64,000 nt of DNA. Origin: a virus (Duplodnaviria; Caudoviricetes). Made by a program: the position numbers and the translations under genes. Shown here in pieces: positions 1 through 64,000 of this stretch. The stretch is taken from positions 24,931 to 88,930 of the IMG/VR virus record IMGVR_UViG_3300011116_001123; one strand, written 5' to 3'. A model generated the notes under the pieces. That model was not told the origin of the DNA, did no database searches, and worked only from the letters and a program-made list of their open reading frames with translations. The stretch's first letter is position 1. Every line of letters begins with the position of its first letter.

Positions 1-18
1 TATTTTAAATTTGATTGA

Positions 19-570
19 TTATGGAGTCGGATAATCCACTTTCGGAACAGGTAGATTTCCTGCGCCGGTAGTACAGAAAGTTTGTTTCAATTCTTTGGTT
101 AAGGAAGGTGCGAAAACACTAACGTAAAAATTTGAAAGAATTATACCCAACTTGTCAGAACTACAATTGAAATATGCTTTAGATCCAAATCTATCGAGAT
201 CGAAAACCACATCATTATTTCCAGTAACGTCAGAGTATGCTTTTTGAATTTTGAAAGTTCCATATAAATTACCAATCTCATCAGGTTTGTTTTTTCCGCT
301 AATTACAGAATATGTGTTGAATTGTTTACCCACATATTTTTCCAAAAGATCTGGATTATTGAACGGATTTGTTGTCGTGTCTCCACTAGTAGTCCCACTA
401 GTTGGGTTTGGAAGAGTTGGATTTGACATTGGTGGAGTAGTCTTGGTTTTCACACCAGGATTTTCACCAGTTTGTACAACAGTGGTTTGAGTTTGTTCAC
501 TCATCAGTCGTTTCTCCAATCTTTGGTTGGCTTCTTGAATATGTCTGATTTTACTATAACTTCTATTCAT
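19..570 (-). CDS. Hypothetical protein with N-terminal leader (..LMSEQ) and Thr/Pro-rich linker
   Basis: 183-aa ORF; TATTTAT upstream on sense strand (586-592). Confidence 0.75.
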   Translation of the reverse strand: MNRSYSKIRHIQEANQRLEKRLMSEQTQTTVVQTGENPGVKTKTTPPMSNPTLPNPTSGTTSGDTTTNPFNNPDLLEKYVGKQFNTYSVISGKNKPDEIGNLYGTFKIQKAYSDVTGNNDVVFDLDRFGSKAYFNCSSDKLGIILSNFYVSVFAPSLTKELKQTFCTTGAGNLPVPKVDYPTP

Positions 571-604
571 AATTTTACATTTCCAATAAATATCATTGGG
601 GAAT

Positions 605-633
605 AAAAAACCCCACCTTTATGTGGTGGGGTT
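605..633 (-). terminator. Intrinsic terminator
   Basis: CCCCACC/GGTGGGG stem with T-run on minus strand, downstream of 655-1062. Confidence 0.75.
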
Positions 634-654
634 AATTTATTAAAGTTATTTATT

Positions 655-1062
655 TTATGCTTGAGGTTGTTGAGGTGCTTGAGCCTTTGCAATCGCATTT
701 GCCAAAGCATCAAGTGGTCCCAATACATTGGAAATTGCCGGTAAATATGGTTTGAACGAATTTGTATTTTGATATTGAGCAATAGCCTTTTTAATAGTAT
801 CAGGAAGATTACCAAGTTGTCTTCTGATTTTCAAAATATCATAAATTGCATTTATTTCATTTTGTTGAGCCTGATAAGTCTCTCTGTTCGTGGTTCTCAA
901 ATCTTTTCTTGCATCTCTTCTTGCGTCCTTTGCATCTCGAACCCCTGCTCTAGCAGCATCAAGTCCTTGTTGTGCCGCCAGTTGTTGACTAGTTTGTTCT
1001 TGTATTGCCCTTTTAACTAATTTTGCTAAATCAGCTTCGGTCATTCTTATAATTTTTCCCAT
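655..1062 (-). CDS. Leader-bearing helical protein (MGKIIRMTEADLAKLVKRAIQEQ)
   Basis: Class-1 leader; TATTTAT at 1080-1086. Confidence 0.8.
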   Translation of the reverse strand: MGKIIRMTEADLAKLVKRAIQEQTSQQLAAQQGLDAARAGVRDAKDARRDARKDLRTTNRETYQAQQNEINAIYDILKIRRQLGNLPDTIKKAIAQYQNTNSFKPYLPAISNVLGPLDALANAIAKAQAPQQPQA

Positions 1063-1161
1063 GTTGTGTTTAGTTTAATATAAATACTCATTACATAAAA
1101 AAAAATCCTCATTTTATGGGATACAGATAAAAAAAAGATTATTTTTGAAAAAAAAATCGAT

Positions 1162-1683
1162 ATGCTAAAATTCCCAATTTTTTTATTGATACCTTTCATT
1201 TTTGGGTTTCAAACACCAAATAATAATGATACACCCATCATTATTCACTTTGAACAGATTCTAAACGAATATCGGGATTCAAATGGGTTAAATCCAGTCA
1301 AAATTGACCACTCAATGAAAGAATTTACTGATTTACGTAGCAAAAGTTTAGTAAGCGATTATAGTCACAATGGGTTCAATAAAAACTTGCGATCATACAT
1401 TACAAATTTTACTGTGGGTGGTGAAAACATTGCAATGTTAATAAACGCTCCTAACGATAATAAGCCATATTGGTCTTCAGATATTGAAGAGGTTGGTAAA
1501 ATTCTCAACAAAATGTCCATGGGAACATCAACGAATTATGACGTGGCAATGTATTGTTTTTCGCTATGGAAGAATTCGAAATCTCATAATGAATTACTTC
1601 TTAACAATAAAGTAAAAAGGTTCTACCTTTCTTATGAAAAAAGTAAAACCTTTTATTATTTCTGTTTTATTGGATTAGATTAG
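1162..1683 (+). CDS. CAP/SCP-domain protein with hydrophobic N-terminus
   Basis: LNEYR..NGL, SH, GENIA and W.NS.SH..LL motifs of CAP domains. Confidence 0.75.
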   Translation: MLKFPIFLLIPFIFGFQTPNNNDTPIIIHFEQILNEYRDSNGLNPVKIDHSMKEFTDLRSKSLVSDYSHNGFNKNLRSYITNFTVGGENIAMLINAPNDNKPYWSSDIEEVGKILNKMSMGTSTNYDVAMYCFSLWKNSKSHNELLLNNKVKRFYLSYEKSKTFYYFCFIGLD

Positions 1684-2987
1684 TAGTAATGACAAGGAAG
1701 AACTCCTTTTCTAACGAACAATCCTTTCAAGGAAATATCTGGTAAGGTAATTTGTGGAAGTCTAATTTTAACTTTTAATCTTTTTCTACCCGTGGCACTG
1801 AATCTAACCATAAAATCAGTTTGAGAAATCGGTACAAGTTCTTCTGGAATTGGTTCGGTTGGTACGGGTTCAGATTGAGGTGGTGTTGTTCCTTTAACTG
1901 CAAAATCAAAAGTTAAATCTACTCTTTGATACTTCTTCAATTCATCTTTGTTTTGCCCATTGTATTCAGGTCCACTAGTTCCAGTACCATCAAGGGTCAG
2001 TGTTTGATTTCCACTCTTAACTGAGATTTGTTTTCCTGCATTAGTTCCTTGACTATCGATCTCAATACCCTCAGGATTAATTACTCCATTCCTTTGTTTA
2101 AGTCCCTCAACAATATAGTCATATACCACTTTTGCTCTTGCATCAGAAAGTTCTTTGAATGTTGGAATTTTTCCTGGAAAAGTTTTTTTACTCACACCAT
2201 TTGGAATTGTTGAACTCGATGACGTAATTTTCAATTTATTTACCCATACATCGGCAGGTTTTCTTCCTTCTTTCACAAGTTCTTCACTCATTTTTTTTAT
2301 TCCCTCATCAATACCACCAAAAATATTGTCATTAATATATTGAATGAATTCAGGAGTCATAACCGCCTCATTGAATTCGAATTGCATTGGTTGTTGAATT
2401 GTTGGTGGAGTGAACATTGTGTATCCTTGTTCCATTACTGGTTCACTCACTTTTCCTTCTTGAGGTGGTGTTATTTCCTCTTTGATTGTCACACTATCAT
2501 CAACAATAATATTTTTATCTTTGATAGTAGAACGTTTTGACCCCAATAATCCAGAATAATCATATCGTTGATCGAAAACTCCATCCCCATACTCTACTTT
2601 TGGTTTCCCGAGTATATTTTTTCCAGCGAATCGATCACGTGGCCCCGTGTATTTTGAAACCACAAATAAAAAAAACTTAGGGTTTTCAACTCTCATTTTT
2701 TCGAATACTCCGAGAGATGTTTCGTCCATAAGTCCTTTCATTTGGTCTAGTTCTTGCTTGAAGGCTTCACTATTAGCCGCCAACTCCCTTGAATAAGAAT
2801 CCAAATCTTTCCCACTTAAATATTTTTCGATATTTGGGTCACGAGATGACAATATTATATCAAGACTTTTCATTTGTTTGACGGAGATTTGTTCCGACAT
2901 CAAGTAAAGATTCTTTGTTGCTGATTCGTGAAGAGACAAAATTCTTTTTCTTTCTTCGTCCGATATTTGCCACGTTTGCTTTATCAT
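1680..2987 (-). CDS. Leader-bearing protein with OmpA-C-like peptidoglycan-binding domain
   Basis: Leader ISDEERKRILSLHE..LMSEQ; FEFNEA, LSDARAKVVYDYI and YQRVDL resemble OmpA-C motifs. Confidence 0.6.
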   Translation of the reverse strand: MIKQTWQISDEERKRILSLHESATKNLYLMSEQISVKQMKSLDIILSSRDPNIEKYLSGKDLDSYSRELAANSEAFKQELDQMKGLMDETSLGVFEKMRVENPKFFLFVVSKYTGPRDRFAGKNILGKPKVEYGDGVFDQRYDYSGLLGSKRSTIKDKNIIVDDSVTIKEEITPPQEGKVSEPVMEQGYTMFTPPTIQQPMQFEFNEAVMTPEFIQYINDNIFGGIDEGIKKMSEELVKEGRKPADVWVNKLKITSSSSTIPNGVSKKTFPGKIPTFKELSDARAKVVYDYIVEGLKQRNGVINPEGIEIDSQGTNAGKQISVKSGNQTLTLDGTGTSGPEYNGQNKDELKKYQRVDLTFDFAVKGTTPPQSEPVPTEPIPEELVPISQTDFMVRFSATGRKRLKVKIRLPQITLPDISLKGLFVRKGVLPCHYY

Positions 2988-2997
2988 ATTATATAAA

Positions 2998-4017
2998 TTA
3001 ATTTAAAAATACTTGAGATTCGAAGTTTCTACGTTTCGATAAACCAGGATAATATTGACCTGTCTGTGCTCCGGTGGTTGGACCTTGTGCGATGTAAGCT
3101 GCTGCAGCTTCCATATCTCCATCTACGATTGCATTTTTTATATTTTTCCCGTAATCCCTAGCAGTGAAAACATACGGACCAGCATTATAACTGAAACTTA
3201 ATAACGCGGCTTTTTGAGAGTCATTTAATTTTTCCCAGTTCAAGGGTCCAAGTTGGCTGGCAACGATTGGAGCGAAAGTATTTTTTAATTGATAGTCCAA
3301 AGTTTCTTCAGCTTCCTCAAGCGTCCAAGTGGTTTTGGGTGTCACATCGACCAACTTACCACCGACTAATTTTTTGGATGTTCCATACCCACCTCTATAT
3401 GTACCTTCATCATCTGAAGCTGTGTCACTGAACGTTTCAAATTTTCTGATGAGTTGCTTTGTCATTTCCAACCAATCACCCGATAAAGAAATATTGATAT
3501 TTCCGACTAACGGGTCTATTAATTTTTCTAAATCTTCAGAGTCGATATTTTTTTCTTTAAGAAGTTCAATCATCTTAAGTAACATTTCTTCTGAGGCTTT
3601 TGTCGGACCTACTTCTGATGATTCCTCAGATGAAGTTGAACTATCATCTTTTTCGACATGGTCATTAGTAAATTCTTCAACAGCTTCGGCAGTTTCAGGT
3701 CCAAACAACCCATCGACACCATGAATTGGTAAATCATATCCAAGAATAATCAAACCAACCTGCATTGATTCAACTTCTTTTTTGAAATTGTAACTACCTC
3801 GTTCTTGTTGAGATATTCCACCATCCTGAGCGGCAGTTTCCAATGTATCGAAAAATTCATCCACATCGACTCCAATTAAATCAGCTTTGGTTGGATCATC
3901 ATCTTTTTTGTAGCCAACGTCTTTCAAAAATCGGTCAATAAATTCTTGTTCAACAATTTGACTACCATACATCATGGAATGCATTCTGTGCAATTCCTCA
4001 GTCAATGATTTTTTCAT
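2998..4017 (-). CDS. Leader + peptidoglycan-binding domain + GH24 (phage) lysozyme
   Basis: MQVGL..LGY..GVDGLFGPET (PG-binding); FE..D.G..GYG, QKAALLSFSYNAG and GLSKRRNFE (GH24); TATTTAT 4022-4028. Confidence 0.8.
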   Translation of the reverse strand: MKKSLTEELHRMHSMMYGSQIVEQEFIDRFLKDVGYKKDDDPTKADLIGVDVDEFFDTLETAAQDGGISQQERGSYNFKKEVESMQVGLIILGYDLPIHGVDGLFGPETAEAVEEFTNDHVEKDDSSTSSEESSEVGPTKASEEMLLKMIELLKEKNIDSEDLEKLIDPLVGNINISLSGDWLEMTKQLIRKFETFSDTASDDEGTYRGGYGTSKKLVGGKLVDVTPKTTWTLEEAEETLDYQLKNTFAPIVASQLGPLNWEKLNDSQKAALLSFSYNAGPYVFTARDYGKNIKNAIVDGDMEAAAAYIAQGPTTGAQTGQYYPGLSKRRNFESQVFLN

Positions 4018-4058
4018 ATCAATAAATATACAAACTTGGAAAAAGGGTTGGTATTATC

Positions 4059-4310
4059 TTACTGAAGAAATCTTCTCCTACCCATTCTACCACGACCAAT
4101 CAATCTCATTCGTTCCCAATCATTCCGATCAAAAACAACTACCACGTGTTTTCTTCGGACAATGACCTTGGTTGCTTGTGGAAACAAGTCATATTTTTTA
4201 TTTACAACCTTTTCTGAGTCCAACAGATAATTTACATAATCCTTTTCCATAGTTTGAGCATTGACACCCAAACCCAATAGCATCATTACAATAAAAATAA
4301 TTTTTTTCAT
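4059..4310 (-). CDS. Small secreted protein (start moved to MKKIIFIV)
   Basis: Signal peptide MKKIIFIVMMLLGLGVNA-Q; TATTTTTG upstream. Confidence 0.65.
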   Translation of the reverse strand: MKKIIFIVMMLLGLGVNAQTMEKDYVNYLLDSEKVVNKKYDLFPQATKVIVRRKHVVVVFDRNDWERMRLIGRGRMGRRRFLQ

Positions 4311-4324
4311 ATCAAAAATATAAT

Positions 4325-4355
4325 AAAAAAACCCCACCTATTGAAGGGTGGGGTT
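4325..4355 (-). terminator. Intrinsic terminator
   Basis: CCCCACC/GGTGGGG stem plus T-run. Confidence 0.75.
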
Positions 4356-4390
4356 GTAAATTATTCAATTTTTGTTCACTACCTGTTTTC

Positions 4391-4921
4391 TTATTGAAAA
4401 CCACCTTTCTCGTCGTAGTAGCTTAGAATTTGACTAAGTACTGAGATTACTTGAGGTAAATTTTCTCTGTCGTATTGTGTGTATAGTGTTGTATAAGGAG
4501 TTCCGTTTACATCTCTATCATTCTTTCTTTTTGAATTTTTTCCTCTCATAGGAATTGATGCCAGCAATTGTTCGAATTTAATATCTGCAAAAACAGAGAA
4601 ATAGCCACCCTTAAAAACTGTCAAGTATAAACCATCTGCTCCTGGCGTGAACCACGATTCAATTTCATCATTACTACCCGATTCTTCGGCTGGATGTACT
4701 TTGCTTAATTCCGAAACTAATTTTCGATAATTCTTTTCGGTCTCTATTGACGGTGGATTTGAAGGAATGGAAGGCATTTTACGTCTGAAGTCGTCAAGTC
4801 TTCGTAGAGCCATTTTTTTAATTTCTTCTTTGCTTCCTGGAATGATAGCTCCTTGTTCTTTAATTACTCTTCTAACCAATCTAGTCAAATCTGCCTCGGT
4901 TAATCTAATAATTTTTTTCAT
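4391..4921 (-). CDS. Leader-bearing hypothetical protein (MKKIIRLTEADLTRLVRRVIKEQ)
   Basis: Class-1 leader; TATTTAT 4939-4945. Confidence 0.8.
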   Translation of the reverse strand: MKKIIRLTEADLTRLVRRVIKEQGAIIPGSKEEIKKMALRRLDDFRRKMPSIPSNPPSIETEKNYRKLVSELSKVHPAEESGSNDEIESWFTPGADGLYLTVFKGGYFSVFADIKFEQLLASIPMRGKNSKRKNDRDVNGTPYTTLYTQYDRENLPQVISVLSQILSYYDEKGGFQ

Positions 4922-4993
4922 GTAAAAAACGTTTAATAATAAATATTACACACTTAATAAAAAATAAAGCCCACTTTTACAGTAGGGCTTGGT

Positions 4994-6223
4994 TTACTTA
5001 TACAGTACAAAATTATTTTTTTTATCTTTCAAATCAATGACTTGAAACTCGGTGGGGGTTATGGGATAGACAAGATAATCGACAGCATCCTTATATTTTT
5101 TCGATTCAAACCTTTTTGCATCTGATTCGGAGGATTTGACTTGAATTGTTACGGCATCCTTACCTCTTCCCATAATCAAGTCCACAAAAAAATTCATATC
5201 AATAAAGTTTCCGTTGCCTCCACGATATAAAACATTGTATCCAAGTTTTTCAAAAGCATTGGCGACATCAGATTCCATTTGGTCTCCCAACTTGGAAAAT
5301 TTAGTGGTATACTTGGTAAAGTTCATTAAATCCTTTTTATCTTCCAAATATTTTTCGAACAAGTCCTTGAAGTTGTCTTTATATTTTAGTAGGATATTTT
5401 TGATTACTTCGGAATCCGAAGCTGTAGATATTGTGTCGAGAATGCTTTTAGCTGCAGTACTTCCATTACTTTTAGCCTTCTCCAAATAAGTTGACAATAA
5501 ATCAGATATGTCAGAATAGTTGGTGTTCAACTTATTAACATAATGCCATTTACCATTCGGATTTAAATTACCTTCATCATCAACGTACACCAATTTTTTT
5601 CTATTTAAGTTTCTTACAAAATAGTCATATTGTTTGTCGTTAATTTTACCATATGAATTTAATATTTTGGCACCTTTGAGATTGTCTTTAATATCATCTT
5701 GTTGAATATCAAATTTGATATCCGATAAAATATCATCAACCACTTTACGAAGGTTCAACCCTTCATTAGATTCCAACCAAGCCCCCAAAGAATTTAATTT
5801 GTTATATACATTACCACCCAACACCTTGGAGATATTCCCACTCAGTTTTTCTTCTTCCTGACGGGAAATGATTTTATCTACAACCTCTCTATTCCTGTTT
5901 TGATATCCAATACATCCAGTTGGGACTTGTAAACCACCAAATTTGGTTATGGTCATGCTTTTGCAGGCATATGAGCTCATATCCAACTCAATAACATCCT
6001 CACCCAATTTGATTTCCAAATATCCCTTATTCCCATACAATTGTGATAAATCATTGGAAGTCAATTTACCTTCTCCTCCATCAATGACAACAGGATTGTT
6101 CACATAGTAATAATTACCCTTTGAACCCAACGAACTACCTTTGATGGTCGCAATATTCACACCAGTCTGAATGACCTCAAGCAAATGATTTAACTGACCT
6201 TCTGAAATGATGAAGTTTCTCAT
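4994..6223 (-). CDS. Leader-bearing protein with C-terminal PD-(D/E)XK nuclease-like domain
   Basis: Start moved to MRNFIISEGQL (TATTTAT 6230-6236); G..ME..VA..F, VDL and TIQVKS motifs. Confidence 0.65.
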   Translation of the reverse strand: MRNFIISEGQLNHLLEVIQTGVNIATIKGSSLGSKGNYYYVNNPVVIDGGEGKLTSNDLSQLYGNKGYLEIKLGEDVIELDMSSYACKSMTITKFGGLQVPTGCIGYQNRNREVVDKIISRQEEEKLSGNISKVLGGNVYNKLNSLGAWLESNEGLNLRKVVDDILSDIKFDIQQDDIKDNLKGAKILNSYGKINDKQYDYFVRNLNRKKLVYVDDEGNLNPNGKWHYVNKLNTNYSDISDLLSTYLEKAKSNGSTAAKSILDTISTASDSEVIKNILLKYKDNFKDLFEKYLEDKKDLMNFTKYTTKFSKLGDQMESDVANAFEKLGYNVLYRGGNGNFIDMNFFVDLIMGRGKDAVTIQVKSSESDAKRFESKKYKDAVDYLVYPITPTEFQVIDLKDKKNNFVLYK

Positions 6224-6279
6224 ATAACAATAAATACTAAGAATTAAAAAACCCACCTTTATGGGATGGGGGAAACTAA

Positions 6280-6975
6280 TCACAATAAGTCAATAATCGG
6301 TTTTGACCACTCTTTCACTAATCGTTTGGAATTTATTTGTAAATTTTTAAAATTTTCTACAGTAAACGGACGACCTGATACTTTGGTCATAAATTCACCT
6401 TCTTTTCCTGGGTGGAACTTCCCCATGTTCTCTTTTACACCCAAACCAGGATAAGAAGAATTGTTTGTTCCGAATAAATAATTGTCTCCGAAATCGAAAA
6501 TGAACACGCTGTCCTGACAAAAGATTTCACCCAACTTGATAATATTTTTAATGAATTTGGGGTCATTATTGGAATTGACAACGAAATATGAATCCTCCTT
6601 TACCTCAATCGCATTTTCTTGCATATAGTTTTCGATATATGTACCCTTAACTTTGGTAACATCATACCCTACAACCAGTAATGAGGATAGTAGTTTTTTG
6701 TTCCGGCCCTTGTTATCGTATATGTTGATTCTTTTATCATCATCTTCGTCATATAAACAATTGGTTAAAGTTTTTCTGAACGCACTAATTACCGCACATT
6801 GATTGTTTTCAATGTATTTGTTTATTCTACTTAATGAAGATTCCACAATTTTATTAGACGAAACATTCGTCTCAATTATTTCTTGAAATAATTCAGGGTT
6901 TATTCGTCGTCTTAATGATACATAATCAGGATCATTCAAAATTTTTCTGTACTTGTCAATTAACTCTCTCATCAC
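6280..6975 (-). CDS. S-adenosylmethionine lyase-like protein (T3 SAMase family) with N-terminal extension
   Basis: ISAFR, N..RN, GTYIE, EDSY and FCQDSV in the same order as the T3 SAMase motifs as I recall them; TATTTAT 6979-6985. Confidence 0.65.
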   Translation of the reverse strand: MMRELIDKYRKILNDPDYVSLRRRINPELFQEIIETNVSSNKIVESSLSRINKYIENNQCAVISAFRKTLTNCLYDEDDDKRINIYDNKGRNKKLLSSLLVVGYDVTKVKGTYIENYMQENAIEVKEDSYFVVNSNNDPKFIKNIIKLGEIFCQDSVFIFDFGDNYLFGTNNSSYPGLGVKENMGKFHPGKEGEFMTKVSGRPFTVENFKNLQINSKRLVKEWSKPIIDLL

Positions 6976-7079
6976 TTGATAAATATAAGTTATTTTTTCT
7001 ATGATGTAAAAATATGAAAAAAAAAGAAAAACAAAAAATTTATCTTATGGTAATGTGTGAAAAAAGGGTTCGTATAAAC

Positions 7080-8261
7080 TTAAACTTCTAACCAACTGAT
7101 TGGTGGTTTGGAAACCTTTTTACACAGTCCTTTTTCCAATAAAAAATCATTTGTAGGCTGAATTTCAGTTTCGAAAGGCTTCAATGATTTCAAATTTGTT
7201 GAAACTCCATCCAATGTCACTTCTATCGTGATTTCATCACTCAAATATTTTTTATACAAGTAATTGCTCAGTTCGAGTGGACCTTTGGGTAATTCTTTCA
7301 TTTTTCTACTCAAAACCGTATTCCCTCTAATTTCTCCATTCTCTATCGCGTATTGACTCAGGGCATTCCTTACAATACCCTCGAGGAAAATATCGAATTC
7401 ATACAAATAACTTGCACCCCTTTTTGGTGCATAAAATCTCAAACTTCTACTCCCATGTTCAGTCACTATTTTGGTGGGGATTTTTCTATCAAAAACTCCA
7501 TCTTTGATATTGATTTCGACATACATACTGTAAGATTTTGCAAATTGATAAACCTTGAAAGAGTTGGAATTGAACTCTTTTGAAAATTTATATTCCACGG
7601 GGTTCTGAATAATCTTAGGTAATTGGTAAGGAGAGGAGGAACACCAATAATACCCTTCTTCACTTTGATTGGTAATATAATTATAAAGTCCAGCAGACCC
7701 ATATGTGCCGACACCGAGCCTTTCAGATGCTTCCTTCAATACGTCCAAAAAATTGGCACCCCCACAAGCGGTGAAAAATACTTTTGTTCCAGAATGAATT
7801 AAAGGTTTGAAACTATCCAAAAAAGTATTATCGAACATGTATGCACCTTTTTCCTTTTGGGTCATTAATAAGTTACCTCCCTTACCATGAGACCCAATAA
7901 CAAACTCATCAGTTTTAACACCCTTTTTTACAAGACCTTCAACAAAACTAACTGCCGAAGATAAACTTGTGAAAAATCCTGTAACGATTCCCAATTTTTT
8001 CAACAAGGAAAGAGCCATTTCTTCCCAACCATACAAAGGAAAAATTAATCGAACTTTTTTTATCGAAGCCGCAGGTTTATTTTTCAAAGCATCGAAATAC
8101 TTTTCTTTTTCCAAACCCTGAAATCGATTTTTTTCAAATGCACCGTCTTTACCCAAATAGTCAGATGTAGGTTTATCTGATGGGGCAACATTCGGATTGA
8201 ATAATCGTCTTGTTTGTTCTTTTAAAAAATTAAATTGATTTTTGGTTATACGTATTTCCAT
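7080..8261 (-). CDS. Leader-bearing protein with caspase/CPD-like (DUF4347-like) His-Cys domain
   Basis: FVIGSHG..G and VFFTAC motifs; TATTTAT 8267-8273. Confidence 0.55.
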   Translation of the reverse strand: MEIRITKNQFNFLKEQTRRLFNPNVAPSDKPTSDYLGKDGAFEKNRFQGLEKEKYFDALKNKPAASIKKVRLIFPLYGWEEMALSLLKKLGIVTGFFTSLSSAVSFVEGLVKKGVKTDEFVIGSHGKGGNLLMTQKEKGAYMFDNTFLDSFKPLIHSGTKVFFTACGGANFLDVLKEASERLGVGTYGSAGLYNYITNQSEEGYYWCSSSPYQLPKIIQNPVEYKFSKEFNSNSFKVYQFAKSYSMYVEINIKDGVFDRKIPTKIVTEHGSRSLRFYAPKRGASYLYEFDIFLEGIVRNALSQYAIENGEIRGNTVLSRKMKELPKGPLELSNYLYKKYLSDEITIEVTLDGVSTNLKSLKPFETEIQPTNDFLLEKGLCKKVSKPPISWLEV

Positions 8262-8290
8262 TATATATAAATACCAAACATCCCAAAAAA

Positions 8291-8332
8291 GGGGATGGGG
8301 ATTAGAACGGATGGTGCGGTATACGAATATCC
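8291..8332. repeat. Intergenic repeat copy 1 (internally deleted)
   Basis: GGGGATGGGGATTAGAACG-GATGGTGCGGTATACGAATATCC. Confidence 0.85.
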
Positions 8333-8333
8333 A

Positions 8334-8495
8334 TCATGACATCTTGTTCTTTAATATCTTCATTTCCCTTTCCAAACCTTCAATCTTATATCGAATCATC
8401 CGTTGCAAATCCTCCTCACCATACCTGATGGCAGATGCCAACATCTTATTCAAATTTTCAATTCTATCCTCCAAATCATTAAGTTGCTTTTTCAT
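8334..8495 (-). CDS. Small coiled-coil protein, 53 aa (not in ORF track)
   Basis: MKKQLNDLEDRIENLNKML...KNKMS*; TATATTTG host-type -7 element at 8500-8507. Confidence 0.65.
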   Translation of the reverse strand: MKKQLNDLEDRIENLNKMLASAIRYGEEDLQRMIRYKIEGLEREMKILKNKMS

Positions 8496-8539
8496 AAGAC
8501 AAATATAAAAAAACCCCCACCATAAGTGAGGGTTTCAAA

Positions 8540-9127
8540 TTAAATTATTTCCCAATCGATTTCACCATACTGGTCATAATCATCATTCTCATCGTGAGTG
8601 GAACCGTCAATATCTTCCTCAACCTTTCTATAAGCCTCACATGCACTTCTTGCCATAACCGTATGAGTCCATGTCTGAACGCAAGAACGAGACGCCTGAA
8701 TGGTATATTCCGTTTCCTCATTCTCTTCCCATCCTTCTTCATCCTCGCAGTCATCGTCAACAACATTCTTAGTTTTTTCGGGAACCCTTCCAAACTTATC
8801 GATTGATTCCATCAAAGAATTTCTAAATGCAATCAAATCCTTCAGAGAATAAATCTTAAATGAATAACTTGAGCAAGGGGATCCATTCACACCAATCTCA
8901 ACAAATTCCTTTGTTCCATCAAAACCATCCCAATGATAAATGGATAGACCTGAGGCATTATCAAATTCCAAAGTGGAATTATCAACATACATATAATCCA
9001 AATGCCAATCATCAGGATTGGAATCCTTCATATCTTTATACTCCTTCTCCAAATCACGAAGTTGGGTCAACGCTTTGGAATACTTCTTCTCAAAAGATTT
9101 CTTCCACTTATCACTATATTCTGCCAT
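8540..9127 (-). CDS. Acidic hypothetical protein
   Basis: 195-aa ORF followed by terminator hairpin 8507-8537. Confidence 0.7.
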   Translation of the reverse strand: MAEYSDKWKKSFEKKYSKALTQLRDLEKEYKDMKDSNPDDWHLDYMYVDNSTLEFDNASGLSIYHWDGFDGTKEFVEIGVNGSPCSSYSFKIYSLKDLIAFRNSLMESIDKFGRVPEKTKNVVDDDCEDEEGWEENEETEYTIQASRSCVQTWTHTVMARSACEAYRKVEEDIDGSTHDENDDYDQYGEIDWEII

Positions 9128-9171
9128 AACAAATTTTTTATAATGATAAGAAAAATTTTTTAATAAAAAAA

Positions 9172-9206
9172 GGGGTTGGGGATTAGAACGACCGAAGGGA
9201 GAACGG
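9172..9206. repeat. Intergenic repeat copy 2
   Basis: GGGGTTGGGGATTAGAACGACCGAAGGGAGAACGG, identical to the start of copy 3. Confidence 0.9.
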
Positions 9207-9213
9207 AAATATG

Positions 9214-17158: not shown

Positions 17159-17470
17159 ATGAAATATATTATACCTGAAAAAAGAATAGAAAGGTTGGCG
17201 AATAAGTACTTAAGTTCTTTAGGGTTAACAGAAGGAAATTATGATGAGGATGGGTTTGATATAATACAAGGTGTTAATCATATGCTGGCGTACCGTAGTG
17301 AAGAAGAGAAATTATACATGAACATTTACTTAATCAAAGACCTCCGAGACCTTTTTGATTTGACCCAAAGAGAAAGTATGACCTATATCAAAAATTGGTT
17401 TCAGGACGCATATGAAACAGATGTGAAGTCAGTATGGTTGTTGTTTCCTGATGAACCATTCACCTATTAA
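17159..17470 (+). CDS. Family-A small protein
   Basis: MKYIIPEKRI..KYL; LRDLFDL..WF..Y; TATTTAT 17148-17154. Confidence 0.75.
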   Translation: MKYIIPEKRIERLANKYLSSLGLTEGNYDEDGFDIIQGVNHMLAYRSEEEKLYMNIYLIKDLRDLFDLTQRESMTYIKNWFQDAYETDVKSVWLLFPDEPFTY

Positions 17471-18191
17471 TATGATTATAAAATAAATTGGACATTACCT
17501 GATGTCCACTTACCCCCAAATGAAAATCGAATATTTCTTGGTTGGTTTCTTCTTTTATTCTTTCCCCACCATTTTTCTCGATTAGTTTAATCATATTATC
17601 AATCTCCCACTTCATATAAATCTCATCACCCATAATAATTCTTTGGTTATCTCTATCTTGAATCTCTCTATTATAAAGAACATAGGGATCACAAGACCAA
17701 TAAAACACTTTGAAACCAACCAAATCGGAAATATAATTTATTAATTCCATTCTCTGATTTATGACCTCAGAATATAAGTGAAATGTGTTATCACTCGTTC
17801 TGTTGAAAACAATCTCATTTGATGTTTGTTCGGTTATATCTTCGGTACCATTTAAAACCGAATGGTTTCTTCCAAAGTTTGTGTTAATCCATTTTCTCGT
17901 ATCATGGTTTGCCCACATGAATCTTGAAAGAAATGACCAACCGATGATTACCACATCATTTTTTTGAATTGTTCTGATTTGTTCGATTACTCTATTGAAT
18001 ATCATGTCATTCCCCGCGCCAGGTATCCCATGATTTACAAGATTCAAGTTCATTCTGTTTGATAATAATTCAAACCATGTGCTCGGAAAACTTCCCCCAC
18101 AAAATGTCTTATATCTCCTATACTCATCAGTTTCCTCATGATATGGAGAACTGAAACTACAACCAAATATGTGAAGATTATTAATTACCAT
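17460..18191 (-). CDS. SGNH/GDSL-like hydrolase
   Basis: FGCSFS, NHGIPGAGN, IGWS...R and H....GH motifs. Confidence 0.7.
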   Translation of the reverse strand: MVINNLHIFGCSFSSPYHEETDEYRRYKTFCGGSFPSTWFELLSNRMNLNLVNHGIPGAGNDMIFNRVIEQIRTIQKNDVVIIGWSFLSRFMWANHDTRKWINTNFGRNHSVLNGTEDITEQTSNEIVFNRTSDNTFHLYSEVINQRMELINYISDLVGFKVFYWSCDPYVLYNREIQDRDNQRIIMGDEIYMKWEIDNMIKLIEKNGGERIKEETNQEIFDFHLGVSGHQVMSNLFYNHINR

Positions 18192-18239
18192 GTATTCTAT
18201 TCATCTGCCGTGTGTAAGCAACCACATGCCAATAAATCT

Positions 18240-19166
18240 TTATATTTTTTCTTCGGATTTATCAACATGTAAATCTTGATTTATGGAGTTTATCACAGCT
18301 CTCGCAATAACCTCATGACAATATTTGGATGGATGGTAATCTGTTAGCGCATTTTCAGGTATGTTCCCTCCAAACCCCTCTTTATCATAAGCGATGGTAA
18401 ACTTTTCTCTACAACTAAGTTGTAAATCACTTATGGTTTTATAAGTTTTACCTTCATGTTCTAATAATATATGTCTTTTCTTGTAAAATTCATCTTCGAA
18501 TAATGAGGGTAAATCATTAACCCAAAATAACACTTTGCTTTTAATACCTTGTGCCTCCAAATGTAAAAGATATTCTTTGATTAAATTTCCAAAATAATTA
18601 GTATGTAATTCAAGATAATCTTCTATGGTATAATTGTTTTCTTCTAACCATGGGAAAAAAATGGTATCGATTCCGTTTTCAACTGGACATTCTGACCCGT
18701 CATCAGCTTTACTAAGAACAACAGACACATCATCATAGTTTGGATTAGGATGTACGAAATAATCTTTTCCTTTGTATACAAACTTGAATCTGGATCTATA
18801 TGGTTGAGTCATTTGAAAAATGACATATTCAATATCATCAAAATAATAATTTTCTTCACTTAACCAAGAAGAACTTTTGATATGTCCATCTGCTGGTTCC
18901 TCGTATTTATCAAATATTTTTTTCAAAAACATGAGACTTGTTACATCACTTCCACCATTTGATGCTTTACACACTTCAAAAGTATTGAAATGGTTTGCGA
19001 CTAACCTTGGAAACCTTATAGTATCTTTATATTTGATTAACGCATCAGTCATTAGACTGTAATCAAATACCCAATCCTCAAATTTAGGAGTATGATTGAG
19101 GCTAGAATAAAAATACAGCCCCTGGCCCCAAGTGAAAGAACATCCCGCAAAAACTAATCCTTTCAT
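18240..19166 (-). CDS. SGNH/GDSL-like hydrolase
   Basis: AGCSFTWG, NGGS and DYHPS..CH motifs. Confidence 0.7.
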   Translation of the reverse strand: MKGLVFAGCSFTWGQGLYFYSSLNHTPKFEDWVFDYSLMTDALIKYKDTIRFPRLVANHFNTFEVCKASNGGSDVTSLMFLKKIFDKYEEPADGHIKSSSWLSEENYYFDDIEYVIFQMTQPYRSRFKFVYKGKDYFVHPNPNYDDVSVVLSKADDGSECPVENGIDTIFFPWLEENNYTIEDYLELHTNYFGNLIKEYLLHLEAQGIKSKVLFWVNDLPSLFEDEFYKKRHILLEHEGKTYKTISDLQLSCREKFTIAYDKEGFGGNIPENALTDYHPSKYCHEVIARAVINSINQDLHVDKSEEKI

Positions 19167-19173
19167 TGTGTAT

Positions 19174-19935
19174 TTATTTTTTCATTTCACTAAAATCCAC
19201 AAAGTTTTTTCGATTTGGATTTATGATATCGTTTATTTTTTTCGGAATAGTTTTTTCCCAATTCTCACAAATTAAATCCATTTCTTTAACATAATATTTC
19301 CCCATATTTTGTTTAATCCATTCCAAATGTGTTGAAATTGGTGGATGGCCATCTATTTGACCTGCAAGATCTTCAAAATAATAGTGTTCGTTCCTTTTGT
19401 TATGAAATTCTACTAAAGTTTCACCTGAAACCATTTCGTCTAATAATTCCAAACAAACGTCCACTGTTTGACCTACGTTTTGCGGTTTCGCATATTCACG
19501 TGACCCATCGATTTGATTAAAATCGAAAGACTTCATTAGTTGATACTCACATCCTATTGAATCCAATAATTGTTTTGCCGATGAAACTGAAAACCAAGTA
19601 TTGTATAACCCGAATTCCTCGCTCCATTTATTCATAACAAAATCTCCAAACAAACTGTGATTTTTTCCATAAATGCTGCCATTTGTTTCAAAATAAGAAT
19701 TTTGATTAATGTAATCGAATCTGTCTATGGATGAAAACATAATTAAGACTACGTCATCCTTAGTAATTTTATTCACATGATGACATTGATATAAATTACT
19801 AGAAATAAAAAAGTTTCCAGCTCCAGCTTTCCCCCAATTTTGAAATTCTTCAAACTGAGTTCCAATAATGTTTGCCCAAGTTTGCCATTTGTAATTTGTA
19901 AAACTGCAACCAAACGTAAAAAGTCTTTTACTCAT
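19174..19935 (-). CDS. SGNH/GDSL-like hydrolase
   Basis: FGCSFT, NWGKAGAGN and DGHP motifs. Confidence 0.7.
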   Translation of the reverse strand: MSKRLFTFGCSFTNYKWQTWANIIGTQFEEFQNWGKAGAGNFFISSNLYQCHHVNKITKDDVVLIMFSSIDRFDYINQNSYFETNGSIYGKNHSLFGDFVMNKWSEEFGLYNTWFSVSSAKQLLDSIGCEYQLMKSFDFNQIDGSREYAKPQNVGQTVDVCLELLDEMVSGETLVEFHNKRNEHYYFEDLAGQIDGHPPISTHLEWIKQNMGKYYVKEMDLICENWEKTIPKKINDIINPNRKNFVDFSEMKK

Positions 19936-21032
19936 ACTGAATACTTTTCATAGAACTTAACCAAAGGGTTAAATTTATCATTTTTTCTAATCCCAAGAGC
20001 AATGTTTTTGTTATATTCCAATTTGTCTTTAATTTTTTCATGTAGTTCGTAATAATTTTGATTCTTCAAATTATTAAGATTGCTAATTATTCCCGATATT
20101 CTATCATTTATATGGTCTTTTGAATCAAAATCATAGTCAAAAATTTCATCATATAATTCAAATCCATACTTTGTAATTTCTTTGTTTTGATTCTTTGCCC
20201 CATAACAAAGAAATGGATGTTTCAACAAAATTGGCCGGAATGTCTTTTCAGTAACAAAAGGAATATACATTGAAGATTCTCCAACCAATGACATAAAACA
20301 ATTTGGTTCTGTAATGATGTCAGTGTATTCATCACTGAATCCAAATTGTTTGATTCGATATCCATCTATATTAATTATTTTTTCTTTCCAATATTTGAAC
20401 TCAAAATGTAAATCTTCATTTACCAATATGTCCGTGACACCACATTCCTCTATTGTTTGATTCCAAGTATTAATACCATTTTCTAATAAATTGTGATTAG
20501 ATAGTTGGTCAATCATCAAACATCTATGGAATCTAGATTTATTATTCAAATTTAAATATAATTTATCAAATTTGTTTTTTATTGATAACGTTTCTACATT
20601 CATTGGCCCATCCAATCCTCTCGGGTGTAAATATAAATCTTTCAACCCATCATATGTGTGTGAAATCAAGTAAGTTGGCCAATACAGAATCTCAAAGTTC
20701 TTAATTGAATTTTCGAATGGTTTATATAATTCAGGGTAATGACACCCGAGTATTAAATAAAACTTACAATCATTTTGTAATAAAATACTCTCTAACTCAA
20801 AAAATTCAGGATTTATTGCGAAATCTTTATCCTCAGTGTAACAACGACTTAACCATTCTACTGTAGTTTCCGTTGGATACAAATAGATTACACACTCTGG
20901 TTTTTTTTCTGATATTAAATTGATAATAGGTCTTAATGTCAAATCGGAATGGTTTATTCCCCTATCAATAGATAAACATTTATCATTTTTATGATTGAAA
21001 ATAAAATATCCCAAATAATCTTTTCCTAACAT
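19932..21032 (-). CDS. Glycosyltransferase-like protein (GT-B, GT10/exostosin-like)
   Basis: LNNK.R.HR, FVTEKTFRPI..HPF and GFELY.EIFDY.FD motifs. Confidence 0.6.
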   Translation of the reverse strand: MLGKDYLGYFIFNHKNDKCLSIDRGINHSDLTLRPIINLISEKKPECVIYLYPTETTVEWLSRCYTEDKDFAINPEFFELESILLQNDCKFYLILGCHYPELYKPFENSIKNFEILYWPTYLISHTYDGLKDLYLHPRGLDGPMNVETLSIKNKFDKLYLNLNNKSRFHRCLMIDQLSNHNLLENGINTWNQTIEECGVTDILVNEDLHFEFKYWKEKIINIDGYRIKQFGFSDEYTDIITEPNCFMSLVGESSMYIPFVTEKTFRPILLKHPFLCYGAKNQNKEITKYGFELYDEIFDYDFDSKDHINDRISGIISNLNNLKNQNYYELHEKIKDKLEYNKNIALGIRKNDKFNPLVKFYEKYSV

Positions 21033-21033
21033 A

Positions 21034-21309
21034 TTATTTTATTAATAATTTAACAAAAATGTCCATCATGAAATCGTTATTTTTATTTTTAAATTCCAAA
21101 AAGGATTCTTTCTGTCGTTCAAAAAGGTTTCGAATCTCTGTAGAAATATAAACATCATTTTCTAATATAGAAATAGCGTTATTTTTATTGTGTTTTATTT
21201 TTTCCTCCACTAAATTAAATAGTTCTCGTAGTTCGTGAGATTTTAAATTATTTAGATTTTTGATTATCCCGTCAATTGATTTGCTCGGAACATAAATCTT
21301 AAATTTCAT
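21034..21309 (-). CDS. Small protein resembling the C-terminus of the adjacent GT-like protein
   Basis: GIIKNLNNLK..EL...EKI.HNK.NA vs GIISNLNNLK..EL..KI...LEYNK.IA. Confidence 0.55.
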   Translation of the reverse strand: MKFKIYVPSKSIDGIIKNLNNLKSHELRELFNLVEEKIKHNKNNAISILENDVYISTEIRNLFERQKESFLEFKNKNNDFMMDIFVKLLIK

Positions 21310-21405
21310 TGTTTTTATTTTTATATATAAAGATATAATACTTTTACCGAGTAGAAATATTAAAAAAAAAACAAATCTCATTAAAATTTCCTTATATTTA
21401 TCCAT

Positions 21406-21699
21406 ATGAAATACATTATCTCCGAGGGTCGACTTGATAACATCATGAAAAAGTATTTGGATTCATTTTTAACCTCCAAACAAATCTTGGATTATGATGA
21501 TAGTTTGGTAATCGCGGATCCGAATGCTGATGATGATAATCCACATTGGACTGAATATATGTTCTATAACTATGACGATGAGGACTTATGGGTGAACAAT
21601 CAATTTATTGAAGAATTCGGCTATTTGTTTAATAAGGATTATGAAGAATCTCTTGCTTTTATAAAAGATTGGTTTAAGAAAGAATTCAACCTGAATTAA
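21406..21699 (+). CDS. Family-A small protein
   Basis: MKYIISEGRLDNIMKKYLDSFL; TATTTAT 21395-21401. Confidence 0.8.
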   Translation: MKYIISEGRLDNIMKKYLDSFLTSKQILDYDDSLVIADPNADDDNPHWTEYMFYNYDDEDLWVNNQFIEEFGYLFNKDYEESLAFIKDWFKKEFNLN

Positions 21700-21701
21700 A
21701 A

Positions 21702-21986
21702 ATGAAATATATTATCTCCGAGGGCCGACTTGATGACATAATGAAAAAGTATTTGGATTCTTTCTTATTAAATAAGGATGTAATCGATAATCAAGCGGGT
21801 ATCGCCGTTTATGATGATGAGGAGAATTATTTAGAATACTTCCCAAGAAAAAGAGAACTATTCATATTGGGCGAATTCTTGGATGAGTTCGAGACTATGT
21901 TCGGTCTTACTCGAAATGAAGCAATTAAATTCATTCGGAATTGGTTCGAGAATGAATTCTATGTGAAGGTTCAAATGGCTGGATAA
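21702..21986 (+). CDS. Family-A small protein
   Basis: MKYIISEGRLDDIMKKYLDSFL; first ~60 nt nearly identical to the previous gene. Confidence 0.8.
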   Translation: MKYIISEGRLDDIMKKYLDSFLLNKDVIDNQAGIAVYDDEENYLEYFPRKRELFILGEFLDEFETMFGLTRNEAIKFIRNWFENEFYVKVQMAG

Positions 21987-21993
21987 TTTGGTT

Positions 21994-22335
21994 CTATCCC
22001 TTATATTTTGTAGTACTTCGGTAATATAACTTTTCAAACTTATCTAACAATTCCTTATTAGCATAGATTAAATTACGAAGTCCGTCTTCTAATTCATGCA
22101 TTTGCGGAACATGAGTATCAGCATAATCCGTAGGTATTACACTTATAACCCCTGAGTATATCGCTCTATCTAAGTATGTATTGAAATCAGGCATAAATGA
22201 TGGCACGTACCAATCTGCTGCTTGAATGACTGCGGCGATAAGTTCGGGCATTCTTCTTTTAAGATATGGATTTACGGATCCTTCGTTAATCCCCATCACT
22301 TCTTTGATTCTATCAATGTCCTCCTGTAAATTCAT
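21994..22335 (-). CDS. Class-3 leader + family-B domain
   Basis: MNLQEDIDRIKEVMGINE-GSVNPYLKRR. Confidence 0.8.
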   Translation of the reverse strand: MNLQEDIDRIKEVMGINEGSVNPYLKRRMPELIAAVIQAADWYVPSFMPDFNTYLDRAIYSGVISVIPTDYADTHVPQMHELEDGLRNLIYANKELLDKFEKLYYRSTTKYKG

Positions 22336-22336
22336 A

Positions 22337-23053
22337 TTAAATCAAACCTTTGTTTACCATCTCTTTAACCACAGTCAATTGTTCAGGACTTGGAGTATCC
22401 AACCATGAAATTGCAGTGTCGAAAACTTCACTCAACTCAGGTGTTAATAATTTTTTTTCTTGTAATATAATTTTAACTTCTATCAACTGTTCTTTCAACT
22501 TTCCGACTTGTTGTACAAGAACTTCGACACCTTGAGTTTTCATAAGTTTTGTTATGAAAATCCAAAAAGACCATTTGAATTCTCGTTTATCAAACAAAAT
22601 TCTGTAGTTAATTATTCCTTTTTGTATTGCCCATCTTTGTATTGAATCGGGGGTCATTCGCAATAGGTTTTTAATCCCCTGCTTGACTCCTACCGATGCA
22701 ATATTTCCTCCAACAGGATAAAGTCCAAATAATGCCGTTACTAAACCTAAAATAATGAATTCTGTTCTTTGAAGTCCTGATGTCATGGCAGCTCTTACAA
22801 AGTAGGATAAAGCATGAATTTCATCTATTACAAATGAAATAAGATTACCAAAACCTGGTACTACATCTATAGCCGCAGAAATAGCATCAACCATAAAATC
22901 TGCTCCCATGGGTTTTTTTGAATCGATTGCTCGCTTAGATTGACCGAAATTTTCAGGTGGTGCAAATTTTGGAGCAAGTGTCTTACCTTTCAATTCAAGA
23001 GACGTTTGCTCCATCACTTCTTTGATTCTATCTATATCTTCTTGTAAGTTCAT
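22337..23053 (-). CDS. Class-3 leader + unrelated hydrophobic cargo
   Basis: MNLQEDIDRIKEVMEQ; DVVPGFGN and hydrophobic hairpin segments. Confidence 0.75.
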   Translation of the reverse strand: MNLQEDIDRIKEVMEQTSLELKGKTLAPKFAPPENFGQSKRAIDSKKPMGADFMVDAISAAIDVVPGFGNLISFVIDEIHALSYFVRAAMTSGLQRTEFIILGLVTALFGLYPVGGNIASVGVKQGIKNLLRMTPDSIQRWAIQKGIINYRILFDKREFKWSFWIFITKLMKTQGVEVLVQQVGKLKEQLIEVKIILQEKKLLTPELSEVFDTAISWLDTPSPEQLTVVKEMVNKGLI

Positions 23054-23394
23054 TCCAAATCAAGTTTACTTATGAAGATTTGTTTTAGTGTCTGAAGTAG
23101 TTCTTTATCTTGAGTAATCGTCTTTAACAATATCTTCTCGATTTCTTCTAATTCTTCATGTGTCAAATCATAATTTTCAATGACATTTCTTATTGAATAA
23201 AATATTGTCCTATCCAAGAAATTCTTAAAATAATTCTCATCGAATTCTCTGTCACTTCTAACAAATATTTCGTTAGCGGTATCAACAACTGCATTAAGAA
23301 ACTCAGGAAGTCTCCTTCTTAAATAAGGATTAAGAAAACCTTCATTAATCCCCATAACCTCCTTAATTCTATCTATGTCTTCTTGTAAATTCAT
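23050..23394 (-). CDS. Class-3 leader + family-B domain (start moved)
   Basis: MNLQEDIDRIKEVMGINE-GFLNPYLRRR. Confidence 0.8.
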   Translation of the reverse strand: MNLQEDIDRIKEVMGINEGFLNPYLRRRLPEFLNAVVDTANEIFVRSDREFDENYFKNFLDRTIFYSIRNVIENYDLTHEELEEIEKILLKTITQDKELLQTLKQIFISKLDLE

Positions 23395-23398
23395 TTGA

Positions 23399-24016
23399 TT
23401 ATATGTTGGAGATATAGTGATCGTAAATCTCATCGTATATCGAATGTTTCTTTACTAACTCCATTATCATTGGCTCTAACTCTTCACTTATTTTTAACTG
23501 TTCTTCGAATTCTCCACCTATTTCATCGGCAACGAAATCTCTTGTTGCTGAGAATATAACCCTTTCTAAAAAATCATCAAAGTTTTTGAATCTCCGTGGT
23601 GATAACCAGTCATATGAAGCTTCAATATAATCAAGTAAAGCATCCATTCTTCTTTTAACACGTATAATTTCCTTGGACTCATTGATTGATGAATCTTCAC
23701 TTGAATAGTAATGATGTTTAATTTTTTTTAACAACCATTCATCATTTTGTAATATTCGAAGAGCAATTGGGAGTAACTCTTCCATTTCATCATTCTTGAT
23801 AAGAATATTATTATAATCAAAAAACCCATCTATTGCATGCATTAAAACATACTGAAGATATTCTTCAAAACTATCCCCTTCTTCTACTTCTATCCACTCG
23901 AAAGAATGAAGGATGGTATCAATAAATTCCTTTTGTCTTCTCCTGAAGAACATATCACGGCTTTCGTTAATACCCATGACTTCCTTAATCCTATTTATGT
24001 CTTCATGCAAATTCAT
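23399..24016 (-). CDS. Class-3 leader + two tandem family-B domains
   Basis: MNLHEDINRIKEVMGINE..FRRR, then internal SINE..VKRR; TATTTAT 24021-24027. Confidence 0.8.
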   Translation of the reverse strand: MNLHEDINRIKEVMGINESRDMFFRRRQKEFIDTILHSFEWIEVEEGDSFEEYLQYVLMHAIDGFFDYNNILIKNDEMEELLPIALRILQNDEWLLKKIKHHYYSSEDSSINESKEIIRVKRRMDALLDYIEASYDWLSPRRFKNFDDFLERVIFSATRDFVADEIGGEFEEQLKISEELEPMIMELVKKHSIYDEIYDHYISNI

Positions 24017-24070
24017 ATAGATAAATATATGGGAAATAAAAAACCCCCACCTTTTGGGTGAGGGTCTTTA

Positions 24071-24409
24071 TTAAATTACTCTAAGGAAATGTCCCAAGAG
24101 ACCTGCAACTCCAATCATGATTGGAATCGAGGTTTTAGCCCCACCCATAAGTGATAGGTGCATTACTGCCGCCGCACTCATGAAGGACGCGATAAGGATT
24201 GCTCCAAAAATTGATAATCCAGGTACCAACAAAAGAACAACTCCAAGTAATTCTCCTGCACCTGTAAGAACTCTATACTTCTCTAACTTCATGTAAGCAA
24301 AATTACCTACCATTTCTTGTGTTCCGATTAGTTTTTCGATTGCACCTTTTCCTAAAAATAGTGCGGTCGCAACGGACAGTACCCATCCGATAATTGATAA
24401 AATTTCCAT
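24071..24409 (-). CDS. DoxX-like membrane protein
   Basis: Four hydrophobic segments; GAGELLG..LLLVP and A..MH motifs; terminator 24038-24066. Confidence 0.75.
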   Translation of the reverse strand: MEILSIIGWVLSVATALFLGKGAIEKLIGTQEMVGNFAYMKLEKYRVLTGAGELLGVVLLLVPGLSIFGAILIASFMSAAAVMHLSLMGGAKTSIPIMIGVAGLLGHFLRVI

Positions 24410-24452
24410 AGTGTGTTTTTTTATTTAACTTTAATAATTTATTCTGATAATG

Positions 24453-25655
24453 TCAAACAAATACGGAGGGAATATCCTCCCATGATGTTGTGTATTTTTG
24501 TGACATGAAATCCTGTTTCATCTCCCATTTCTTCTCCACGTTTATGGGTGGTTGAATCAATTGGATTGGTTCTGTGAATAACGATATCTGCTCCACCGAT
24601 TCGGGCATAAGATTGTTGAATATAATTCCACACTTCTTGTATGTCCTTGTAGATCTGAACATCCTATTTAATTGAGGATAAACCTGAGACCATATCTCCT
24701 CCACATCTCGAGTTTGTTTTTGGAAAACTATTTGTTTGAATGAATAATGGTCATTACCCTTGTGTTTGTTTCCTGAAATAAAGATGGTTGCTTTGTTCGG
24801 AGATATTCCATTGTCCGTTAACTTCTTAACCCCGCTCGTAATGTAGGAATACATCGCCTCAGCAATTTGGTCAAACGAATCAATATCCTGTCCGAAAGAT
24901 CTGGTGGATGCAATATTTCTCTTTAACTTTGGTACCTTTTGTATTGGGAAACAATACATACCTGTTAATTCCATCTTCGTCTTTAATCCATTCACGTTCA
25001 TCATCTTCTTAATAATCATATCTGATTGCATGATGAACTGACCAACACTGTCGACTCCTATGGCTCTCAGCTTCTTTGACCACTTTCTTCCTATCCCCCA
25101 AACATCTGAGGCGGATATGGTATATAAGATATTTCTAAAGTTTGGTAAGGACCAGTAGGAGCATATCCCGTTATATTGGGATTGTCTCTTGGCGATATGT
25201 GAGGTGAGTTTTGCCAAGGTTTTGTTTGGGCCAATACCAATTGATACAGGAATCCCTGTTAACCTCTTCACCTCGTTCCTAATGAAGTGTAGTCGGTCTT
25301 CCAACTCCTCATCAGGAATGTTGGAGAAGTCCACGAAGGCTTCATCTATGGAATACACCTCCACTTCGGAAGCATACTTCTTGATTGTTGTCATCACTCT
25401 ATCAGACATATCTCCATAAAGATTGTAGTTAGAAGAATACACACAGAACCTGTGTTCATCCATGAAATCTTTTTTCTGAAAGAACGGTTCTCCCATCTTT
25501 ATCCCCAAATCTTTTGCTTCTTGAGAACGAGCAATCACACAACCATCGTTGTTGGAAAGCACAACTGTTGGTCTCCCGATTGAAACAGGATTGAATACCC
25601 TTTCACAAGAGACATAGAAATTGTTACAGTCAACTATACCAATTTTTTTATTCAT
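24453..25655 (-). CDS. umuC: Y-family DNA polymerase V subunit
   Basis: VDCNNFYVSCE, SNNDGC, YSIDEAF and C-terminal S.KYTT.W motifs. Confidence 0.92.
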   Translation of the reverse strand: MNKKIGIVDCNNFYVSCERVFNPVSIGRPTVVLSNNDGCVIARSQEAKDLGIKMGEPFFQKKDFMDEHRFCVYSSNYNLYGDMSDRVMTTIKKYASEVEVYSIDEAFVDFSNIPDEELEDRLHFIRNEVKRLTGIPVSIGIGPNKTLAKLTSHIAKRQSQYNGICSYWSLPNFRNILYTISASDVWGIGRKWSKKLRAIGVDSVGQFIMQSDMIIKKMMNVNGLKTKMELTGMYCFPIQKVPKLKRNIASTRSFGQDIDSFDQIAEAMYSYITSGVKKLTDNGISPNKATIFISGNKHKGNDHYSFKQIVFQKQTRDVEEIWSQVYPQLNRMFRSTRTYKKCGIIFNNLMPESVEQISLFTEPIQLIQPPINVEKKWEMKQDFMSQKYTTSWEDIPSVFV

Positions 25656-25777
25656 TTTCTCCCAATGAAAAACAACACGATTAATCCGATAATTAGGTAT
25701 CCCATAAAGTTTGGGATATTATTTATTCCCCAAACAACAATAAACCCAACAATTAATATATTGAGAAGTCTTAACAT
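25652..25777 (-). CDS. 41-aa two-TM membrane peptide (not in ORF track)
   Basis: MLRLLNILIVGFIVVWG...LIVLFFIGRK*; ATGA overlap with umuC start. Confidence 0.6.
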   Translation of the reverse strand: MLRLLNILIVGFIVVWGINNIPNFMGYLIIGLIVLFFIGRK

Positions 25778-25780
25778 AAT

Positions 25781-26101
25781 TTATAGTTTGTTTAATATCC
25801 AAGAAACTTTTCCCCACACATTGGATTGACCTTCGAATTTCCGTATCTTGAAACAAGATGTGTCGGCAAGTACTACTAAATCATCCTCCACAGGATCCAC
25901 TGATTTGTCGATGACAAGAATGTTTCCATTCTTAACCCCAAGGGTATCAGGTCCCTTATATCTAAAATAAAATGTGGTATGAATGTTATTAACAATCAAC
26001 TCATTCAGATCCAATCTTTTATCAACATATGATTCAGCAGGAGACGCAAACCCCGTGGTCCGAGATTTAATAAAAAGCATATCTTTATCTATGGTAGCCA
26101 T
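25781..26101 (-). CDS. umuD: UmuD-like protein lacking catalytic Ser/Lys
   Basis: GFASPAESY..LDLNELI; GDSM replaced by GPDT and FTVK by FKIR. Confidence 0.75.
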   Translation of the reverse strand: MATIDKDMLFIKSRTTGFASPAESYVDKRLDLNELIVNNIHTTFYFRYKGPDTLGVKNGNILVIDKSVDPVEDDLVVLADTSCFKIRKFEGQSNVWGKVSWILNKL

Positions 26102-26141
26102 AATTGAAAGATACGAAAAAATATTAAATAAAAAAACTTAG

Positions 26142-26570
26142 TTATTTCTTTTTCTTAACACAGTTTGGATATCTTTTACCAAACATAGTTTTCATTCCTT
26201 TCTGAGTATAACCTTTCCAACATCTTTCCGTTAGTTCACCTTCGAATAAATCTGTAGTATCCTCATCACAGTTACGAACAAATGCCGAACGCATCCGAGG
26301 TGAAATCTCGAAATAATTATTTACAGTAGTGTAAACTTCATCCATTATATCTCTCGCTAAGTCACGTGTAAGGTGATTATGACTGACTTTGAAAATAACT
26401 GAAACCCAATATCTTGGATAATTTACGTTTTCAGTGGAACCCTCGACTTCAATTTTACAAATGTCTTCAGGATATTTGGAAACTATAGTTCTATCAACAA
26501 GCCTCTGTATTAAACGAGTATAATCAACGTTTCGTTCTTCTCTTAAAATTCTTCGGATAAGATCTCTCAT
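26142..26570 (-). CDS. Leader-bearing protein with C-terminal CWKGY..PNCV module
   Basis: MRDLIRRILREE; TATTTAT 26576-26582. Confidence 0.75.
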   Translation of the reverse strand: MRDLIRRILREERNVDYTRLIQRLVDRTIVSKYPEDICKIEVEGSTENVNYPRYWVSVIFKVSHNHLTRDLARDIMDEVYTTVNNYFEISPRMRSAFVRNCDEDTTDLFEGELTERCWKGYTQKGMKTMFGKRYPNCVKKKK

Positions 26571-26591
26571 TGTGTATAAATACCTGAGAAA

Positions 26592-26936
26592 TTAAAATAA
26601 CTTTCGTAGAATCTTGAACTTAACCCTATCCATTTTAGTCATCCCATTTCGACTCCATAAGTCTTTGTCAATCAAACTCTCATATTTCCCATACAGATAG
26701 TTTCTTAAGAACAAGAAGTCCCAACGGTCAGTAACGAATCTCTTTACATTAGTTTTGTTTGGAAGTCTGAACGACCATGATAATAATGAACTCTTACGTA
26801 ACTGTTTGGTAATACTGAAGAATGCAAAACCTCCAGCAGAATTCGATCCATCATATTTAGCCGAAAACAACACAAACTTGAAATTAACTCTGTGTAACTT
26901 CCAAGAAACTTTTTCTAATAATTCATTAACTTTCAT
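26592..26936 (-). CDS. Basic hypothetical protein
   Basis: 114-aa ORF. Confidence 0.6.
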   Translation of the reverse strand: MKVNELLEKVSWKLHRVNFKFVLFSAKYDGSNSAGGFAFFSITKQLRKSSLLSWSFRLPNKTNVKRFVTDRWDFLFLRNYLYGKYESLIDKDLWSRNGMTKMDRVKFKILRKLF

Positions 26937-27018
26937 ACAATTCTATTTACTGATTAAAAATAACAATAATCCTTGAAATAATAAAGTCAGGAAATCAGGT
27001 CAATTTGTATTTATCAGT

Positions 27019-27672
27019 ATGAGCTACTTAGTCGCAAACATCCCCCCAATAGAAGTTTTAATAGATAAAAAATTCTTGTACGATTTTCAAAAAGATGAAA
27101 CGGGAAAATACTTAGGTGATGGTGAGTGGGAAAAAGGACATTGGGTTAGTGTAAAATCTATTCCCAACCGAGCACTATTGTTTGAGACTTATGTAGACAA
27201 ATTTGGTGCGGTATATGATAAATTACCAATACACGCTTTTCGATGGAGAGAACCTCAACCAACAGATAAAGTGTTCCCATTAGACTTTTTACAACTTTGG
27301 GATTGCTTATCATATAACGTGTCAGTGATTGAAAAACGAGTCTTGAGAGGTGTTAAGACTTTCACCACGATGAAAGACCAAAGTATTGTTGAGGGTGAGT
27401 ATTTGTTCACAATTGATACCGCCCATTCAGATCCTAATGAAATCGACTGTGGATGGAGTGAAACTCCCAATGAACATAAGTGTTACAACATATCGAAGTT
27501 GGAAAATGGACAGATATGTGCACAACCTAATAACAGAACGAGATGGTATCAACCGAGTAGAACTTCGGATATAACACAAATTCCCTACTTCAGATATTCG
27601 ACAAAAATTTGGAAATCAGAGGATTATAGTAAATGGCGTCCTTCAGATGAAAATTGGGATTACACTCCCTAA
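27019..27672 (+). CDS. Conserved phage hypothetical protein (MSYLVANIPP family)
   Basis: LQLWDC, EHK and QPNNR motifs; TATTTAT 27008-27014. Confidence 0.75.
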   Translation: MSYLVANIPPIEVLIDKKFLYDFQKDETGKYLGDGEWEKGHWVSVKSIPNRALLFETYVDKFGAVYDKLPIHAFRWREPQPTDKVFPLDFLQLWDCLSYNVSVIEKRVLRGVKTFTTMKDQSIVEGEYLFTIDTAHSDPNEIDCGWSETPNEHKCYNISKLENGQICAQPNNRTRWYQPSRTSDITQIPYFRYSTKIWKSEDYSKWRPSDENWDYTP

Positions 27673-27678
27673 AAATAA

Positions 27679-28503
27679 TTAAATCTCACCAATCAAAACC
27701 ATCGGAGTCATTCCTAATGCCGCCGCAGTTGATAACCTTGTATTCCCTGCAACCAAATAATATCTGTCACCAAATTTGAGTATCATTGGTCTATGATAAT
27801 CTCCACCCAATAGTGATTTTGCTAATTTCGTGGGATTGGTTTTGTTAAATTCTTTAGCAATTTTCCTCACCTTATCCATTTCTCCCACCTTAATTTGATT
27901 AGAGTGTGTATTTTCTAATTTACTCCAAACTTCGAAAGGAATTTCAATTTCAACACCATTTCTGAATGCATCTACAACATCATCGACTGATGTTTCGATT
28001 CCCTTTCTTGATAAATCCTCCACCGTTCTTTCAATTTCCTCTATCTCATCATCAATAGGATCTTTTTTTCTACGAAAAGAAACGACTTTTTTCTTACCTT
28101 TTTTTTCTTCATAAAGGGTGTCTTTGAAATCAGGATTTTGTTTGTCAAACTTCTTGATAAAAATACCTGAGAGAACATTACTCATATTCTCCTCAGGTCC
28201 TCCAATGTCTTGTATCTTTTGCTTGTCGTTCAATCCCATCTTTTGATACTGATATTCATGAACCCATTCATGAGATATTGTCCTCAAGATGTCAATTAAC
28301 ATTCTACCTTTAGCCAGGATAAACATTTTACTACCTGGCATTCTTACACCTGTTGTACCTGTAGTGGATTGATTGCTAGTAAGGTTAACCTCCACATCTG
28401 AAGATAGTGGGAGTTGGCTTTGTAGGAATTTAATAAATGAAGAAATAACCTCTAATTGTTCCTGATTAACTTCTGACTTTGGACTTTTGATACAAACTTT
28501 CAT
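27679..28503 (-). CDS. HExxH metallopeptidase-like + ParB/Srx-like fusion
   Basis: RTISHEWVH..E; PMIL..YLVAGNTRL; TATTTAT 28509-28515. Confidence 0.6.
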   Translation of the reverse strand: MKVCIKSPKSEVNQEQLEVISSFIKFLQSQLPLSSDVEVNLTSNQSTTGTTGVRMPGSKMFILAKGRMLIDILRTISHEWVHEYQYQKMGLNDKQKIQDIGGPEENMSNVLSGIFIKKFDKQNPDFKDTLYEEKKGKKKVVSFRRKKDPIDDEIEEIERTVEDLSRKGIETSVDDVVDAFRNGVEIEIPFEVWSKLENTHSNQIKVGEMDKVRKIAKEFNKTNPTKLAKSLLGGDYHRPMILKFGDRYYLVAGNTRLSTAAALGMTPMVLIGEI

Positions 28504-28533
28504 CAGGTATAAATATTATGAAATACGGTTATT

Positions 28534-28671
28534 TTATTGCGATGTCTCTGTTCGTCTTTTACTTTCAATTTTTTTACACTTGTCTGCGACGACTTTTACC
28601 AACTCTCCCATTGGATTATTCGCTAAAAAAAACCTCATTCTTGTGTCCGATTCTAATTTTCTTACTTTCAT
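28534..28671 (-). CDS. 45-aa basic protein (not in ORF track)
   Basis: MKVRKLESDTRMRFF...TSQ*; TATTTAT 28695-28701. Confidence 0.5.
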   Translation of the reverse strand: MKVRKLESDTRMRFFLANNPMGELVKVVADKCKKIESKRRTETSQ

Positions 28672-28719
28672 GTTCTGTTATTATTTACTAATTAATAAAT
28701 AGTTGGATTTCACCAAATA

Positions 28720-28974
28720 TTATTTGGTGTGAGATGTTTTGTCAATTGCTTTGATACACTTTCTCATCGCTTCAAACTGACCCCAAGAAAGTTGTATTTG
28801 TCGTTCCCCCTGAGAATCAAAAATGTGAATATCATATCCTTCACCATTCGACCATTCAGTTACCTCAAGGAAATGACCCTTGTCTTTATTATCAAAGTCC
28901 ATAGAACCAATACAATAGTCTTTTAGTTCCACGAATGTAGATTTTCTATTTGTTACTTTTATTTCTTTTTTCAT
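28720..28974 (-). CDS. Hypothetical phage protein
   Basis: FLEVTEWSNGEGYDI motif; operonic overlap. Confidence 0.7.
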   Translation of the reverse strand: MKKEIKVTNRKSTFVELKDYCIGSMDFDNKDKGHFLEVTEWSNGEGYDIHIFDSQGERQIQLSWGQFEAMRKCIKAIDKTSHTK

Positions 28975-29339
28975 ATTTGGTTGGTGTCATAAGATTTAGG
29001 TGATGGTAATCCACTATATTCACAATAGAGTTCATCTCGTTTCTTTTGTAAGTCATCTTTTATTTTTTCAGGGAAATAAATACCGTCAGACTCCATGTCA
29101 GCCATGGTTCTATCGATTGTTTTTATTAGAGACTTTTTATCATTTTTTGATAAAGACACATCTTCGAATAAAGACTCCAAAAGATAATATATAGCGTCAC
29201 GACCAAACTTCGATCCTTTTGGATCGTATTTGTATTCTTCTTTCTCCATCTTGGAGAATTCTTTGATAGAGGTAACAATGAATACCACAAAGGCAATCAT
29301 TACAACCACAGACAAAATTACAATTTCAATGTTTTCCAT
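28971..29339 (-). CDS. Membrane-anchored hypothetical protein
   Basis: N-terminal TM; C-terminal CEYSGLPSP. Confidence 0.7.
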   Translation of the reverse strand: MENIEIVILSVVVMIAFVVFIVTSIKEFSKMEKEEYKYDPKGSKFGRDAIYYLLESLFEDVSLSKNDKKSLIKTIDRTMADMESDGIYFPEKIKDDLQKKRDELYCEYSGLPSPKSYDTNQI

Positions 29340-29511
29340 TTCTTTTCTTAAGGTTAAAAATCATTACAAATCCTAAAATAGTGGGACACCACAAGCCAAT
29401 GAAGATGGCCTTGAGTGGCTCATCCAAGAAAACGAAGTAATATTCTGATATTCCAATCAGTGCAATTACAAGTAGAAGCAATACTACTTCTGAGATTTTG
29501 AAGTTTTTCAT
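29326..29511 (-). CDS. Small two-TM protein
   Basis: AIFIGLWCPT; TATTTTTG upstream. Confidence 0.65.
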   Translation of the reverse strand: MKNFKISEVVLLLLVIALIGISEYYFVFLDEPLKAIFIGLWCPTILGFVMIFNLKKRNGKH

Positions 29512-29570
29512 GTTTTTATATTTGAATTCAAAAATAAGAAAAAAACTTCAGATTACAAAATGAGTTTGAC

Positions 29571-29891
29571 TTATGTATTTTTTTTTCTCAGGGAATAAGC
29601 AACTGAAAGAGCTCCGAGAAACATAGAAATATGAACAGGAAACATGGGAAATCCTTGTAGTTCATGTAACATCCAAAAAATATTCATTGAGACCCAACTT
29701 GAAAGTATTAGATTTGTATCTCGTCGATCTTTCTCCGTAATCAATAAAAAAACTGTAAAAAAAATGGTTGGAAACACCATCAGGGTCGCCAACCATTTGA
29801 ATTTTAAACACCAAAATAAATCTTTAATTAACCAACAAGTGAAATGGGATTTTTGTAAAGACCAACCTGACAAAAGGTTTCTTATTCCCAT
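29571..29891 (-). CDS. Membrane protein
   Basis: Hydrophobic; WL.KD..W and W..MN..WM..E motifs. Confidence 0.65.
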   Translation of the reverse strand: MGIRNLLSGWSLQKSHFTCWLIKDLFWCLKFKWLATLMVFPTIFFTVFLLITEKDRRDTNLILSSWVSMNIFWMLHELQGFPMFPVHISMFLGALSVAYSLRKKNT

Positions 29892-30277
29892 ACCCCTTCG
29901 GAAAATATCACAGGTTTATTGTTTCTGTCAATCATAATCCATTCCGCTTTTACTAATCCGAATGGTTTAAAACATTCCATCACTTGTTCTAAAGTGAAAG
30001 ACTTACATGAATAGATGTCAAATTGCATCATGGGTAATTCCAAATTGTCCCAAATGTGAATCGAAGCATGTGAGGTTGCCAAAGTCACAGTTCCTGTCAA
30101 TCCCTCATTACCTGGATCCGAGACATAAACACTTGTGGGTCCAGCAACTACTTTCATCCCCACTCTTTCAACTAAATTTATAAACCAATGATTTAATTCC
30201 TCTTCTTTTTTCGGAGGATTAGTTATCCAACCTCTAATTAATAGATGTTGGTGATAGGGAGTAAATTTTTCCATCAA
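29882..30277 (-). CDS. speD: S-adenosylmethionine decarboxylase proenzyme
   Basis: G.TG.V.LATSHASIH.W and FDIYSC motifs (TSH at the pyruvoyl site). Confidence 0.8.
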   Translation of the reverse strand: MMEKFTPYHQHLLIRGWITNPPKKEEELNHWFINLVERVGMKVVAGPTSVYVSDPGNEGLTGTVTLATSHASIHIWDNLELPMMQFDIYSCKSFTLEQVMECFKPFGLVKAEWIMIDRNNKPVIFSEGVWE

Positions 30278-30325
30278 TAGTATATGTAATTTTTACATAT
30301 ATATCATGATTTTATGAAAAATTAA

Positions 30326-30640
30326 TCAATCACAATTATCAGGATGAGGACAAGCTTGGCCAGCTCCCTCAATGTATCCATATCGAAGATGAATATTAGT
30401 ACTTTTTAGGTATGGAGTTTTCTTTCCACACACAACACAAGTATCATAGTCATCAGAACGATTTATAGAGGTCACCAGTCCATCTTCATTGATTGTGAGA
30501 CCAACGTGTTCATCATCAAATTGAGGACCTTCTAAGTCCCTCTTTGCTTGCCAATATTTGTTGTTGACTAATTTACCCAACTCAAAATAATTTGGAGTTT
30601 CTAAAATTTCTTTTTCGGTTACAATGATTTGAAATGACAT
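30326..30640 (-). CDS. Hypothetical protein with CxxC..GYIEGAGQ motif
   Basis: 104-aa ORF. Confidence 0.65.
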   Translation of the reverse strand: MSFQIIVTEKEILETPNYFELGKLVNNKYWQAKRDLEGPQFDDEHVGLTINEDGLVTSINRSDDYDTCVVCGKKTPYLKSTNIHLRYGYIEGAGQACPHPDNCD

Positions 30641-30702
30641 AATATGTTTTTTATATTCAAAACATAATTAGTCAAAAAGAAAAAATAAATGTATTTATCA
30701 AT

Positions 30703-31068
30703 ATGGTTAACATAAAAACATTGTCTGAAAAATTAAAATATTTGATTGGTGAAGAATCGAATCGACAATTCGAAATATTGGATTTGGATGTGGATTTTTA
30801 TGACGGAAACAGTGGTTATCAATTATTTGTTAAGTTTGATTACTTTGGGGTAATTGATTCCCAGATGCCAGGTTTTGCCAGAGATATCTCTATAATGATA
30901 GAAAAAATAGAAAACATTATATCCAAAGTTACAATCACACCTGAAAGAAGATTAACTTTGTCTCAGAAAGTTGAGGTGGAATCTTTTATCGATAAAATTG
31001 ATTATAAGTTTGAAGATACACATATTTTTACTATTTCTTTTTTAGTTCATTACCTTGACAAAGATTAA
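30703..31068 (+). CDS. Hypothetical protein
   Basis: TATTTAT 30692-30698. Confidence 0.7.
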   Translation: MVNIKTLSEKLKYLIGEESNRQFEILDLDVDFYDGNSGYQLFVKFDYFGVIDSQMPGFARDISIMIEKIENIISKVTITPERRLTLSQKVEVESFIDKIDYKFEDTHIFTISFLVHYLDKD

Positions 31069-31071
31069 ATT

Positions 31072-31866
31072 ATGGACGAAAAAATAAAAAAAACTGCCAC
31101 CAAACTTCAAGGTTTAGTAAAACATTACGATGACCCTGGTGAAGTTTATTACGATGTTAGAAAGATCGCCGAAACTCAAAGTGATTACTTCTATTACTTA
31201 GGTCCTGACAATATAATCAAATTGACATTATACATCTATTCACTCAAGAAAACTGGAGATTTGAAATTAGGTGAAAAAATGATCAACAACTTATCTTTTG
31301 TGCAACTTTTGACAACAGAAAATAAATCAACAATAAAGGAGTGCGAATCGTGTGACGGAATGGGTACAACCCCATGTAAAGTATGTGAAGGTGCTGGTAT
31401 GATAGAATGCCCAAAGTGTGAAGGTAGTGGTGAATTATCTCATGATTTTGTCGAAGATTATTTCGAAGAATGTAATGAATGTAAAGGTAGAGGAGATATA
31501 GTTTGCCCTTCATGTAGGAGGGAGGGAGAAACAGTTTGTGAAACATGTGGAGGAGAAGGAGAGATAGAAAGTGAAGATGAAGTGTCCTATGAGATTTATT
31601 TCATCGCTACTTGGAACAAACAGATTCAAGATCTTTGTGAATTACGCGCTGAGACATTAGAACCCGTAATGTCTTTGATACAATTTCTCAGATCAAGCAA
31701 CGATTATTTACAGTTGACTAGATGGGACGGATCAGCCGAACTTAATATAGATAAAGACCAAATGTACTGTCTTGATTACTCTAACGAACCTGAAATGCAC
31801 CTACAAAAAAACATGCTCATCAGACCACGAAATAGATACATACGAGATTTAGATTACTTAAAATAG
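31072..31866 (+). CDS. Protein with DnaJ-type CxxCxGxG zinc-finger repeats
   Basis: Six CxxCxGxG-like units; no J domain. Confidence 0.75.
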   Translation: MDEKIKKTATKLQGLVKHYDDPGEVYYDVRKIAETQSDYFYYLGPDNIIKLTLYIYSLKKTGDLKLGEKMINNLSFVQLLTTENKSTIKECESCDGMGTTPCKVCEGAGMIECPKCEGSGELSHDFVEDYFEECNECKGRGDIVCPSCRREGETVCETCGGEGEIESEDEVSYEIYFIATWNKQIQDLCELRAETLEPVMSLIQFLRSSNDYLQLTRWDGSAELNIDKDQMYCLDYSNEPEMHLQKNMLIRPRNRYIRDLDYLK

Positions 31867-31890
31867 AAAAAGGAGACCGAAGTCTCCTTT
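31867..31890. terminator. Bidirectional terminator
   Basis: AAAGGAGAC-CGAA-GTCTCCTTT between convergent genes. Confidence 0.8.
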
Positions 31891-31931
31891 ATAGGGCTGT
31901 ACAGGTTTTGTACAACTTCCACCACCAAGTT

Positions 31932-32231
31932 TTATCGGACTTGGAAACCGTTGTTTCTGAAAATAGAGTTAGCCAATTCCTCTAACTTTTCAGCTCTCAT
32001 AAAACCGATGACATCATCACCAAGTTCAGGAAAGAAATAACGTGTAAGAAAATTTCTATCTTTTGTATCAAAGATTGCAACTTCGAAAGTCTTATCGAAA
32101 TCTCCATACAATCCTTTTCTACCACCGACAATCGACAGTTCATATTTGTTGTTGAATATATTTGTCATTCTACCCCCATCACCAATCGGATGAGGTTTTG
32201 ACCAGCTTTGAATATCTTTGATAGTTATCAT
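31932..32231 (-). CDS. Hypothetical phage protein
   Basis: YELSIV..LYG..TFEVAI..DVIG motif. Confidence 0.7.
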   Translation of the reverse strand: MITIKDIQSWSKPHPIGDGGRMTNIFNNKYELSIVGGRKGLYGDFDKTFEVAIFDTKDRNFLTRYFFPELGDDVIGFMRAEKLEELANSIFRNNGFQVR

Positions 32232-32509
32232 TTTGTTACTTCCGCCTCGATTTTAGATTTGTTGATAAGATGCTCCGCTAACGTATAAGTATCCACATTT
32301 GTGGTGATAATAGATTCAACTAAATGTTTGAATGGTATGTGAACAAAGAAATCCACACCATTGAAGAAAGTTAAATCATTCTTCAATTCAATACTTCCCT
32401 GAATCATCTTAAGAAAAAGTTTGAATTGAGTACCGTTCACAAATGTCTCATTCAAAAGAGTTCCGAACTTTTCGTGTTGAATCTTGATGTTGTGGGAGGT
32501 CATGTTCAT
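32228..32509 (-). CDS. Hypothetical protein (start moved to MNMTSH)
   Basis: TATATTTG at 32529-32536 upstream. Confidence 0.7.
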   Translation of the reverse strand: MNMTSHNIKIQHEKFGTLLNETFVNGTQFKLFLKMIQGSIELKNDLTFFNGVDFFVHIPFKHLVESIITTNVDTYTLAEHLINKSKIEAEVTK

Positions 32510-32593
32510 ATCTTCGTCGTTTGTTTTACAAATATAGTAAACTCCCACAATAATAAAAAAAAATCCCCCACTTTTTTTTAGTAGGGGTGAGAG

Positions 32594-32732
32594 AAAAAAA
32601 AAGTCCCACAAACTCCTTCTCTCTCGAACTCTCATTTGTGGGACAAATGTTTCACGAATGTAACAATTCTCTTTTTCAAAATCGAATTGTAGTGAAACTT
32701 TTTGTGGGGGTGTTGAATCTCTCGATTCAGTT
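32594..32732 (-). ncRNA. Candidate structured small RNA
   Basis: TATTTAT 32735-32741 with no ORF behind it; three stem systems; ends in 10-bp stem plus U9. Confidence 0.55.
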
Positions 32733-32761
32733 ATATAAATATAGACAACATTTATAAAAAA

Positions 32762-33172
32762 TCAACTGACAGAAAAATATTTTTTTAATATTGTCCGCAA
32801 ATTCGACTCCAACCCCAATTTTTTTGTTTCTTCGAGAGTGAAATATCCACATTTACTGTGCTCGTGTCCATCTGATGCCGCATCTAAATCAGGTAGTATT
32901 TCATCACCTAATTCAGATATAAACACATAAATAAAGTCATTGTTGGACTCATCATTGTCGATTGTAGGAATTGTTCCAATGAAATCTATATCATTCTCTG
33001 ATAATTCAAAGTCAGTCTCCTCATATAATTCACGAACCGCAGCTTCTCTTGGAGTTTCTCCCCTCTCAATTTTACCTGTGGGAATGAACCATTGATTTGC
33101 ATGAGATTGGTTTTCATTACGTTTACATAATAAAAACTTATCTCTGTATTTTAGTATTACACCTGAGTACAT
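32762..33172 (-). CDS. Nudix hydrolase
   Basis: GKIERGETPREAAVRELYEET Nudix box. Confidence 0.9.
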   Translation of the reverse strand: MYSGVILKYRDKFLLCKRNENQSHANQWFIPTGKIERGETPREAAVRELYEETDFELSENDIDFIGTIPTIDNDESNNDFIYVFISELGDEILPDLDAASDGHEHSKCGYFTLEETKKLGLESNLRTILKKYFSVS

Positions 33173-33197
33173 TTTAACTTAATTTGTATTTATAATT

Positions 33198-33545
33198 ATG
33201 GATGTTTCAATAAATAATCACAGATTCGAAGTTATTACTCTTTTGGACCCACGTTCCCAACAAATTGGAATGATGGGTAAAAGATTTTCCCATATCAAAC
33301 AAGGTATGTTATTTTTGATGGGAGGTAAAGAACAATGTTTTTGGATGAAAAACTGTATTGTACCTTTAGACATTATTATAATAAAAAATAATGTCATTGT
33401 CAACATCCATCATGATTGTCCTCCTTGTCTTCAAGAGGATTGTCCAACTTATTGTGGTAACGGTAATATTGTATTGGAATTACGTGGTGGAGCTTGTCAA
33501 AAGTTGGATATCAAACCTGGAGACACAGTTAATTATCTGCTTTAG
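33198..33545 (+). CDS. DUF192 family protein
   Basis: GMLF, FWMKNC.VPLDII and VLEL.GG motifs; TATTTAT 33187-33193. Confidence 0.85.
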   Translation: MDVSINNHRFEVITLLDPRSQQIGMMGKRFSHIKQGMLFLMGGKEQCFWMKNCIVPLDIIIIKNNVIVNIHHDCPPCLQEDCPTYCGNGNIVLELRGGACQKLDIKPGDTVNYLL

Positions 33546-34935
33546 ATTGTTCAATTTTTTCTTTTAAAACTTTTTGAAATTGATTTGCAATCATCTTCGT
33601 GAACTTAACCGATGGACTATCTTCCGATTCAGGGTTGTATCTGTAGTTACCTTGAGGTGGTCTTGTACTTCTTCCTAAGTAGTTTAATCCTGATATGTTT
33701 GTGATACACTTATGTCCACCAGAGTTTGATTGAATCAAGTCCCAAGCATTAACACCTATTTTATCCAAAATTTTCATTTCATCTTCAGTCAAACTATTGA
33801 AAGGTTTTTCCATCAAAGATTGGATTTTATCCATAACTTTTTCACCACCATCTATGACCGTTATTTTGTCTCCATACAATGCTTTAAAATCTTTGAAGGT
33901 AAATCCAATACTTTCAGGACCGACACTTGTTTCACTTACCCACTTTATCGTTGATAATGGAACAGTTTTTTGTTTTAACTGTTCTTCCCATTTTCCGAGT
34001 ACTTCTTGAGCAATTTCACCCAAATTCACACCTTTGAGTTGTCTGTCAAGTTTGAATGGATTACATGATGCTTGAACCAAACCCATCGGCCATACCATAA
34101 TTAAAAAATCAGCCTCAGGATTGTTCTTATATGGAGTATATCTATCGTAAGAACCTGGCTTGAACATGCTTCCTCCACCATATTGGAAAATAATATTATC
34201 CGTTACAGTCGGAAATGATTTCATCTTCTCTGTATAATCTTCAGCATTTTTCTGAAGTTCTTCAGCTGAAGGTGCTCCAACCGACTTCATCCAAGATTTA
34301 ATATTATTCAAGATAGACATCAGAGATGGTTGTGAATCCATAACTAACATCTCTAAGAAACCAGGTTTGTTCTTAAAGGCTAATAATAGTTTATTAATTA
34401 CTAATCCCAATAACATCTTATTACCTTGAAGAGAAGTTTCTCTATCTAATCGGAACAAATAATTTACCACATCCTCTGGACTTAAGTTTTGTCTTGCAAA
34501 ATCTGCTGAGTCAACTGTGTTAATTAACAATATATCAGATGATGGGAATAGGTCTCTTGGTGAAACGACCTGTGAAATAGTTGCAACATTAGACCGAGAT
34601 TGTCGAAATGACGTAGATTTTGTATCTTCAGCACCCGCTTGTCTATCATGATGATCCGTATGAATAACAAACATTGGTTTACCATGCGCAAAGTCAACAA
34701 GTACGGGCATTGTATCTCCCATTGCGTCATTCTTTTTTACCGCAAATTCTTTGTCACCATATTGAATTACATGGGCATCGACAACATCGATACCGTTATC
34801 CTCAAGGTATTTTTTCATTGCAATTGCGGTGGTTACACCATCTAAATCCTGATGGAAGTAGATTTCAGCTTTTGGATATCTTTTACTTAATCCTTTTATA
34901 TCCCTAATACCACCCTCTTTTATTATTTTTTTCAT
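33529..34935 (-). CDS. DHH-family phosphoesterase with short IIKE leader
   Basis: HQDLDG, VDF, TDHH and SGGH motifs. Confidence 0.7.
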   Translation of the reverse strand: MKKIIKEGGIRDIKGLSKRYPKAEIYFHQDLDGVTTAIAMKKYLEDNGIDVVDAHVIQYGDKEFAVKKNDAMGDTMPVLVDFAHGKPMFVIHTDHHDRQAGAEDTKSTSFRQSRSNVATISQVVSPRDLFPSSDILLINTVDSADFARQNLSPEDVVNYLFRLDRETSLQGNKMLLGLVINKLLLAFKNKPGFLEMLVMDSQPSLMSILNNIKSWMKSVGAPSAEELQKNAEDYTEKMKSFPTVTDNIIFQYGGGSMFKPGSYDRYTPYKNNPEADFLIMVWPMGLVQASCNPFKLDRQLKGVNLGEIAQEVLGKWEEQLKQKTVPLSTIKWVSETSVGPESIGFTFKDFKALYGDKITVIDGGEKVMDKIQSLMEKPFNSLTEDEMKILDKIGVNAWDLIQSNSGGHKCITNISGLNYLGRSTRPPQGNYRYNPESEDSPSVKFTKMIANQFQKVLKEKIEQSKADN

Positions 34936-35294
34936 TGAAACTGTTTTTTAACCCACTCGAGAAAATTTCCCCAATAATCTTCGTGTACACCATATTCGTT
35001 GGCAACTATGTTTTTCAACATAATTTTGTCTTTCTCAGGCATTTTCGCGTAAGTTTTGTCTCCAAATTGACCATCTGTAGGATATACTCCAATCATTTCT
35101 TGATATTTAGCAATCGCTTTCTCAGTCTCTGAATTTCGTCCAGTTCTACCATCCACTACTAAACCAGCATTCATTCTTTTATTCAGAAAAGCCTGAATTC
35201 TATAAATGTGCTCTCGGTGATACATTTGTTCGTTAATCACTCTTTTAACTACTCTTGTCAAGTCGGACTCCGTCAATTTAATTATTTTTGCCAT
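34932..35294 (-). CDS. Class-1 leader + peptidoglycan-binding domain
   Basis: MAKIIKLTESDL..VINEQ; IQAFL..VDG..G..T..AI..YQ..DG.FG..T. Confidence 0.8.
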   Translation of the reverse strand: MAKIIKLTESDLTRVVKRVINEQMYHREHIYRIQAFLNKRMNAGLVVDGRTGRNSETEKAIAKYQEMIGVYPTDGQFGDKTYAKMPEKDKIMLKNIVANEYGVHEDYWGNFLEWVKKQFQ

Positions 35295-35296
35295 GA

Positions 35297-35668
35297 TTAG
35301 TACTTAAGGGTTAATAAGTATTTTGATTTGTTTATCGTAGCCAACATTTCATCACGGATGTTCAACAAATCAGTATCATATCTTGTATCCAATCGATCCG
35401 AAAAACTAACCAAAAATTCTGTGATTCCATCCAAAAAATTCTGCATGCTAATTGAAGATATATCTTGGAACATTAACGCAAACTCAGGGTCAAACTTGGG
35501 TCTACCATACTTTCCCATCATTACTTCTGTAAATTCATCGATTAAGTCACCGAGTCCATCATATATTTCTCCGTAAGTTCTGTGTTTTGCATCTCCATAT
35601 GTCTGCCAATGCAAAAACTTCCATTGAAGTTGCATTTGTACCAATTTTTTTATTAGTTCTTCTTTCAT
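35297..35668 (-). CDS. Ferritin/Dps-like protein (DUF5856-like)
   Basis: HWQT...H...Y..L..L.D.F.E; LLNIRDEM; TATTTAT 35673-35679. Confidence 0.7.
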   Translation of the reverse strand: MKEELIKKLVQMQLQWKFLHWQTYGDAKHRTYGEIYDGLGDLIDEFTEVMMGKYGRPKFDPEFALMFQDISSISMQNFLDGITEFLVSFSDRLDTRYDTDLLNIRDEMLATINKSKYLLTLKY

Positions 35669-35689
35669 GATAATAAATACCTCATAAAC

Positions 35690-35714
35690 AAAAAAAAGGT
35701 CTTTCGGGACCTTT
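35690..35714 (-). terminator. Intrinsic terminator
   Basis: AAAAGGTC-TTTCGG-GACCTTTT hairpin with T-run. Confidence 0.75.
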
Positions 35715-36577
35715 TAAGTTTGAGTTTGTGTAAAATCAAATTCTCCTTGTTTTTTACTGTTCACAAAAAACTGAACCCTTTTTCTAACCACTTCACAATA
35801 GTTGGGGCTCAATTCAATTCCAATCCATCTACGGCCAAGAATTTCCGCACTAACCAACGAAGTTCCCGAACCAGCAAAAGGGTCTAAAACTACATCATTC
35901 TTATATGTAAGAATTTTTATTGCTTTCGAAGGAATATCCATCGAGAATGTTGCCTTTGTTTGTTGTTTTGTGTCGGCAAAGTATTCCCATTGACCATAAA
36001 CCAAACTCATAAATTCTTTCTTATCTTCTTCTTTGTATATGGTTTTCCTCTTCGAAGAACCATCTTCTTGTTCAATGTCAATTACTTCGGATTCCCATTG
36101 TGGGTCCCCTTTCAATTTCTTAATTCTATCTTTTTTGTAAGCAAGAATCACACATTCTTTCGGATTATAAATGTACGGACTTGAGGGAGACATCCAAGAA
36201 CCCCAAGCGGTAGTTTTACTTCTATGAGGAGAATTCTCATCCAAGTCCACAAGACCATAAAACTTAAATCCAACTTTTTTCATGATGGACCAAAACTCCG
36301 CCATAAATAAAACTCTACCTCCACGATCTTGAACATTGACTTCATAAGGGATGTTAATCGCAATCCTACCATCATCTTTAAGAACTCTGAACGCCTGAGT
36401 CAACCAATCATCCGTGAACCTCCAATAAGAGTTCATAGATTGATTATCATCGTGAACGTCGTAATCTATCCCCACGTTGTATGGGGGTGAGGTAACAATT
36501 AAATCAATTATTGACTCAGGTAATTTACCCATCTCAACAACACAATCACCATTTATAATCCTATTTGTTTCGAACAT
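35714..36577 (-). CDS. DNA methyltransferase, N4-C/N6-A beta class
   Basis: TSPPYN and [10 protein letters not shown] motifs. Confidence 0.9.
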
Positions 36578-36582
36578 ATTTT

Positions 36583-36816
36583 TTATTTTATAATAACAAC
36601 ATCACCTTCCCAAATTACCTCATTTGCAAAACAACTAACATGATGTTTATCAACTTTAGTTGCTCTTACACTATCCCAAACTTCATCGCGAGTTGTATGA
36701 ACAGGTACTTCAAAAATAACATTTGAACAAAGGTGTTCTATACCATCAACAATTATTCTCCAATAATGGTAATCGTCTTCGCATTGGGTATTCCACCTTA
36801 CTTTTACATCAATCAT
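36583..36816 (-). CDS. Hypothetical protein
   Basis: 77-aa operonic ORF. Confidence 0.65.
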
Positions 36817-37214
36817 AATTTACCTTCCTTTCTCATTTGTTCTCTGATTTTTGTGGCAGAGATATCCGAAACTTCTTGAGGTGGAATGTGTTCAATAATG
36901 TCATAACCGACTCCTCTACCAAAATTAATAGATTCTATATTAGGGATAATAATAACTTTAACTCTACCCTCCATAATTAAGTCTATAAGTTCTCCAGTGA
37001 TTCTATTCTCAACCTCTTGTGAAGTATAAGGATTTTTATCGTCAGGTTCAATGTCTCTAATACAAATTAGAACATTTTTACCTTCGTCTAATATTTCATT
37101 CACAATCCACCTATGTCCAGCATGAAAGGGTTGAAATCTTCCCACAAACATGGAATATTGTTTACCTCCCGTATTTTTTAATTTTGGATCTCCCTCGACG
37201 TGTACCTTTTTCAT
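36813..37214 (-). CDS. HxGH nucleotidyltransferase (cytidylyltransferase-like)
   Basis: GRFQPFHAGH and ISATKIR motifs. Confidence 0.85.
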   Translation of the reverse strand: MKKVHVEGDPKLKNTGGKQYSMFVGRFQPFHAGHRWIVNEILDEGKNVLICIRDIEPDDKNPYTSQEVENRITGELIDLIMEGRVKVIIIPNIESINFGRGVGYDIIEHIPPQEVSDISATKIREQMRKEGKL

Positions 37215-37663
37215 TTTTGTTTTTGATTTGTTTTTATGAACTCCAAAATAATATTTACAGAATCCTCAATTGAGACCTTGGTTGTATCAATATCAATGAA
37301 ATTCTCAGTTGGTTGTTGATATTCTTTAACGAAATAATCTTCTCTACCTCTAACTTCGGTGGTGTGTACATAAACTTCGATAAGTTTATCTCCCATCTTT
37401 GATTTGAACCTATCTCTTTGGTCTTTATATGGAGACACCAAAGAAACAAATACGTGTTTACCTTTATTATGAAGATATTCTGAGATTTGTTGAGCAAGTT
37501 CAATATTCTTTCTCCGTCCAACTTCGGAGTAATCCTTATTATCAAATAAATCCCTCAAATCATCACCATCAATGTGAAATACATCTGACCCCATGTTCAA
37601 CATTATTTGTTTACATAGAGTTGTCTTACCCGATCCAGGTTGTCCCGTTAACCAAACTATCAT
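37211..37663 (-). CDS. cysC: Adenylylsulfate kinase
   Basis: WLTGQPGSGKTT, IDGD.LR, VSLVSPY motifs. Confidence 0.85.
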   Translation of the reverse strand: MIVWLTGQPGSGKTTLCKQIMLNMGSDVFHIDGDDLRDLFDNKDYSEVGRRKNIELAQQISEYLHNKGKHVFVSLVSPYKDQRDRFKSKMGDKLIEVYVHTTEVRGREDYFVKEYQQPTENFIDIDTTKVSIEDSVNIILEFIKTNQKQK

Positions 37664-37884
37664 TTTTCTAAATTTTTGATTTTTCTATCTAAATAAAATG
37701 CGGCTTTCTTCAAGTCTTCAAGTTCTTTTGTTTGGTCTTTTTTACCAGCCCTTGCAACGTATTTAACAACGTTGAATAGATACGCATCTTTATCTAAATC
37801 CCACGCCTCACATACTTTGATAACCTCATAGGTATTGTCCTCACCCCCATAATGATTAGGGTGATTTACCATTTCTTTATTCAT
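37660..37884 (-). CDS. DUF3310 (SaV-like) protein
   Basis: VNHPNHY..NVVKY..RAG.K..EDL.KA.FYL; start moved to MNKEM. Confidence 0.8.
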   Translation of the reverse strand: MNKEMVNHPNHYGGEDNTYEVIKVCEAWDLDKDAYLFNVVKYVARAGKKDQTKELEDLKKAAFYLDRKIKNLEK

Positions 37885-38014
37885 TGTTTTTACCCCACTT
37901 TTTTCCAATGTATTCATTGTATCTATCATATTTTCTTGGACTGTATAGAATCCAAACAAAATAGATATCAATGAACCATTCTATTTTTTTTAGAATTTTT
38001 TTAATTTTTTCCAA
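37877..38014 (-). CDS. Small hypothetical protein (possible TTG start)
   Basis: Fills the gap between operonic genes. Confidence 0.35.
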   Translation of the reverse strand: MEKIKKILKKIEWFIDIYFVWILYSPRKYDRYNEYIGKKWGKNNE

Positions 38015-38213
38015 AATATTGTTCGATGGTTTCAAGTCTTTCATCAGCATCTGCCAACATACGGAGAGCTTCTTCAGCATTCTCATAAAAGTCTTTGGTT
38101 GAATGGTCACCGATACCTACACCTGTATTACCTAACAAGTCCAGGGTTAATAGTGCTTTAGCCTTATCCGCCTCTGCTGAGGTCTTTAACATTTTGATTA
38201 GATTTTTATTCAT
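38001..38213 (-). CDS. Hypothetical protein
   Basis: GVGIGDHS motif. Confidence 0.65.
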   Translation of the reverse strand: MNKNLIKMLKTSAEADKAKALLTLDLLGNTGVGIGDHSTKDFYENAEEALRMLADADERLETIEQYFGKN

Positions 38214-38406
38214 AACTTTCATTTTGATTAATTAAATTTAATATTTGTTCATCGGTTTTTCCTTGAACGTGCATGTTGAAAATAAGAGAACAGGTATCAT
38301 TCTCGAAATACAACATATCACTTTTCCCGTAATATTCTTTCAATCTCCTTTCTTTGAGGGCTGTGACACATTGGTCAAGTTTTACCCATCTCTTGTTAAC
38401 GCTCAT
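38206..38406 (-). CDS. Hypothetical protein
   Basis: 66-aa operonic ORF. Confidence 0.55.
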   Translation of the reverse strand: MSVNKRWVKLDQCVTALKERRLKEYYGKSDMLYFENDTCSLIFNMHVQGKTDEQILNLINQNESYE

Positions 38407-38424
38407 TTTGAAAATATAATAAAG

Positions 38425-39204
38425 TTAGTTCTGAGAGTCAAAGTTATTAATTTTTTCGAAATTAACAACTTGAAAAATATAAGACATAACTTTTCTTTTG
38501 ATAATAGGTACCATCGTTTCCTCGAATGGAAAATTCTGTGAACATTTGATTTCGAATATGGGTAGATTTTTATAAAATTCTGTTTGATTCCATTTTGAAT
38601 TCGAATCAATAATTTCAGTGAGTGTTCGTTCATCCATCCCACCTTCAGATATCAAACTCAAATGTGTCCTGTTTGTAGACTTATCTTTTTTGTCAGCCTT
38701 AATTTCATACTCCCACACGTACATTTTTTCTTCTGACTTTCGATAGAAAAAAATATATCCTGAGCCTGAAACTAAATTGTTTTTGTTTTTTCTCAAATAC
38801 AAATCAATAGATTCGAATGCAATATTCCATATTGATTTGGCGATGTTGAAAGCATCAAATAGTTTTGGGCCTGAAAACTTCAGAGTTTTATCTAATTCAT
38901 TTTCTTCTTGTTCGGTTAATTGTCTTGGTTTCTTTGGGGTCAATTCTTTAACAAGAATTTCATCATCAGGTGATTCGAATTTTTTGTTGGTTAACAAAAG
39001 TGTATTCTCCTTTGAGATTGACTGAATATTTGCAAGATGTAATGACAATTCCACAAAATTTGGGTATAACTCAAACTTATCAAAACTTTCGTCACATTTC
39101 TGTAGATAGTCCAACAAAGTGTATTTGTTGTACTCAAAATCCAATGGTTCTTTGAACATCCATTCTGGATTCAATTTGAATGATATCTTTTTCTTTCTAC
39201 CCAT
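38425..39204 (-). CDS. Hypothetical protein
   Basis: 259-aa ORF; P.DFEY.KY.LL.YL motif. Confidence 0.75.
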   Translation of the reverse strand: MGRKKKISFKLNPEWMFKEPLDFEYNKYTLLDYLQKCDESFDKFELYPNFVELSLHLANIQSISKENTLLLTNKKFESPDDEILVKELTPKKPRQLTEQEENELDKTLKFSGPKLFDAFNIAKSIWNIAFESIDLYLRKNKNNLVSGSGYIFFYRKSEEKMYVWEYEIKADKKDKSTNRTHLSLISEGGMDERTLTEIIDSNSKWNQTEFYKNLPIFEIKCSQNFPFEETMVPIIKRKVMSYIFQVVNFEKINNFDSQN

Positions 39205-39230
39205 AGGGAAATTATAATAGTTATTAACTA

Positions 39231-40076
39231 TTAATCAATTCTCATTATATAAAATAAGTCTCTGTCATCATAAACGTCGTGAGCTTCTCCATCGTAGGTA
39301 GCAAGGTAATGTCCGTAACCGTCCATGTCTATCGCTTCCTGTATCAGACTATCAATATCTATAAATGACTCATAGTGCAAATCTAAATTCTCTATAAACT
39401 CCCAAGGATCGGCTTTGGCTTCTCGTAATTTAGTTTCAATCATATCATCGATTAATTCATCGGGGAATTCTCCTTGAGGATCAGATCTTATTTCCAAAAT
39501 TTCTAAAGTATATTCGTCAATTAATTCTTCAAACTCAGATATTTTAGACGCATAAAAATCTTCATTCCCTTTCTCCATAAAGTTTTGAAGTTGTTTTACA
39601 CCATTTTCTAATCTTTTTTGTTTGTTTGTCAAGATTTCAACTTGTTCTTTTTGTCTAAATGACAACATCCTATCTGCATCATCGAAATACCCTTCAGCGT
39701 AATTATAAACATCATCAGTATAATAATCTTGGGCGTATTCCATGACTCTTTTAATGTCCAAGTGACTTTTAACGAAATCTTTATTGAAGACCGATACCCC
39801 TTCAGAATCTATCATATCTTTGATATATTCTACAGCAGATGCATGTGTGTCATATTCACTACCAATTGCATATTCAGAACCTTCGACACTGAATCTATCT
39901 AAATCGTAGTAATCTCCAACGAAGATGATATCTTCCAATGTTGCATCCTCAGATAAATCTCCATTATCTTTCAACCAACTCAAAAGAAGTTTAGCTCTCA
40001 ATTTTAGTGAGGGGTTATTTTCCATGTATAATTTGGTTCTATCTTCATCAGATTCATTTTGTAGTGAAAAATTCAT
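39231..40076 (-). CDS. Acidic hypothetical protein
   Basis: TATTTAT 40090-40096; DGYGH.L..YDG motif. Confidence 0.75.
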   Translation of the reverse strand: MNFSLQNESDEDRTKLYMENNPSLKLRAKLLLSWLKDNGDLSEDATLEDIIFVGDYYDLDRFSVEGSEYAIGSEYDTHASAVEYIKDMIDSEGVSVFNKDFVKSHLDIKRVMEYAQDYYTDDVYNYAEGYFDDADRMLSFRQKEQVEILTNKQKRLENGVKQLQNFMEKGNEDFYASKISEFEELIDEYTLEILEIRSDPQGEFPDELIDDMIETKLREAKADPWEFIENLDLHYESFIDIDSLIQEAIDMDGYGHYLATYDGEAHDVYDDRDLFYIMRID

Positions 40077-40162
40077 CAGTTTTTATTTAATAAATATCTT
40101 TATGCAATATAATTAAAGTAAGGAACTATTTATAGACATAAACAAATTAAATTATCATCACT

Positions 40163-40318
40163 ATGGGATGCGGATGCAAAAACAATAATCAAGCACAGCC
40201 TCAAGCTCAACAACAAGCTACAACTCAATTAGCGAAAGAACAACAAAATGAGAGTGTTAAGGCGGCTATCAAAAAAACTGTAGAGAAGTACTACAACGTA
40301 AACAAAACTTCTAACTAA
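40163..40318 (+). CDS. 51-aa MGCGCK protein (not in ORF track)
   Basis: TATTTAT 40126-40132 upstream; terminator 40339-40366 downstream. Confidence 0.7.
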   Translation: MGCGCKNNNQAQPQAQQQATTQLAKEQQNESVKAAIKKTVEKYYNVNKTSN

Positions 40319-40338
40319 GTTTTAATGTAGGGATTTAT

Positions 40339-40366
40339 AAAAGGGACAATTATTTGTCCCTTTTTT
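40339..40366 (+). terminator. Intrinsic terminator
   Basis: AAAAGGGACAA/TTGTCCCTTTT stem plus T-run. Confidence 0.8.
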
Positions 40367-40378
40367 GTATTTATTAAT

Positions 40379-41374
40379 ATGAATTTTCAAAAGATAATTG
40401 ACGACTTCAATGATGGTGAGTTTGACGCCGAACTTTTTTTCGGTGATTGGAACACATTTTTTACCATTTTGGACAAAAGAGGTTTTATTAACCAAATTGA
40501 TATCGAGAATACAGAGGTACAAAACGCATTGTTGATTTGGCTTCATGGTAGAGACCGTAAAAGGTTCCTCGAATTTGTTGAAGATAAATTGTCAGATATT
40601 ATCGTTGATGAAAATGGTGTAGTTTATTTGGATTTGGATGACAGGTCTGAGTTATCAAATTTTTTCTGTGAAAGTTCCCGTAATGGACTTTCGAAAGGAT
40701 ATGTTGAAGATGTTCTATCTGGAGAAAATGACCTTTACCTTTACGACCGCACGACTAATAGTGTCTATCGGGATGTAATCTACGGACTGAATCCAAAAAA
40801 TATGGAATACTTAAGAAAACGTGTCTTCGAAATCCTTAAGGACCAAAAAATAGAAACTGAGACTATCCAATTAGAAGATATTGCTAAAGAACAAGGTCAT
40901 CCCGAATACGTGACAGTTGATAATCCTACAACAGCACAGACTATCATAGACGATGAAGAGTCAATGAATTACCTTTTGGAAACTCATCTTGAAGAGTTGA
41001 ATGACCAATTAATGTCCATTCACAATGATGCTTATAACCAAGCATATGAAAGTGAACTTTATAAAAGCATTTTCAATGAATTACAAGAGTATATAAACGG
41101 TAATGGTGAATATTATTCAAAACCTCACCGTTTCAAAAAAGATACAATGACTCAACGATTTAGAGTTCCTGTTGCATCAAACTTTGACGAAGTAATTTTA
41201 GACTATTTAATTTCGAACAAAAATCGAGGATCTCGTGGATTATTAGAATATTGGGGTGAGTACATACCATTGGTTCAAGATGAACAAGATTGTTTGAAAG
41301 TATATCCACCAGATTATCCTGACTTTAGAGAGGTCGAGAATAATATTAATGAAATTTTCACAGATTACCTGTAA
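40379..41374 (+). CDS. Acidic hypothetical protein
   Basis: TATTTAT 40368-40374. Confidence 0.75.
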   Translation: MNFQKIIDDFNDGEFDAELFFGDWNTFFTILDKRGFINQIDIENTEVQNALLIWLHGRDRKRFLEFVEDKLSDIIVDENGVVYLDLDDRSELSNFFCESSRNGLSKGYVEDVLSGENDLYLYDRTTNSVYRDVIYGLNPKNMEYLRKRVFEILKDQKIETETIQLEDIAKEQGHPEYVTVDNPTTAQTIIDDEESMNYLLETHLEELNDQLMSIHNDAYNQAYESELYKSIFNELQEYINGNGEYYSKPHRFKKDTMTQRFRVPVASNFDEVILDYLISNKNRGSRGLLEYWGEYIPLVQDEQDCLKVYPPDYPDFREVENNINEIFTDYL

Positions 41375-41431
41375 TTATTCTATTCTTTTTGCAAGTAAAA
41401 TTTATTATCATTCAACAAATCAATGAATTAA

Positions 41432-42178
41432 ATGATACTTAAGAAGACCAATAGTAGGGTTTACACAATAAATTTATTTTCGGATTATCTGTTAACAAAA
41501 ATCCCTCACTCAGAGGAATCAATTTTCTCAGTAGCAGATTGTAAAAATTTCATTATCATAAAAGGGAAGACTTCATACAAAGAAATTTTAGACATTAGCT
41601 CAATAACGAAAGAGTTTAATGAAAAGTATGAACCTGAAACACCAATCTCCCATACTATAGATTTGATTGAATATGATTGTAAGTTATCCAAAATAAAAAA
41701 TTTGGAGTTTATTTTACATCGTTCGGATAACTGTTCCTACCATAAAACCCAAATTGAAAAATTTTTATCGAGCGAATCCTCATTCGATTTCAGTTGTTAC
41801 CCATCGGAGTTGTCTGATGAAGAGTTGATTATTACCTCCGAATTCCCTCATGGTTATTCATTGAACCAAGGAAGACTTATTTACTTTTACGGAAAACACA
41901 TTTTTTATAATATTCCGACTAACTATACAAATTCATCCATGATTTTCAATCTATCTTTGGACAAAGATGATGAAAATGATAATATTATCTCAATATTCAA
42001 TATCGATAAAAACTCTGAAGATGAAACCTTAAAATCGGCAATATTAGATGTGTTCGATTTTGATATGTCTTGGTTATCATCTGAAATGAAAAAAGTGGAT
42101 TGGAGTATTGAACTCACAAATCCACTTGAGGAATATTCTTTTATTAAAAAGAAAAATAAGGACTTTATTATTTTCTAA
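41432..42178 (+). CDS. Hypothetical protein, possibly a degenerate MetK-like fold
   Basis: NLFSDYLL, IIIKG.T and PHG..GR..Y..K.I..NI weakly echo MetK. Confidence 0.6.
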   Translation: MILKKTNSRVYTINLFSDYLLTKIPHSEESIFSVADCKNFIIIKGKTSYKEILDISSITKEFNEKYEPETPISHTIDLIEYDCKLSKIKNLEFILHRSDNCSYHKTQIEKFLSSESSFDFSCYPSELSDEELIITSEFPHGYSLNQGRLIYFYGKHIFYNIPTNYTNSSMIFNLSLDKDDENDNIISIFNIDKNSEDETLKSAILDVFDFDMSWLSSEMKKVDWSIELTNPLEEYSFIKKKNKDFIIF

Positions 42179-42474
42179 ATAATCCCGACATTTTTTCGGT
42201 GTTCGTTGATTATTTGAAGTGCTTCGGTCAACTCGTTATAATTTTTTTCAGGTGTGTAAAGAAAGGATTTGTAATCCTTCCCACTACCTTCAATAATCAA
42301 TAATGCTGGAATCATATCATTATCAGTTATTTCACTGAAAATGTCGTACTCATCTTTGTACTCGTCGATATCTCTATCAAAAAATTCAACTCCTTCTTCC
42401 TTCAACATTTTTTTGAAGTCAACACAAAAAGGACATCCTTTCATAGTATAGACAATTACATTCAGATCCTTCAT
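42175..42474 (-). CDS. Glutaredoxin
   Basis: YTMKGCPFC; IP motif. Confidence 0.85.
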   Translation of the reverse strand: MKDLNVIVYTMKGCPFCVDFKKMLKEEGVEFFDRDIDEYKDEYDIFSEITDNDMIPALLIIEGSGKDYKSFLYTPEKNYNELTEALQIINEHRKNVGII

Positions 42475-42479
42475 GATTA

Positions 42480-42797
42480 TTAATCTAACAATTTAAGAAG
42501 TTGATCAGGTGACATAACTCCTGGTTTTGAAAAAGTTTCCTCACCATTTTCGAATATTTTAATCGTCGGAACTCCCCTCACATTCCATTCTTTCATAAGG
42601 TCCATGTCTTGTTCAATGTCAAATTTATAGACCCCGTATTTCGGTGTTCCTTTTTGCATCAAAGTTTCATTAACTTTTTCAAGGTTCCCCAACATTATTT
42701 TGCACGGTCCACACCAAGTTGCAAATAGGTCAAGGACGAAGTTTTCCTTGTTGTTAATCTTTTGTTTTAGTTCTTCACTTGTTAGTTGTTTTGTCAT
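42480..42797 (-). CDS. trxA: Thioredoxin
   Basis: WCGPC; VRGVPT. Confidence 0.9.
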   Translation of the reverse strand: MTKQLTSEELKQKINNKENFVLDLFATWCGPCKIMLGNLEKVNETLMQKGTPKYGVYKFDIEQDMDLMKEWNVRGVPTIKIFENGEETFSKPGVMSPDQLLKLLD

Positions 42798-43119
42798 TGT
42801 TAAATTGTTTTAATAGTTGTTGTATAAAAATTGTTAGTTCGCTGTGTTGACTTTGATTGTAATACACAATTAAATTCGATTCAACTTCACCTAACAATAA
42901 ATATAAATAAAATCCCTGTTTTGTTTTATAAATTTTTTTATTGAATTTAGGTTTTACATTAATGATACCTGTAGATGCCTCACTCCAAAGGACTTCTAAA
43001 CTTCTATTATCGATGAATTTATAAATAGAATGGTCAGGAAAATCCAATCTTAAACTCGAAAAAACTCCTGAAATTTTTTCATTGTTCTTAATCAATTTTG
43101 GTTTGTTTATCTTATCCAT
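42775..43119 (-). CDS. Hypothetical protein
   Basis: 114-aa operonic ORF. Confidence 0.6.
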   Translation of the reverse strand: MDKINKPKLIKNNEKISGVFSSLRLDFPDHSIYKFIDNRSLEVLWSEASTGIINVKPKFNKKIYKTKQGFYLYLLLGEVESNLIVYYNQSQHSELTIFIQQLLKQFNNDKTTNK

Positions 43120-44804
43120 TCGTGAGTCGTTTGTGTCGAGTTATCAATTTTATACGTCCATTGAATTAGACCATCGTCATCCCAATATGAATCAGACTCA
43201 AAGAATGTCCCATTATAACACTTCTTTGTTATTTTTACGGTTTCGAATCTATCATCATTCACGTAATATAACATTTTCAAATCCAATTTCAATAGCCAGT
43301 GTGTCCATTCATCAGATAATTTTCCATTGTACTTACCCAAACTTTGCACCCTTTGACATTTAACCTTATTATCCTCTCGGTATAATTGATATTCAATAGT
43401 CGCCCTTTCCTCAGAATCTCTACCACCTTTTCTGAGTGAAATAATCAAGTTCGATGATTTACCAATATAAGTTTTTACACAATTAGATTGTACAGAACTT
43501 TCTGAGTTATATGATGTTGAATCATCCAATAAAACTGGATAGTAGTCCCCGAATGGTTCTTCCAAATATTCATAAGAATATATAGGATAAATCCTTTCGT
43601 AGTGACCTTTTTTATAGAACGATAATTTATCTGACCAGTCCAAATGTTCATTTCTGAAAAATTGACTGTCCACTTCATCACTCATCCATTTCAAATCAGT
43701 CTCTCCATACAATTTCAATTGGGTGTATATTTCGATGTGATCGATAAAAGTAAAATGGTCTAACAAATCCTCGAAATACACTTTCTTAAATAAATTGAAT
43801 ACTCTTCGTAACTCATCTTTACCGATAACATTTACGAAGTCTGCGTGGATATCTCTGGGTACAACTTTATACTCGGAATTTAGAGTATGTAAAATAAAAT
43901 CATCGTCCTGATTAATCCAATCATCACCAAATAACTTCCTTGCCACAGAATACAAATCCAAATTCAATTCTTTACAACTATGGAGAGCTTTCTTCAATTT
44001 CTTACCATTCAATCCATTATGAATCATGAAGGCATCGACTAATCGATTACCATTTTTTTTGAGTATTTTTCTAATTTTGGGCCCGACAAGTTGAGAGGAG
44101 TACAATCGGAAGTTGTTTGGATACTTGATTCCCTTTTTATCCAAATAAAACTTGAATAACCTTTTATCGAAATTAAAATTAAGTGAGTCCTCTCTCCCGT
44201 CAATTTCCTTCATAAACTTTGACAATGCATCATTTGCAACGCCTGAGCTATTATGTGTATAAGACCATCCCTTATCCCTGATGGTATACATTATAGAGGA
44301 TATCGGCTCCCCCAAAAAATAGTTTTTGTGAAGTTTTTTTCTAACCTTTTTTTTATTCTGATAGTTGTGTAAAAGTCCTGAATATACATCACCTGTTTTA
44401 ACGTTGACTGTTACATAGTCCACACTACGAACGATCTTGAACCATTTGTTCCCCATTTTCCTTTCCCTATACCCATTAAAGACCTTCATAGAGACCTTAT
44501 CTCCATCTCGTTCGACCACAACCATCAAGTAAGATTTCAAGACCCTGGATAAAGGATTTCCGTAGTGTAAAATGAAGTCCTGTTCAACGTTGGAAACATA
44601 GTTTTCTAAAAAGACATCTGAGGTTTTAGATAAACTGACTTGGTCATAAGCAATTCTATAAAATTCTTTTTCCCAAACATCCTCAACTTCATCATCATCG
44701 AAAAAATATTTGTTTCTTGGATGAGGAAAAGAAATGGGAACGGTGTCGTGAAATACAACTGTGGTGTAGGATTCATAATTAACTTTGAAAATTTCTTCTT
44801 TCAT
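43107..44804 (-). CDS. PcfJ-like domain protein
   Basis: ES..QSNCV.TY, SLR, RATIE and Q..GKYN motifs. Confidence 0.7.
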   Translation of the reverse strand: MKEEIFKVNYESYTTVVFHDTVPISFPHPRNKYFFDDDEVEDVWEKEFYRIAYDQVSLSKTSDVFLENYVSNVEQDFILHYGNPLSRVLKSYLMVVVERDGDKVSMKVFNGYRERKMGNKWFKIVRSVDYVTVNVKTGDVYSGLLHNYQNKKKVRKKLHKNYFLGEPISSIMYTIRDKGWSYTHNSSGVANDALSKFMKEIDGREDSLNFNFDKRLFKFYLDKKGIKYPNNFRLYSSQLVGPKIRKILKKNGNRLVDAFMIHNGLNGKKLKKALHSCKELNLDLYSVARKLFGDDWINQDDDFILHTLNSEYKVVPRDIHADFVNVIGKDELRRVFNLFKKVYFEDLLDHFTFIDHIEIYTQLKLYGETDLKWMSDEVDSQFFRNEHLDWSDKLSFYKKGHYERIYPIYSYEYLEEPFGDYYPVLLDDSTSYNSESSVQSNCVKTYIGKSSNLIISLRKGGRDSEERATIEYQLYREDNKVKCQRVQSLGKYNGKLSDEWTHWLLKLDLKMLYYVNDDRFETVKITKKCYNGTFFESDSYWDDDGLIQWTYKIDNSTQTTHEWIR

Positions 44805-44851
44805 ATTTTAATTATAATAAAAAAAATGGGGGATATAAACCCCCCACTTAA

Positions 44852-45601
44852 TTAACAATAAGACTCTGCCAACTCCCAAAGATTAGTATTAATCTTGTTG
44901 ATGGATTGGAAGTTTTTCAATTCTTTCATCGAAGTGAATCTTCCTTTTTCGGATTGGTATCTCAAACCCCCTCGAACAAACTTCTCTTGAATTACGTTGA
45001 ACGTAGTCCAAACTGAACTTCCTGAATCCTCATGTCTGATGGGACGAAGGAAGTCCTCAAATTTGATTTTGGGGATTGACCCACTTTGCCAACGGATTGA
45101 GGTGGCTTTGGTGACAAAGTCAACCACTTTTTCTTCATCCAAGAATGTGGACTCCATCTTACCTACAGACCTTTGGATTACTGGCAGTCTTTCCGCAAAT
45201 TGGTCTGTGATTTGTCTCACTGTTCCCATGTCAAACTTCATGTGTTTAACAGAAATTTTATCCGAAAGGGATGTTGGTACTGTTAAACCATTGGAACAAA
45301 CTAATCGATGAAGACCAGCACTTACTGAGAACGTACTCATTCCGTTGTGGGAATTTCTGATAATCGCCTCTACCAAAGAATCTCCTACTTGTGGAAATTC
45401 CACATTACGTAGTCTCAACTCATGTTGGTCGTAAATCCCTCTACCGTTTTGTTTGGCAGAGTATACTTTCCATCCTTCATTCTCAAAGTTTTCGAGAATA
45501 TCCATTGTCGGTACAAAAGTGTACTTATTCGACATTTTTGGAGATGGAGAGGTGGTGAACACTGAAGGAGCGATTCTCTTGAGGTAGTCTGTCGTTATCA
45601 T
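44852..45601 (-). CDS. DUF932/DUF945 family protein
   Basis: S.KY.FVPT, NSHNG, RLVCSNG and W..FNVIQE motifs. Confidence 0.85.
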   Translation of the reverse strand: MITTDYLKRIAPSVFTTSPSPKMSNKYTFVPTMDILENFENEGWKVYSAKQNGRGIYDQHELRLRNVEFPQVGDSLVEAIIRNSHNGMSTFSVSAGLHRLVCSNGLTVPTSLSDKISVKHMKFDMGTVRQITDQFAERLPVIQRSVGKMESTFLDEEKVVDFVTKATSIRWQSGSIPKIKFEDFLRPIRHEDSGSSVWTTFNVIQEKFVRGGLRYQSEKGRFTSMKELKNFQSINKINTNLWELAESYC

Positions 45602-45620
45602 GTCTTATTGATTTAGAATT

Positions 45621-45652
45621 CAAAGATATGATAAGAAATTTAATTTGCCAAA
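45621..45652 (-). promoter_or_regulatory. Bacteroidetes sigma-A-type promoter
   Basis: TTTG-N20-TATCTTTG. Confidence 0.75.
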
Positions 45653-45653
45653 C

Positions 45654-45935
45654 TCAATTCAAAAAAAGATAACCAAATTTCGTTTTTTGAATAAAATTTT
45701 TCGAGAGTTCTTCAACTACCTGTTTATCAGGTTGATTAATTTTGGAGCAGACATCAATTAATTGAGATTGGGTTAGGCTCACATCCTCACCCTTCTCATA
45801 ATTCTCAATCGCCACTTCTTTGATTTTTATATAGAAGTATTCTTCCTTTTCTTTGGGGACCAAATTCAATAAGTCAGTAGGATTTTCCCTGAAAAACTTA
45901 ATGATGTTATTCATGTATATTTCAACATCAACCAT
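45654..45935 (-). CDS. Hypothetical protein
   Basis: 93-aa ORF. Confidence 0.65.
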   Translation of the reverse strand: MVDVEIYMNNIIKFFRENPTDLLNLVPKEKEEYFYIKIKEVAIENYEKGEDVSLTQSQLIDVCSKINQPDKQVVEELSKNFIQKTKFGYLFLN

Positions 45936-45961
45936 ATCGATTAAAATTAATTTGAGAAATA

Positions 45962-47302
45962 TTAATCCTCAGTTTTGTCCATAAATTCCAAATCCCACAT
46001 ATTAGGACCTATTGGGTCACCTTTTTCGAGTATTTTCTTCGGTACTTGTACGTTATCACATCCTTTTAGATTCAAGAACATAAGATTTGGTAAGTCAGCA
46101 ACACACTCAGGTATCGATCTCAATTCAGGATTTCGAGTAATCGCCAAGAAATTCAAATTTTTGAGTTCACATATTGACTCAGGAACTCTCGAGAATGTAA
46201 TGTTATCCGTGAGAATATTTGTTAGATTTTTGAGTTTACCTATATCTTCAGGTAAATCCACATTAATAGGATCTTTACTGTCTCTATTTTGAATTAAAAT
46301 TCTTTCCAAAGATTGAGGTAAACTTTCAACCAAATCTTCTAAACCATACAATGCTATAAACTTACCCACAGTTCCTGAAGTTAAACTTTCAATTTTCAAT
46401 TCTGTACCACCGAGTATCATACCTTTTGCAAACTCAGGTTTGAAGAAAGCTTTTAATTCTTTCATAGGACCATTCAACAAGCCTACTAATTCTTGTTGTC
46501 TGTCGTCCTTGTCCATAAATTGACCAGATGGGAAATGGAATTGATATCTTTCTTTAGGAAGACCAGTCAAAGGGCTAACATCTTTATCATTAGGATTGAA
46601 CACCACATATAAAGGACCATCTTTGATATATCTATCAAACCAGTTTGCTCCAGGAGCTGATGTACACCATCTTGTTTCCTGATTGTTTCCGCCATAAAAA
46701 CACGCGGCTTCCTTACCTACAACTCCCTTGTCCTCAATTTGTATGACTCTCCAGTTCTCACCATCATAAACCATCTTCGCCCCTGGATGGACAGGTGCAG
46801 ATTTTCTTTCAGCCTTTGTGGTTGTTGCTAGTGTTAAATCGAAATCCTTAACAGCATCATAAAGTTGATCTGGTGTCAACTTGTTGATGTCTCTCATTTC
46901 TTTAGGCAAACGTCCCTTGAATCTATCAAACTTTTTAAGGTCATCAGTGACCTTGTAAAGGTCTTCCATGAAAACATCCTTCGCTCGTTTGACATCTTTT
47001 TCATAAGTGTAGTCACCAGGGTTTGTCTCGGTTTTCGGTATCAAATAATGCTTTACTAACCATGGTACATAACTTCCAGCCTTGATTTTACTGAGTTCAT
47101 CAGGAGTAGCAGTTTCGATGTCCACATTATTTAATCTAGTTGTTGGGTCAGCCATGACCAAATCAATAAACTCTTTCTTTGAAAGTTTAGGTCTTAACCT
47201 ATTACCCTCTTTATCCGTACCAGGTTTGGTTAAAGCGTTCATCAAGACTTCGAATCTCGACTGTTCAACTATGATTGACTTTAATAACGAAGTGAATTTC
47301 AT
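45962..47302 (-). CDS. Leader-bearing protein with TRWCT domain and C-terminal leucine-rich repeats
   Basis: MKFTSLLKSIIVEQ; LPEDIGKLKNL, VPESICELKNL, IPECVADLPNL; TATTTAT 47320-47326. Confidence 0.75.
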   Translation of the reverse strand: MKFTSLLKSIIVEQSRFEVLMNALTKPGTDKEGNRLRPKLSKKEFIDLVMADPTTRLNNVDIETATPDELSKIKAGSYVPWLVKHYLIPKTETNPGDYTYEKDVKRAKDVFMEDLYKVTDDLKKFDRFKGRLPKEMRDINKLTPDQLYDAVKDFDLTLATTTKAERKSAPVHPGAKMVYDGENWRVIQIEDKGVVGKEAACFYGGNNQETRWCTSAPGANWFDRYIKDGPLYVVFNPNDKDVSPLTGLPKERYQFHFPSGQFMDKDDRQQELVGLLNGPMKELKAFFKPEFAKGMILGGTELKIESLTSGTVGKFIALYGLEDLVESLPQSLERILIQNRDSKDPINVDLPEDIGKLKNLTNILTDNITFSRVPESICELKNLNFLAITRNPELRSIPECVADLPNLMFLNLKGCDNVQVPKKILEKGDPIGPNMWDLEFMDKTED

Positions 47303-47346
47303 TTAATTTTAATTTATTAATAAATATATTGGTATGACAAAAATAA

Positions 47347-48186
47347 TTAATAATTCAATATTAACAGCTCTTCTCCCATATTTTGTTTTGTACCTTTTTT
47401 TGCCGCTGCGGCTTTAGCGAATTCTTTTTTCTCCCACGTAAATTTGTTTTCAGGAAACCAATCGTGTAGTAATTCGAAATCATAGTATGACAAACTGAAC
47501 TTACCTTTTATGTTATTCAACGAAATTGCTAATCTTTCGTGGTCATCCCTGTCAAAATCATGGTTACTATAATAGTTTTCAGTTTTCCAATAAGGTGGGT
47601 CAACATAAAAGTAAGTAGAAGGGGAATCATACTTCTCAATCACGGCTTGAAAGTCTAAATTCTCCACGTCAGTAATTTTAAGAAAATGGTCAACCCAATT
47701 TGGTTTACTCAGTTTGTCCCTGAACGCAAGATATTTCGATCGATACTTACCTTTCAAATCAATAAAATTAGAAGTTTCGGGTTTACTACCACTAAAAACT
47801 TGAGATAATACATAAACGTACTTTGCAGCAGTTAAATAATCACAGGTTCCAACTCTGAACCCTTCACCAAAAATTTCAGACTGAAAGGTGTTAAACTTTT
47901 CTTTGAGTTCGAATGAAGTATCACTTATCCCGACTTGTTGTACCTCTATCTCGTCCATCACCCGTTGAAGTTCTGATGGGTTCTGAACACACTGAAATAG
48001 ATTATAATTTAATGGATTAAAGTCATTGTAAACGACTTTCTTAAGGTTTGAGTACTTCTCCAAGTCCATATTAAAAAAACACCAGAACATACCTGAAAAT
48101 GGTTCTACATATGTTTCCATGTCTGTTGGATAAAATGGTACTATCCACTTACCTATTTTTGATTTACCTCCAATATAACTTATCAT
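47347..48186 (-). CDS. Dam-like (D12 class) DNA adenine methyltransferase
   Basis: YIGGKS, YVEPFSG, ND, YVDPPY and ELLI.NY motifs. Confidence 0.9.
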   Translation of the reverse strand: MISYIGGKSKIGKWIVPFYPTDMETYVEPFSGMFWCFFNMDLEKYSNLKKVVYNDFNPLNYNLFQCVQNPSELQRVMDEIEVQQVGISDTSFELKEKFNTFQSEIFGEGFRVGTCDYLTAAKYVYVLSQVFSGSKPETSNFIDLKGKYRSKYLAFRDKLSKPNWVDHFLKITDVENLDFQAVIEKYDSPSTYFYVDPPYWKTENYYSNHDFDRDDHERLAISLNNIKGKFSLSYYDFELLHDWFPENKFTWEKKEFAKAAAAKKGTKQNMGEELLILNY

Positions 48187-48221
48187 GACCCAATGATAAT
48201 AAAAAAATCTAACAAAGGCAA

Positions 48222-48395
48222 TTACTTATAACAATTTTTGTATGGTCGACAGGATGCTTTTTGTGTGAACCCCATTTCATCACACGGTGTTGATTGACAA
48301 TAGGATTTACTATATTTACGAGGTTTTTTATATTTTCTTTGTTCCTTCTCGTCAAGGTACATATAAAGAATTCTACGAATTTGTTCACTTAACAT
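48222..48395 (-). CDS. 57-aa leader-bearing basic Cys-rich peptide (not in ORF track)
   Basis: MLSEQIRRIL..LDE..KKPRKYSKSYC..C..MGFTQKASC..NC. Confidence 0.65.
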   Translation of the reverse strand: MLSEQIRRILYMYLDEKEQRKYKKPRKYSKSYCQSTPCDEMGFTQKASCRPYKNCYK

Positions 48396-48405
48396 ACTTA
48401 TAATT

Positions 48406-48546
48406 ATGTCAGAATGTAAAAAATGTAATCAAAAACCAACAAGTAATACTCAATATCTCACAATTGCCGCTGGTTTCTATCTATTAGGTTCATCAATTTA
48501 CGGAACCGTAAAAATAGTAGAATTGTTAATTGGATTAATTAAGTAG
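48406..48546 (+). CDS. 46-aa CxxC + TM peptide (not in ORF track)
   Basis: MSECKKC...TM; TACTTAT upstream. Confidence 0.55.
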   Translation: MSECKKCNQKPTSNTQYLTIAAGFYLLGSSIYGTVKIVELLIGLIK

Positions 48547-49453
48547 TTCTTTCAAACTTTACATTCAATTTCAAATACATATCACCACCGTTGTATCCCT
48601 TACCTCTCAACCTTAATGGTTTAGAAGTATCGAATATTTTTGGTGAGTCTATTCTCAACTCACCATCAGGATGAGGAATATTATATTTTTCCTTTTTCAA
48701 GTCTTCTAAATCCAAAAACAAATTATATATTAAATCATTGTTGAACTTTTCGAAACCATCTTTCGGTACAACCTCGATTTGAATTACCAAATCACCGTAT
48801 TCACCATTTTTGAAATCCCCCGCTCTTTCAATTTTCAAATACTGTCCACTATCAACTCCTTTCGGTATCATGAACCTTAAATCCGCAGCAGTCTGTTTGG
48901 TCCCTCTACCATCACACCCATAACACTTGTGAACTAAAGTATACCCTCTTCCTCCACAAGTTGGACAAGCAGATCTAACTTGTTGAGTCATGAATCCAGT
49001 ACCAAAAGATTTCATAAAGAATCCTTGCCCATTACAAGACACACACTTTTGTTGTTCTCCACCAGCACCACTACATATATTGCAATGAGTATCCTTCATG
49101 TATTGGATAGTCTTCTCCTCACCTCTATATGATTCAATAGGGTTGATTTGTACTCGAACAATCTTATCAGGAGCACTCTTTCGTTTTGGTTGTTGAAATC
49201 CCCCACCAAACATTTGTGAAAACATTTGTTCATAAGCGGTCCCTTGAAAAGGATTATTCCCTCTGTTGTCATACTCCGCTCTCTTATCAGGGTTACCTAA
49301 AGTTTCATATGCCTCTGCGATTTCTTTGAACTTTTCTTCACCTTGAGGATTTCTATCAGGATGATATTGTGCCGCAAGTCTTCTATACGACTTTTTTATT
49401 TCGTCCTGAGAGGCTTTCGCTTCAACTTCTAAAATTTTATAGTAATCTTTCAT
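48539..49453 (-). CDS. dnaJ: DnaJ chaperone
   Basis: HPD J-domain, four CxxCxGxG units, C-terminal domain. Confidence 0.92.
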   Translation of the reverse strand: MKDYYKILEVEAKASQDEIKKSYRRLAAQYHPDRNPQGEEKFKEIAEAYETLGNPDKRAEYDNRGNNPFQGTAYEQMFSQMFGGGFQQPKRKSAPDKIVRVQINPIESYRGEEKTIQYMKDTHCNICSGAGGEQQKCVSCNGQGFFMKSFGTGFMTQQVRSACPTCGGRGYTLVHKCYGCDGRGTKQTAADLRFMIPKGVDSGQYLKIERAGDFKNGEYGDLVIQIEVVPKDGFEKFNNDLIYNLFLDLEDLKKEKYNIPHPDGELRIDSPKIFDTSKPLRLRGKGYNGGDMYLKLNVKFERTT

Positions 49454-49455
49454 AT

Positions 49456-50100
49456 ATGGAGAACTACGTGGTGGTCTTATTCAAGAATAAAAAAAAGAAA
49501 AAAATTATAAAGAAGTTTATAACATTCTCCCGTGCAAAACAATTTTATGACAAATTAATCGAAGAATCAAATCAAGTATTATTCGAAGTTAAGGTCGAAG
49601 GTGGATCTGAATGTAGGTATGAAATTGGAATCGTTGAAATGAGTTCGAAACAATTAATACCAGTTTATATGACTGATGAGTATGGAAGAAATATTAAAGT
49701 TAAATTGGATGAGGATGGTATGACCTTATTCAAAATTAATCCTTACAAAAAAGAAGAAACAATATACGACATCAAGGAACAGAAAAAGATTACAACACAA
49801 ACCTTTCTCAAAAAATATTTGAAAGGTGACGGGTTGAAAATGATATCAGTACTTAATAATAAAATTGTACTTCAAGAAGATGAAAAGATTCATCTCTTCA
49901 CGTTAAAGTCGGAAAGTGAATCTTCAAGATTTGTCGACTGTCTTTCCTCACATTTTTTCAAAATAAAAAGGGGAGATTGTTTATTTGTAAAAGATTATTC
50001 TACCGCACAAAGAAAATCACTGTACGCACTATTAGAATCTGCAGGTATTGATAAAAAAATATTATATCGGAAATTTACGACCCTACCTCAGTCAAAATAA
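49456..50100 (+). CDS. Hypothetical protein (start moved to MENYVVV)
   Basis: Starts 2 nt from the divergent dnaJ start. Confidence 0.65.
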   Translation: MENYVVVLFKNKKKKKIIKKFITFSRAKQFYDKLIEESNQVLFEVKVEGGSECRYEIGIVEMSSKQLIPVYMTDEYGRNIKVKLDEDGMTLFKINPYKKEETIYDIKEQKKITTQTFLKKYLKGDGLKMISVLNNKIVLQEDEKIHLFTLKSESESSRFVDCLSSHFFKIKRGDCLFVKDYSTAQRKSLYALLESAGIDKKILYRKFTTLPQSK

Positions 50101-50305
50101 AATGGAATTCTGTACCTGAAATATCGATAGTAAATTGTTTGTGATGTCTGTCTATTTCTCTGAAGTGATTAATAACACTTGTATATTCTCCCTTTGGTAA
50201 CTCAAAAACTATGGTTGCCTTACCACTAAAAATTGTTTGGCATGACTCAGCAATCAATGCCAACTTTTCTAGCTCCCCAAAATTAGTATCTTTATCTTCT
50301 GCCAT
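50075..50305 (-). CDS. Hypothetical protein
   Basis: Operonic ORF. Confidence 0.6.
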   Translation of the reverse strand: MAEDKDTNFGELEKLALIAESCQTIFSGKATIVFELPKGEYTSVINHFREIDRHHKQFTIDISGTEFHFILTEVGS

Positions 50306-50463
50306 AGTGTTAATTTTTTAGGTTCTCGGAACAATTCTTCTTTTTTGATACTTCGGATTTCTTCAATATACTTTCTTTTTGTATTTTCGATTTCTTTTGA
50401 ATCTTTCAACTTTTCACTTTCCAACCATTTCAGTATCGTTTGGTTCCTGTTCGTCTTGCTCAT
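50269..50463 (-). CDS. Small basic protein
   Basis: MSKTN..KKLTLWQKIK; start moved. Confidence 0.55.
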   Translation of the reverse strand: MSKTNRNQTILKWLESEKLKDSKEIENTKRKYIEEIRSIKKEELFREPKKLTLWQKIKILILGS

Positions 50464-50887
50464 AGTTAGAATCATTTTCATCCTCGTCTAATTCGACATC
50501 TAATTCTGGTGTGTCATCACCATCATCAAAGTCAAAATATAAACTTTGAAGTTTATCTAAATCAGTTTTTTCAAACGTAGATTTCAGTCTTTCAACAGTT
50601 TCTTTAAATAACCTCTCCTTTAACTCTTTTTCTTTGTTCAACTTAATGACCTTAGATATTCTTATCATAGTCTTAGAAACTTCAGAATCATCTATGGAAG
50701 AAACAAATGAAATACCTTTAAAGTTTTGATTCTCAGCCTCGAATCCTACGATTTGACCTTCGTCAACAATACTTTTAGGTAAAGACCATTTTGTAGGAAA
50801 AACCATATCAAAACTTAAGTAAGTTTTTAATTTCCTTATCGAGTGTAAGTACTCAACAAATGGTAATAATTCTTTATAAAAACTCAT
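50414..50887 (-). CDS. Hypothetical protein with acidic tail
   Basis: 157-aa ORF. Confidence 0.7.
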   Translation of the reverse strand: MSFYKELLPFVEYLHSIRKLKTYLSFDMVFPTKWSLPKSIVDEGQIVGFEAENQNFKGISFVSSIDDSEVSKTMIRISKVIKLNKEKELKERLFKETVERLKSTFEKTDLDKLQSLYFDFDDGDDTPELDVELDEDENDSNYEQDEQEPNDTEMVGK

Positions 50888-51072
50888 GATAGATGTATGT
50901 AGGTGATAATATAACTTATTGATAATCCTAAGATTATAAGTTCCCTGTTAGAATAAACCAAAGGTTTTGGTTCTTTTTCCAACAGGGCTCCTATAAATTT
51001 TAATGCGTGTCTTAGTGACACTAATATTGTAAACACAAATATAAAAAAATATATTGTATTAATATTATGCAT
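50884..51072 (-). CDS. Small two-TM protein
   Basis: Two hydrophobic segments. Confidence 0.6.
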   Translation of the reverse strand: MHNINTIYFFIFVFTILVSLRHALKFIGALLEKEPKPLVYSNRELIILGLSISYIITYIHLS

Positions 51073-51247
51073 TTTTCTCGGTTTTGCTGTGTTCAAGAAC
51101 TTCAGTTCTGAATTGTTGAAGTAATGCTTTTAGTTCTTGTGCAGATTTTCTTGCACGGGTACCCGCACTTTTATTACCTTTATAGAATTTAGCGGCATCA
51201 ACTGACAATAGTTCAGTGAGTTCTTTAATTTGTTCTAATGTTTCCAT
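51065..51247 (-). CDS. Histone H1-like (Hc1-type) protein
   Basis: KF.KGNKSAGTRARK..ELK..R motif. Confidence 0.75.
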   Translation of the reverse strand: METLEQIKELTELLSVDAAKFYKGNKSAGTRARKSAQELKALLQQFRTEVLEHSKTEKNA

Positions 51248-51325
51248 TTTGATTTAATTAACGTTTATTGTTTATGTGATAAAAATAACTTTATTTGTCT
51301 CTGTGTAAATAGAGGATGGTTTTTT

Positions 51326-51802
51326 CTACTTAACATTTTTTTCCATCATTTTGTAAATCTCCGTGAGCATATCCAAATCTGATTTACTGAATGGTTTTGA
51401 CATGTTGAATATATCATTCAGAAATATTGGAACTGAGTCTTTGACTTTCTTTTCACTTTGATTGTAAAATGTATCCATATAAAATGATTTCAAATAGTCC
51501 TTATGTTCCCCATTCAGGGTAATGACAATATTTTCTCTCTTGAAATTTTCAATCATTTTTTCCCAACACCAGTCAAAATGAGATTTTTTATCATCTTGAG
51601 ATAAAACTATTTTAGTTTCAATCGCATTACCATTTGAATCACCCATATAGGTGTCGGTAATCACATAGTTCAATGATTTGAATATGTCACCATATAATTC
51701 AATTTTTTCATAAATCATATTGTGCACGTTGAACCAAATGACCACTTCGTCATTGGGGACTGGCTTAGCAATCCAATTAAAAAAATTCTCCATAGAGTTC
51801 AT
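51326..51802 (-). CDS. Hypothetical protein
   Basis: 158-aa ORF. Confidence 0.7.
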   Translation of the reverse strand: MNSMENFFNWIAKPVPNDEVVIWFNVHNMIYEKIELYGDIFKSLNYVITDTYMGDSNGNAIETKIVLSQDDKKSHFDWCWEKMIENFKRENIVITLNGEHKDYLKSFYMDTFYNQSEKKVKDSVPIFLNDIFNMSKPFSKSDLDMLTEIYKMMEKNVK

Positions 51803-51841
51803 CTATGGAGAATATAATACAAATCAAATAAATGTGAATTT

Positions 51842-53278
51842 TTATTGTGTTTTTCTGTTGTAACCAATAAGATTTTTCATCTTTTCCATTTCCTCAGAAA
51901 TCACTTTAGCTTTCTTCTCTTCTTTCGATTCGAGTTGATTCATTATTTTCTGTGCCTTTGCAGTAGATCCCTTCTTCAACCCACCTGATTCTTTCTTTTC
52001 TCCAGCAATATCGACAGGTTGTGGTTGTCTTTTATAAGATACATTCATTTGTTCTGCTCCGTACAAGTTTTCGTCGAAATTCTTTTTGAATCTTTCTCCA
52101 ACTTTTTCACTTCTTTTAGAAACATTACCCAAAGCTTTACCATCGGAACCTGTAACAGCATTTCCATTCTTAGAATCTCCTTTAATTTGTTTTTCAATCA
52201 TTTCATCATCAGGTTTGATTTCGTCATAGACTAAGTTAGTCATACCTGGATAAGCAAAAGCTTCAATATATTCTTCAACAGCATCTGATGGATGATATTT
52301 CTTTTCTTTATGGTCTTTTTCCATATCGTAATTACTTTGAGGGAAGTCCTCAGGGTTTTCATCATATCCTTTACCACCTGAAACCATGTCCTTCATGTAA
52401 TCTTTCATTTTTTTAACTACTTCTTTAGCATAGTCATCATTTTCTTTTTTATTGAGACCCAACACTTTATCAGTTTTTTTCAAACCTTCAGGACTCTTGT
52501 TAGAAATATTCGATTTTTCGTCTTTATCTTTTACTGATTGCTCCAACACGATTTGTTCAATTAGGTCAATCAATTCATCCTCAGTCAATTTCAAAGAAGA
52601 TTTTCTATTTTCCTTAACATTATATGTTTTTCCATCAACTTCAAAGGAATCTTTACCAGATTTCTTCGCATCTGCTAATGCTCCACTAAATGCATTTCCT
52701 TCTTCAGTCTCAGCTTCTCCCATGTCTCTTGGAGTCCTAACTCTAAATGGTTTACCGAACCTTTCTTTATACATGTCGAAGAATTTTTTACCCTCTTTAC
52801 CTGGCGCGAATAATCTTTGCTTCCCTCCATACTTAGAATCAAATGAATCGAAATCGTCAAACTCTTCTTCATCATAGTCAAAGTCAAAATCTCCAGTATA
52901 TTGTCTTTCGTCTTCGTCATAAAATCCGTGGTCATCATCGAATGAACCCATCATTTTTGGTTTACGAGTCACATGAAATTTGTCTCTTCCCATCTCCATT
53001 TCTTCATCTTCAGAATCATCTCCATCAAACTCAAAGTAAAACTCATCAACTTCTTTTTTATTCGTTTTATTATCTCTAAGTTTTTTGAAGTCCGCAGCGT
53101 CTAATTTTCCTTTAGGTTTTGCAACATCCAATTTCTTTTGACCTCCGTGTAATTCTTCGTCAATTTCAATTTCAGTCCATTCACCCATTTCTTCAGAAAT
53201 TTGTTTAACTTTATTTTCGATTTCCTCATTTAATATTTTGGAAACTAATTTGTCTATATTATTCTTGAAATCACTCAT
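51842..53278 (-). CDS. Highly charged multi-module head core/scaffold-like protein
   Basis: ILNEE, internal LKLTEDELIDLIEQIVLEQ and C-terminal ISEEMEKMKNL; TATTTAT 53294-53300. Confidence 0.65.
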   Translation of the reverse strand: MSDFKNNIDKLVSKILNEEIENKVKQISEEMGEWTEIEIDEELHGGQKKLDVAKPKGKLDAADFKKLRDNKTNKKEVDEFYFEFDGDDSEDEEMEMGRDKFHVTRKPKMMGSFDDDHGFYDEDERQYTGDFDFDYDEEEFDDFDSFDSKYGGKQRLFAPGKEGKKFFDMYKERFGKPFRVRTPRDMGEAETEEGNAFSGALADAKKSGKDSFEVDGKTYNVKENRKSSLKLTEDELIDLIEQIVLEQSVKDKDEKSNISNKSPEGLKKTDKVLGLNKKENDDYAKEVVKKMKDYMKDMVSGGKGYDENPEDFPQSNYDMEKDHKEKKYHPSDAVEEYIEAFAYPGMTNLVYDEIKPDDEMIEKQIKGDSKNGNAVTGSDGKALGNVSKRSEKVGERFKKNFDENLYGAEQMNVSYKRQPQPVDIAGEKKESGGLKKGSTAKAQKIMNQLESKEEKKAKVISEEMEKMKNLIGYNRKTQ

Positions 53279-53303
53279 TGTTTTATTTTTATAATAAATA
53301 TCT

Positions 53304-54281
53304 TTATTTGTTTCTTTTACTCTTCATTTCGTACTCATGCTCTAAAATAGTTATAATCACAGATTGGTCGATATTCAGTTTATTCGCAACATTCTTTATT
53401 GCGTCTTTGACTGATTCATTTTTACTTAGTTTGAGGGCATTGATGTCCCCTTGATTGCAGTACGGGAATTTGGTACATTTCTTTTTTACTTTAACGAATG
53501 AACCTCCCTTATACTGAGTCTTTCTGCTTGGTCCCCAATCTTTTTTACTGGTAGATTTTGCCCACATAGCTGGTGTCTCATATCCCCCTGAAGAACCTGT
53601 GGTTGTTGCCTCTTTTGCTTCAACCTTTTCCACGTCACTTTCTTTTAATTTGGGAGTCTCACTTCTACTTCTTTCCCAAAACTCATCATCTCCACCGAAC
53701 ACTGGCCCAACATATGCTCCTGATGACCCCGAACCTGTGGCTTCTTTTGGTTCTTCTTTTTTCATTCCCTTCAACTTACACATCTTCAAAAATTCATTAA
53801 CATCAACATCAATATTTTCCTTCTTGAATTGTTTAATCATCTTATGGGCAATCTGTTTTTTATTTTCGACATCTTTGACTTGATTGATGATGTCAACGAT
53901 ACCACGTACCATCTCATTATCGTTCTTACTCAATTTCAGGTCTTTAGATTCTTTTGTCTCCATTCTTTTTAATTTTGTATAATACTCGGGGTCTTCAAAC
54001 AAATGGTCCATAGCAATTTCTTTTGCTTTGGATTTGTTATCAGTATGTTCCATTTCGGTTTTAATCCCTTTACCCAACTCCTTTTCTAAAACACTCAAAT
54101 CAACTTTGTGTTTCTTTGCAATGTCTTGAAGTGTCTTACCGTCCGAGATACCACCTTCTAAATTTTCCTCTGTGAACCCTTGTTTATATTTCATATGGTC
54201 TTGTAATGTCGATGAGTTCAGACTTATCTGCGAAAACGCCTTATCTAAACTATTCTTAAATAAATCTGCTGAACTTTTCAT
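53304..54281 (-). CDS. Multi-module protein with DUF5661-like domain
   Basis: G.K.EMEHT..A.EIAMDHL.EDP.YYTKL; two KEAT..GSSG.Y repeats. Confidence 0.65.
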   Translation of the reverse strand: MKSSADLFKNSLDKAFSQISLNSSTLQDHMKYKQGFTEENLEGGISDGKTLQDIAKKHKVDLSVLEKELGKGIKTEMEHTDNKSKAKEIAMDHLFEDPEYYTKLKRMETKESKDLKLSKNDNEMVRGIVDIINQVKDVENKKQIAHKMIKQFKKENIDVDVNEFLKMCKLKGMKKEEPKEATGSGSSGAYVGPVFGGDDEFWERSRSETPKLKESDVEKVEAKEATTTGSSGGYETPAMWAKSTSKKDWGPSRKTQYKGGSFVKVKKKCTKFPYCNQGDINALKLSKNESVKDAIKNVANKLNIDQSVIITILEHEYEMKSKRNK

Positions 54282-54294
54282 TTAAACTACAATT

Positions 54295-54540
54295 TTAAGC
54301 ATTTTTAAGTCTTGGTTCCCAATAACTTCTGTTCATCCACATGAATTGATAGAATTCTCGGAACATTCTCAAAGTAATATCTTTGACTTCCCCTTCAAGC
54401 TTCCCTCTTTTTATTTCTTTTTGAATTCTGTCCATCAACTGGTCTTCAAATTGTTTGATAGTATTATTATTCATAAAAGATTTTATTTCTTTACGAATCA
54501 TAACTTCTATTTCTTTAGCTTCCGAACTTGTGAGTGCCAT
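54295..54540 (-). CDS. Hypothetical protein
   Basis: 81-aa operonic ORF. Confidence 0.65.
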   Translation of the reverse strand: MALTSSEAKEIEVMIRKEIKSFMNNNTIKQFEDQLMDRIQKEIKRGKLEGEVKDITLRMFREFYQFMWMNRSYWEPRLKNA

Positions 54541-54965
54541 TAGTTACCTATTAATAAAACTGTTGTTAATCCCAATCCCACAAAAGTACCCAACTTCCAT
54601 AAAAAAGTCTGAGCTCGTTGTCCCTTCAATTCTTTGTGTAAACTATCCGTTAATTCTTTAGATAGTTTAAGTTGTTCATCCTTTTTTCCAATGATAAACT
54701 GATTGTTTTCATCTTTTTGTGTTAAGATGGTAATGATATTATCTTTCTGTGATTCTCTCTCTTCCACTTTCTGAATCTTGAGTTTCATCAATCCCATCTC
54801 TTCTTTTAATCCATCGTATTTTAATAAATCTTGATAGACCAATCTGGCAACTCTAACACTTAATACTACTTTGGTGGTGTCTGTTGTTTCAGTTTGAATA
54901 ACGGTCTGCGAAAAGCTTTTCAAGCTCAGCATTACCAATAAAACCAACATTAATAACTTTTTCAT
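54540..54965 (-). CDS. Signal peptide + coiled coil + C-terminal TM (spanin-like)
   Basis: Start embedded in the upstream gene; in lysis block. Confidence 0.55.
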   Translation of the reverse strand: MKKLLMLVLLVMLSLKSFSQTVIQTETTDTTKVVLSVRVARLVYQDLLKYDGLKEEMGLMKLKIQKVEERESQKDNIITILTQKDENNQFIIGKKDEQLKLSKELTDSLHKELKGQRAQTFLWKLGTFVGLGLTTVLLIGN

Positions 54966-55239
54966 CAGTTTGTTCTTTAACCATGTCTATGTTGTTATCG
55001 ATTTCATGAATTTCTTTAGTAATAGAATTTACTGATTCTTTGATTACTAAAACTTTTTCATCCATCTCTTTGTTGACAGATTGAGCAGAATCAATTTCAA
55101 CTTGAATGTTCTCAATTTTTTGTTTATAGGATTTTACATCTGTTTTTATCCCATTTGTATTCAAAATATTCCATAACGCTAACACCATTACTATTACAAG
55201 TAATATATCATGTCTGTTATTGATTATTTTCTCTCTCAT
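54889..55239 (-). CDS. N-terminal TM + coiled coil (i-spanin-like)
   Basis: Topology and position near the amidase. Confidence 0.55.
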   Translation of the reverse strand: MREKIINNRHDILLVIVMVLALWNILNTNGIKTDVKSYKQKIENIQVEIDSAQSVNKEMDEKVLVIKESVNSITKEIHEIDNNIDMVKEQTDEKVINVGFIGNAELEKLFADRYSN

Positions 55240-55240
55240 C

Positions 55241-55813
55241 TTAAACTGGTGACTCTGCAGTCTTTTTTCTATTAGCCAAAACTTTACCCCATTTGGATTT
55301 AAATTTCTGGTAAAATTGTTGAAGTTTATTAATTAAGTCCAAGAACTCTTGGTCAACTTTAATCATTTCTCCGTTAATATAAATTCCACTGTCTTCTCCG
55401 ATCGTGAAGATAAAATCGATATCTTCATCGATAAGTTTACCTGACCACTCAACACTATTTTTATATACGTTCAAAGTGTTGAAGTCAACTAAATCAGAAA
55501 CCTCTTCAACGAATTCATCCATAGTCTCTTGGAATGCAACCTTTTCGTCAGTGGTGATGTCCAAATCACTTCTGTCCTTACCATGAAGTTTTAAGATACC
55601 ACCAGAAATTCTATATTTTTGGGATTTGTCTTTCGGAGTTGGTTCTTCGCCAGCCTCAACCTCAGTCTCAGCGGTATCATATTCAACATCTTGAGCAATT
55701 CTGCTCTCAACATCTTTAGCAACGTTTATTTGTCCGTCTTGCTCAAAGAGTAATTTAGACTTCTTTAATAGAGATTTAATCTCGTCGTACCTTTCGTTAT
55801 GCAAATTGCTCAT
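55241..55813 (-). CDS. Leader-bearing hypothetical protein
   Basis: ..YDEIKSLLKKSKLLFEQ N-terminus. Confidence 0.7.
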   Translation of the reverse strand: MSNLHNERYDEIKSLLKKSKLLFEQDGQINVAKDVESRIAQDVEYDTAETEVEAGEEPTPKDKSQKYRISGGILKLHGKDRSDLDITTDEKVAFQETMDEFVEEVSDLVDFNTLNVYKNSVEWSGKLIDEDIDFIFTIGEDSGIYINGEMIKVDQEFLDLINKLQQFYQKFKSKWGKVLANRKKTAESPV

Positions 55814-56402
55814 TTTCCAAAAATTTAATAAAGGTTTCGAAGTTGAATGATGGACTTAAGTCTGTGAATATGGAGTCATAGTTACTTCTCGAACAAATAC
55901 CCTCGAAGTTTTCTATACCATCCACTTTCGTGTTATGACCTACACACGTCTTTTCAATCTGAAGAGTATCTGTCAAATACTTACACAACTCAGCAGTCGT
56001 TTGAATTTGCTCAGGAGTGTAAGGTTGCCAAAAATAATAGTCCCTCCATTTTTTTTCGTAAACCTGTTGATTATAAATACTTCCTTTCCAGTTAATATAA
56101 TGATTGGATAATGGTTTCTTTTCCAACCAACCCAAATTCTCCAACATGACAATTATTGAAAGTTTGTTTGTGATGTGGTCATTGAAGAAATTACTGTGTC
56201 CTTCATTGGATAATAATTGTAATACCCTTCCATCTCGAGTCACAACATAGTTTGGTATTTTATCGTATTTGGTATTGTACCTAAACGTAAGGGAAGCCAA
56301 GTATTCCTCGACTTCCCTTGAAGTATGACACAAAATTATTTGCGTCTTTTGTTTGTATTTTCCTGTTGGTTTGAATTTTCCGTATCTTTCAATATTAACC
56401 AT
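55797..56402 (-). CDS. N-acetylmuramoyl-L-alanine amidase (amidase_2-like)
   Basis: IILCHT, Y.V.RDG.V.QL, YT.EQ and VGHN motifs. Confidence 0.75.
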   Translation of the reverse strand: MVNIERYGKFKPTGKYKQKTQIILCHTSREVEEYLASLTFRYNTKYDKIPNYVVTRDGRVLQLLSNEGHSNFFNDHITNKLSIIVMLENLGWLEKKPLSNHYINWKGSIYNQQVYEKKWRDYYFWQPYTPEQIQTTAELCKYLTDTLQIEKTCVGHNTKVDGIENFEGICSRSNYDSIFTDLSPSFNFETFIKFLENEQFA

Positions 56403-57117
56403 GACTTCTTAAATAACTGAGTCTTTTTACTTCGGAATCATTAGATTCTTCGTCTTGAGGAGCTTCTTCAACTTCGTTTACTAAAACTCCAAATTTTTGT
56501 TCATTCAGTTTTCTTAATTCATCTTCCAACTTTTCCAATTCTTCTTTAGTTGGTGTGTATTTTTCTTTATCGACCTCAGCTTCCATCTTTCCAGCTTGAA
56601 TACTTAGTTGGTCAATATCCAAAACTTGAGGTTGTGCAGTAGGTGTCTTTTTCTTTTCCTCTTCTTCAAACTTAACTAACATGTGTAAGAATGAAAGAGA
56701 AATTATCGGTAACATACCTCCAGCGAATAACGCTAAAAATCTTTTATGACCAACAAAATCTCCAGACTCAACACCCAAATAACTAACAAAAGGATCGACT
56801 AAATCAACCCAGTCCTTGAATGATGTTGAGTTAACATCAATATATTGATACGCAAAGAAAATATTTCCAATGAATTGGATAAGCGTCACAATACCAAAAG
56901 GAAAATATACTTTAGATCCCATCTGCGCTGAGATAGCCGCTAATGCAGAAAGTGCCGCAATTTCAATACCTACTGACAAATAAATCGCCCAACTTAGAGG
57001 ATTTGATAATCCATACCAAGAAGTTACGTGAGATATAGATACAAATGCTACGGTTAAGATTGGAACTAAAAAGGACACATAAATTATTGTCCTGAAATTC
57101 TTCTGAACCCAATTCAT
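56395..57117 (-). CDS. Four-TM membrane protein (holin candidate)
   Basis: TM segments with charged C-tail, directly upstream of the amidase. Confidence 0.6.
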   Translation of the reverse strand: MNWVQKNFRTIIYVSFLVPILTVAFVSISHVTSWYGLSNPLSWAIYLSVGIEIAALSALAAISAQMGSKVYFPFGIVTLIQFIGNIFFAYQYIDVNSTSFKDWVDLVDPFVSYLGVESGDFVGHKRFLALFAGGMLPIISLSFLHMLVKFEEEEKKKTPTAQPQVLDIDQLSIQAGKMEAEVDKEKYTPTKEELEKLEDELRKLNEQKFGVLVNEVEEAPQDEESNDSEVKRLSYLRSHG

Positions 57118-57401
57118 TTTCTTTGTGATTTAAGTTTTTTAATCTCCTCTTCGATTTCAGTTTGTCTTCTGACATCGAATAATTTTCTATCGGTAGCTTG
57201 AATCATTCTTTTTTCTGCTTCCAATCCTGAGATTTGTAATTCAATGTTTAGTTCTTGTTTGGTATATGTTGAGTCTTTGATTGCGGTAATCTCTTGTCTT
57301 ACTTTGGTTAACTCTCTTGAATCACCACAAGACTTGAATAGTGTGAGTAGTGTAATCACTAATACGATTATAACAAAGTTGTTTTCAATAAATTTTTTCA
57401 T
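57114..57401 (-). CDS. Lipoprotein-like coiled-coil protein
   Basis: Hydrophobic N-terminus followed by KSC. Confidence 0.55.
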   Translation of the reverse strand: MKKFIENNFVIIVLVITLLTLFKSCGDSRELTKVRQEITAIKDSTYTKQELNIELQISGLEAEKRMIQATDRKLFDVRRQTEIEEEIKKLKSQRK

Positions 57402-57433
57402 AACAATTTTATTTTGATTTATCCTTAAAATAT

Positions 57434-57462
57434 AAAAGGTGTATTAAATAAATACACCCTTT
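57434..57462 (-). terminator. Terminator-like hairpin after the sigma gene
   Basis: GGTGTATT/AATACACC stem. Confidence 0.6.
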
Positions 57463-57470
57463 ATTCCAAT

Positions 57471-58268
57471 TTACAGATAGTCAAAAAGAATACCTGTTTC
57501 GTTTCGTAACTTTCTCAGAGCTTTTTCTTTGATTTGTCTCACTCTTTCTTTGGTCAAATCGAAGTCACTTCCGATGTCCTCGAGGGTTCTAGTTGAACCT
57601 GATAACCCGAAATAATCCTCGATGATGACCTTTTCTCTCTCGTCCAAAACATCCAACATATTCAAAAGTTTTTCTTTCAGCGTGTCTTCAGTAGACAAAT
57701 TTTTATCCGCCAAATCAGCATTAGGATTCACCAAAATATCCAACAATGTATCACCCTCTTCATTAAGTGGATTGTCCAAGTTGATTGTATATGGAAGATT
57801 CACCATCTTTTCAGGTAATTCAACGCCAGCCTTTTCAAGTTCCTTCTTAGCTTTATGAAGTTCTTGAACAACGTTAACTGGAAGACGAATGGTTCTTGCG
57901 TTCTCATTAAGAGATTGCAAGATAGATTGTCTAACCCACCATACCGCATATGAAATGAATCTCAATCTTTTAGTCCAATCAAAGTTTTCTATCGCTTTCA
58001 TCAAACCAAGATTACCTTCCGCAATCAAATCACACAAATCCAAACCTTGATTTTGGTATTGCTTTGATACAGTGATAACAAAACGCAAATTACCTTCCAA
58101 CAATTCTTTTTGGATTTCTTTCTTCTCGTCTTCAGTGATAACTCCCGACAACATTCTCTCAGCAAGTTCACGCTCTCTTTCAGGAGTCATGACCTTTATC
58201 TTTCGAATGTCTTTTAAGTAATGACTGATCTCTTCTTGATTAATTGGAATTGAAGATTTTTCTTTCAT
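57471..58268 (-). CDS. RNA polymerase sigma-70 factor (RpoD/SigA-like, no region 1.1)
   Basis: NLRFVI, DLIAEGNLGL, RFISYAVWWVRQSI and TLEDIG..LTKERVRQI motifs. Confidence 0.92.
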   Translation of the reverse strand: MKEKSSIPINQEEISHYLKDIRKIKVMTPERERELAERMLSGVITEDEKKEIQKELLEGNLRFVITVSKQYQNQGLDLCDLIAEGNLGLMKAIENFDWTKRLRFISYAVWWVRQSILQSLNENARTIRLPVNVVQELHKAKKELEKAGVELPEKMVNLPYTINLDNPLNEEGDTLLDILVNPNADLADKNLSTEDTLKEKLLNMLDVLDEREKVIIEDYFGLSGSTRTLEDIGSDFDLTKERVRQIKEKALRKLRNETGILFDYL

Positions 58269-58269
58269 A

Positions 58270-58824
58270 TTAGTTATTGCTGTAGTTTTGAAGTAAAGTT
58301 AATTCGTATTTGGTAAGGGAGTCCATACCCAAGACATTAATCTTATCCAAGATAGTATCTAAAGTTGTTTTGGGGGTTGGACTACTCATCCAATGTGGAA
58401 GCTTAGACTTAATCTCTGAATGAAATTCGTTTGAAAAACTGATATCGATATCATCCTCATCCAAATCATCATACAAATCAGTGTTCTCGATTACACCTTT
58501 CATGTCGATGGAATAGTCATTTTCATGGCCAGGGTTATCCAAATCAAATAAGTGTCCAGACTTTTTGAAAGGGACATGAACTGACACTTTGTCAGAAACT
58601 TCTGTCAAAATTAGTATTTCACTATCAACATGAATGAGACCCGTGATGTATTCAAAGATTTCGTCTTTAGGAACATCTGTCGCGAAATGCATCATTACAA
58701 TTCCTCCTCCGAACTGATACTTCATATTTGGTGAGTCCACCAATGGTGCGACTGCCATTACCAATTGATTACAACTTTCGTCGGTGATGAAATTACCGAT
58801 AACTGTAGCTAAATAGTTTGTCAT
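58270..58824 (-). CDS. Hypothetical protein
   Basis: C-terminal LD.ILDKI...G..SLT..E; TATCTTTG at 58843-58850. Confidence 0.7.
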   Translation of the reverse strand: MTNYLATVIGNFITDESCNQLVMAVAPLVDSPNMKYQFGGGIVMMHFATDVPKDEIFEYITGLIHVDSEILILTEVSDKVSVHVPFKKSGHLFDLDNPGHENDYSIDMKGVIENTDLYDDLDEDDIDISFSNEFHSEIKSKLPHWMSSPTPKTTLDTILDKINVLGMDSLTKYELTLLQNYSNN

Positions 58825-58839
58825 GTTTTTGATTATTTT

Positions 58840-59340
58840 TTACAAAGATACTGATTTAATATTACTAACAAAATAAACTCGTCCTTTAGTTCCCGAATGT
58901 TGCTCATACCATCTACCATCTTTATCTTTCCAAACATAAGGATTGGTAGGGTCAACATTCCATCTATACTGTGAATAGAAGTCGAAGTCTTTTTTTAATA
59001 GATTGGATTTGTGTGAGTCATGAAACTTTTGGTTACCAAACCAATCAGGATAATCCACCACCTCATCAATGTCTTCCCTGTCCATTGTGTTCTTAAACCC
59101 ACGACTAACCCACTCATCAATACTCGCATTCAAGTACATCTTAAGAAGTGACACATGGTTTCTCCACATAACAGAGCATGGATGGTTAATCCACCCTTTG
59201 TAGGGGGTACCATCCAACTTTGGTCTGCCAGTGATTGCACTAATAATTTGATAGGTTTCAACTCGTTGTTTTCCAAGTCTCTTGTCATCAAGGACTCTGA
59301 GTGATTCGGTTAAATCTGCGTATGGTAGGAATGTTTGCAT
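58840..59340 (-). CDS. Pyrimidine-dimer DNA glycosylase-like (MSMEG_6728 family)
   Basis: MQTFLPY, LD.KRLGKQRVE, HP...MW and SH.SNL motifs; TATCTTTG 59345-59352. Confidence 0.8.
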   Translation of the reverse strand: MQTFLPYADLTESLRVLDDKRLGKQRVETYQIISAITGRPKLDGTPYKGWINHPCSVMWRNHVSLLKMYLNASIDEWVSRGFKNTMDREDIDEVVDYPDWFGNQKFHDSHKSNLLKKDFDFYSQYRWNVDPTNPYVWKDKDGRWYEQHSGTKGRVYFVSNIKSVSL

Positions 59341-59367
59341 ACCACAAAGATATAAATTAATTTGATA

Positions 59368-59841
59368 TTAGCTCAACATTAAATTCGATAATCCATCTAT
59401 TTTAATTTTACAAGCCAAATAACTCTCGTAATTCAAATATGTTGGATTTTGTTTTGCAACAACTGTAACCTTACTATGTTCATCTTTCGATAACTTAACA
59501 GTAGAGCAATACTTTTTCAAAATTTGGATGAACTTACTCAATTCCATATTCTCATCCCTATCCAACTCAGAAAAGATAAATTTCATTGCCTTACTTCTTT
59601 GAATGAAGTGGTCATCAACCAACTCAGATAACTCCATATTTTTTGCGGACTCAGACATTAATCCAGTCTTGAAAAATTTACAGTTAGTTACATCCCAAAT
59701 CGGATTTCTGTTTCTAACAAAAAACTGTCTTAACTTAGTTTCATCACCTTTAATACTTCTATAACGTATCAGTAATACCTTGAAATCTTCCAAAGTTTCC
59801 TCGATTTTGAATAATTGATTATGATTTAGATCTCCTTTCAT
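59368..59841 (-). CDS. Hypothetical protein (DH..EH motif, possibly HNH-like)
   Basis: Start moved to MKGDL, behind a host-type promoter. Confidence 0.65.
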   Translation of the reverse strand: MKGDLNHNQLFKIEETLEDFKVLLIRYRSIKGDETKLRQFFVRNRNPIWDVTNCKFFKTGLMSESAKNMELSELVDDHFIQRSKAMKFIFSELDRDENMELSKFIQILKKYCSTVKLSKDEHSKVTVVAKQNPTYLNYESYLACKIKIDGLSNLMLS

Positions 59842-59846
59842 AAACA

Positions 59847-59878
59847 CAAAGATAATGGTTTTATTTTATACTGTCAAA
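59847..59878 (-). promoter_or_regulatory. Bacteroidetes sigma-A-type promoter
   Basis: TTTG-N20-TATCTTTG. Confidence 0.75.
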
Positions 59879-59880
59879 TT

Positions 59881-59906
59881 AAAAACCCCACCGTTGAAGG
59901 TGGGGT
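59881..59906 (-). terminator. Intrinsic terminator
   Basis: ACCCCACC/GGTGGGGT stem plus T-run. Confidence 0.8.
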
Positions 59907-59912
59907 CTATTA

Positions 59913-62321
59913 CTACTTCTTCAAGAAACCAAGTTCATACACCAATGGTCTCATTCTATCTTCAAGGTTCTTATACAACTTACGGAACTCTTTGAAATCT
60001 TCTTGAAAATATTCTTTCCAAACTAATTTGAGTTGAGCATATCCTGCGTCCCACGAGTTAAGGTGGTTTTCTTCGTTTGCCATAACTTGACGAAGTTCCA
60101 TAGATTTCTCAACAAGTTCTGTAGCTTTATCCAAAACTAATTTTGCATCAGGAGAAAGTTTACCATAAATTCTTTCTTCACCAAATAGAAGTTTGTGAAC
60201 ATAACGATTGGGAGATGTTCTCGCGTCGTTGTAAAGTTCATCATATCCGTTTTGGTCCGCAAGTTCTTTCATCTTGTCCACCGACATCCAAAAAAACTCA
60301 TTTTTGACATCCCATAACTTTTCTTTATATTCTACCCCCCGAAGTGAAGACTGTTGTGAGGAATTATTGAACAATGAATAAACTAAAGAATCATATTTGA
60401 AAGAAACCCTCTCGAAGTTTTCATTCGGTTCAAAATATTCGTCTTTTTGATTGTACCAAGTGGGATTAATTACTTTCCTCGCAGTGAATGTTGAAATCAC
60501 ATTGAAGAAATTATCGGACTTAATAGGATAAGATCTGTTATTTCCACTCATCATTTTGGTAGACCCAATAAAAACTTCTCTTGTATTGAAATAAGTGTTA
60601 TTTCCTGAATTCAAAAACTCTCCAATCGAGTTCTCTTCACGATAGTTTTCATAATCTTTTATTGAAAATGCTGAAGTAAGGGTCAATGTCTCAATTTTGG
60701 GAGATTTAATTTTCGTTTTAGTCCATTCTTTTAATGAGTGTTTTTTCGAGTGGGGATAAATAACTTTATCATCAATAGATATAATTTCTAAACTTTCATT
60801 CAATTCTAATACTTCGAACAATAATTGATTATCGTTCTTGGTATTTTTCCAAACACTGAACGAAAGGCCCCATTCTGAAACATCATCGAAGTTTTTAGCA
60901 TTCATTATAAAACCTTTTTCAAACTGAAAATTTTGATAAAAATGTTCCCTAAATAAAGAATAATCCGAACCCGACATGAAAAGCATGGGGCTAAACGTAC
61001 ATATATTTATTTTGCAGTTAAAACTTGAAAGTCGATACATGAACTGAGTAAACATATTTTTTTGAGATTTACCCAATTTCACATCAATCATTTCTTTATG
61101 AACCTTAGAAACTTCATTTTTTTTAACTTTTTTTTCTTCAGACTTTATATTTCTCAAATCATTCTCAGTACCATAAGGAGGATTCATTAATACAATAATA
61201 TCTTTACCACTTCCTATCGCGTTTCTCAATCCGATAGGAAGTTTTTCATAATCATCATTCAAGAAATCATATTGAAACTTAACCGCTTCATTATTATATC
61301 CCATCTGATTTGCAGTATCAATATCAGATTGATTCAAAGTTGAAACATAAAGTTCTTTGAACTTGAAGTCACGGGTAAGATTACCTGTTCCCCAAGCTGG
61401 ATCCCATACCACATATTTCTCTTTCCAATCCTCACCGAATACTGACGCGACATACTCATGGGCTTTATCCACCCAAATTGCAGGTGTGAAGAACTCACCT
61501 TGTTTACGACGAGTAGTATCTTCGACAATACGATCAACCACCGCCGCCAACTTATGCTTCTGTGATGGTGTATAAGATGATGAGAAGTGACCGAAAAACG
61601 ATTCAAAAGCATCTCTCGATACAATGGATAGTTCACCAAAAGATTTGGTTACAACGGTCTTTCTTTTAGTTACAGGATGAAGATAGTTGTCATCTTTGTT
61701 TACCAAGATTTGGACGAATAGATTAGCTCTTTCGTTCGTAGTCAATTTGTTTTTACCCAATACTTTCTCATCAAAGTAACGAAATACCTCAGTGATATTT
61801 TTATCAGTAACAAGAACTCTTCGTTGAACATTATCGGTCAAGTCTTTAACTTTTTGAACACATTCCATAAAGTCGTCAGAACTGTAAACAAATGGTCTGA
61901 TTGACTCATCTTTCATCATTGCCAAAACTAATTCAGCAATGTTATGAGCAGAGGAAGGTGCGGTATTCCAATTCAAGTCCATTTCAAGATACTTGATTAC
62001 ATCATTAACGTGTAACGTGAGGCATTCATTTCTATCCCCAATGAAAATTGTGGTAGGTGGAATAATTCCCTTGTCATAAAAACGCTTGATATAAAACACA
62101 GATTGAGCAAGAACCTTCACCAAATCTGACTTATTAGAAAGATTGATGTCATCCTTGTACTCCATGAGAACTCTTACCTTATCAGATTTTGAAACACCAA
62201 ACCCATCACAACCAAAGGGTGACGTGATTTCCATGTCCTTAAATCTTTTAAGGAAGTAGTGACGGTAGGAGTTTTCAACATCCTTCTCATTGTAGGCAAT
62301 ATTCAGATTATTTGTCATCAT
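59913..62321 (-). CDS. Type IIG-like endonuclease/N6-adenine methyltransferase fusion
   Basis: N-terminal E..CDG..LMEYK; GEFFTP, WDPAWGTG and NPPYG motifs. Confidence 0.75.
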   Translation of the reverse strand: MMTNNLNIAYNEKDVENSYRHYFLKRFKDMEITSPFGCDGFGVSKSDKVRVLMEYKDDINLSNKSDLVKVLAQSVFYIKRFYDKGIIPPTTIFIGDRNECLTLHVNDVIKYLEMDLNWNTAPSSAHNIAELVLAMMKDESIRPFVYSSDDFMECVQKVKDLTDNVQRRVLVTDKNITEVFRYFDEKVLGKNKLTTNERANLFVQILVNKDDNYLHPVTKRKTVVTKSFGELSIVSRDAFESFFGHFSSSYTPSQKHKLAAVVDRIVEDTTRRKQGEFFTPAIWVDKAHEYVASVFGEDWKEKYVVWDPAWGTGNLTRDFKFKELYVSTLNQSDIDTANQMGYNNEAVKFQYDFLNDDYEKLPIGLRNAIGSGKDIIVLMNPPYGTENDLRNIKSEEKKVKKNEVSKVHKEMIDVKLGKSQKNMFTQFMYRLSSFNCKINICTFSPMLFMSGSDYSLFREHFYQNFQFEKGFIMNAKNFDDVSEWGLSFSVWKNTKNDNQLLFEVLELNESLEIISIDDKVIYPHSKKHSLKEWTKTKIKSPKIETLTLTSAFSIKDYENYREENSIGEFLNSGNNTYFNTREVFIGSTKMMSGNNRSYPIKSDNFFNVISTFTARKVINPTWYNQKDEYFEPNENFERVSFKYDSLVYSLFNNSSQQSSLRGVEYKEKLWDVKNEFFWMSVDKMKELADQNGYDELYNDARTSPNRYVHKLLFGEERIYGKLSPDAKLVLDKATELVEKSMELRQVMANEENHLNSWDAGYAQLKLVWKEYFQEDFKEFRKLYKNLEDRMRPLVYELGFLKK

Positions 62322-62370
62322 GAAGCTAATGTAATTATATTTGATTTAGATACCAAAAAAAATCTCACAA

Positions 62371-64000
62371 TTATTGTGAGACTTTTGAAATGTTGTCAAT
62401 CTTATTAATCCTGACCGTATTATTTGCCCAGTTGTTGACTAATGGGTTGTGAGTAATAACGAATATCTTTTCAAAATAGTTCTTCATCTTAGAAAAAAAT
62501 TCACCAACCATTTCCAAGTTGTCATTAGATATCTTTCCGAATACCTCATCCCATACGATTATATTCGGTTTTGGTAATGAACATACTTTGGATAATACAG
62601 CTCTTAACGCCATCGCAGCGATCGTTCGTTCATAACCAGATCCTGAGACCATCAGTTTTTCAATATCAGTAGAATTGTCAATCATCATGAACTCCACCTC
62701 ATTCTTGTCATTGATACGAATCTCCAAGTTGAAGTAAGCAGAGTCCTGTAGGAGTCTCTGAAGTTCTGAGTTGATTAACGGCATCATGGTTTTCATAATC
62801 ATTTTGGTGATACCATTCTTACCATAGACTTCGACATAGATTTTGTAAATCTTCTCCCTTTCGAACTCTTCAGCAATTTTCAAGATGAGTTCATTGTTTT
62901 TTTCGATTCTTGATTCAAGAGTTTCAATACGAGTTGAGTTTGTGTTCTGAACCTTCTCATACCCCCTCTTCTCATTAATCAATTCGTCAATACGTAATCC
63001 CGCCTTTAACAACTGAGCGTCAATCTCATTGTTCTTCTTGATTTTGTCTTGGACTTCCTCATACCTTTTGAGTTTATCTTTGACTTGTTCCAATTTAAGT
63101 TGAGTGGATTCCAAAGATAACTCATATTTTTCTTTTATGAGTTTGTTTCTCTCATACTCATCAAAATCTTTTTTGAGTTGTGTGAAGGATTGTTCTTTCT
63201 TTTCGTACCCATCGATTTCTTCTTTGAAGTCTTGAACTAGTCTTTTGAATGAGTCTAGTTGTTTAATCTTTTCATTGGTCAACTTAGCCTCCATCAATTT
63301 GATTCCACAATGTTCGCATTGGATTCCATCACCATATTTTTCAATAAGGTCTTGAATTTCCTCAACTTTGTTCTCACAAGTGACCAGTTCGGCGAATCTA
63401 GATTTGATTATCTCTTTTACGTTATCATGTTTGTCCTCATGATAGAATTCTTTGGGCTCAACAATCTTAACCTCTTTGATAAGTCTAATTGTCTTTTCTT
63501 CAGACTCCTCAAGGTCAGAAATTTCTGATTGTAACTTAATCGGATTCAAAGTAATAAGTTCTTTATCCAAATCAGTAAATTTGGATTTTAACAAATTGTC
63601 TTTATACTCTTGTCCTTTCTGAAGTCTTTTGTCGACATCTGAGATGTTTTTTGACATCTCGATAATCTCATCCTTCATCCGAATAATCTCCTCACCAGAG
63701 GTCTCATTATCCTGTTTAAGAGACTCCGTATTATAGACGTTAGAAATCATCCCCTTCGAGAACTCAGAATAAATTTCTTTTCCTGTTTCTTCTTTTTTCT
63801 TGAGGAATTCTAATCCGAGAAATCTGCTTAATACCTGTCCACGAGCAGTCGGTTTTGCCTCCAACAAATCTTCAAGATTGGATGCGGTTGTAACAATGGT
63901 CATCAAAAAGTCTTCCATACTTCCGATGGATTTCTTCATGAAGTTTTCTGTCTCACGTCTTTGTTCACCGGTAAAGTTTTGAAGTTGACCATCAGCAAGT
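62371..64000 (-). CDS. SbcC/Rad50/gp46-like recombination ATPase (5' end outside window)
   Basis: Coiled coil, CEHC zinc hook, SGYE signature, IVWDE Walker B, VITH. Confidence 0.88.
   Translation of the reverse strand, partial: LADGQLQNFTGEQRRETENFMKKSIGSMEDFLMTIVTTASNLEDLLEAKPTARGQVLSRFLGLEFLKKKEETGKEIYSEFSKGMISNVYNTESLKQDNETSGEEIIRMKDEIIEMSKNISDVDKRLQKGQEYKDNLLKSKFTDLDKELITLNPIKLQSEISDLEESEEKTIRLIKEVKIVEPKEFYHEDKHDNVKEIIKSRFAELVTCENKVEEIQDLIEKYGDGIQCEHCGIKLMEAKLTNEKIKQLDSFKRLVQDFKEEIDGYEKKEQSFTQLKKDFDEYERNKLIKEKYELSLESTQLKLEQVKDKLKRYEEVQDKIKKNNEIDAQLLKAGLRIDELINEKRGYEKVQNTNSTRIETLESRIEKNNELILKIAEEFEREKIYKIYVEVYGKNGITKMIMKTMMPLINSELQRLLQDSAYFNLEIRINDKNEVEFMMIDNSTDIEKLMVSGSGYERTIAAMALRAVLSKVCSLPKPNIIVWDEVFGKISNDNLEMVGEFFSKMKNYFEKIFVITHNPLVNNWANNTVRINKIDNISKVSQ

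What the first reader, a model, noticed from the sequence alone, without database searches (positions are those of the whole stretch)
19..55813. Modular leader-plus-cargo system: about 25 unrelated proteins share N-terminal leaders resembling capsid-targeting signals
Seen: a few leader families recur on proteins that are otherwise unrelated. Class 1 is MxKI[IV][RK][LM]TExDLxxxV[KR]x[VA]IxE (starts 1062, 4921, 12951, 35294). Class 2 is MxYII[SN]ExRL and relatives (6223, 8261, 10458, 10899, 11238, 13575, 17159, 21406, 21702). Class 3 is MNLxEDIxRIKEVM and relatives (4017, 22335, 23053, 23394, 24016, 26570, 48395). Others start at 570, 2987, 11705, 34935, 47302, 53278 and 55813. Most leaders end in [ILV]-x-E, often followed by Q (IQEQ, IKEQ, INEQ, IVEQ, LNEQ, LKEQ, LFEQ). 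Almost all genes, or their operon heads, follow TATTTAT. Established: T4 internal proteins carry a short N-terminal capsid-targeting sequence cut by the gp21 prohead protease after Glu in (I/L)-x-E, and IPI* is injected to block GmrSD restriction. Inference: this phage uses portable leaders to load a large, variable arsenal into the head for delivery with the DNA. The cargo includes a SAM lyase, nuclease, proteases, lysozyme, PG-binding, LRR and DHH proteins.
Basis: partly seen in the sequence, partly recalled or inferred. Interest (0 to 1): 0.92.

Follow-up and report, generated by a model that had tools for sequence, protein, structure and literature searches.

The report
Shared address tags on jumbo-phage proteins
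Many otherwise unrelated proteins of this uncultured giant phage begin with one of a few short interchangeable peptide tags that end like the cutting site of the phage's own head protease, so they are probably loaded into the virus head and trimmed there, although nobody has measured this.

Summary
The window is part of an 89-kb fragment of an uncultured jumbo phage with a T4-type head. Its relatives are 181-412 kb.

Class 1 (consensus MKKIIRLTESDLxRIVKRVIxEQ) is a true portable tag:
- It has four copies here, all at the start codon, on unrelated bodies.
- It is conserved as a peptide, not as DNA.
- It has 7-11 copies in each of four relatives.
- It heads more than 10,000 distinct metagenomic protein clusters.
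- It is almost absent from cellular genomes and matches no Pfam or PHROG family.

Three further tag families behave the same way. One cargo carries different tags in two genomes. The roughly 100-aa "MKYIISE" proteins are instead full-length paralogues whose N-terminus is part of the fold. Six listed singletons were not confirmed.

Capsid loading is supported only indirectly:
- Four relatives encode a gp21-type protease and a gp23-type capsid protein.
- The predicted cut site of that capsid protein (hydrophobic pair-x-E) matches the end of the tags.
- Tag genes share the TATTTAT motif with the protease gene, and two lie in head modules.

Against it: the tag also occurs internally and C-terminally, one tag-rich genome shows no protease, and there are no virion data. 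The scan noted the same kind of system earlier on other DNA (e1-5340821).

The parts
655..1062 (-). Class-1 leader (aa 1-23, ends AIQE|Q) on a 135-aa low-complexity basic body
   Evidence: A2 profile 48.7 bits at the ATG. Similar to the other copies only over aa 1-23. TATTTAT lies 17 nt upstream.
4391..4921 (-). Class-1 leader (aa 1-23, ends VIKE|Q) on a 176-aa body of unknown family
   Evidence: 52.6 bits. No Pfam or PHROG family. TATTTAT lies 17 nt upstream.
12613..12951 (-). Class-1 leader (ends VINE|N) on a 112-aa body
   Evidence: 54.9 bits. TATTTAT lies 4 nt upstream.
34932..35294 (-). Class-1 leader (ends VINE|Q) on a 120-aa body with a weak PG_binding_1 match
   Evidence: 55.7 bits. 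PF01471 scores 19.8 bits, below its cut-off of 23. phrog_2649 (endolysin) E 1e-5. Second gene behind the TATTTAT gene at 35297-35668.
22337..23053 (-). Class-3 leader (aa 1-16, ends VME|Q) on a 238-aa body with two hydrophobic segments
   Evidence: Only the first 14 aa match its neighbours, at 100%. The body is 36% identical (E 2e-22) to a G004 protein that carries a different leader. Hydrophobic segments at 58-76 and 97-115.
2998..4017 (-). Class-3-like leader (ends IVE|Q) on PG_binding_1 plus phage lysozyme
   Evidence: A6 profile 54.2 bits. PF00959 42.8 bits and PF01471 27 bits, both over cut-off. TATTTAT lies 4 nt upstream.
21994..24016 (-). Tandem class-3 genes 21994-22335, 23050-23394 and 23399-24016, full-length paralogues with leader MNLQEDIxRIKEVMGINE. 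The span also encloses 22337-23053.
   Evidence: BLASTP E 1e-12 to 1e-23 over their whole length. A6 profile 61-65 bits.
1680..2987 (-). Class-4 leader ([ST]E[EQ]E[KR]xxI..H ... LMSE|Q, about 32 aa) on a 435-aa body
   Evidence: A5 profile 57.2 bits. No Pfam or PDB match.
11292..11705 (-). Class-4 leader on a 137-aa body
   Evidence: A5 profile 57.6 bits. The G001/G004 homologue shares aa 1-65.
19..570 (-). Class-5 leader (MNRSYSKIRHIQE...LMSE|Q, about 26 aa) on a 183-aa body
   Evidence: Shares only aa 1-25 (88%) and aa 1-29 (69%) with two different proteins of G001/G004.
9214..10458 (-). Class-2b leader (MNILITESQYNRVVLNE|Q) on a 414-aa body
   Evidence: N-terminal pattern hit. No BLASTP similarity to the other long bodies. 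No Pfam or PDB match.
4994..6223 (-). Class-2b-like start (MRNFIISEGQL) on a 409-aa body
   Evidence: N-terminal pattern hit. No Pfam or PDB match. The Atlas gives only a weak lead to PD-(D/E)XK nucleases, score 0.80.
7080..8261 (-). Weak leader-like start (ends FLKE|Q) on a 393-aa body; membership not shown
   Evidence: Did not fit the class-2 pattern. [ILVM]xEQ at residue 13 and TATTTAT 5 nt upstream.
10606..21986 (.). Six class-2a genes of about 100 aa: 10606-10899, 10921-11238 and 13273-13575 on the minus strand; 17159-17470, 21406-21699 and 21702-21986 on the plus strand. They are a paralogous family, not leader plus cargo.
   Evidence: Full-length BLASTP similarity. Alignment A4. AF2 model with pLDDT 90.7, in which helix 7-23 is part of the fold.

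Best explanation
The leaders are portable address tags. Each is a short N-terminal unit, a few hydrophobic residues followed by an amphipathic helix opened by a [ST]-E-x-[DE] cap. Each ends in hydrophobic-hydrophobic-x-Glu.

The proposed mechanism has four steps.
1. The tagged proteins are made from the phage's own TATTTAT-type promoters, together with the head genes.
2. The tag docks them to the scaffolding core inside the assembling T4-type prohead.
3. The gp21-family prohead protease cuts after the terminal Glu. This frees the cargo inside the head.
4. The cargo leaves with the DNA at infection.

Shown here:
- The tags are modular, under selection as peptides, restricted to phages and very widespread.
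- They end in a motif shared with the inferred capsid-protein maturation site.
- Four relatives have the T4-type protease and capsid protein.

Inferred, not shown: docking, cleavage, presence in virions, and injection.

The ~100-aa class-2a proteins and the class-3 trio are paralogue families. They may or may not use the same route.
For: (1) Modularity.
- Four class-1 copies share only aa 1-23.
- The A1 profile finds 11, 10, 7 and 9 copies in relatives G001-G004, on frames of 84-398 aa.
- Classes 3 and 4 also recur in relatives, on frames of 67-483 aa.
- One cargo carries different leaders in G000 and G004.

(2) Selection acts on the peptide.
- Third-codon-position identity is 50%, against 77-82% at positions 1 and 2.
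- Only 42 of 82 identical-residue codon pairs use the same codon.
- The flanks are unrelated.

(3) The ending is conserved.
- The terminal Glu is kept in 23 of 24 leaders and in 247 of 250 copies in 124 metagenomic proteins. The residue three places before it is I, L or V in 245 of 250.
- Five unrelated leader classes all end in h-x-E-[QNGS].
- 12 of 27 leader genes against 5 of 117 others have [ILVM]xEQ in the first 40 aa, P 6e-7.

(4) Head machinery.
- PF03420 (Peptidase_S77) scores 77-91 bits in G001-G004.
- PF07068 (Gp23) scores 207-215 bits in G001-G003.
- Proteases of this family cut after Glu in T4, phiKZ, 201phi2-1 and SPN3US (PMC5694885, passages read).

(5) The capsid protein.
- Five related capsid proteins have an invariant Glu, preceded by two hydrophobic residues and followed by A or S (LINE|A, LIYE|A, LINE|S, IVSE|A, LLKE|A). 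It lies between the ENQ box and the first conserved mature segment.
- The propeptide profile aligns collinearly with T4 gp23 residues 5-44 and 87-126.
- The predicted propeptide of 60 residues compares with 65 in T4 (PMC5694885).

(6) Context.
- In G001 a class-1 gene with its own TATTTAT 4 nt before the ATG lies directly after the capsid gene.
- In G002 a class-1 gene starts 4 nt after the protease gene.
- The protease genes of G001, G003 and G004 follow TATTTAT.
- 0 of 27 leader genes against 16 of 117 others have the TAnnTTTG motif.

(7) Restriction to phages. Only 5 confirmed loci were found in one genome each of 185,579 prokaryote species. All lie on 3-7 kb contigs of MAGs.

(8) Cargo.
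- The few cargo domains that can be named all act on peptidoglycan, as expected of entry proteins. They are lysozyme plus PG_binding here, and LysM (2), VanY (1) and PG_binding (1) among 130 scanned.
- A leaderless PG_binding+GH19 protein upstream of the window could serve as the ordinary endolysin.

(9) Precedent. [quoted passage not shown]
Against: - There are no virion, proteomic or expression data for this phage or any relative. No cultured phage carries the tag.
- In the highest-scoring metagenomic proteins the motif is not only N-terminal. Of 250 copies in 124 proteins, 119 are internal and 9 C-terminal. A C-terminal copy cannot be a removable leader. No T4 tag of this kind is known at that position (recalled).
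- G006 (317 kb, estimated 95% complete) has 9 copies. It has no match to PF03420, to the G002 protease or to the protease profile.
- The window's own contig holds neither protease nor capsid gene, because it is a fragment estimated at 29% complete.
- TATTTAT also precedes genes with no obvious virion role: a GT2 glycosyltransferase, DUF192 and the SAM lyase. It therefore marks a phage promoter class, not head genes as such.
- [ILVM]xE alone is barely enriched at N-termini.
- In class 2a the N-terminal helix is part of the fold.
- The alignment of the capsid propeptide to T4 is weak, 8.1 bits for that stretch.
- Later checks of similar 'capsid tag' readings elsewhere in this scan gave them low odds.
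Confidence: 0.45

Rival explanations
1. The motif is a general docking or oligomerisation helix that is not cleaved and has nothing to do with the capsid interior. It would plug many proteins into a common hub, into each other, onto the outside of the virion or onto a membrane. It would work at any position in a protein.
For: - The motif occurs N-terminally, internally and C-terminally, in 2-3 copies per protein, in the top-scoring hits.
- The core that survives in internal copies is the helix alone, ESDLxRIVKRVIxE.
- The helix is amphipathic and net basic (read).
- In class 2a a similar N-terminal helix is part of a stable domain.
- G006 has the motif but no detectable S77 protease.
Against: - A plain helix does not explain why five different leader classes end in the same h-x-E-[QN].
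- It does not explain why the Glu at the exact border of conservation is kept in 247 of 250 copies.
- It does not explain why that pattern equals the inferred capsid maturation site.
- Many internal copies look like in-frame fusions of neighbouring tag genes. 24 of 128 keep a Met at their start. P0105 is the stand-alone form of the C-terminal part of P0002. Such fusions are easy to tolerate if the junction is cut.
- Among single-copy hits, 70 of 74 start at residue 1-3.
Confidence: 0.25
2. The tag is a recognition sequence for some other phage or host enzyme or machine. Candidates are a modifying enzyme (as proposed elsewhere in this scan for a tag in phage RB43), a chaperone, or a protease that times degradation.
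For: - Shared N-terminal tags in other phages were linked by this scan to a radical-SAM enzyme rather than to capsids (AI notes e1-127136 and e1-126111; a lead only).
- Most cargo has no known function, so nothing ties it to the virion.
Against: - There is no radical-SAM domain in G000, G001 (complete, 11 tags) or G003.
- No candidate partner enzyme was seen next to the tag genes in the loci read.
- The only conserved enzyme with a matching specificity found so far is the Glu-specific head protease.
Confidence: 0.1
3. There is no common function. The similarities are left over from gene duplication and from in-frame recombination between paralogues.
For: - Class 2a (8 genes on the contig) and the class-3 trio are ordinary full-length paralogues, partly in tandem.
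Against: - Class-1 copies share nothing beyond residue 23. Their synonymous sites have drifted while the peptide is kept.
- The same tag heads 10,713 clusters of at most 50% mutual identity.
- The tag is kept across genomes whose core proteins are only 40-74% identical.
- Tags are exchanged on one cargo.
Confidence: 0.08
4. The conserved element works at the DNA or RNA level, as a promoter-linked cassette, a translation enhancer or a recombination site, and the peptide is a by-product.
For: Most leader genes start 4-20 nt after TATTTAT, so the first codons lie at the very start of the mRNA.
Against: - Nucleotide identity is concentrated at codon positions 1 and 2 (77-82%), against 50% at position 3. 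Half of the conserved residues use different codons.
- Internal copies far from any promoter keep the peptide.
Confidence: 0.02
5. The leaders are export signals that send cell-wall enzymes and other proteins across the host membrane.
For: The nameable cargo acts on peptidoglycan.
Against: - The leaders are charged helices without a hydrophobic core. 26 of 27 leader proteins have no hydrophobic segment at all.
- Internal and C-terminal copies do not fit an N-terminal signal.
Confidence: 0.03

Closest known systems
Capsid targeting sequence (CTS) of phage T4 internal proteins IPI-III and Alt, removed by the gp21 prohead protease
   Same: - A short N-terminal peptide is the only thing conserved on highly diverse proteins (PMC3012670). 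T4 tags are 10-20 residues (PMC5694885); these are about 16-32.
- The tag ends in a site of the type cut by gp21-family proteases, after Glu.
- The phage lineage has a gp23-type capsid protein and a gp21-type protease.
- Genes are scattered outside the head module, as in T4 (recalled).
   Different: - There is no evident sequence similarity to the T4 tag. I judged this by eye only, against the ten residues printed; no call compared them.
- There are at least four or five interchangeable tag families instead of one.
- There are dozens of tagged genes per genome (27 on this 89-kb fragment) instead of about four.
- More than 10,000 cargo clusters exist in metagenomes.
- The tag also occurs internally and C-terminally.
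- Packaging and cleavage are unproven.
Propeptides of head and ejection proteins of giant phages phiKZ, 201phi2-1 and SPN3US
   Same: - These are giant phages with about 50 head proteins, many of them ejected, processed after Glu by a gp21 homologue.
- The paralogues gp53 and gp54 of SPN3US keep an identical 15-residue N-terminus on diverged bodies (PMC5694885).
   Different: - Most of those propeptides are longer than 100 residues, and their motif is A/S/G-x-E. Here the position three before the cut is I, L or V and the tags are short.
- Those phages have their own capsid lineage and virion RNA polymerase. Here the capsid protein is clearly gp23-like.
Cargo-loading peptides of encapsulins
   Same: A short portable peptide on diverse cargo directs it into an HK97-fold shell (recalled, not tested).
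   Different: These peptides are usually C-terminal, are not cleaved and bind the shell protein itself, and no protease is involved (recalled). No encapsulin is present here.
Shared N-terminal tag linked to a radical-SAM enzyme in RB43-like phages
   Same: One short N-terminal tag heads many unrelated small phage proteins.
   Different: The defining partner enzyme is absent from G000, G001 and G003.

Membership tests
T4-type capsid targeting sequence / gp21-processed internal proteins | A short N-terminal peptide is conserved on otherwise unrelated proteins | tested here: met
   Class 1: similarity only over aa 1-23, with four clean profile hits. Classes 3, 4 and 5 behave likewise. Not met for the class-2a family.
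T4-type capsid targeting sequence / gp21-processed internal proteins | The tag ends in a prohead-protease site (after Glu; L/I-x-E in T4, recalled) | tested here: met
   At the sequence level only. Terminal E in 247 of 250 copies, and I, L or V three residues before it in 245 of 250. The same pattern occurs at the inferred capsid maturation site. Actual cleavage cannot be tested here.
T4-type capsid targeting sequence / gp21-processed internal proteins | The phage encodes a gp21-family (S77) prohead protease and a gp23-type capsid protein | tested here: inconclusive
   The protease is met in G001-G004. The capsid protein is met in G001-G003; G004, a 60% fragment, shows only a 10.8-bit fragment. 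Neither gene lies on the window's own 29%-complete contig. No protease was found in tag-bearing G006.
T4-type capsid targeting sequence / gp21-processed internal proteins | Tagged proteins are found in proheads or virions, and the mature protein lacks the tag | not testable with these tools
   There is no cultured relative with the tag and no proteome.
T4-type capsid targeting sequence / gp21-processed internal proteins | Expression together with the head genes | tested here: inconclusive
   The same TATTTAT motif precedes the protease genes of three relatives. It precedes 16 of 27 leader genes here and no leader gene has a host-type motif. It also precedes genes with no virion role. There are no RNA data.
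T4-type capsid targeting sequence / gp21-processed internal proteins | Sequence similarity to the T4 tag itself | not tested
   No call compared them. By eye there is no similarity beyond the M-K start and the h-x-E end.
phiKZ/SPN3US-type head-protein propeptides | Long propeptides (mostly over 100 aa) cut at A/S/G-x-E | tested here: not met
   Tags are 16-32 aa, and the residue three before the cut is I, L or V. The motif was taken from PMC5694885.
Radical-SAM/RiPP-like recognition leader | A radical-SAM enzyme is encoded in the same genome | tested here: not met
   No PF04055 match in G000, G001 or G003. Matches in G002 and G006.
Sec, Tat or lipoprotein signal peptide | A hydrophobic core segment at the N-terminus | tested here: not met
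   No leader has a 19-residue window with mean Kyte-Doolittle hydropathy of 1.6 or more. Only one of 27 bodies has such segments, at residues 58-115.

The most novel reading that the evidence does not exclude
A family of at least four interchangeable helical address tags, each ending in hydrophobic-x-Glu, loads dozens of different proteins per virion into the heads of T4-type jumbo phages, and the head protease cuts them free. In-frame fusions of tag genes would then be true polyproteins. With more than 10,000 distinct tagged protein clusters in metagenomes, the tag would allow the injected protein arsenal of uncultured giant phages to be read from sequence alone. It would also give a ready-made handle for packaging foreign proteins.
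Probability: 0.4. Interest if true: 0.85.

Novelty: new variant of a known kind. Interest (0 to 1): 0.68.

Why it matters
If the tags are capsid-loading signals, they mark a very large and almost wholly uncharacterised set of proteins that giant phages deliver into their hosts. There are 10,713 clusters for class 1 alone, and 126 of 130 sampled have no meaningful Pfam domain. Such proteins are prime candidates for entry enzymes and counter-defence factors.

In T4 this principle covers three or four proteins. Here it would be a genome-wide system with interchangeable tags, fused multi-cargo proteins and tag swapping between relatives.

It would also make an old question testable from sequence: what is inside the heads of jumbo phages, and how does it get there?

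Even if the capsid reading is wrong, a 23-residue peptide under strong selection on more than 10,000 unrelated phage proteins, and absent from Pfam and PHROGs, is an undescribed sorting or docking element worth an experiment.

Tried and rejected
Searches that led nowhere:
- megablast and tblastn of window DNA and of the 802-aa protein against cultured phages: no match.
- tblastn of a 26-aa leader, and of a 164-aa G002 leader protein, against cultured phages: one chance-level hit at E 3, and none.
- The leader profile in Flavobacterium phage immuto: 0 hits. In uncultured phage LR756508: two weak hits.
- Full-text search for LTESDL, LTESEL, LTESQL and IRLTES: 14 papers, none relevant by title or abstract. 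On that one search rests my statement that the motif is not in print in that library.
- Pfam and PHROGs on leader proteins: mostly empty.
- PDB sequence searches of four long cargo proteins: nothing.
- ESM Atlas on two of them: only viral hypothetical clusters, all scores below 0.9.
- Foldseek of the class-2a model against the PDB: no match at E <= 0.001.

Models and folds:
- AF2 model of a two-copy metagenomic family (A10): mean pLDDT 44, unusable. Both motif copies were drawn as helices 9-21 and 135-147, at pLDDT below 50.
- Complex prediction of the G001-type protease with the 45-aa leader alignment returned 'no answer', score 0.00. This is no evidence either way.

Readings considered and dropped:
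- tRNA scan: none found.
- DNA- or RNA-level element: rejected by the codon analysis.
- Export signal: rejected because the leaders have no hydrophobic core.
- Radical-SAM partner: rejected for G000, G001 and G003.

Limits and errors to note:
- I did not resolve why G006 shows no protease. Its gp23-like gene appears only as a 28-bit piece in a 93-aa frame, so its head genes may be interrupted or too diverged.
- One search contained one wrong gene index.
- Supplementary files were not opened. Supplementary Figure 1 of PMC5694885, which lists the T4 tags, could sharpen the comparison.

Full report
WHAT THE WINDOW IS

The window is bases 24,931-88,930 of an 88,930-base viral contig. The contig is rated a linear fragment, about 29% complete. 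It has 30-36% G+C and no tRNA. My simple ORF call gives 144 ORFs on the contig.

An 802-aa protein at 59913-62321 has full-length relatives on uncultured viral contigs of 181-412 kb. One of them, G001, is 321 kb with terminal repeats and 74% identity. So this is a piece of a jumbo phage.

Four relatives (G001-G004) encode a gp21-type prohead protease: PF03420 at 77-91 bits, over the cut-off. G001-G003 encode a gp23-type major capsid protein: PF07068 at 207-215 bits. The window's own contig holds neither gene. It ends inside an SbcC-like gene.

The nearest cultured capsid proteins are those of Flavobacterium phage vB_FspM_immuto and Microcystis phage Mel-JY01, at about 42% identity.

THE OBSERVATION

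Class 1. The four proteins starting at 1062, 4921, 12951 and 35294 share residues 1-23 at 55-74% identity and nothing else. A profile of 24 leaders finds exactly these four places in a six-frame translation of the contig, all at an ATG, at 48.7-55.7 bits. The next best place scores 5.6 bits.

The conservation is in the peptide. Codon positions 1 and 2 are 77% and 82% identical and position 3 is 50%. Only 42 of 82 identical-residue pairs use the same codon. Similarity stops abruptly after codon 23.

Class 2. This class is mixed. Eight proteins of about 100 aa on the contig, six of them in the window, are full-length paralogues. An AF2 model has mean pLDDT 90.7. It puts the supposed leader helix (residues 7-23) inside a compact helix-and-sheet fold. 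No PDB neighbour was found.

The long proteins at 6223 and 10458 share only a start of the type MxxIIxSExQ, which resembles a shortened class 1. This start pattern occurs ten times at residues 3-4 of ORFs on the contig, once elsewhere, and never in 200 shuffles.

Class 3. The leader MNLQEDIxRIKEVM heads a tandem trio of paralogues. It also heads a 238-aa protein that matches the trio only in the first 14 residues. A diverged form heads the lysozyme at 2998-4017.

Further families. A fourth family ([ST]E[EQ]E[KR]xxI..H, then h-x-E-Q) covers 2987 and 11705 plus two genes upstream of the window. The leader at 570 is shared over residues 1-25/29 only, with two different proteins of G001/G004.

Not confirmed.

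THE TAGS IN RELATIVES AND IN PUBLIC DATA

The class-1 profile finds 11, 10, 7 and 9 copies in G001-G004 and none in a 72-kb fragment. It finds nine in a further 317-kb contig, G006. Classes 3 and 4 recur in G001, G003 and G004, on frames of 67-483 aa.

An exhaustive HMMER scan of 1.84 billion cluster representatives gives 10,713 proteins at E <= 0.001 and 477 at E <= 1e-10. The clusters are cut at 50% identity and the tag is only 23 residues, so these are essentially different cargo proteins. A word-indexed search agrees: 7,712 of the 8,000 candidates scored had E <= 0.1.

Of the 150 best representatives, 74 have one matched stretch. In 70 of those it starts at residue 1-3.

The tag is all but absent from cellular genomes. 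A pattern scan of one genome for each of 185,579 species gave five confirmed loci. All are on 3-7 kb contigs of metagenome bins from four unrelated phyla, with 31-42% G+C. Several carry further tag genes, and one appears by eye to carry a terminase-like gene.

The tag has no Pfam or PHROG family. A full-text search for the motif found nothing relevant.

FEATURES THAT BEAR ON MECHANISM

1. The end of the tag. In 24 leaders from five genomes the block of conservation ends in hydrophobic-hydrophobic-x-Glu, with Glu kept in 23 of 24. After it the sequences are unrelated. In 250 copies from 124 metagenomic proteins the Glu is kept in 247, and the residue three places before it is I, L or V in 245.

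The other leader classes differ in sequence but end the same way: VME-Q, IVE-Q, INE-G, MLE-Q, MIE-Q, MSE-Q, LNE-Q. On the contig, 12 of 27 leader genes against 5 of 117 others have [ILVM]xEQ within the first 40 residues (P 6e-7).

2. The capsid protein. The capsid proteins of G001-G003, of phage immuto and of uncultured phage LR756508 share an N-terminal region that aligns collinearly with T4 gp23 residues 5-44 and 87-126. The score for the first stretch is weak, 8.1 bits.

Between the conserved ENQ box and the first conserved mature segment lies one invariant Glu. Two hydrophobic residues precede it, and A or S and a variable polar linker follow it. This is where T4 gp23 loses its 65-residue propeptide (PMC5694885, passage). 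Proteases of this family cut after Glu in all four phages studied (same paper). The inferred capsid site (for example L-I-N-E|A) is the pattern that ends the tags (V-I-N-E|Q).

3. Context. In G001 a class-1 gene follows the capsid gene directly. It lies behind that gene's terminator-like hairpin and has its own TATTTAT 4 nt before the ATG. In G002 a class-1 gene starts 4 nt after the protease gene, and two more lie within 3 kb.

The protease genes of G001, G003 and G004 follow TATTTAT. On the contig, 41 of 144 ORFs have this motif within 40 nt upstream, mostly at spacings of 4-6 or 12-20 nt. None of the 27 leader genes has the TAnnTTTG motif that 16 other genes have. I recall that motif as the Bacteroidota housekeeping promoter element.

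4. Modularity in both directions. The body of the protein at 22337-23053 (class-3 tag) is 36% identical over 141 residues (E 2e-22) to a G004 protein that starts with a class-2b tag. Both tags end in M-E-Q.

5. Cargo. The only confident domains on tagged proteins act on peptidoglycan. They are lysozyme plus PG_binding_1 here, and LysM (2), VanY (1) and PG_binding_1 (1) among 130 metagenomic proteins scanned. The contig also encodes a leaderless PG_binding+GH19 protein, which could be the ordinary endolysin.

The SAM lyase is real (PF23780, 35.6 bits, over cut-off), but its N-terminus belongs to no verified tag family. The DHH, LRR and second PG_binding matches are below cut-off. I found no nuclease or protease domain.

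WHAT SPEAKS AGAINST A SIMPLE LEADER

The highest-scoring metagenomic proteins carry two or three copies of the motif. Among 124 proteins there are 122 N-terminal, 119 internal and 9 C-terminal copies. These top hits were selected by total score, so they over-represent multi-copy proteins.

Many internal copies look like in-frame fusions of neighbouring tag genes. 24 of 128 keep a Met at their start. One stand-alone protein, P0105, equals the part of P0002 that follows its internal copy. One conserved N-terminal module is followed, after the internal copy, by different C-terminal parts or by nothing. Fusions are easy to tolerate if the junction is cut, so they fit a protease site. The C-terminal copies fit better a helix that binds something.

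G006 has nine tags but no detectable S77 protease by three searches, one of them with a positive control. Its capsid gene shows up only as a small fragment, so its head genes may be interrupted or too diverged.

TATTTAT also precedes a glycosyltransferase, a DUF192 protein and the SAM lyase. It therefore marks a phage promoter class rather than virion genes.

No cultured phage has the tag, so no proteome can be consulted.

VERDICT

The best reading, at about 45%, is a much enlarged variant of the T4 capsid-targeting principle. Several interchangeable tags take late accessory proteins into the prohead core. A cut after the terminal Glu by the gp21-type protease then releases them for delivery with the DNA.

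The main rival, at about 25%, is an uncleaved docking or oligomerisation helix with another partner.

Three readings are disfavoured by tests made here:
- a DNA-level element;
- an export signal;
- a radical-SAM recognition tag.

Plain paralogy explains class 2a and the class-3 trio, but not classes 1, 3 (in part), 4 and 5.

The scan has described the same kind of system on another Bacteroidota-type jumbo-phage fragment (AI note e1-5340821). That is a lead, not independent evidence.

Noticed in passing
G000 contig 16798-19251, minus strand (upstream of the window; L001): An 817-aa ORF joins an HNH or homing-endonuclease region (aa 69-347; PHROG 559, 9084, 7140) to an internal Met-led leader-like motif at about residue 385. 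After the motif comes a body similar to the class-3 paralogues (26% identity, E 0.003). It looks like a homing endonuclease fused in frame to a tag gene.
   Followed up: partly
window 17460-19935, minus strand, and contig 22600-23421: Four paralogous proteins of 243-308 aa begin with a G-C-S-[FH]-[ST] motif near residue 10. They have no Pfam match. They might be diverged SGNH/GDSL-type hydrolases.
   Followed up: no
window 24453-25655, minus strand: A Y-family (UmuC/DinB-type) DNA polymerase with IMS, IMS_C and DUF4113 domains, E 6e-35. The small ORF upstream at 25781-26101 was not examined.
   Followed up: no
window 57471-58268, minus strand: A phage sigma-70 family factor with regions 1.2, 2 and 4. 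It is a candidate reader of the TATTTAT motif. That motif sits at two preferred distances from the ATG, 4-6 nt and 12-20 nt.
   Followed up: partly
window 35714-36577 and 47347-48186, minus strand: Two DNA methyltransferases, N6_N4_Mtase and the D12 Dam class. Next to the first lie a cytidylyltransferase-like protein and an APS-kinase-like protein at 36813-37663.
   Followed up: no
G006 (L058), 282592-285735 of that record: The gp23-like capsid gene of this 317-kb relative appears only as a 28-bit piece in a 93-aa frame, among other reading frames. It may be interrupted by introns or inserted genes.
   Followed up: partly
window 8291-8320, 10460-10500, 17118-17150 and similar intergenic spots: C/G-rich blocks (CCCCATCCCC or CCCCAACCCC, followed by a T-run) lie just upstream of TATTTAT at several leader genes. 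They look like terminators of the preceding cassette, as another note on this window also says.
   Followed up: no
window 53304-54281, minus strand: A 325-aa protein with DUF5661 (60 bits) lies directly downstream of the 478-aa TATTTAT gene at 51842-53278, which has an N-terminal ILNE-E. Its function is unknown.
   Followed up: no

What the first reader, a model, noticed from the sequence alone, without database searches (positions are those of the whole stretch)
6280..6975. SAM lyase homolog expressed from the late motif with a removable N-terminal extension
Seen: motif order ISAFR / N..RN / GTYIE / EDSY / FCQDSV / G.F..T...GR.F.V parallels T3 SAMase as I recall it. About 45 extra N-terminal residues end in IVE, a possible cleavage site. 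Established: T3 SAM lyase is an early protein that depletes SAM and counters type I R-M and BREX. Inference: this enzyme is pre-packaged and injected, acting before any transcription. A propeptide could keep it from starving the phage's own three methyltransferases and SpeD.
Basis: partly seen in the sequence, partly recalled or inferred. Interest (0 to 1): 0.75.

Follow-up and report, generated by a model that had tools for sequence, protein, structure and literature searches.

The report
SAM lyase with capsid-targeting leader
A freshwater giant phage encodes a T3-type enzyme that destroys the methyl donor SAM, made late and carrying an N-terminal tag like those phage T4 uses to pack proteins into its head, so it is probably injected with the DNA to disarm SAM-dependent host defences before any phage gene is read.

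Summary

Relative to T3 it has about 44 extra N-terminal residues, ending I-V-E just before an almost invariant SSLSR.

Across 144 distinct leaders of this subfamily:
- The junction is L, I or V at P3 in 140, any residue at P2, then Glu. That is the L/I-X-E site of the T4 gp21 head protease.
- Leader length varies from 3 to 61 residues.
- One relative carries a leader swapped in from unrelated proteins.

In Paraglaciecola phage PANV1 the homologue starts MKTFSEFLGE, against T4 internal proteins' MKTYQEFIAE, and sits in a tandem array of genes with like leaders. A gp21-type protease is encoded in 16 of 17 carrier genomes examined.

The upstream TATTTAT motif is strongly promoter-like. In a complete 321-kb relative it precedes head-protease and scaffold-position genes.

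Cleavage, packaging, injection and substrate remain untested. Propeptide autoinhibition has no evidence.

The parts
6979..6987 (-). Phage-specific promoter-like motif TATATTTAT (core TATTTAT 6985-6979), 6 nt upstream of the ATG
   Evidence: The core lies within 30 nt upstream of 36 of 128 ORFs, out of 74 occurrences in all. The same motif precedes the S77 protease gene and the gp22-position gene in relative G002.
6280..6972 (-). ORF of 230 aa plus stop: leader followed by SAM lyase domain
6841..6972 (-). N-terminal leader, residues 1-44, predicted helical at pLDDT 55-70. Residues 1-14 match the whole leader of the 201-206-aa homologues. Residues 15-40 are an insert with the LRRR(I/L)(N/P)PE motif.
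6841..6849 (-). I42-V43-E44, the predicted prohead-protease (L/I-X-E) site. Cleavage would leave S45-S-L-S-R as the new N-terminus.
   Evidence: E44 is invariant in 46 of 46. P3 is L/I/V in 140 of 144 distinct leaders. The rule is from PMC9026906. This stretch has the lowest pLDDT of the model (38-44 below 50).
6283..6840 (-). Predicted mature enzyme, residues 45-230, PII-like/T3-type SAM lyase fold
6511..6645 (-). Active-site block: G110, Y112, E126 (with D127), Q153-D154-S155. These correspond to T3 G55, Y57, E67/E68, Q94-D95 and to Svi3-3 G56, Y58, E69, Q104-E105-S106.
   Evidence: numbering. Residue roles are from PMC7877911.
6242..6270 (-). Terminator-like hairpin plus T run directly after the stop codon, making the gene its own transcription unit
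19..14162 (-). Context: an array of small units (terminator, TATTTAT, ORF) whose products mostly begin with short leaders ending [LIV]-x-E. The target is one unit of this array.
   Evidence: A like array surrounds the homologue in G002.
29882..30274 (-). Context: SpeD (AdoMet decarboxylase), a SAM consumer, with no TATTTAT upstream
   Evidence: PF02675, 44.5 bits.
35714..36577 (-). Context: N6/N4 DNA methyltransferase, with no TATTTAT upstream
   Evidence: PF01555, 127 bits.
47347..48186 (-). Context: D12-class (Dam-like) DNA methyltransferase, with no TATTTAT upstream
   Evidence: PF02086, 80 bits.
57471..58268 (-). Context: phage sigma-70-family factor (regions 1.2, 2 and 4), a candidate reader of the TATTTAT motif
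   Evidence: The link to the motif is inference.

Best explanation
The gene encodes a T3-type S-adenosylmethionine lyase. This is a PII-like enzyme, expected to be trimeric, that splits SAM into methylthioadenosine and homoserine lactone. It is built as a precursor with a 44-residue N-terminal capsid-targeting leader.

Proposed mechanism:
1. The gene is transcribed on its own from the phage-specific TATTTAT promoter, together with head-morphogenesis genes.
2. The leader docks the precursor into the prohead core.
3. The gp21-type (Peptidase S77) head protease cuts after I42-V43-E44, leaving a T3-sized enzyme that starts SSLSR.
4. The mature protein stays in the head and is ejected with the DNA.
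5. In the next host it removes SAM before any phage transcription, so SAM-dependent defences (type I/III restriction-modification, BREX) are starved.
6. The phage's own SAM users (two DNA methyltransferases, SpeD) are made from other promoters and work later.

Status of each step:
- Shown in silico: family membership, fold, active-site residues, the promoter motif, the leader's modular nature, and its L/I-X-E ending.
- Inferred: late timing, cleavage, packaging, ejection, SAM as substrate, the defence targets.

My odds: SAM-lyase-fold enzyme 0.85; late expression 0.7; cleaved and packaged 0.6. The confidence given for this entry is for the whole chain together.
For: ENZYME
- Pfam PF23780 gives E 1.1e-8 and 35.5 bits against a cut-off of 28. 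T3 gp0.3 itself scores 143 bits on the same model, and the CP220, PANV1 and Mel-JY01 homologues score 66, 66 and 40 bits.
- The AF2 model has pLDDT 80 and pTM 0.70.
- Foldseek's top 7 rows are all SAM lyases.
- G110, E114, Q153 and D154 are invariant. Y112, E123, E126, S128 and S155 are at least 90% conserved in 46 sequences.
- These residues pair with T3 G55, Y57, E67/68 and Q94-D95. Their roles are described in PMC7877911 (passages).

LEADER
- 148 of 166 stored homologues, and 144 distinct leaders once IMG/VR loci are added, end in Glu followed by S-S-L-x-R. P3 is L in 78, I in 52 and V in 10. P2 is variable. Leader length is 3-61 residues with modes at 14, 18 and 44.
- T4 gp21 cuts after L/I-X-E, and T4 internal proteins carry 10-19-residue targeting propeptides (PMC9026906, passages).
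- T4 IPII and IPIII start MKTYQEFIAE. The PANV1 homologue starts MKTFSEFLGE and the Mel-JY01 homologue MQFKQYILGE.
- PANV1 has seven consecutive genes (24.3-27.5 kb) with this type of start, the lyase among them. It has further ones elsewhere, including one beside the protease gene.
- Three neighbouring CP220 proteins start M[TK]FK[DG]Y[LI]. Four Mel-JY01 proteins have 10-residue L-x-E leaders.
- Leader swap: the L033 homologue carries a 22-residue leader that is 16/22 identical to the leaders of three unrelated window proteins (4391, 12613, 34932).
- T3's residue 1 falls 3-4 residues after the predicted cut.

PROTEASE
- PF03420 scores above its cut-off in 16 of 17 carrier records. That is CP220 and Mel-JY01, 9 of 10 large IMG/VR contigs (the miss is 36% complete), and Lak-A1, Lak-B5, Slicko01, PANV1 and S-N03.
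- The 321-kb complete relative G002 (homologue 60% identical) has both the protease and a gp23-type capsid gene.

TIMING
- The TATTTAT enrichment is strong.
- In G002 the motif precedes the protease gene and the ORF in the gp22 position (T4 gene order). In the window it precedes a lysozyme gene.
- SpeD and the two methyltransferases lack it.
- Late-motif genes carry an [LIVM]xE ending at residues 5-10 more often than others: 14 of 32 against 17 of 96, Fisher p 0.0045.

PLAUSIBILITY (inference)
- About 300 copies of each internal protein per T4 head (PMC9026906) times about 10 per second (Svi3-3, PMC7877911) gives about 3,000 SAM per second.
- That would clear a recalled pool of about 1e5 molecules in under a minute.
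Against: - There are no virion, cleavage, transcript or activity data for this protein or any homologue.
- The window's contig (29% complete) has no S77 protease or gp23 gene, so the protease link is by relatives only. Co-occurrence may simply reflect that the subfamily lives in T4-superfamily phages.
- The window's leader is 44 residues, longer than T4's 10-19. Its first relic site is ILND rather than ILNE. Asp at P1 blocks T4 processing.
- The P' side (SSLSR, R49 invariant) is far more conserved than a gp21 site needs. The junction could therefore be kept for structural or catalytic reasons, with E44 part of the working enzyme.
- [LIVM]xE is common: 2.1% per position, with only about 2-fold N-terminal enrichment.
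- Sequence links to solved SAM lyases are weak. Two PDB sequence searches found none, hhalign probability is 29%, and no Foldseek E-value is at or below 0.001.
- SAM versus SAM-AMP specificity cannot be read from the sequence.
- 'Late' rests on motif association in a relative.
- A trimeric enzyme would have to refold and assemble after ejection.
Confidence: 0.55

Rival explanations
1. The protein is a cytoplasmic late SAM lyase. The N-terminal helices are a permanent part of the enzyme, serving oligomerisation, regulation or partner binding, and it is neither cleaved nor packaged. It would lower SAM late in infection, for example to stop host or co-infecting-phage methylation, or to exclude superinfecting phages.
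For: - The SSLSR stretch and R49 next to E44 are nearly invariant, more than a protease site requires.
- No protease gene lies on the window's contig.
- [LIVM]xE is frequent by chance.
- T3 SAM lyase also acts through protein contacts with MetK (abstract of PMC8406200), so extra segments could bind partners.
Against: - Leader length ranges from 3 to 61 residues while the junction is fixed.
- The leader is swapped between unrelated proteins.
- Each phage's other small proteins share its own leader.
- The PANV1 leader is close to the T4 capsid-targeting sequence.
- The leader has low model confidence and T3 lacks it entirely.
- Late SAM depletion would collide with methylation of progeny DNA by the phage's own methyltransferases.
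Confidence: 0.2
2. The protein is a SAM-AMP lyase. It would degrade the type III-B CRISPR second messenger SAM-AMP (an AcrIIIB4-like anti-CRISPR) rather than SAM, whether packaged or not.
For: - SAM-AMP lyases share the PII-like fold and the Glu/Gln pair.
- The one characterised phage enzyme also has an extra N-terminal part.
- The signalling system was found in Bacteroides (PMC12255297, Results read).
- This phage's non-late promoters look Bacteroidota-like (TAnnTTTG; the motif's assignment is recalled).
Against: [quoted passage not shown]
- Pfam's T3-built model is passed.
- Homologues occur in phages of cyanobacteria, Campylobacter, Alishewanella and Paraglaciecola, a spread that fits a universal metabolite better than a rare messenger.
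Confidence: 0.1
3. The protein is a PII-like ligand-binding or structural head protein that has lost or never had lyase activity, for example a packaged small-molecule or nucleotide binder.
For: - The fold is shared with non-enzymatic PII and CutA proteins.
- Activity is untested.
Against: All residues that define the lyase site (G-x-Y, E, Q-[DE]-S) are invariant or nearly so across 46 diverse homologues. That is hard to explain without catalysis.
Confidence: 0.05

Closest known systems
Bacteriophage T3 gp0.3 SAM lyase (SAMase; PDB 8bb1, 7ock)
   Different: T3's enzyme is 152 aa with no leader. It is the first protein made after infection, from host-type early promoters (abstract of PMC8406200). 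This one has a 44-residue leader, a phage-specific promoter shared with head genes, and lives in T4-superfamily phages. Whether it binds MetK is unknown.
Svi3-3 SAM lyase (PDB 6zm9, 6znb)
   Same: It has the same PII-like fold and the G56/Y58/E69/Q104-E105-S106 constellation.
T4 internal proteins IPI*, IPII, IPIII and Alt (capsid-targeting sequence plus gp21 cleavage)
   Same: They have a short N-terminal leader ending L/I-X-E, are expressed late, occur in variable arrays of small genes, and act on the host after ejection. IPI* blocks a restriction enzyme and Alt modifies RNA polymerase (PMC9026906). Leader strings are alike: T4 MKTYQEFIAE against PANV1 MKTFSEFLGE.
   Different: No T4 internal protein is a SAM lyase or a metabolite-degrading enzyme. 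The window's leader is longer and of a different sequence class. Packaging here is inferred, not shown.
C. botulinum SAM-AMP lyase and phage AcrIIIB4 (PDB 9gab, 9gad)
   Same: They share the PII-like lyase fold and a catalytic Glu and Gln. The phage form has an added N-terminal part.

Membership tests
S-adenosylmethionine lyase family (Pfam PF23780; T3 gp0.3 type) | Scores above the curated gathering threshold of the family HMM | tested here: met
   35.5 bits against a cut-off of 28, E 1.1e-8, residues 86-194. All 120 listed homologues carry PF23780.2. T3 gp0.3 scores 143 bits as a positive control.
S-adenosylmethionine lyase family (Pfam PF23780; T3 gp0.3 type) | PII-like alpha-beta sandwich fold closest to solved SAM lyases | tested here: met
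S-adenosylmethionine lyase family (Pfam PF23780; T3 gp0.3 type) | Conserved substrate-site residues: Gly and Tyr (G-x-Y), the key Glu, Gln followed by an acidic residue and Ser | tested here: met
   G110, Q153 and D154 are invariant. Y112, E126 and S155 are at least 90% conserved. They align to T3 G55, Y57, E67/E68 and Q94-D95. The alignment may be off by one residue at the acidic pair.
S-adenosylmethionine lyase family (Pfam PF23780; T3 gp0.3 type) | Homotrimer with active sites at subunit interfaces | not testable with these tools
   This needs gel filtration or a solved structure; see Tried and rejected.
S-adenosylmethionine lyase family (Pfam PF23780; T3 gp0.3 type) | Converts SAM to MTA plus homoserine lactone | not testable with these tools
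   Requires a biochemical assay.
T4-type internal (ejected) head proteins with a capsid-targeting propeptide | N-terminal propeptide ending in the gp21 site L/I-X-E | tested here: met
   I42-V43-E44 in the window. E is invariant in 46 of 46. P3 is L/I/V in 140 of 144 distinct leaders. The rule is from PMC9026906.
T4-type internal (ejected) head proteins with a capsid-targeting propeptide | Propeptide of about 10-19 residues resembling those of the phage's other internal proteins | tested here: inconclusive
   Met in relatives: PANV1, CP220 and Mel-JY01 share 10-residue-type starts with other small proteins of the same phage, and most homologues have 14- or 18-residue leaders. The window's own leader is 44 residues. 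It resembles the N-termini of four paralogues at 21994-24016 and of 26142-26570 only weakly (BLAST E 1.3 and 2.5 in a 128-protein set).
T4-type internal (ejected) head proteins with a capsid-targeting propeptide | The phage encodes a gp21-type (Peptidase S77) prohead protease | tested here: inconclusive
   Not on the window's 88.9-kb contig, which is 29% complete. Present in 16 of 17 other carrier records, including the 321-kb complete relative G002.
T4-type internal (ejected) head proteins with a capsid-targeting propeptide | Late expression with head genes | tested here: inconclusive
   The motif association is strong, but there are no transcript data.
T4-type internal (ejected) head proteins with a capsid-targeting propeptide | Found processed in purified virions and delivered to the host | not testable with these tools
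The PANV1 paper passages showed no proteomics.
SAM-AMP lyase (type III-B CRISPR ancillary enzyme / AcrIIIB4) | Fold and site closest to the solved SAM-AMP lyase | tested here: inconclusive

The most novel reading that the evidence does not exclude
Across the T4 superfamily, phages pack a SAM lyase into the head as an internal protein and inject it with the DNA. The range runs from 140-kb marine and Campylobacter myoviruses to 320-kb freshwater jumbo phages and 540-kb Lak megaphages.

This would be a metabolite-erasing counter-defence that works before transcription. The leader would do double duty. It targets the enzyme to the prohead, and it keeps it from depleting SAM in the producing cell until the head protease removes it, so the same phage can also run its own methyltransferases and SpeD.

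The surrounding arrays of leader-bearing genes would then be a large, unexplored arsenal of injected host-takeover proteins.
Probability: 0.4. Interest if true: 0.85.

Novelty: new variant of a known kind. Interest (0 to 1): 0.7.

Why it matters
Known SAM lyases, such as T3's, are early gene products. They can act only after the genome has entered the cell and been transcribed. An enzyme delivered with the DNA would close that window and would be the first metabolite-degrading internal head protein.

It would also explain how phages that need SAM for their own methylases, SpeD or radical-SAM enzymes can afford a SAM lyase.

In practice it gives a readable sequence signature: a leader, then L/I-X-E, in arrays behind a late promoter. 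That signature could be used to find injected host-takeover proteins in uncultured T4-superfamily and giant phages. Five cultured phages are available in which the prediction can be tested by one virion proteomics run.

In the paper library, no search listing turned up a SAM lyase described as a virion, internal or ejection protein. One paper that holds both kinds of term (BF23, PMC10644984) was not read.

Tried and rejected
- **PDB sequence searches.** The single protein and the 46-sequence profile found no SAM lyase at E up to 10. Only the fold search did.
- **NCBIfam.** No family.
- **PHROGs on the target.** Unknown-function families, plus phrog_2226 (labelled 'SAM-dependent methyltransferase') at E 2e-4. 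T3 gp0.3's GenBank record carries the same product label.
- **PHROGs and Pfam on neighbours.** 4994-6223, 7080-8261, 8540-9127, 9214-10458 and 1680-2987 gave nothing.
- **T4 late promoter.** TATAAATA gave 13 matches against 7.5 expected. Most lie on the strand opposite to the genes, which read in gene orientation gives the TATTTATA motif. No TATAAATA lies within 60 nt upstream in 75 IMG/VR loci.
- **Trimer prediction.** Complex prediction with 3 copies and alignment A1 returned no verdict (score 0.00, controls not run). This is no evidence either way.
- **Expression data.** No RNA holder was listed by the look-up of sequencing runs. The DNA holders are labelled mostly freshwater, also riverine, aquatic, aquaculture, sediment and viral metagenomes.
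- **Own contig.** No PF03420 or PF07068.
- **Mel-JY01.** Its 230-residue C-terminal extension is not similar to the window's downstream gene.
- **Papers.** None found for Mel-JY01. The PANV1 paper passages show no virion proteomics. The IBB_35 virion protein list is in a closed supplement.
- **G002 capsid N-terminus against T4 gp23.** BLAST aligned only from residue 73 on. The equivalence of G002's I-N-E60|A with T4's E65|A (cleavage position recalled) is therefore suggestive only.
- **Megablast** of the region against phage records found no match.

Full report
**1. The observation**

The minus-strand ORF at 6280-6975 exists. It is 231 aa from a GTG, and the next codon is an ATG at 6972. Identical and near-identical 230-aa proteins in public metagenomes start at that ATG.

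The gene is a self-contained unit. TATATTTAT lies at 6987-6979, 6 nt before the ATG. A hairpin plus T run follows at 6270-6242, right after the stop.

The contig is an 88.9-kb virus record that CheckV rates 29% complete, which implies a phage of about 300 kb. Its DNA recurs in metagenomes labelled mostly freshwater.

**2. It is a T3-type SAM lyase**

- Pfam's S-AdoMet_lyase model is passed: 35.5 bits against a cut-off of 28, E 1.1e-8, residues 86-194. As a control, T3 gp0.3 scores 143 bits on that model. The homologues of CP220, PANV1 and Mel-JY01 score 66, 66 and 40 bits.
- Sequence searches of the PDB found nothing, either with the protein or with a 46-sequence profile.
- An AlphaFold2 model built on alignment A1 (46 sequences: the window's protein plus 45 picked from the 120 listed) has pLDDT 80 and pTM 0.70.
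- Foldseek's seven best PDB rows are all SAM lyases, though with weak E-values of 5e-3 to 0.15.
- hhalign of A1 against T3 gp0.3 is weak (probability 29%, E 5.9e-4).
- In the Svi3-3/T3 work, the strictly conserved residues are the Gly, the Glu and the Gln, with the Tyr and the following acidic residue lining the site. T3 E68 and Orf1 E50 are the functional acids (PMC7877911, passages).
- Here G110, Q153 and D154 are invariant. Y112, E126 and S155 are at least 90% conserved.
- The family is large. One search found 157 proteins at E of 1e-3 or better. One search found 440 IMG/VR stretches. Every source name shown for the listed homologues is 'hypothetical protein' or empty.

**3. The N-terminal extension is a modular leader ending in a gp21-type site**

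The structural alignment to T3 begins at model residue 48-52, which equals T3 residue 4-6. They are predicted as three helices at pLDDT 55-70. Residues 38-44, the stretch that ends in I-V-E, fall below 50.

In A1, E44 and R49 are invariant, S45, S46 and L47 are nearly so, and everything before E44 varies in length.

Of 166 stored proteins, 148 show Glu followed by S-S-L-x-R. The 18 misses break down as follows:
- 11 begin after the junction (truncated or mis-started calls).
- 5 have a variant after the Glu: ESYLNR in three, ESNLNR in one, ESSVKR in one.
- 1 has an extra Glu at the junction (P0014) and was counted by the looser pattern.
- 1 is unclear (P0101).

Adding the IMG/VR loci (75 of 80 gave a leader) yields 144 distinct leaders:
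- P3 is L in 78, I in 52, V in 10 and another residue in 4.
- P2 is anything (N 70, S 28, T 23, and 11 others).
- P1' is S in 142.
- Length is 3-61 residues, with modes at 14, 18 and 44.

P1 = Glu is imposed by my search pattern, but one search shows it independently.

This is the rule for T4's head protease: cleavage after Glu in L/I-X-E, with 10-19-residue targeting propeptides on the internal proteins, and Asp at P1 blocking processing (PMC9026906, passages).

**4. The leaders track the phage, not the enzyme**

- T4 IPII and IPIII start MKTYQEFIAE. The homologue of Paraglaciecola phage PANV1 starts MKTFSEFLGE, then SGLSR. Six of the ten residues are identical and four are conservative changes.
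- In PANV1, seven consecutive plus-strand genes at 24.3-27.5 kb start this way, six of them with Glu at position 10. The lyase is the sixth. Others lie elsewhere, one (MKSYQEFLVE) next to the protease gene.
- Nine of PANV1's 492 raw ORFs share at least 5 of 10 positions, against a mode of 1.
- CP220 has three neighbouring proteins starting M[TK]FK[DG]Y[LI]. Mel-JY01 has four with 10-residue L-x-E leaders, its lyase starting MQFKQYILGE.
- One IMG/VR homologue (L033) carries a 22-residue leader that is 16/22 identical to the leaders of three unrelated window proteins (4391-4921, 12613-12951, 34932-35294). The last of these has a sub-threshold peptidoglycan-binding match (19.8 bits against a cut-off of 23).
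- The window's own leader begins like the 14-18-residue leaders of the short homologues. Its relic site is ILND where close relatives have ILNE. It then has an insert with LRRRINPE that weakly recalls four paralogues at 21994-24016.

**5. Protease and timing**

Peptidase_S77 (gp21 type) scores above Pfam's cut-off in 16 of 17 carrier records:
- CP220 and Mel-JY01.
- 9 of 10 IMG/VR contigs over 100 kb; the miss is 36% complete, and all 5 that are at least 90% complete have it.
- Lak-A1, Lak-B5, Slicko01, PANV1 and S-N03.

The window's own fragment has none.

G002 is a complete 321-kb genome with terminal repeats, the same 33% G+C and a 60%-identical homologue. It has the protease and a gp23-type capsid gene side by side. 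Its capsid protein is nearest to an uncultured 484-kb phage and to Mel-JY01.

In G002, TATTTAT(A) precedes the protease gene, the ORF in the gp22 position, and two large ORFs upstream that I did not identify (T4 gene order). Its lyase lies in the same kind of terminator-promoter-leader gene array as in the window.

In the window's contig the motif sits upstream of 36 of 128 ORFs, with spacing to the ATG of 4-6 nt in 21 and 12-24 nt in 15. These include a lysozyme gene. SpeD and the two DNA methyltransferases are not among them. A phage sigma-70-family gene is present.

Genes with the motif more often have an [LIVM]xE ending at residues 5-10: 14 of 32 against 17 of 96, p 0.0045. Overall the figure is 31 of 128, against 13-21 in control windows.

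**6. Reading**

This is a SAM lyase turned into a T4-style internal protein: made late, docked in the prohead by its leader, trimmed after Glu44 to a T3-sized enzyme, and ejected with the DNA to remove SAM before transcription.

With T4-like copy numbers (about 300 per head) and Svi3-3-like turnover (9.5 per second), a cell's SAM could go in under a minute. That is my estimate, and the pool size is recalled.

What argues against it:
- No experimental datum exists.
- The protease link is by relatives, and the subfamily may simply be confined to T4-superfamily phages.
- The P' side (SSLSR) is more conserved than a cleavage site needs.
- The window's leader is unusually long.
- The substrate could be SAM-AMP (PMC12255297, Results read), although the fold match argues for the T3 type.
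The only hint is that the N-terminally truncated, tag-free Svi3-3 construct had nearly double the turnover of the full-length His-tagged one.

**7. Novelty**

As an enzyme it is a new member of a known family that Pfam already recognises. As a late, leader-bearing, probably injected SAM lyase it is a new variant.

No listing from my two searches that combined SAM lyase terms with virion, packaged, prohead protease, ejection protein or internal head protein showed a paper describing one. One paper that holds both kinds of term (BF23, PMC10644984) was not read. Subscription journals and supplements are outside that library.

Noticed in passing
window 19-14162, 17159-17470, 21406-24016, 26142-26570, 34932-35294: Many small late-motif genes encode proteins with a few recurring N-terminal leader types. 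One type is MKKIIRLTE[AS]DL..V.R.I.E (655, 4391, 12613, 34932). Another is M..II.E[SG]RL (10606, 10921, 13273, 17159, 21406, 21702). A third is MNLQEDIDRIKEVMGINE, in four tandem paralogues at 21994-24016. The mature parts are unrelated and nearly all lack any Pfam or PHROG match.
   Followed up: partly
window, 36 promoter sites listed: In 21 genes the TATTTAT motif ends only 4-6 nt before the ATG, which implies leaderless or nearly leaderless mRNAs. Other genes have TAnnTTTG-like sequences typical of Bacteroidota housekeeping promoters (assignment recalled). A phage sigma-70-family gene lies at 57471-58268.
   Followed up: partly
window 2998-4017 (-): A phage lysozyme with a peptidoglycan-binding domain carries about 75 extra N-terminal residues with two [LIV]-x-E sites and the late motif. 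It may be a virion-borne wall hydrolase rather than the endolysin.
   Followed up: no
L003:5974-7260 (Mel-JY01, protein P0166): The Mel-JY01 homologue is 428 aa. After the lyase domain comes a 230-residue tail with a Pro/Glu/Lys-rich stretch. It ends in a helix (…ITREQLKEKIRIIVKRVLNE…) that resembles the N-terminal leaders of the window's phage, so a leader-like module sits at a C-terminus.
   Followed up: partly
P0092, P0118; P0165 and L113:274-849: DUF3293 (PF11697) overlaps the SAM lyase domain in several homologues, sub-threshold in CP220 and PANV1. DUF3293 may be a relative of the SAM lyase family.
   Followed up: no
W04 (Lak-B5) 492862-493179: The Lak-B5 head-protease match contains two in-frame TAG codons, while Lak-A1's has none. 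This fits stop-codon reassignment in some Lak phages.
   Followed up: no
L110, L112, L114 (upstream of the Lak-A1, Slicko01 and S-N03 homologues): Lak-A1 has an exact TATAAATA about 22 nt before the ATG. Slicko01 and S-N03 have TAGTAAATA and TAATAAATA. In about 20 IMG/VR loci an ACTATTTA(T/A) precedes a GGAG ribosome site. So the homologues seem to sit behind T4-late-like promoters in several lineages.
   Followed up: partly
window 17460-19935 and contig position -2330..-1509 relative to the window: Four paralogous proteins start with a G-C-S-(F/H)-(T/S) motif reminiscent of SGNH/GDSL hydrolases.
   Followed up: no
L116 region, PANV1 24.3-27.5 kb: PANV1 has a T4-like array of internal-protein-style genes: seven consecutive small genes with MK[ST][FY]..[FY][LIM].E starts. 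All are annotated as hypothetical.
   Followed up: partly
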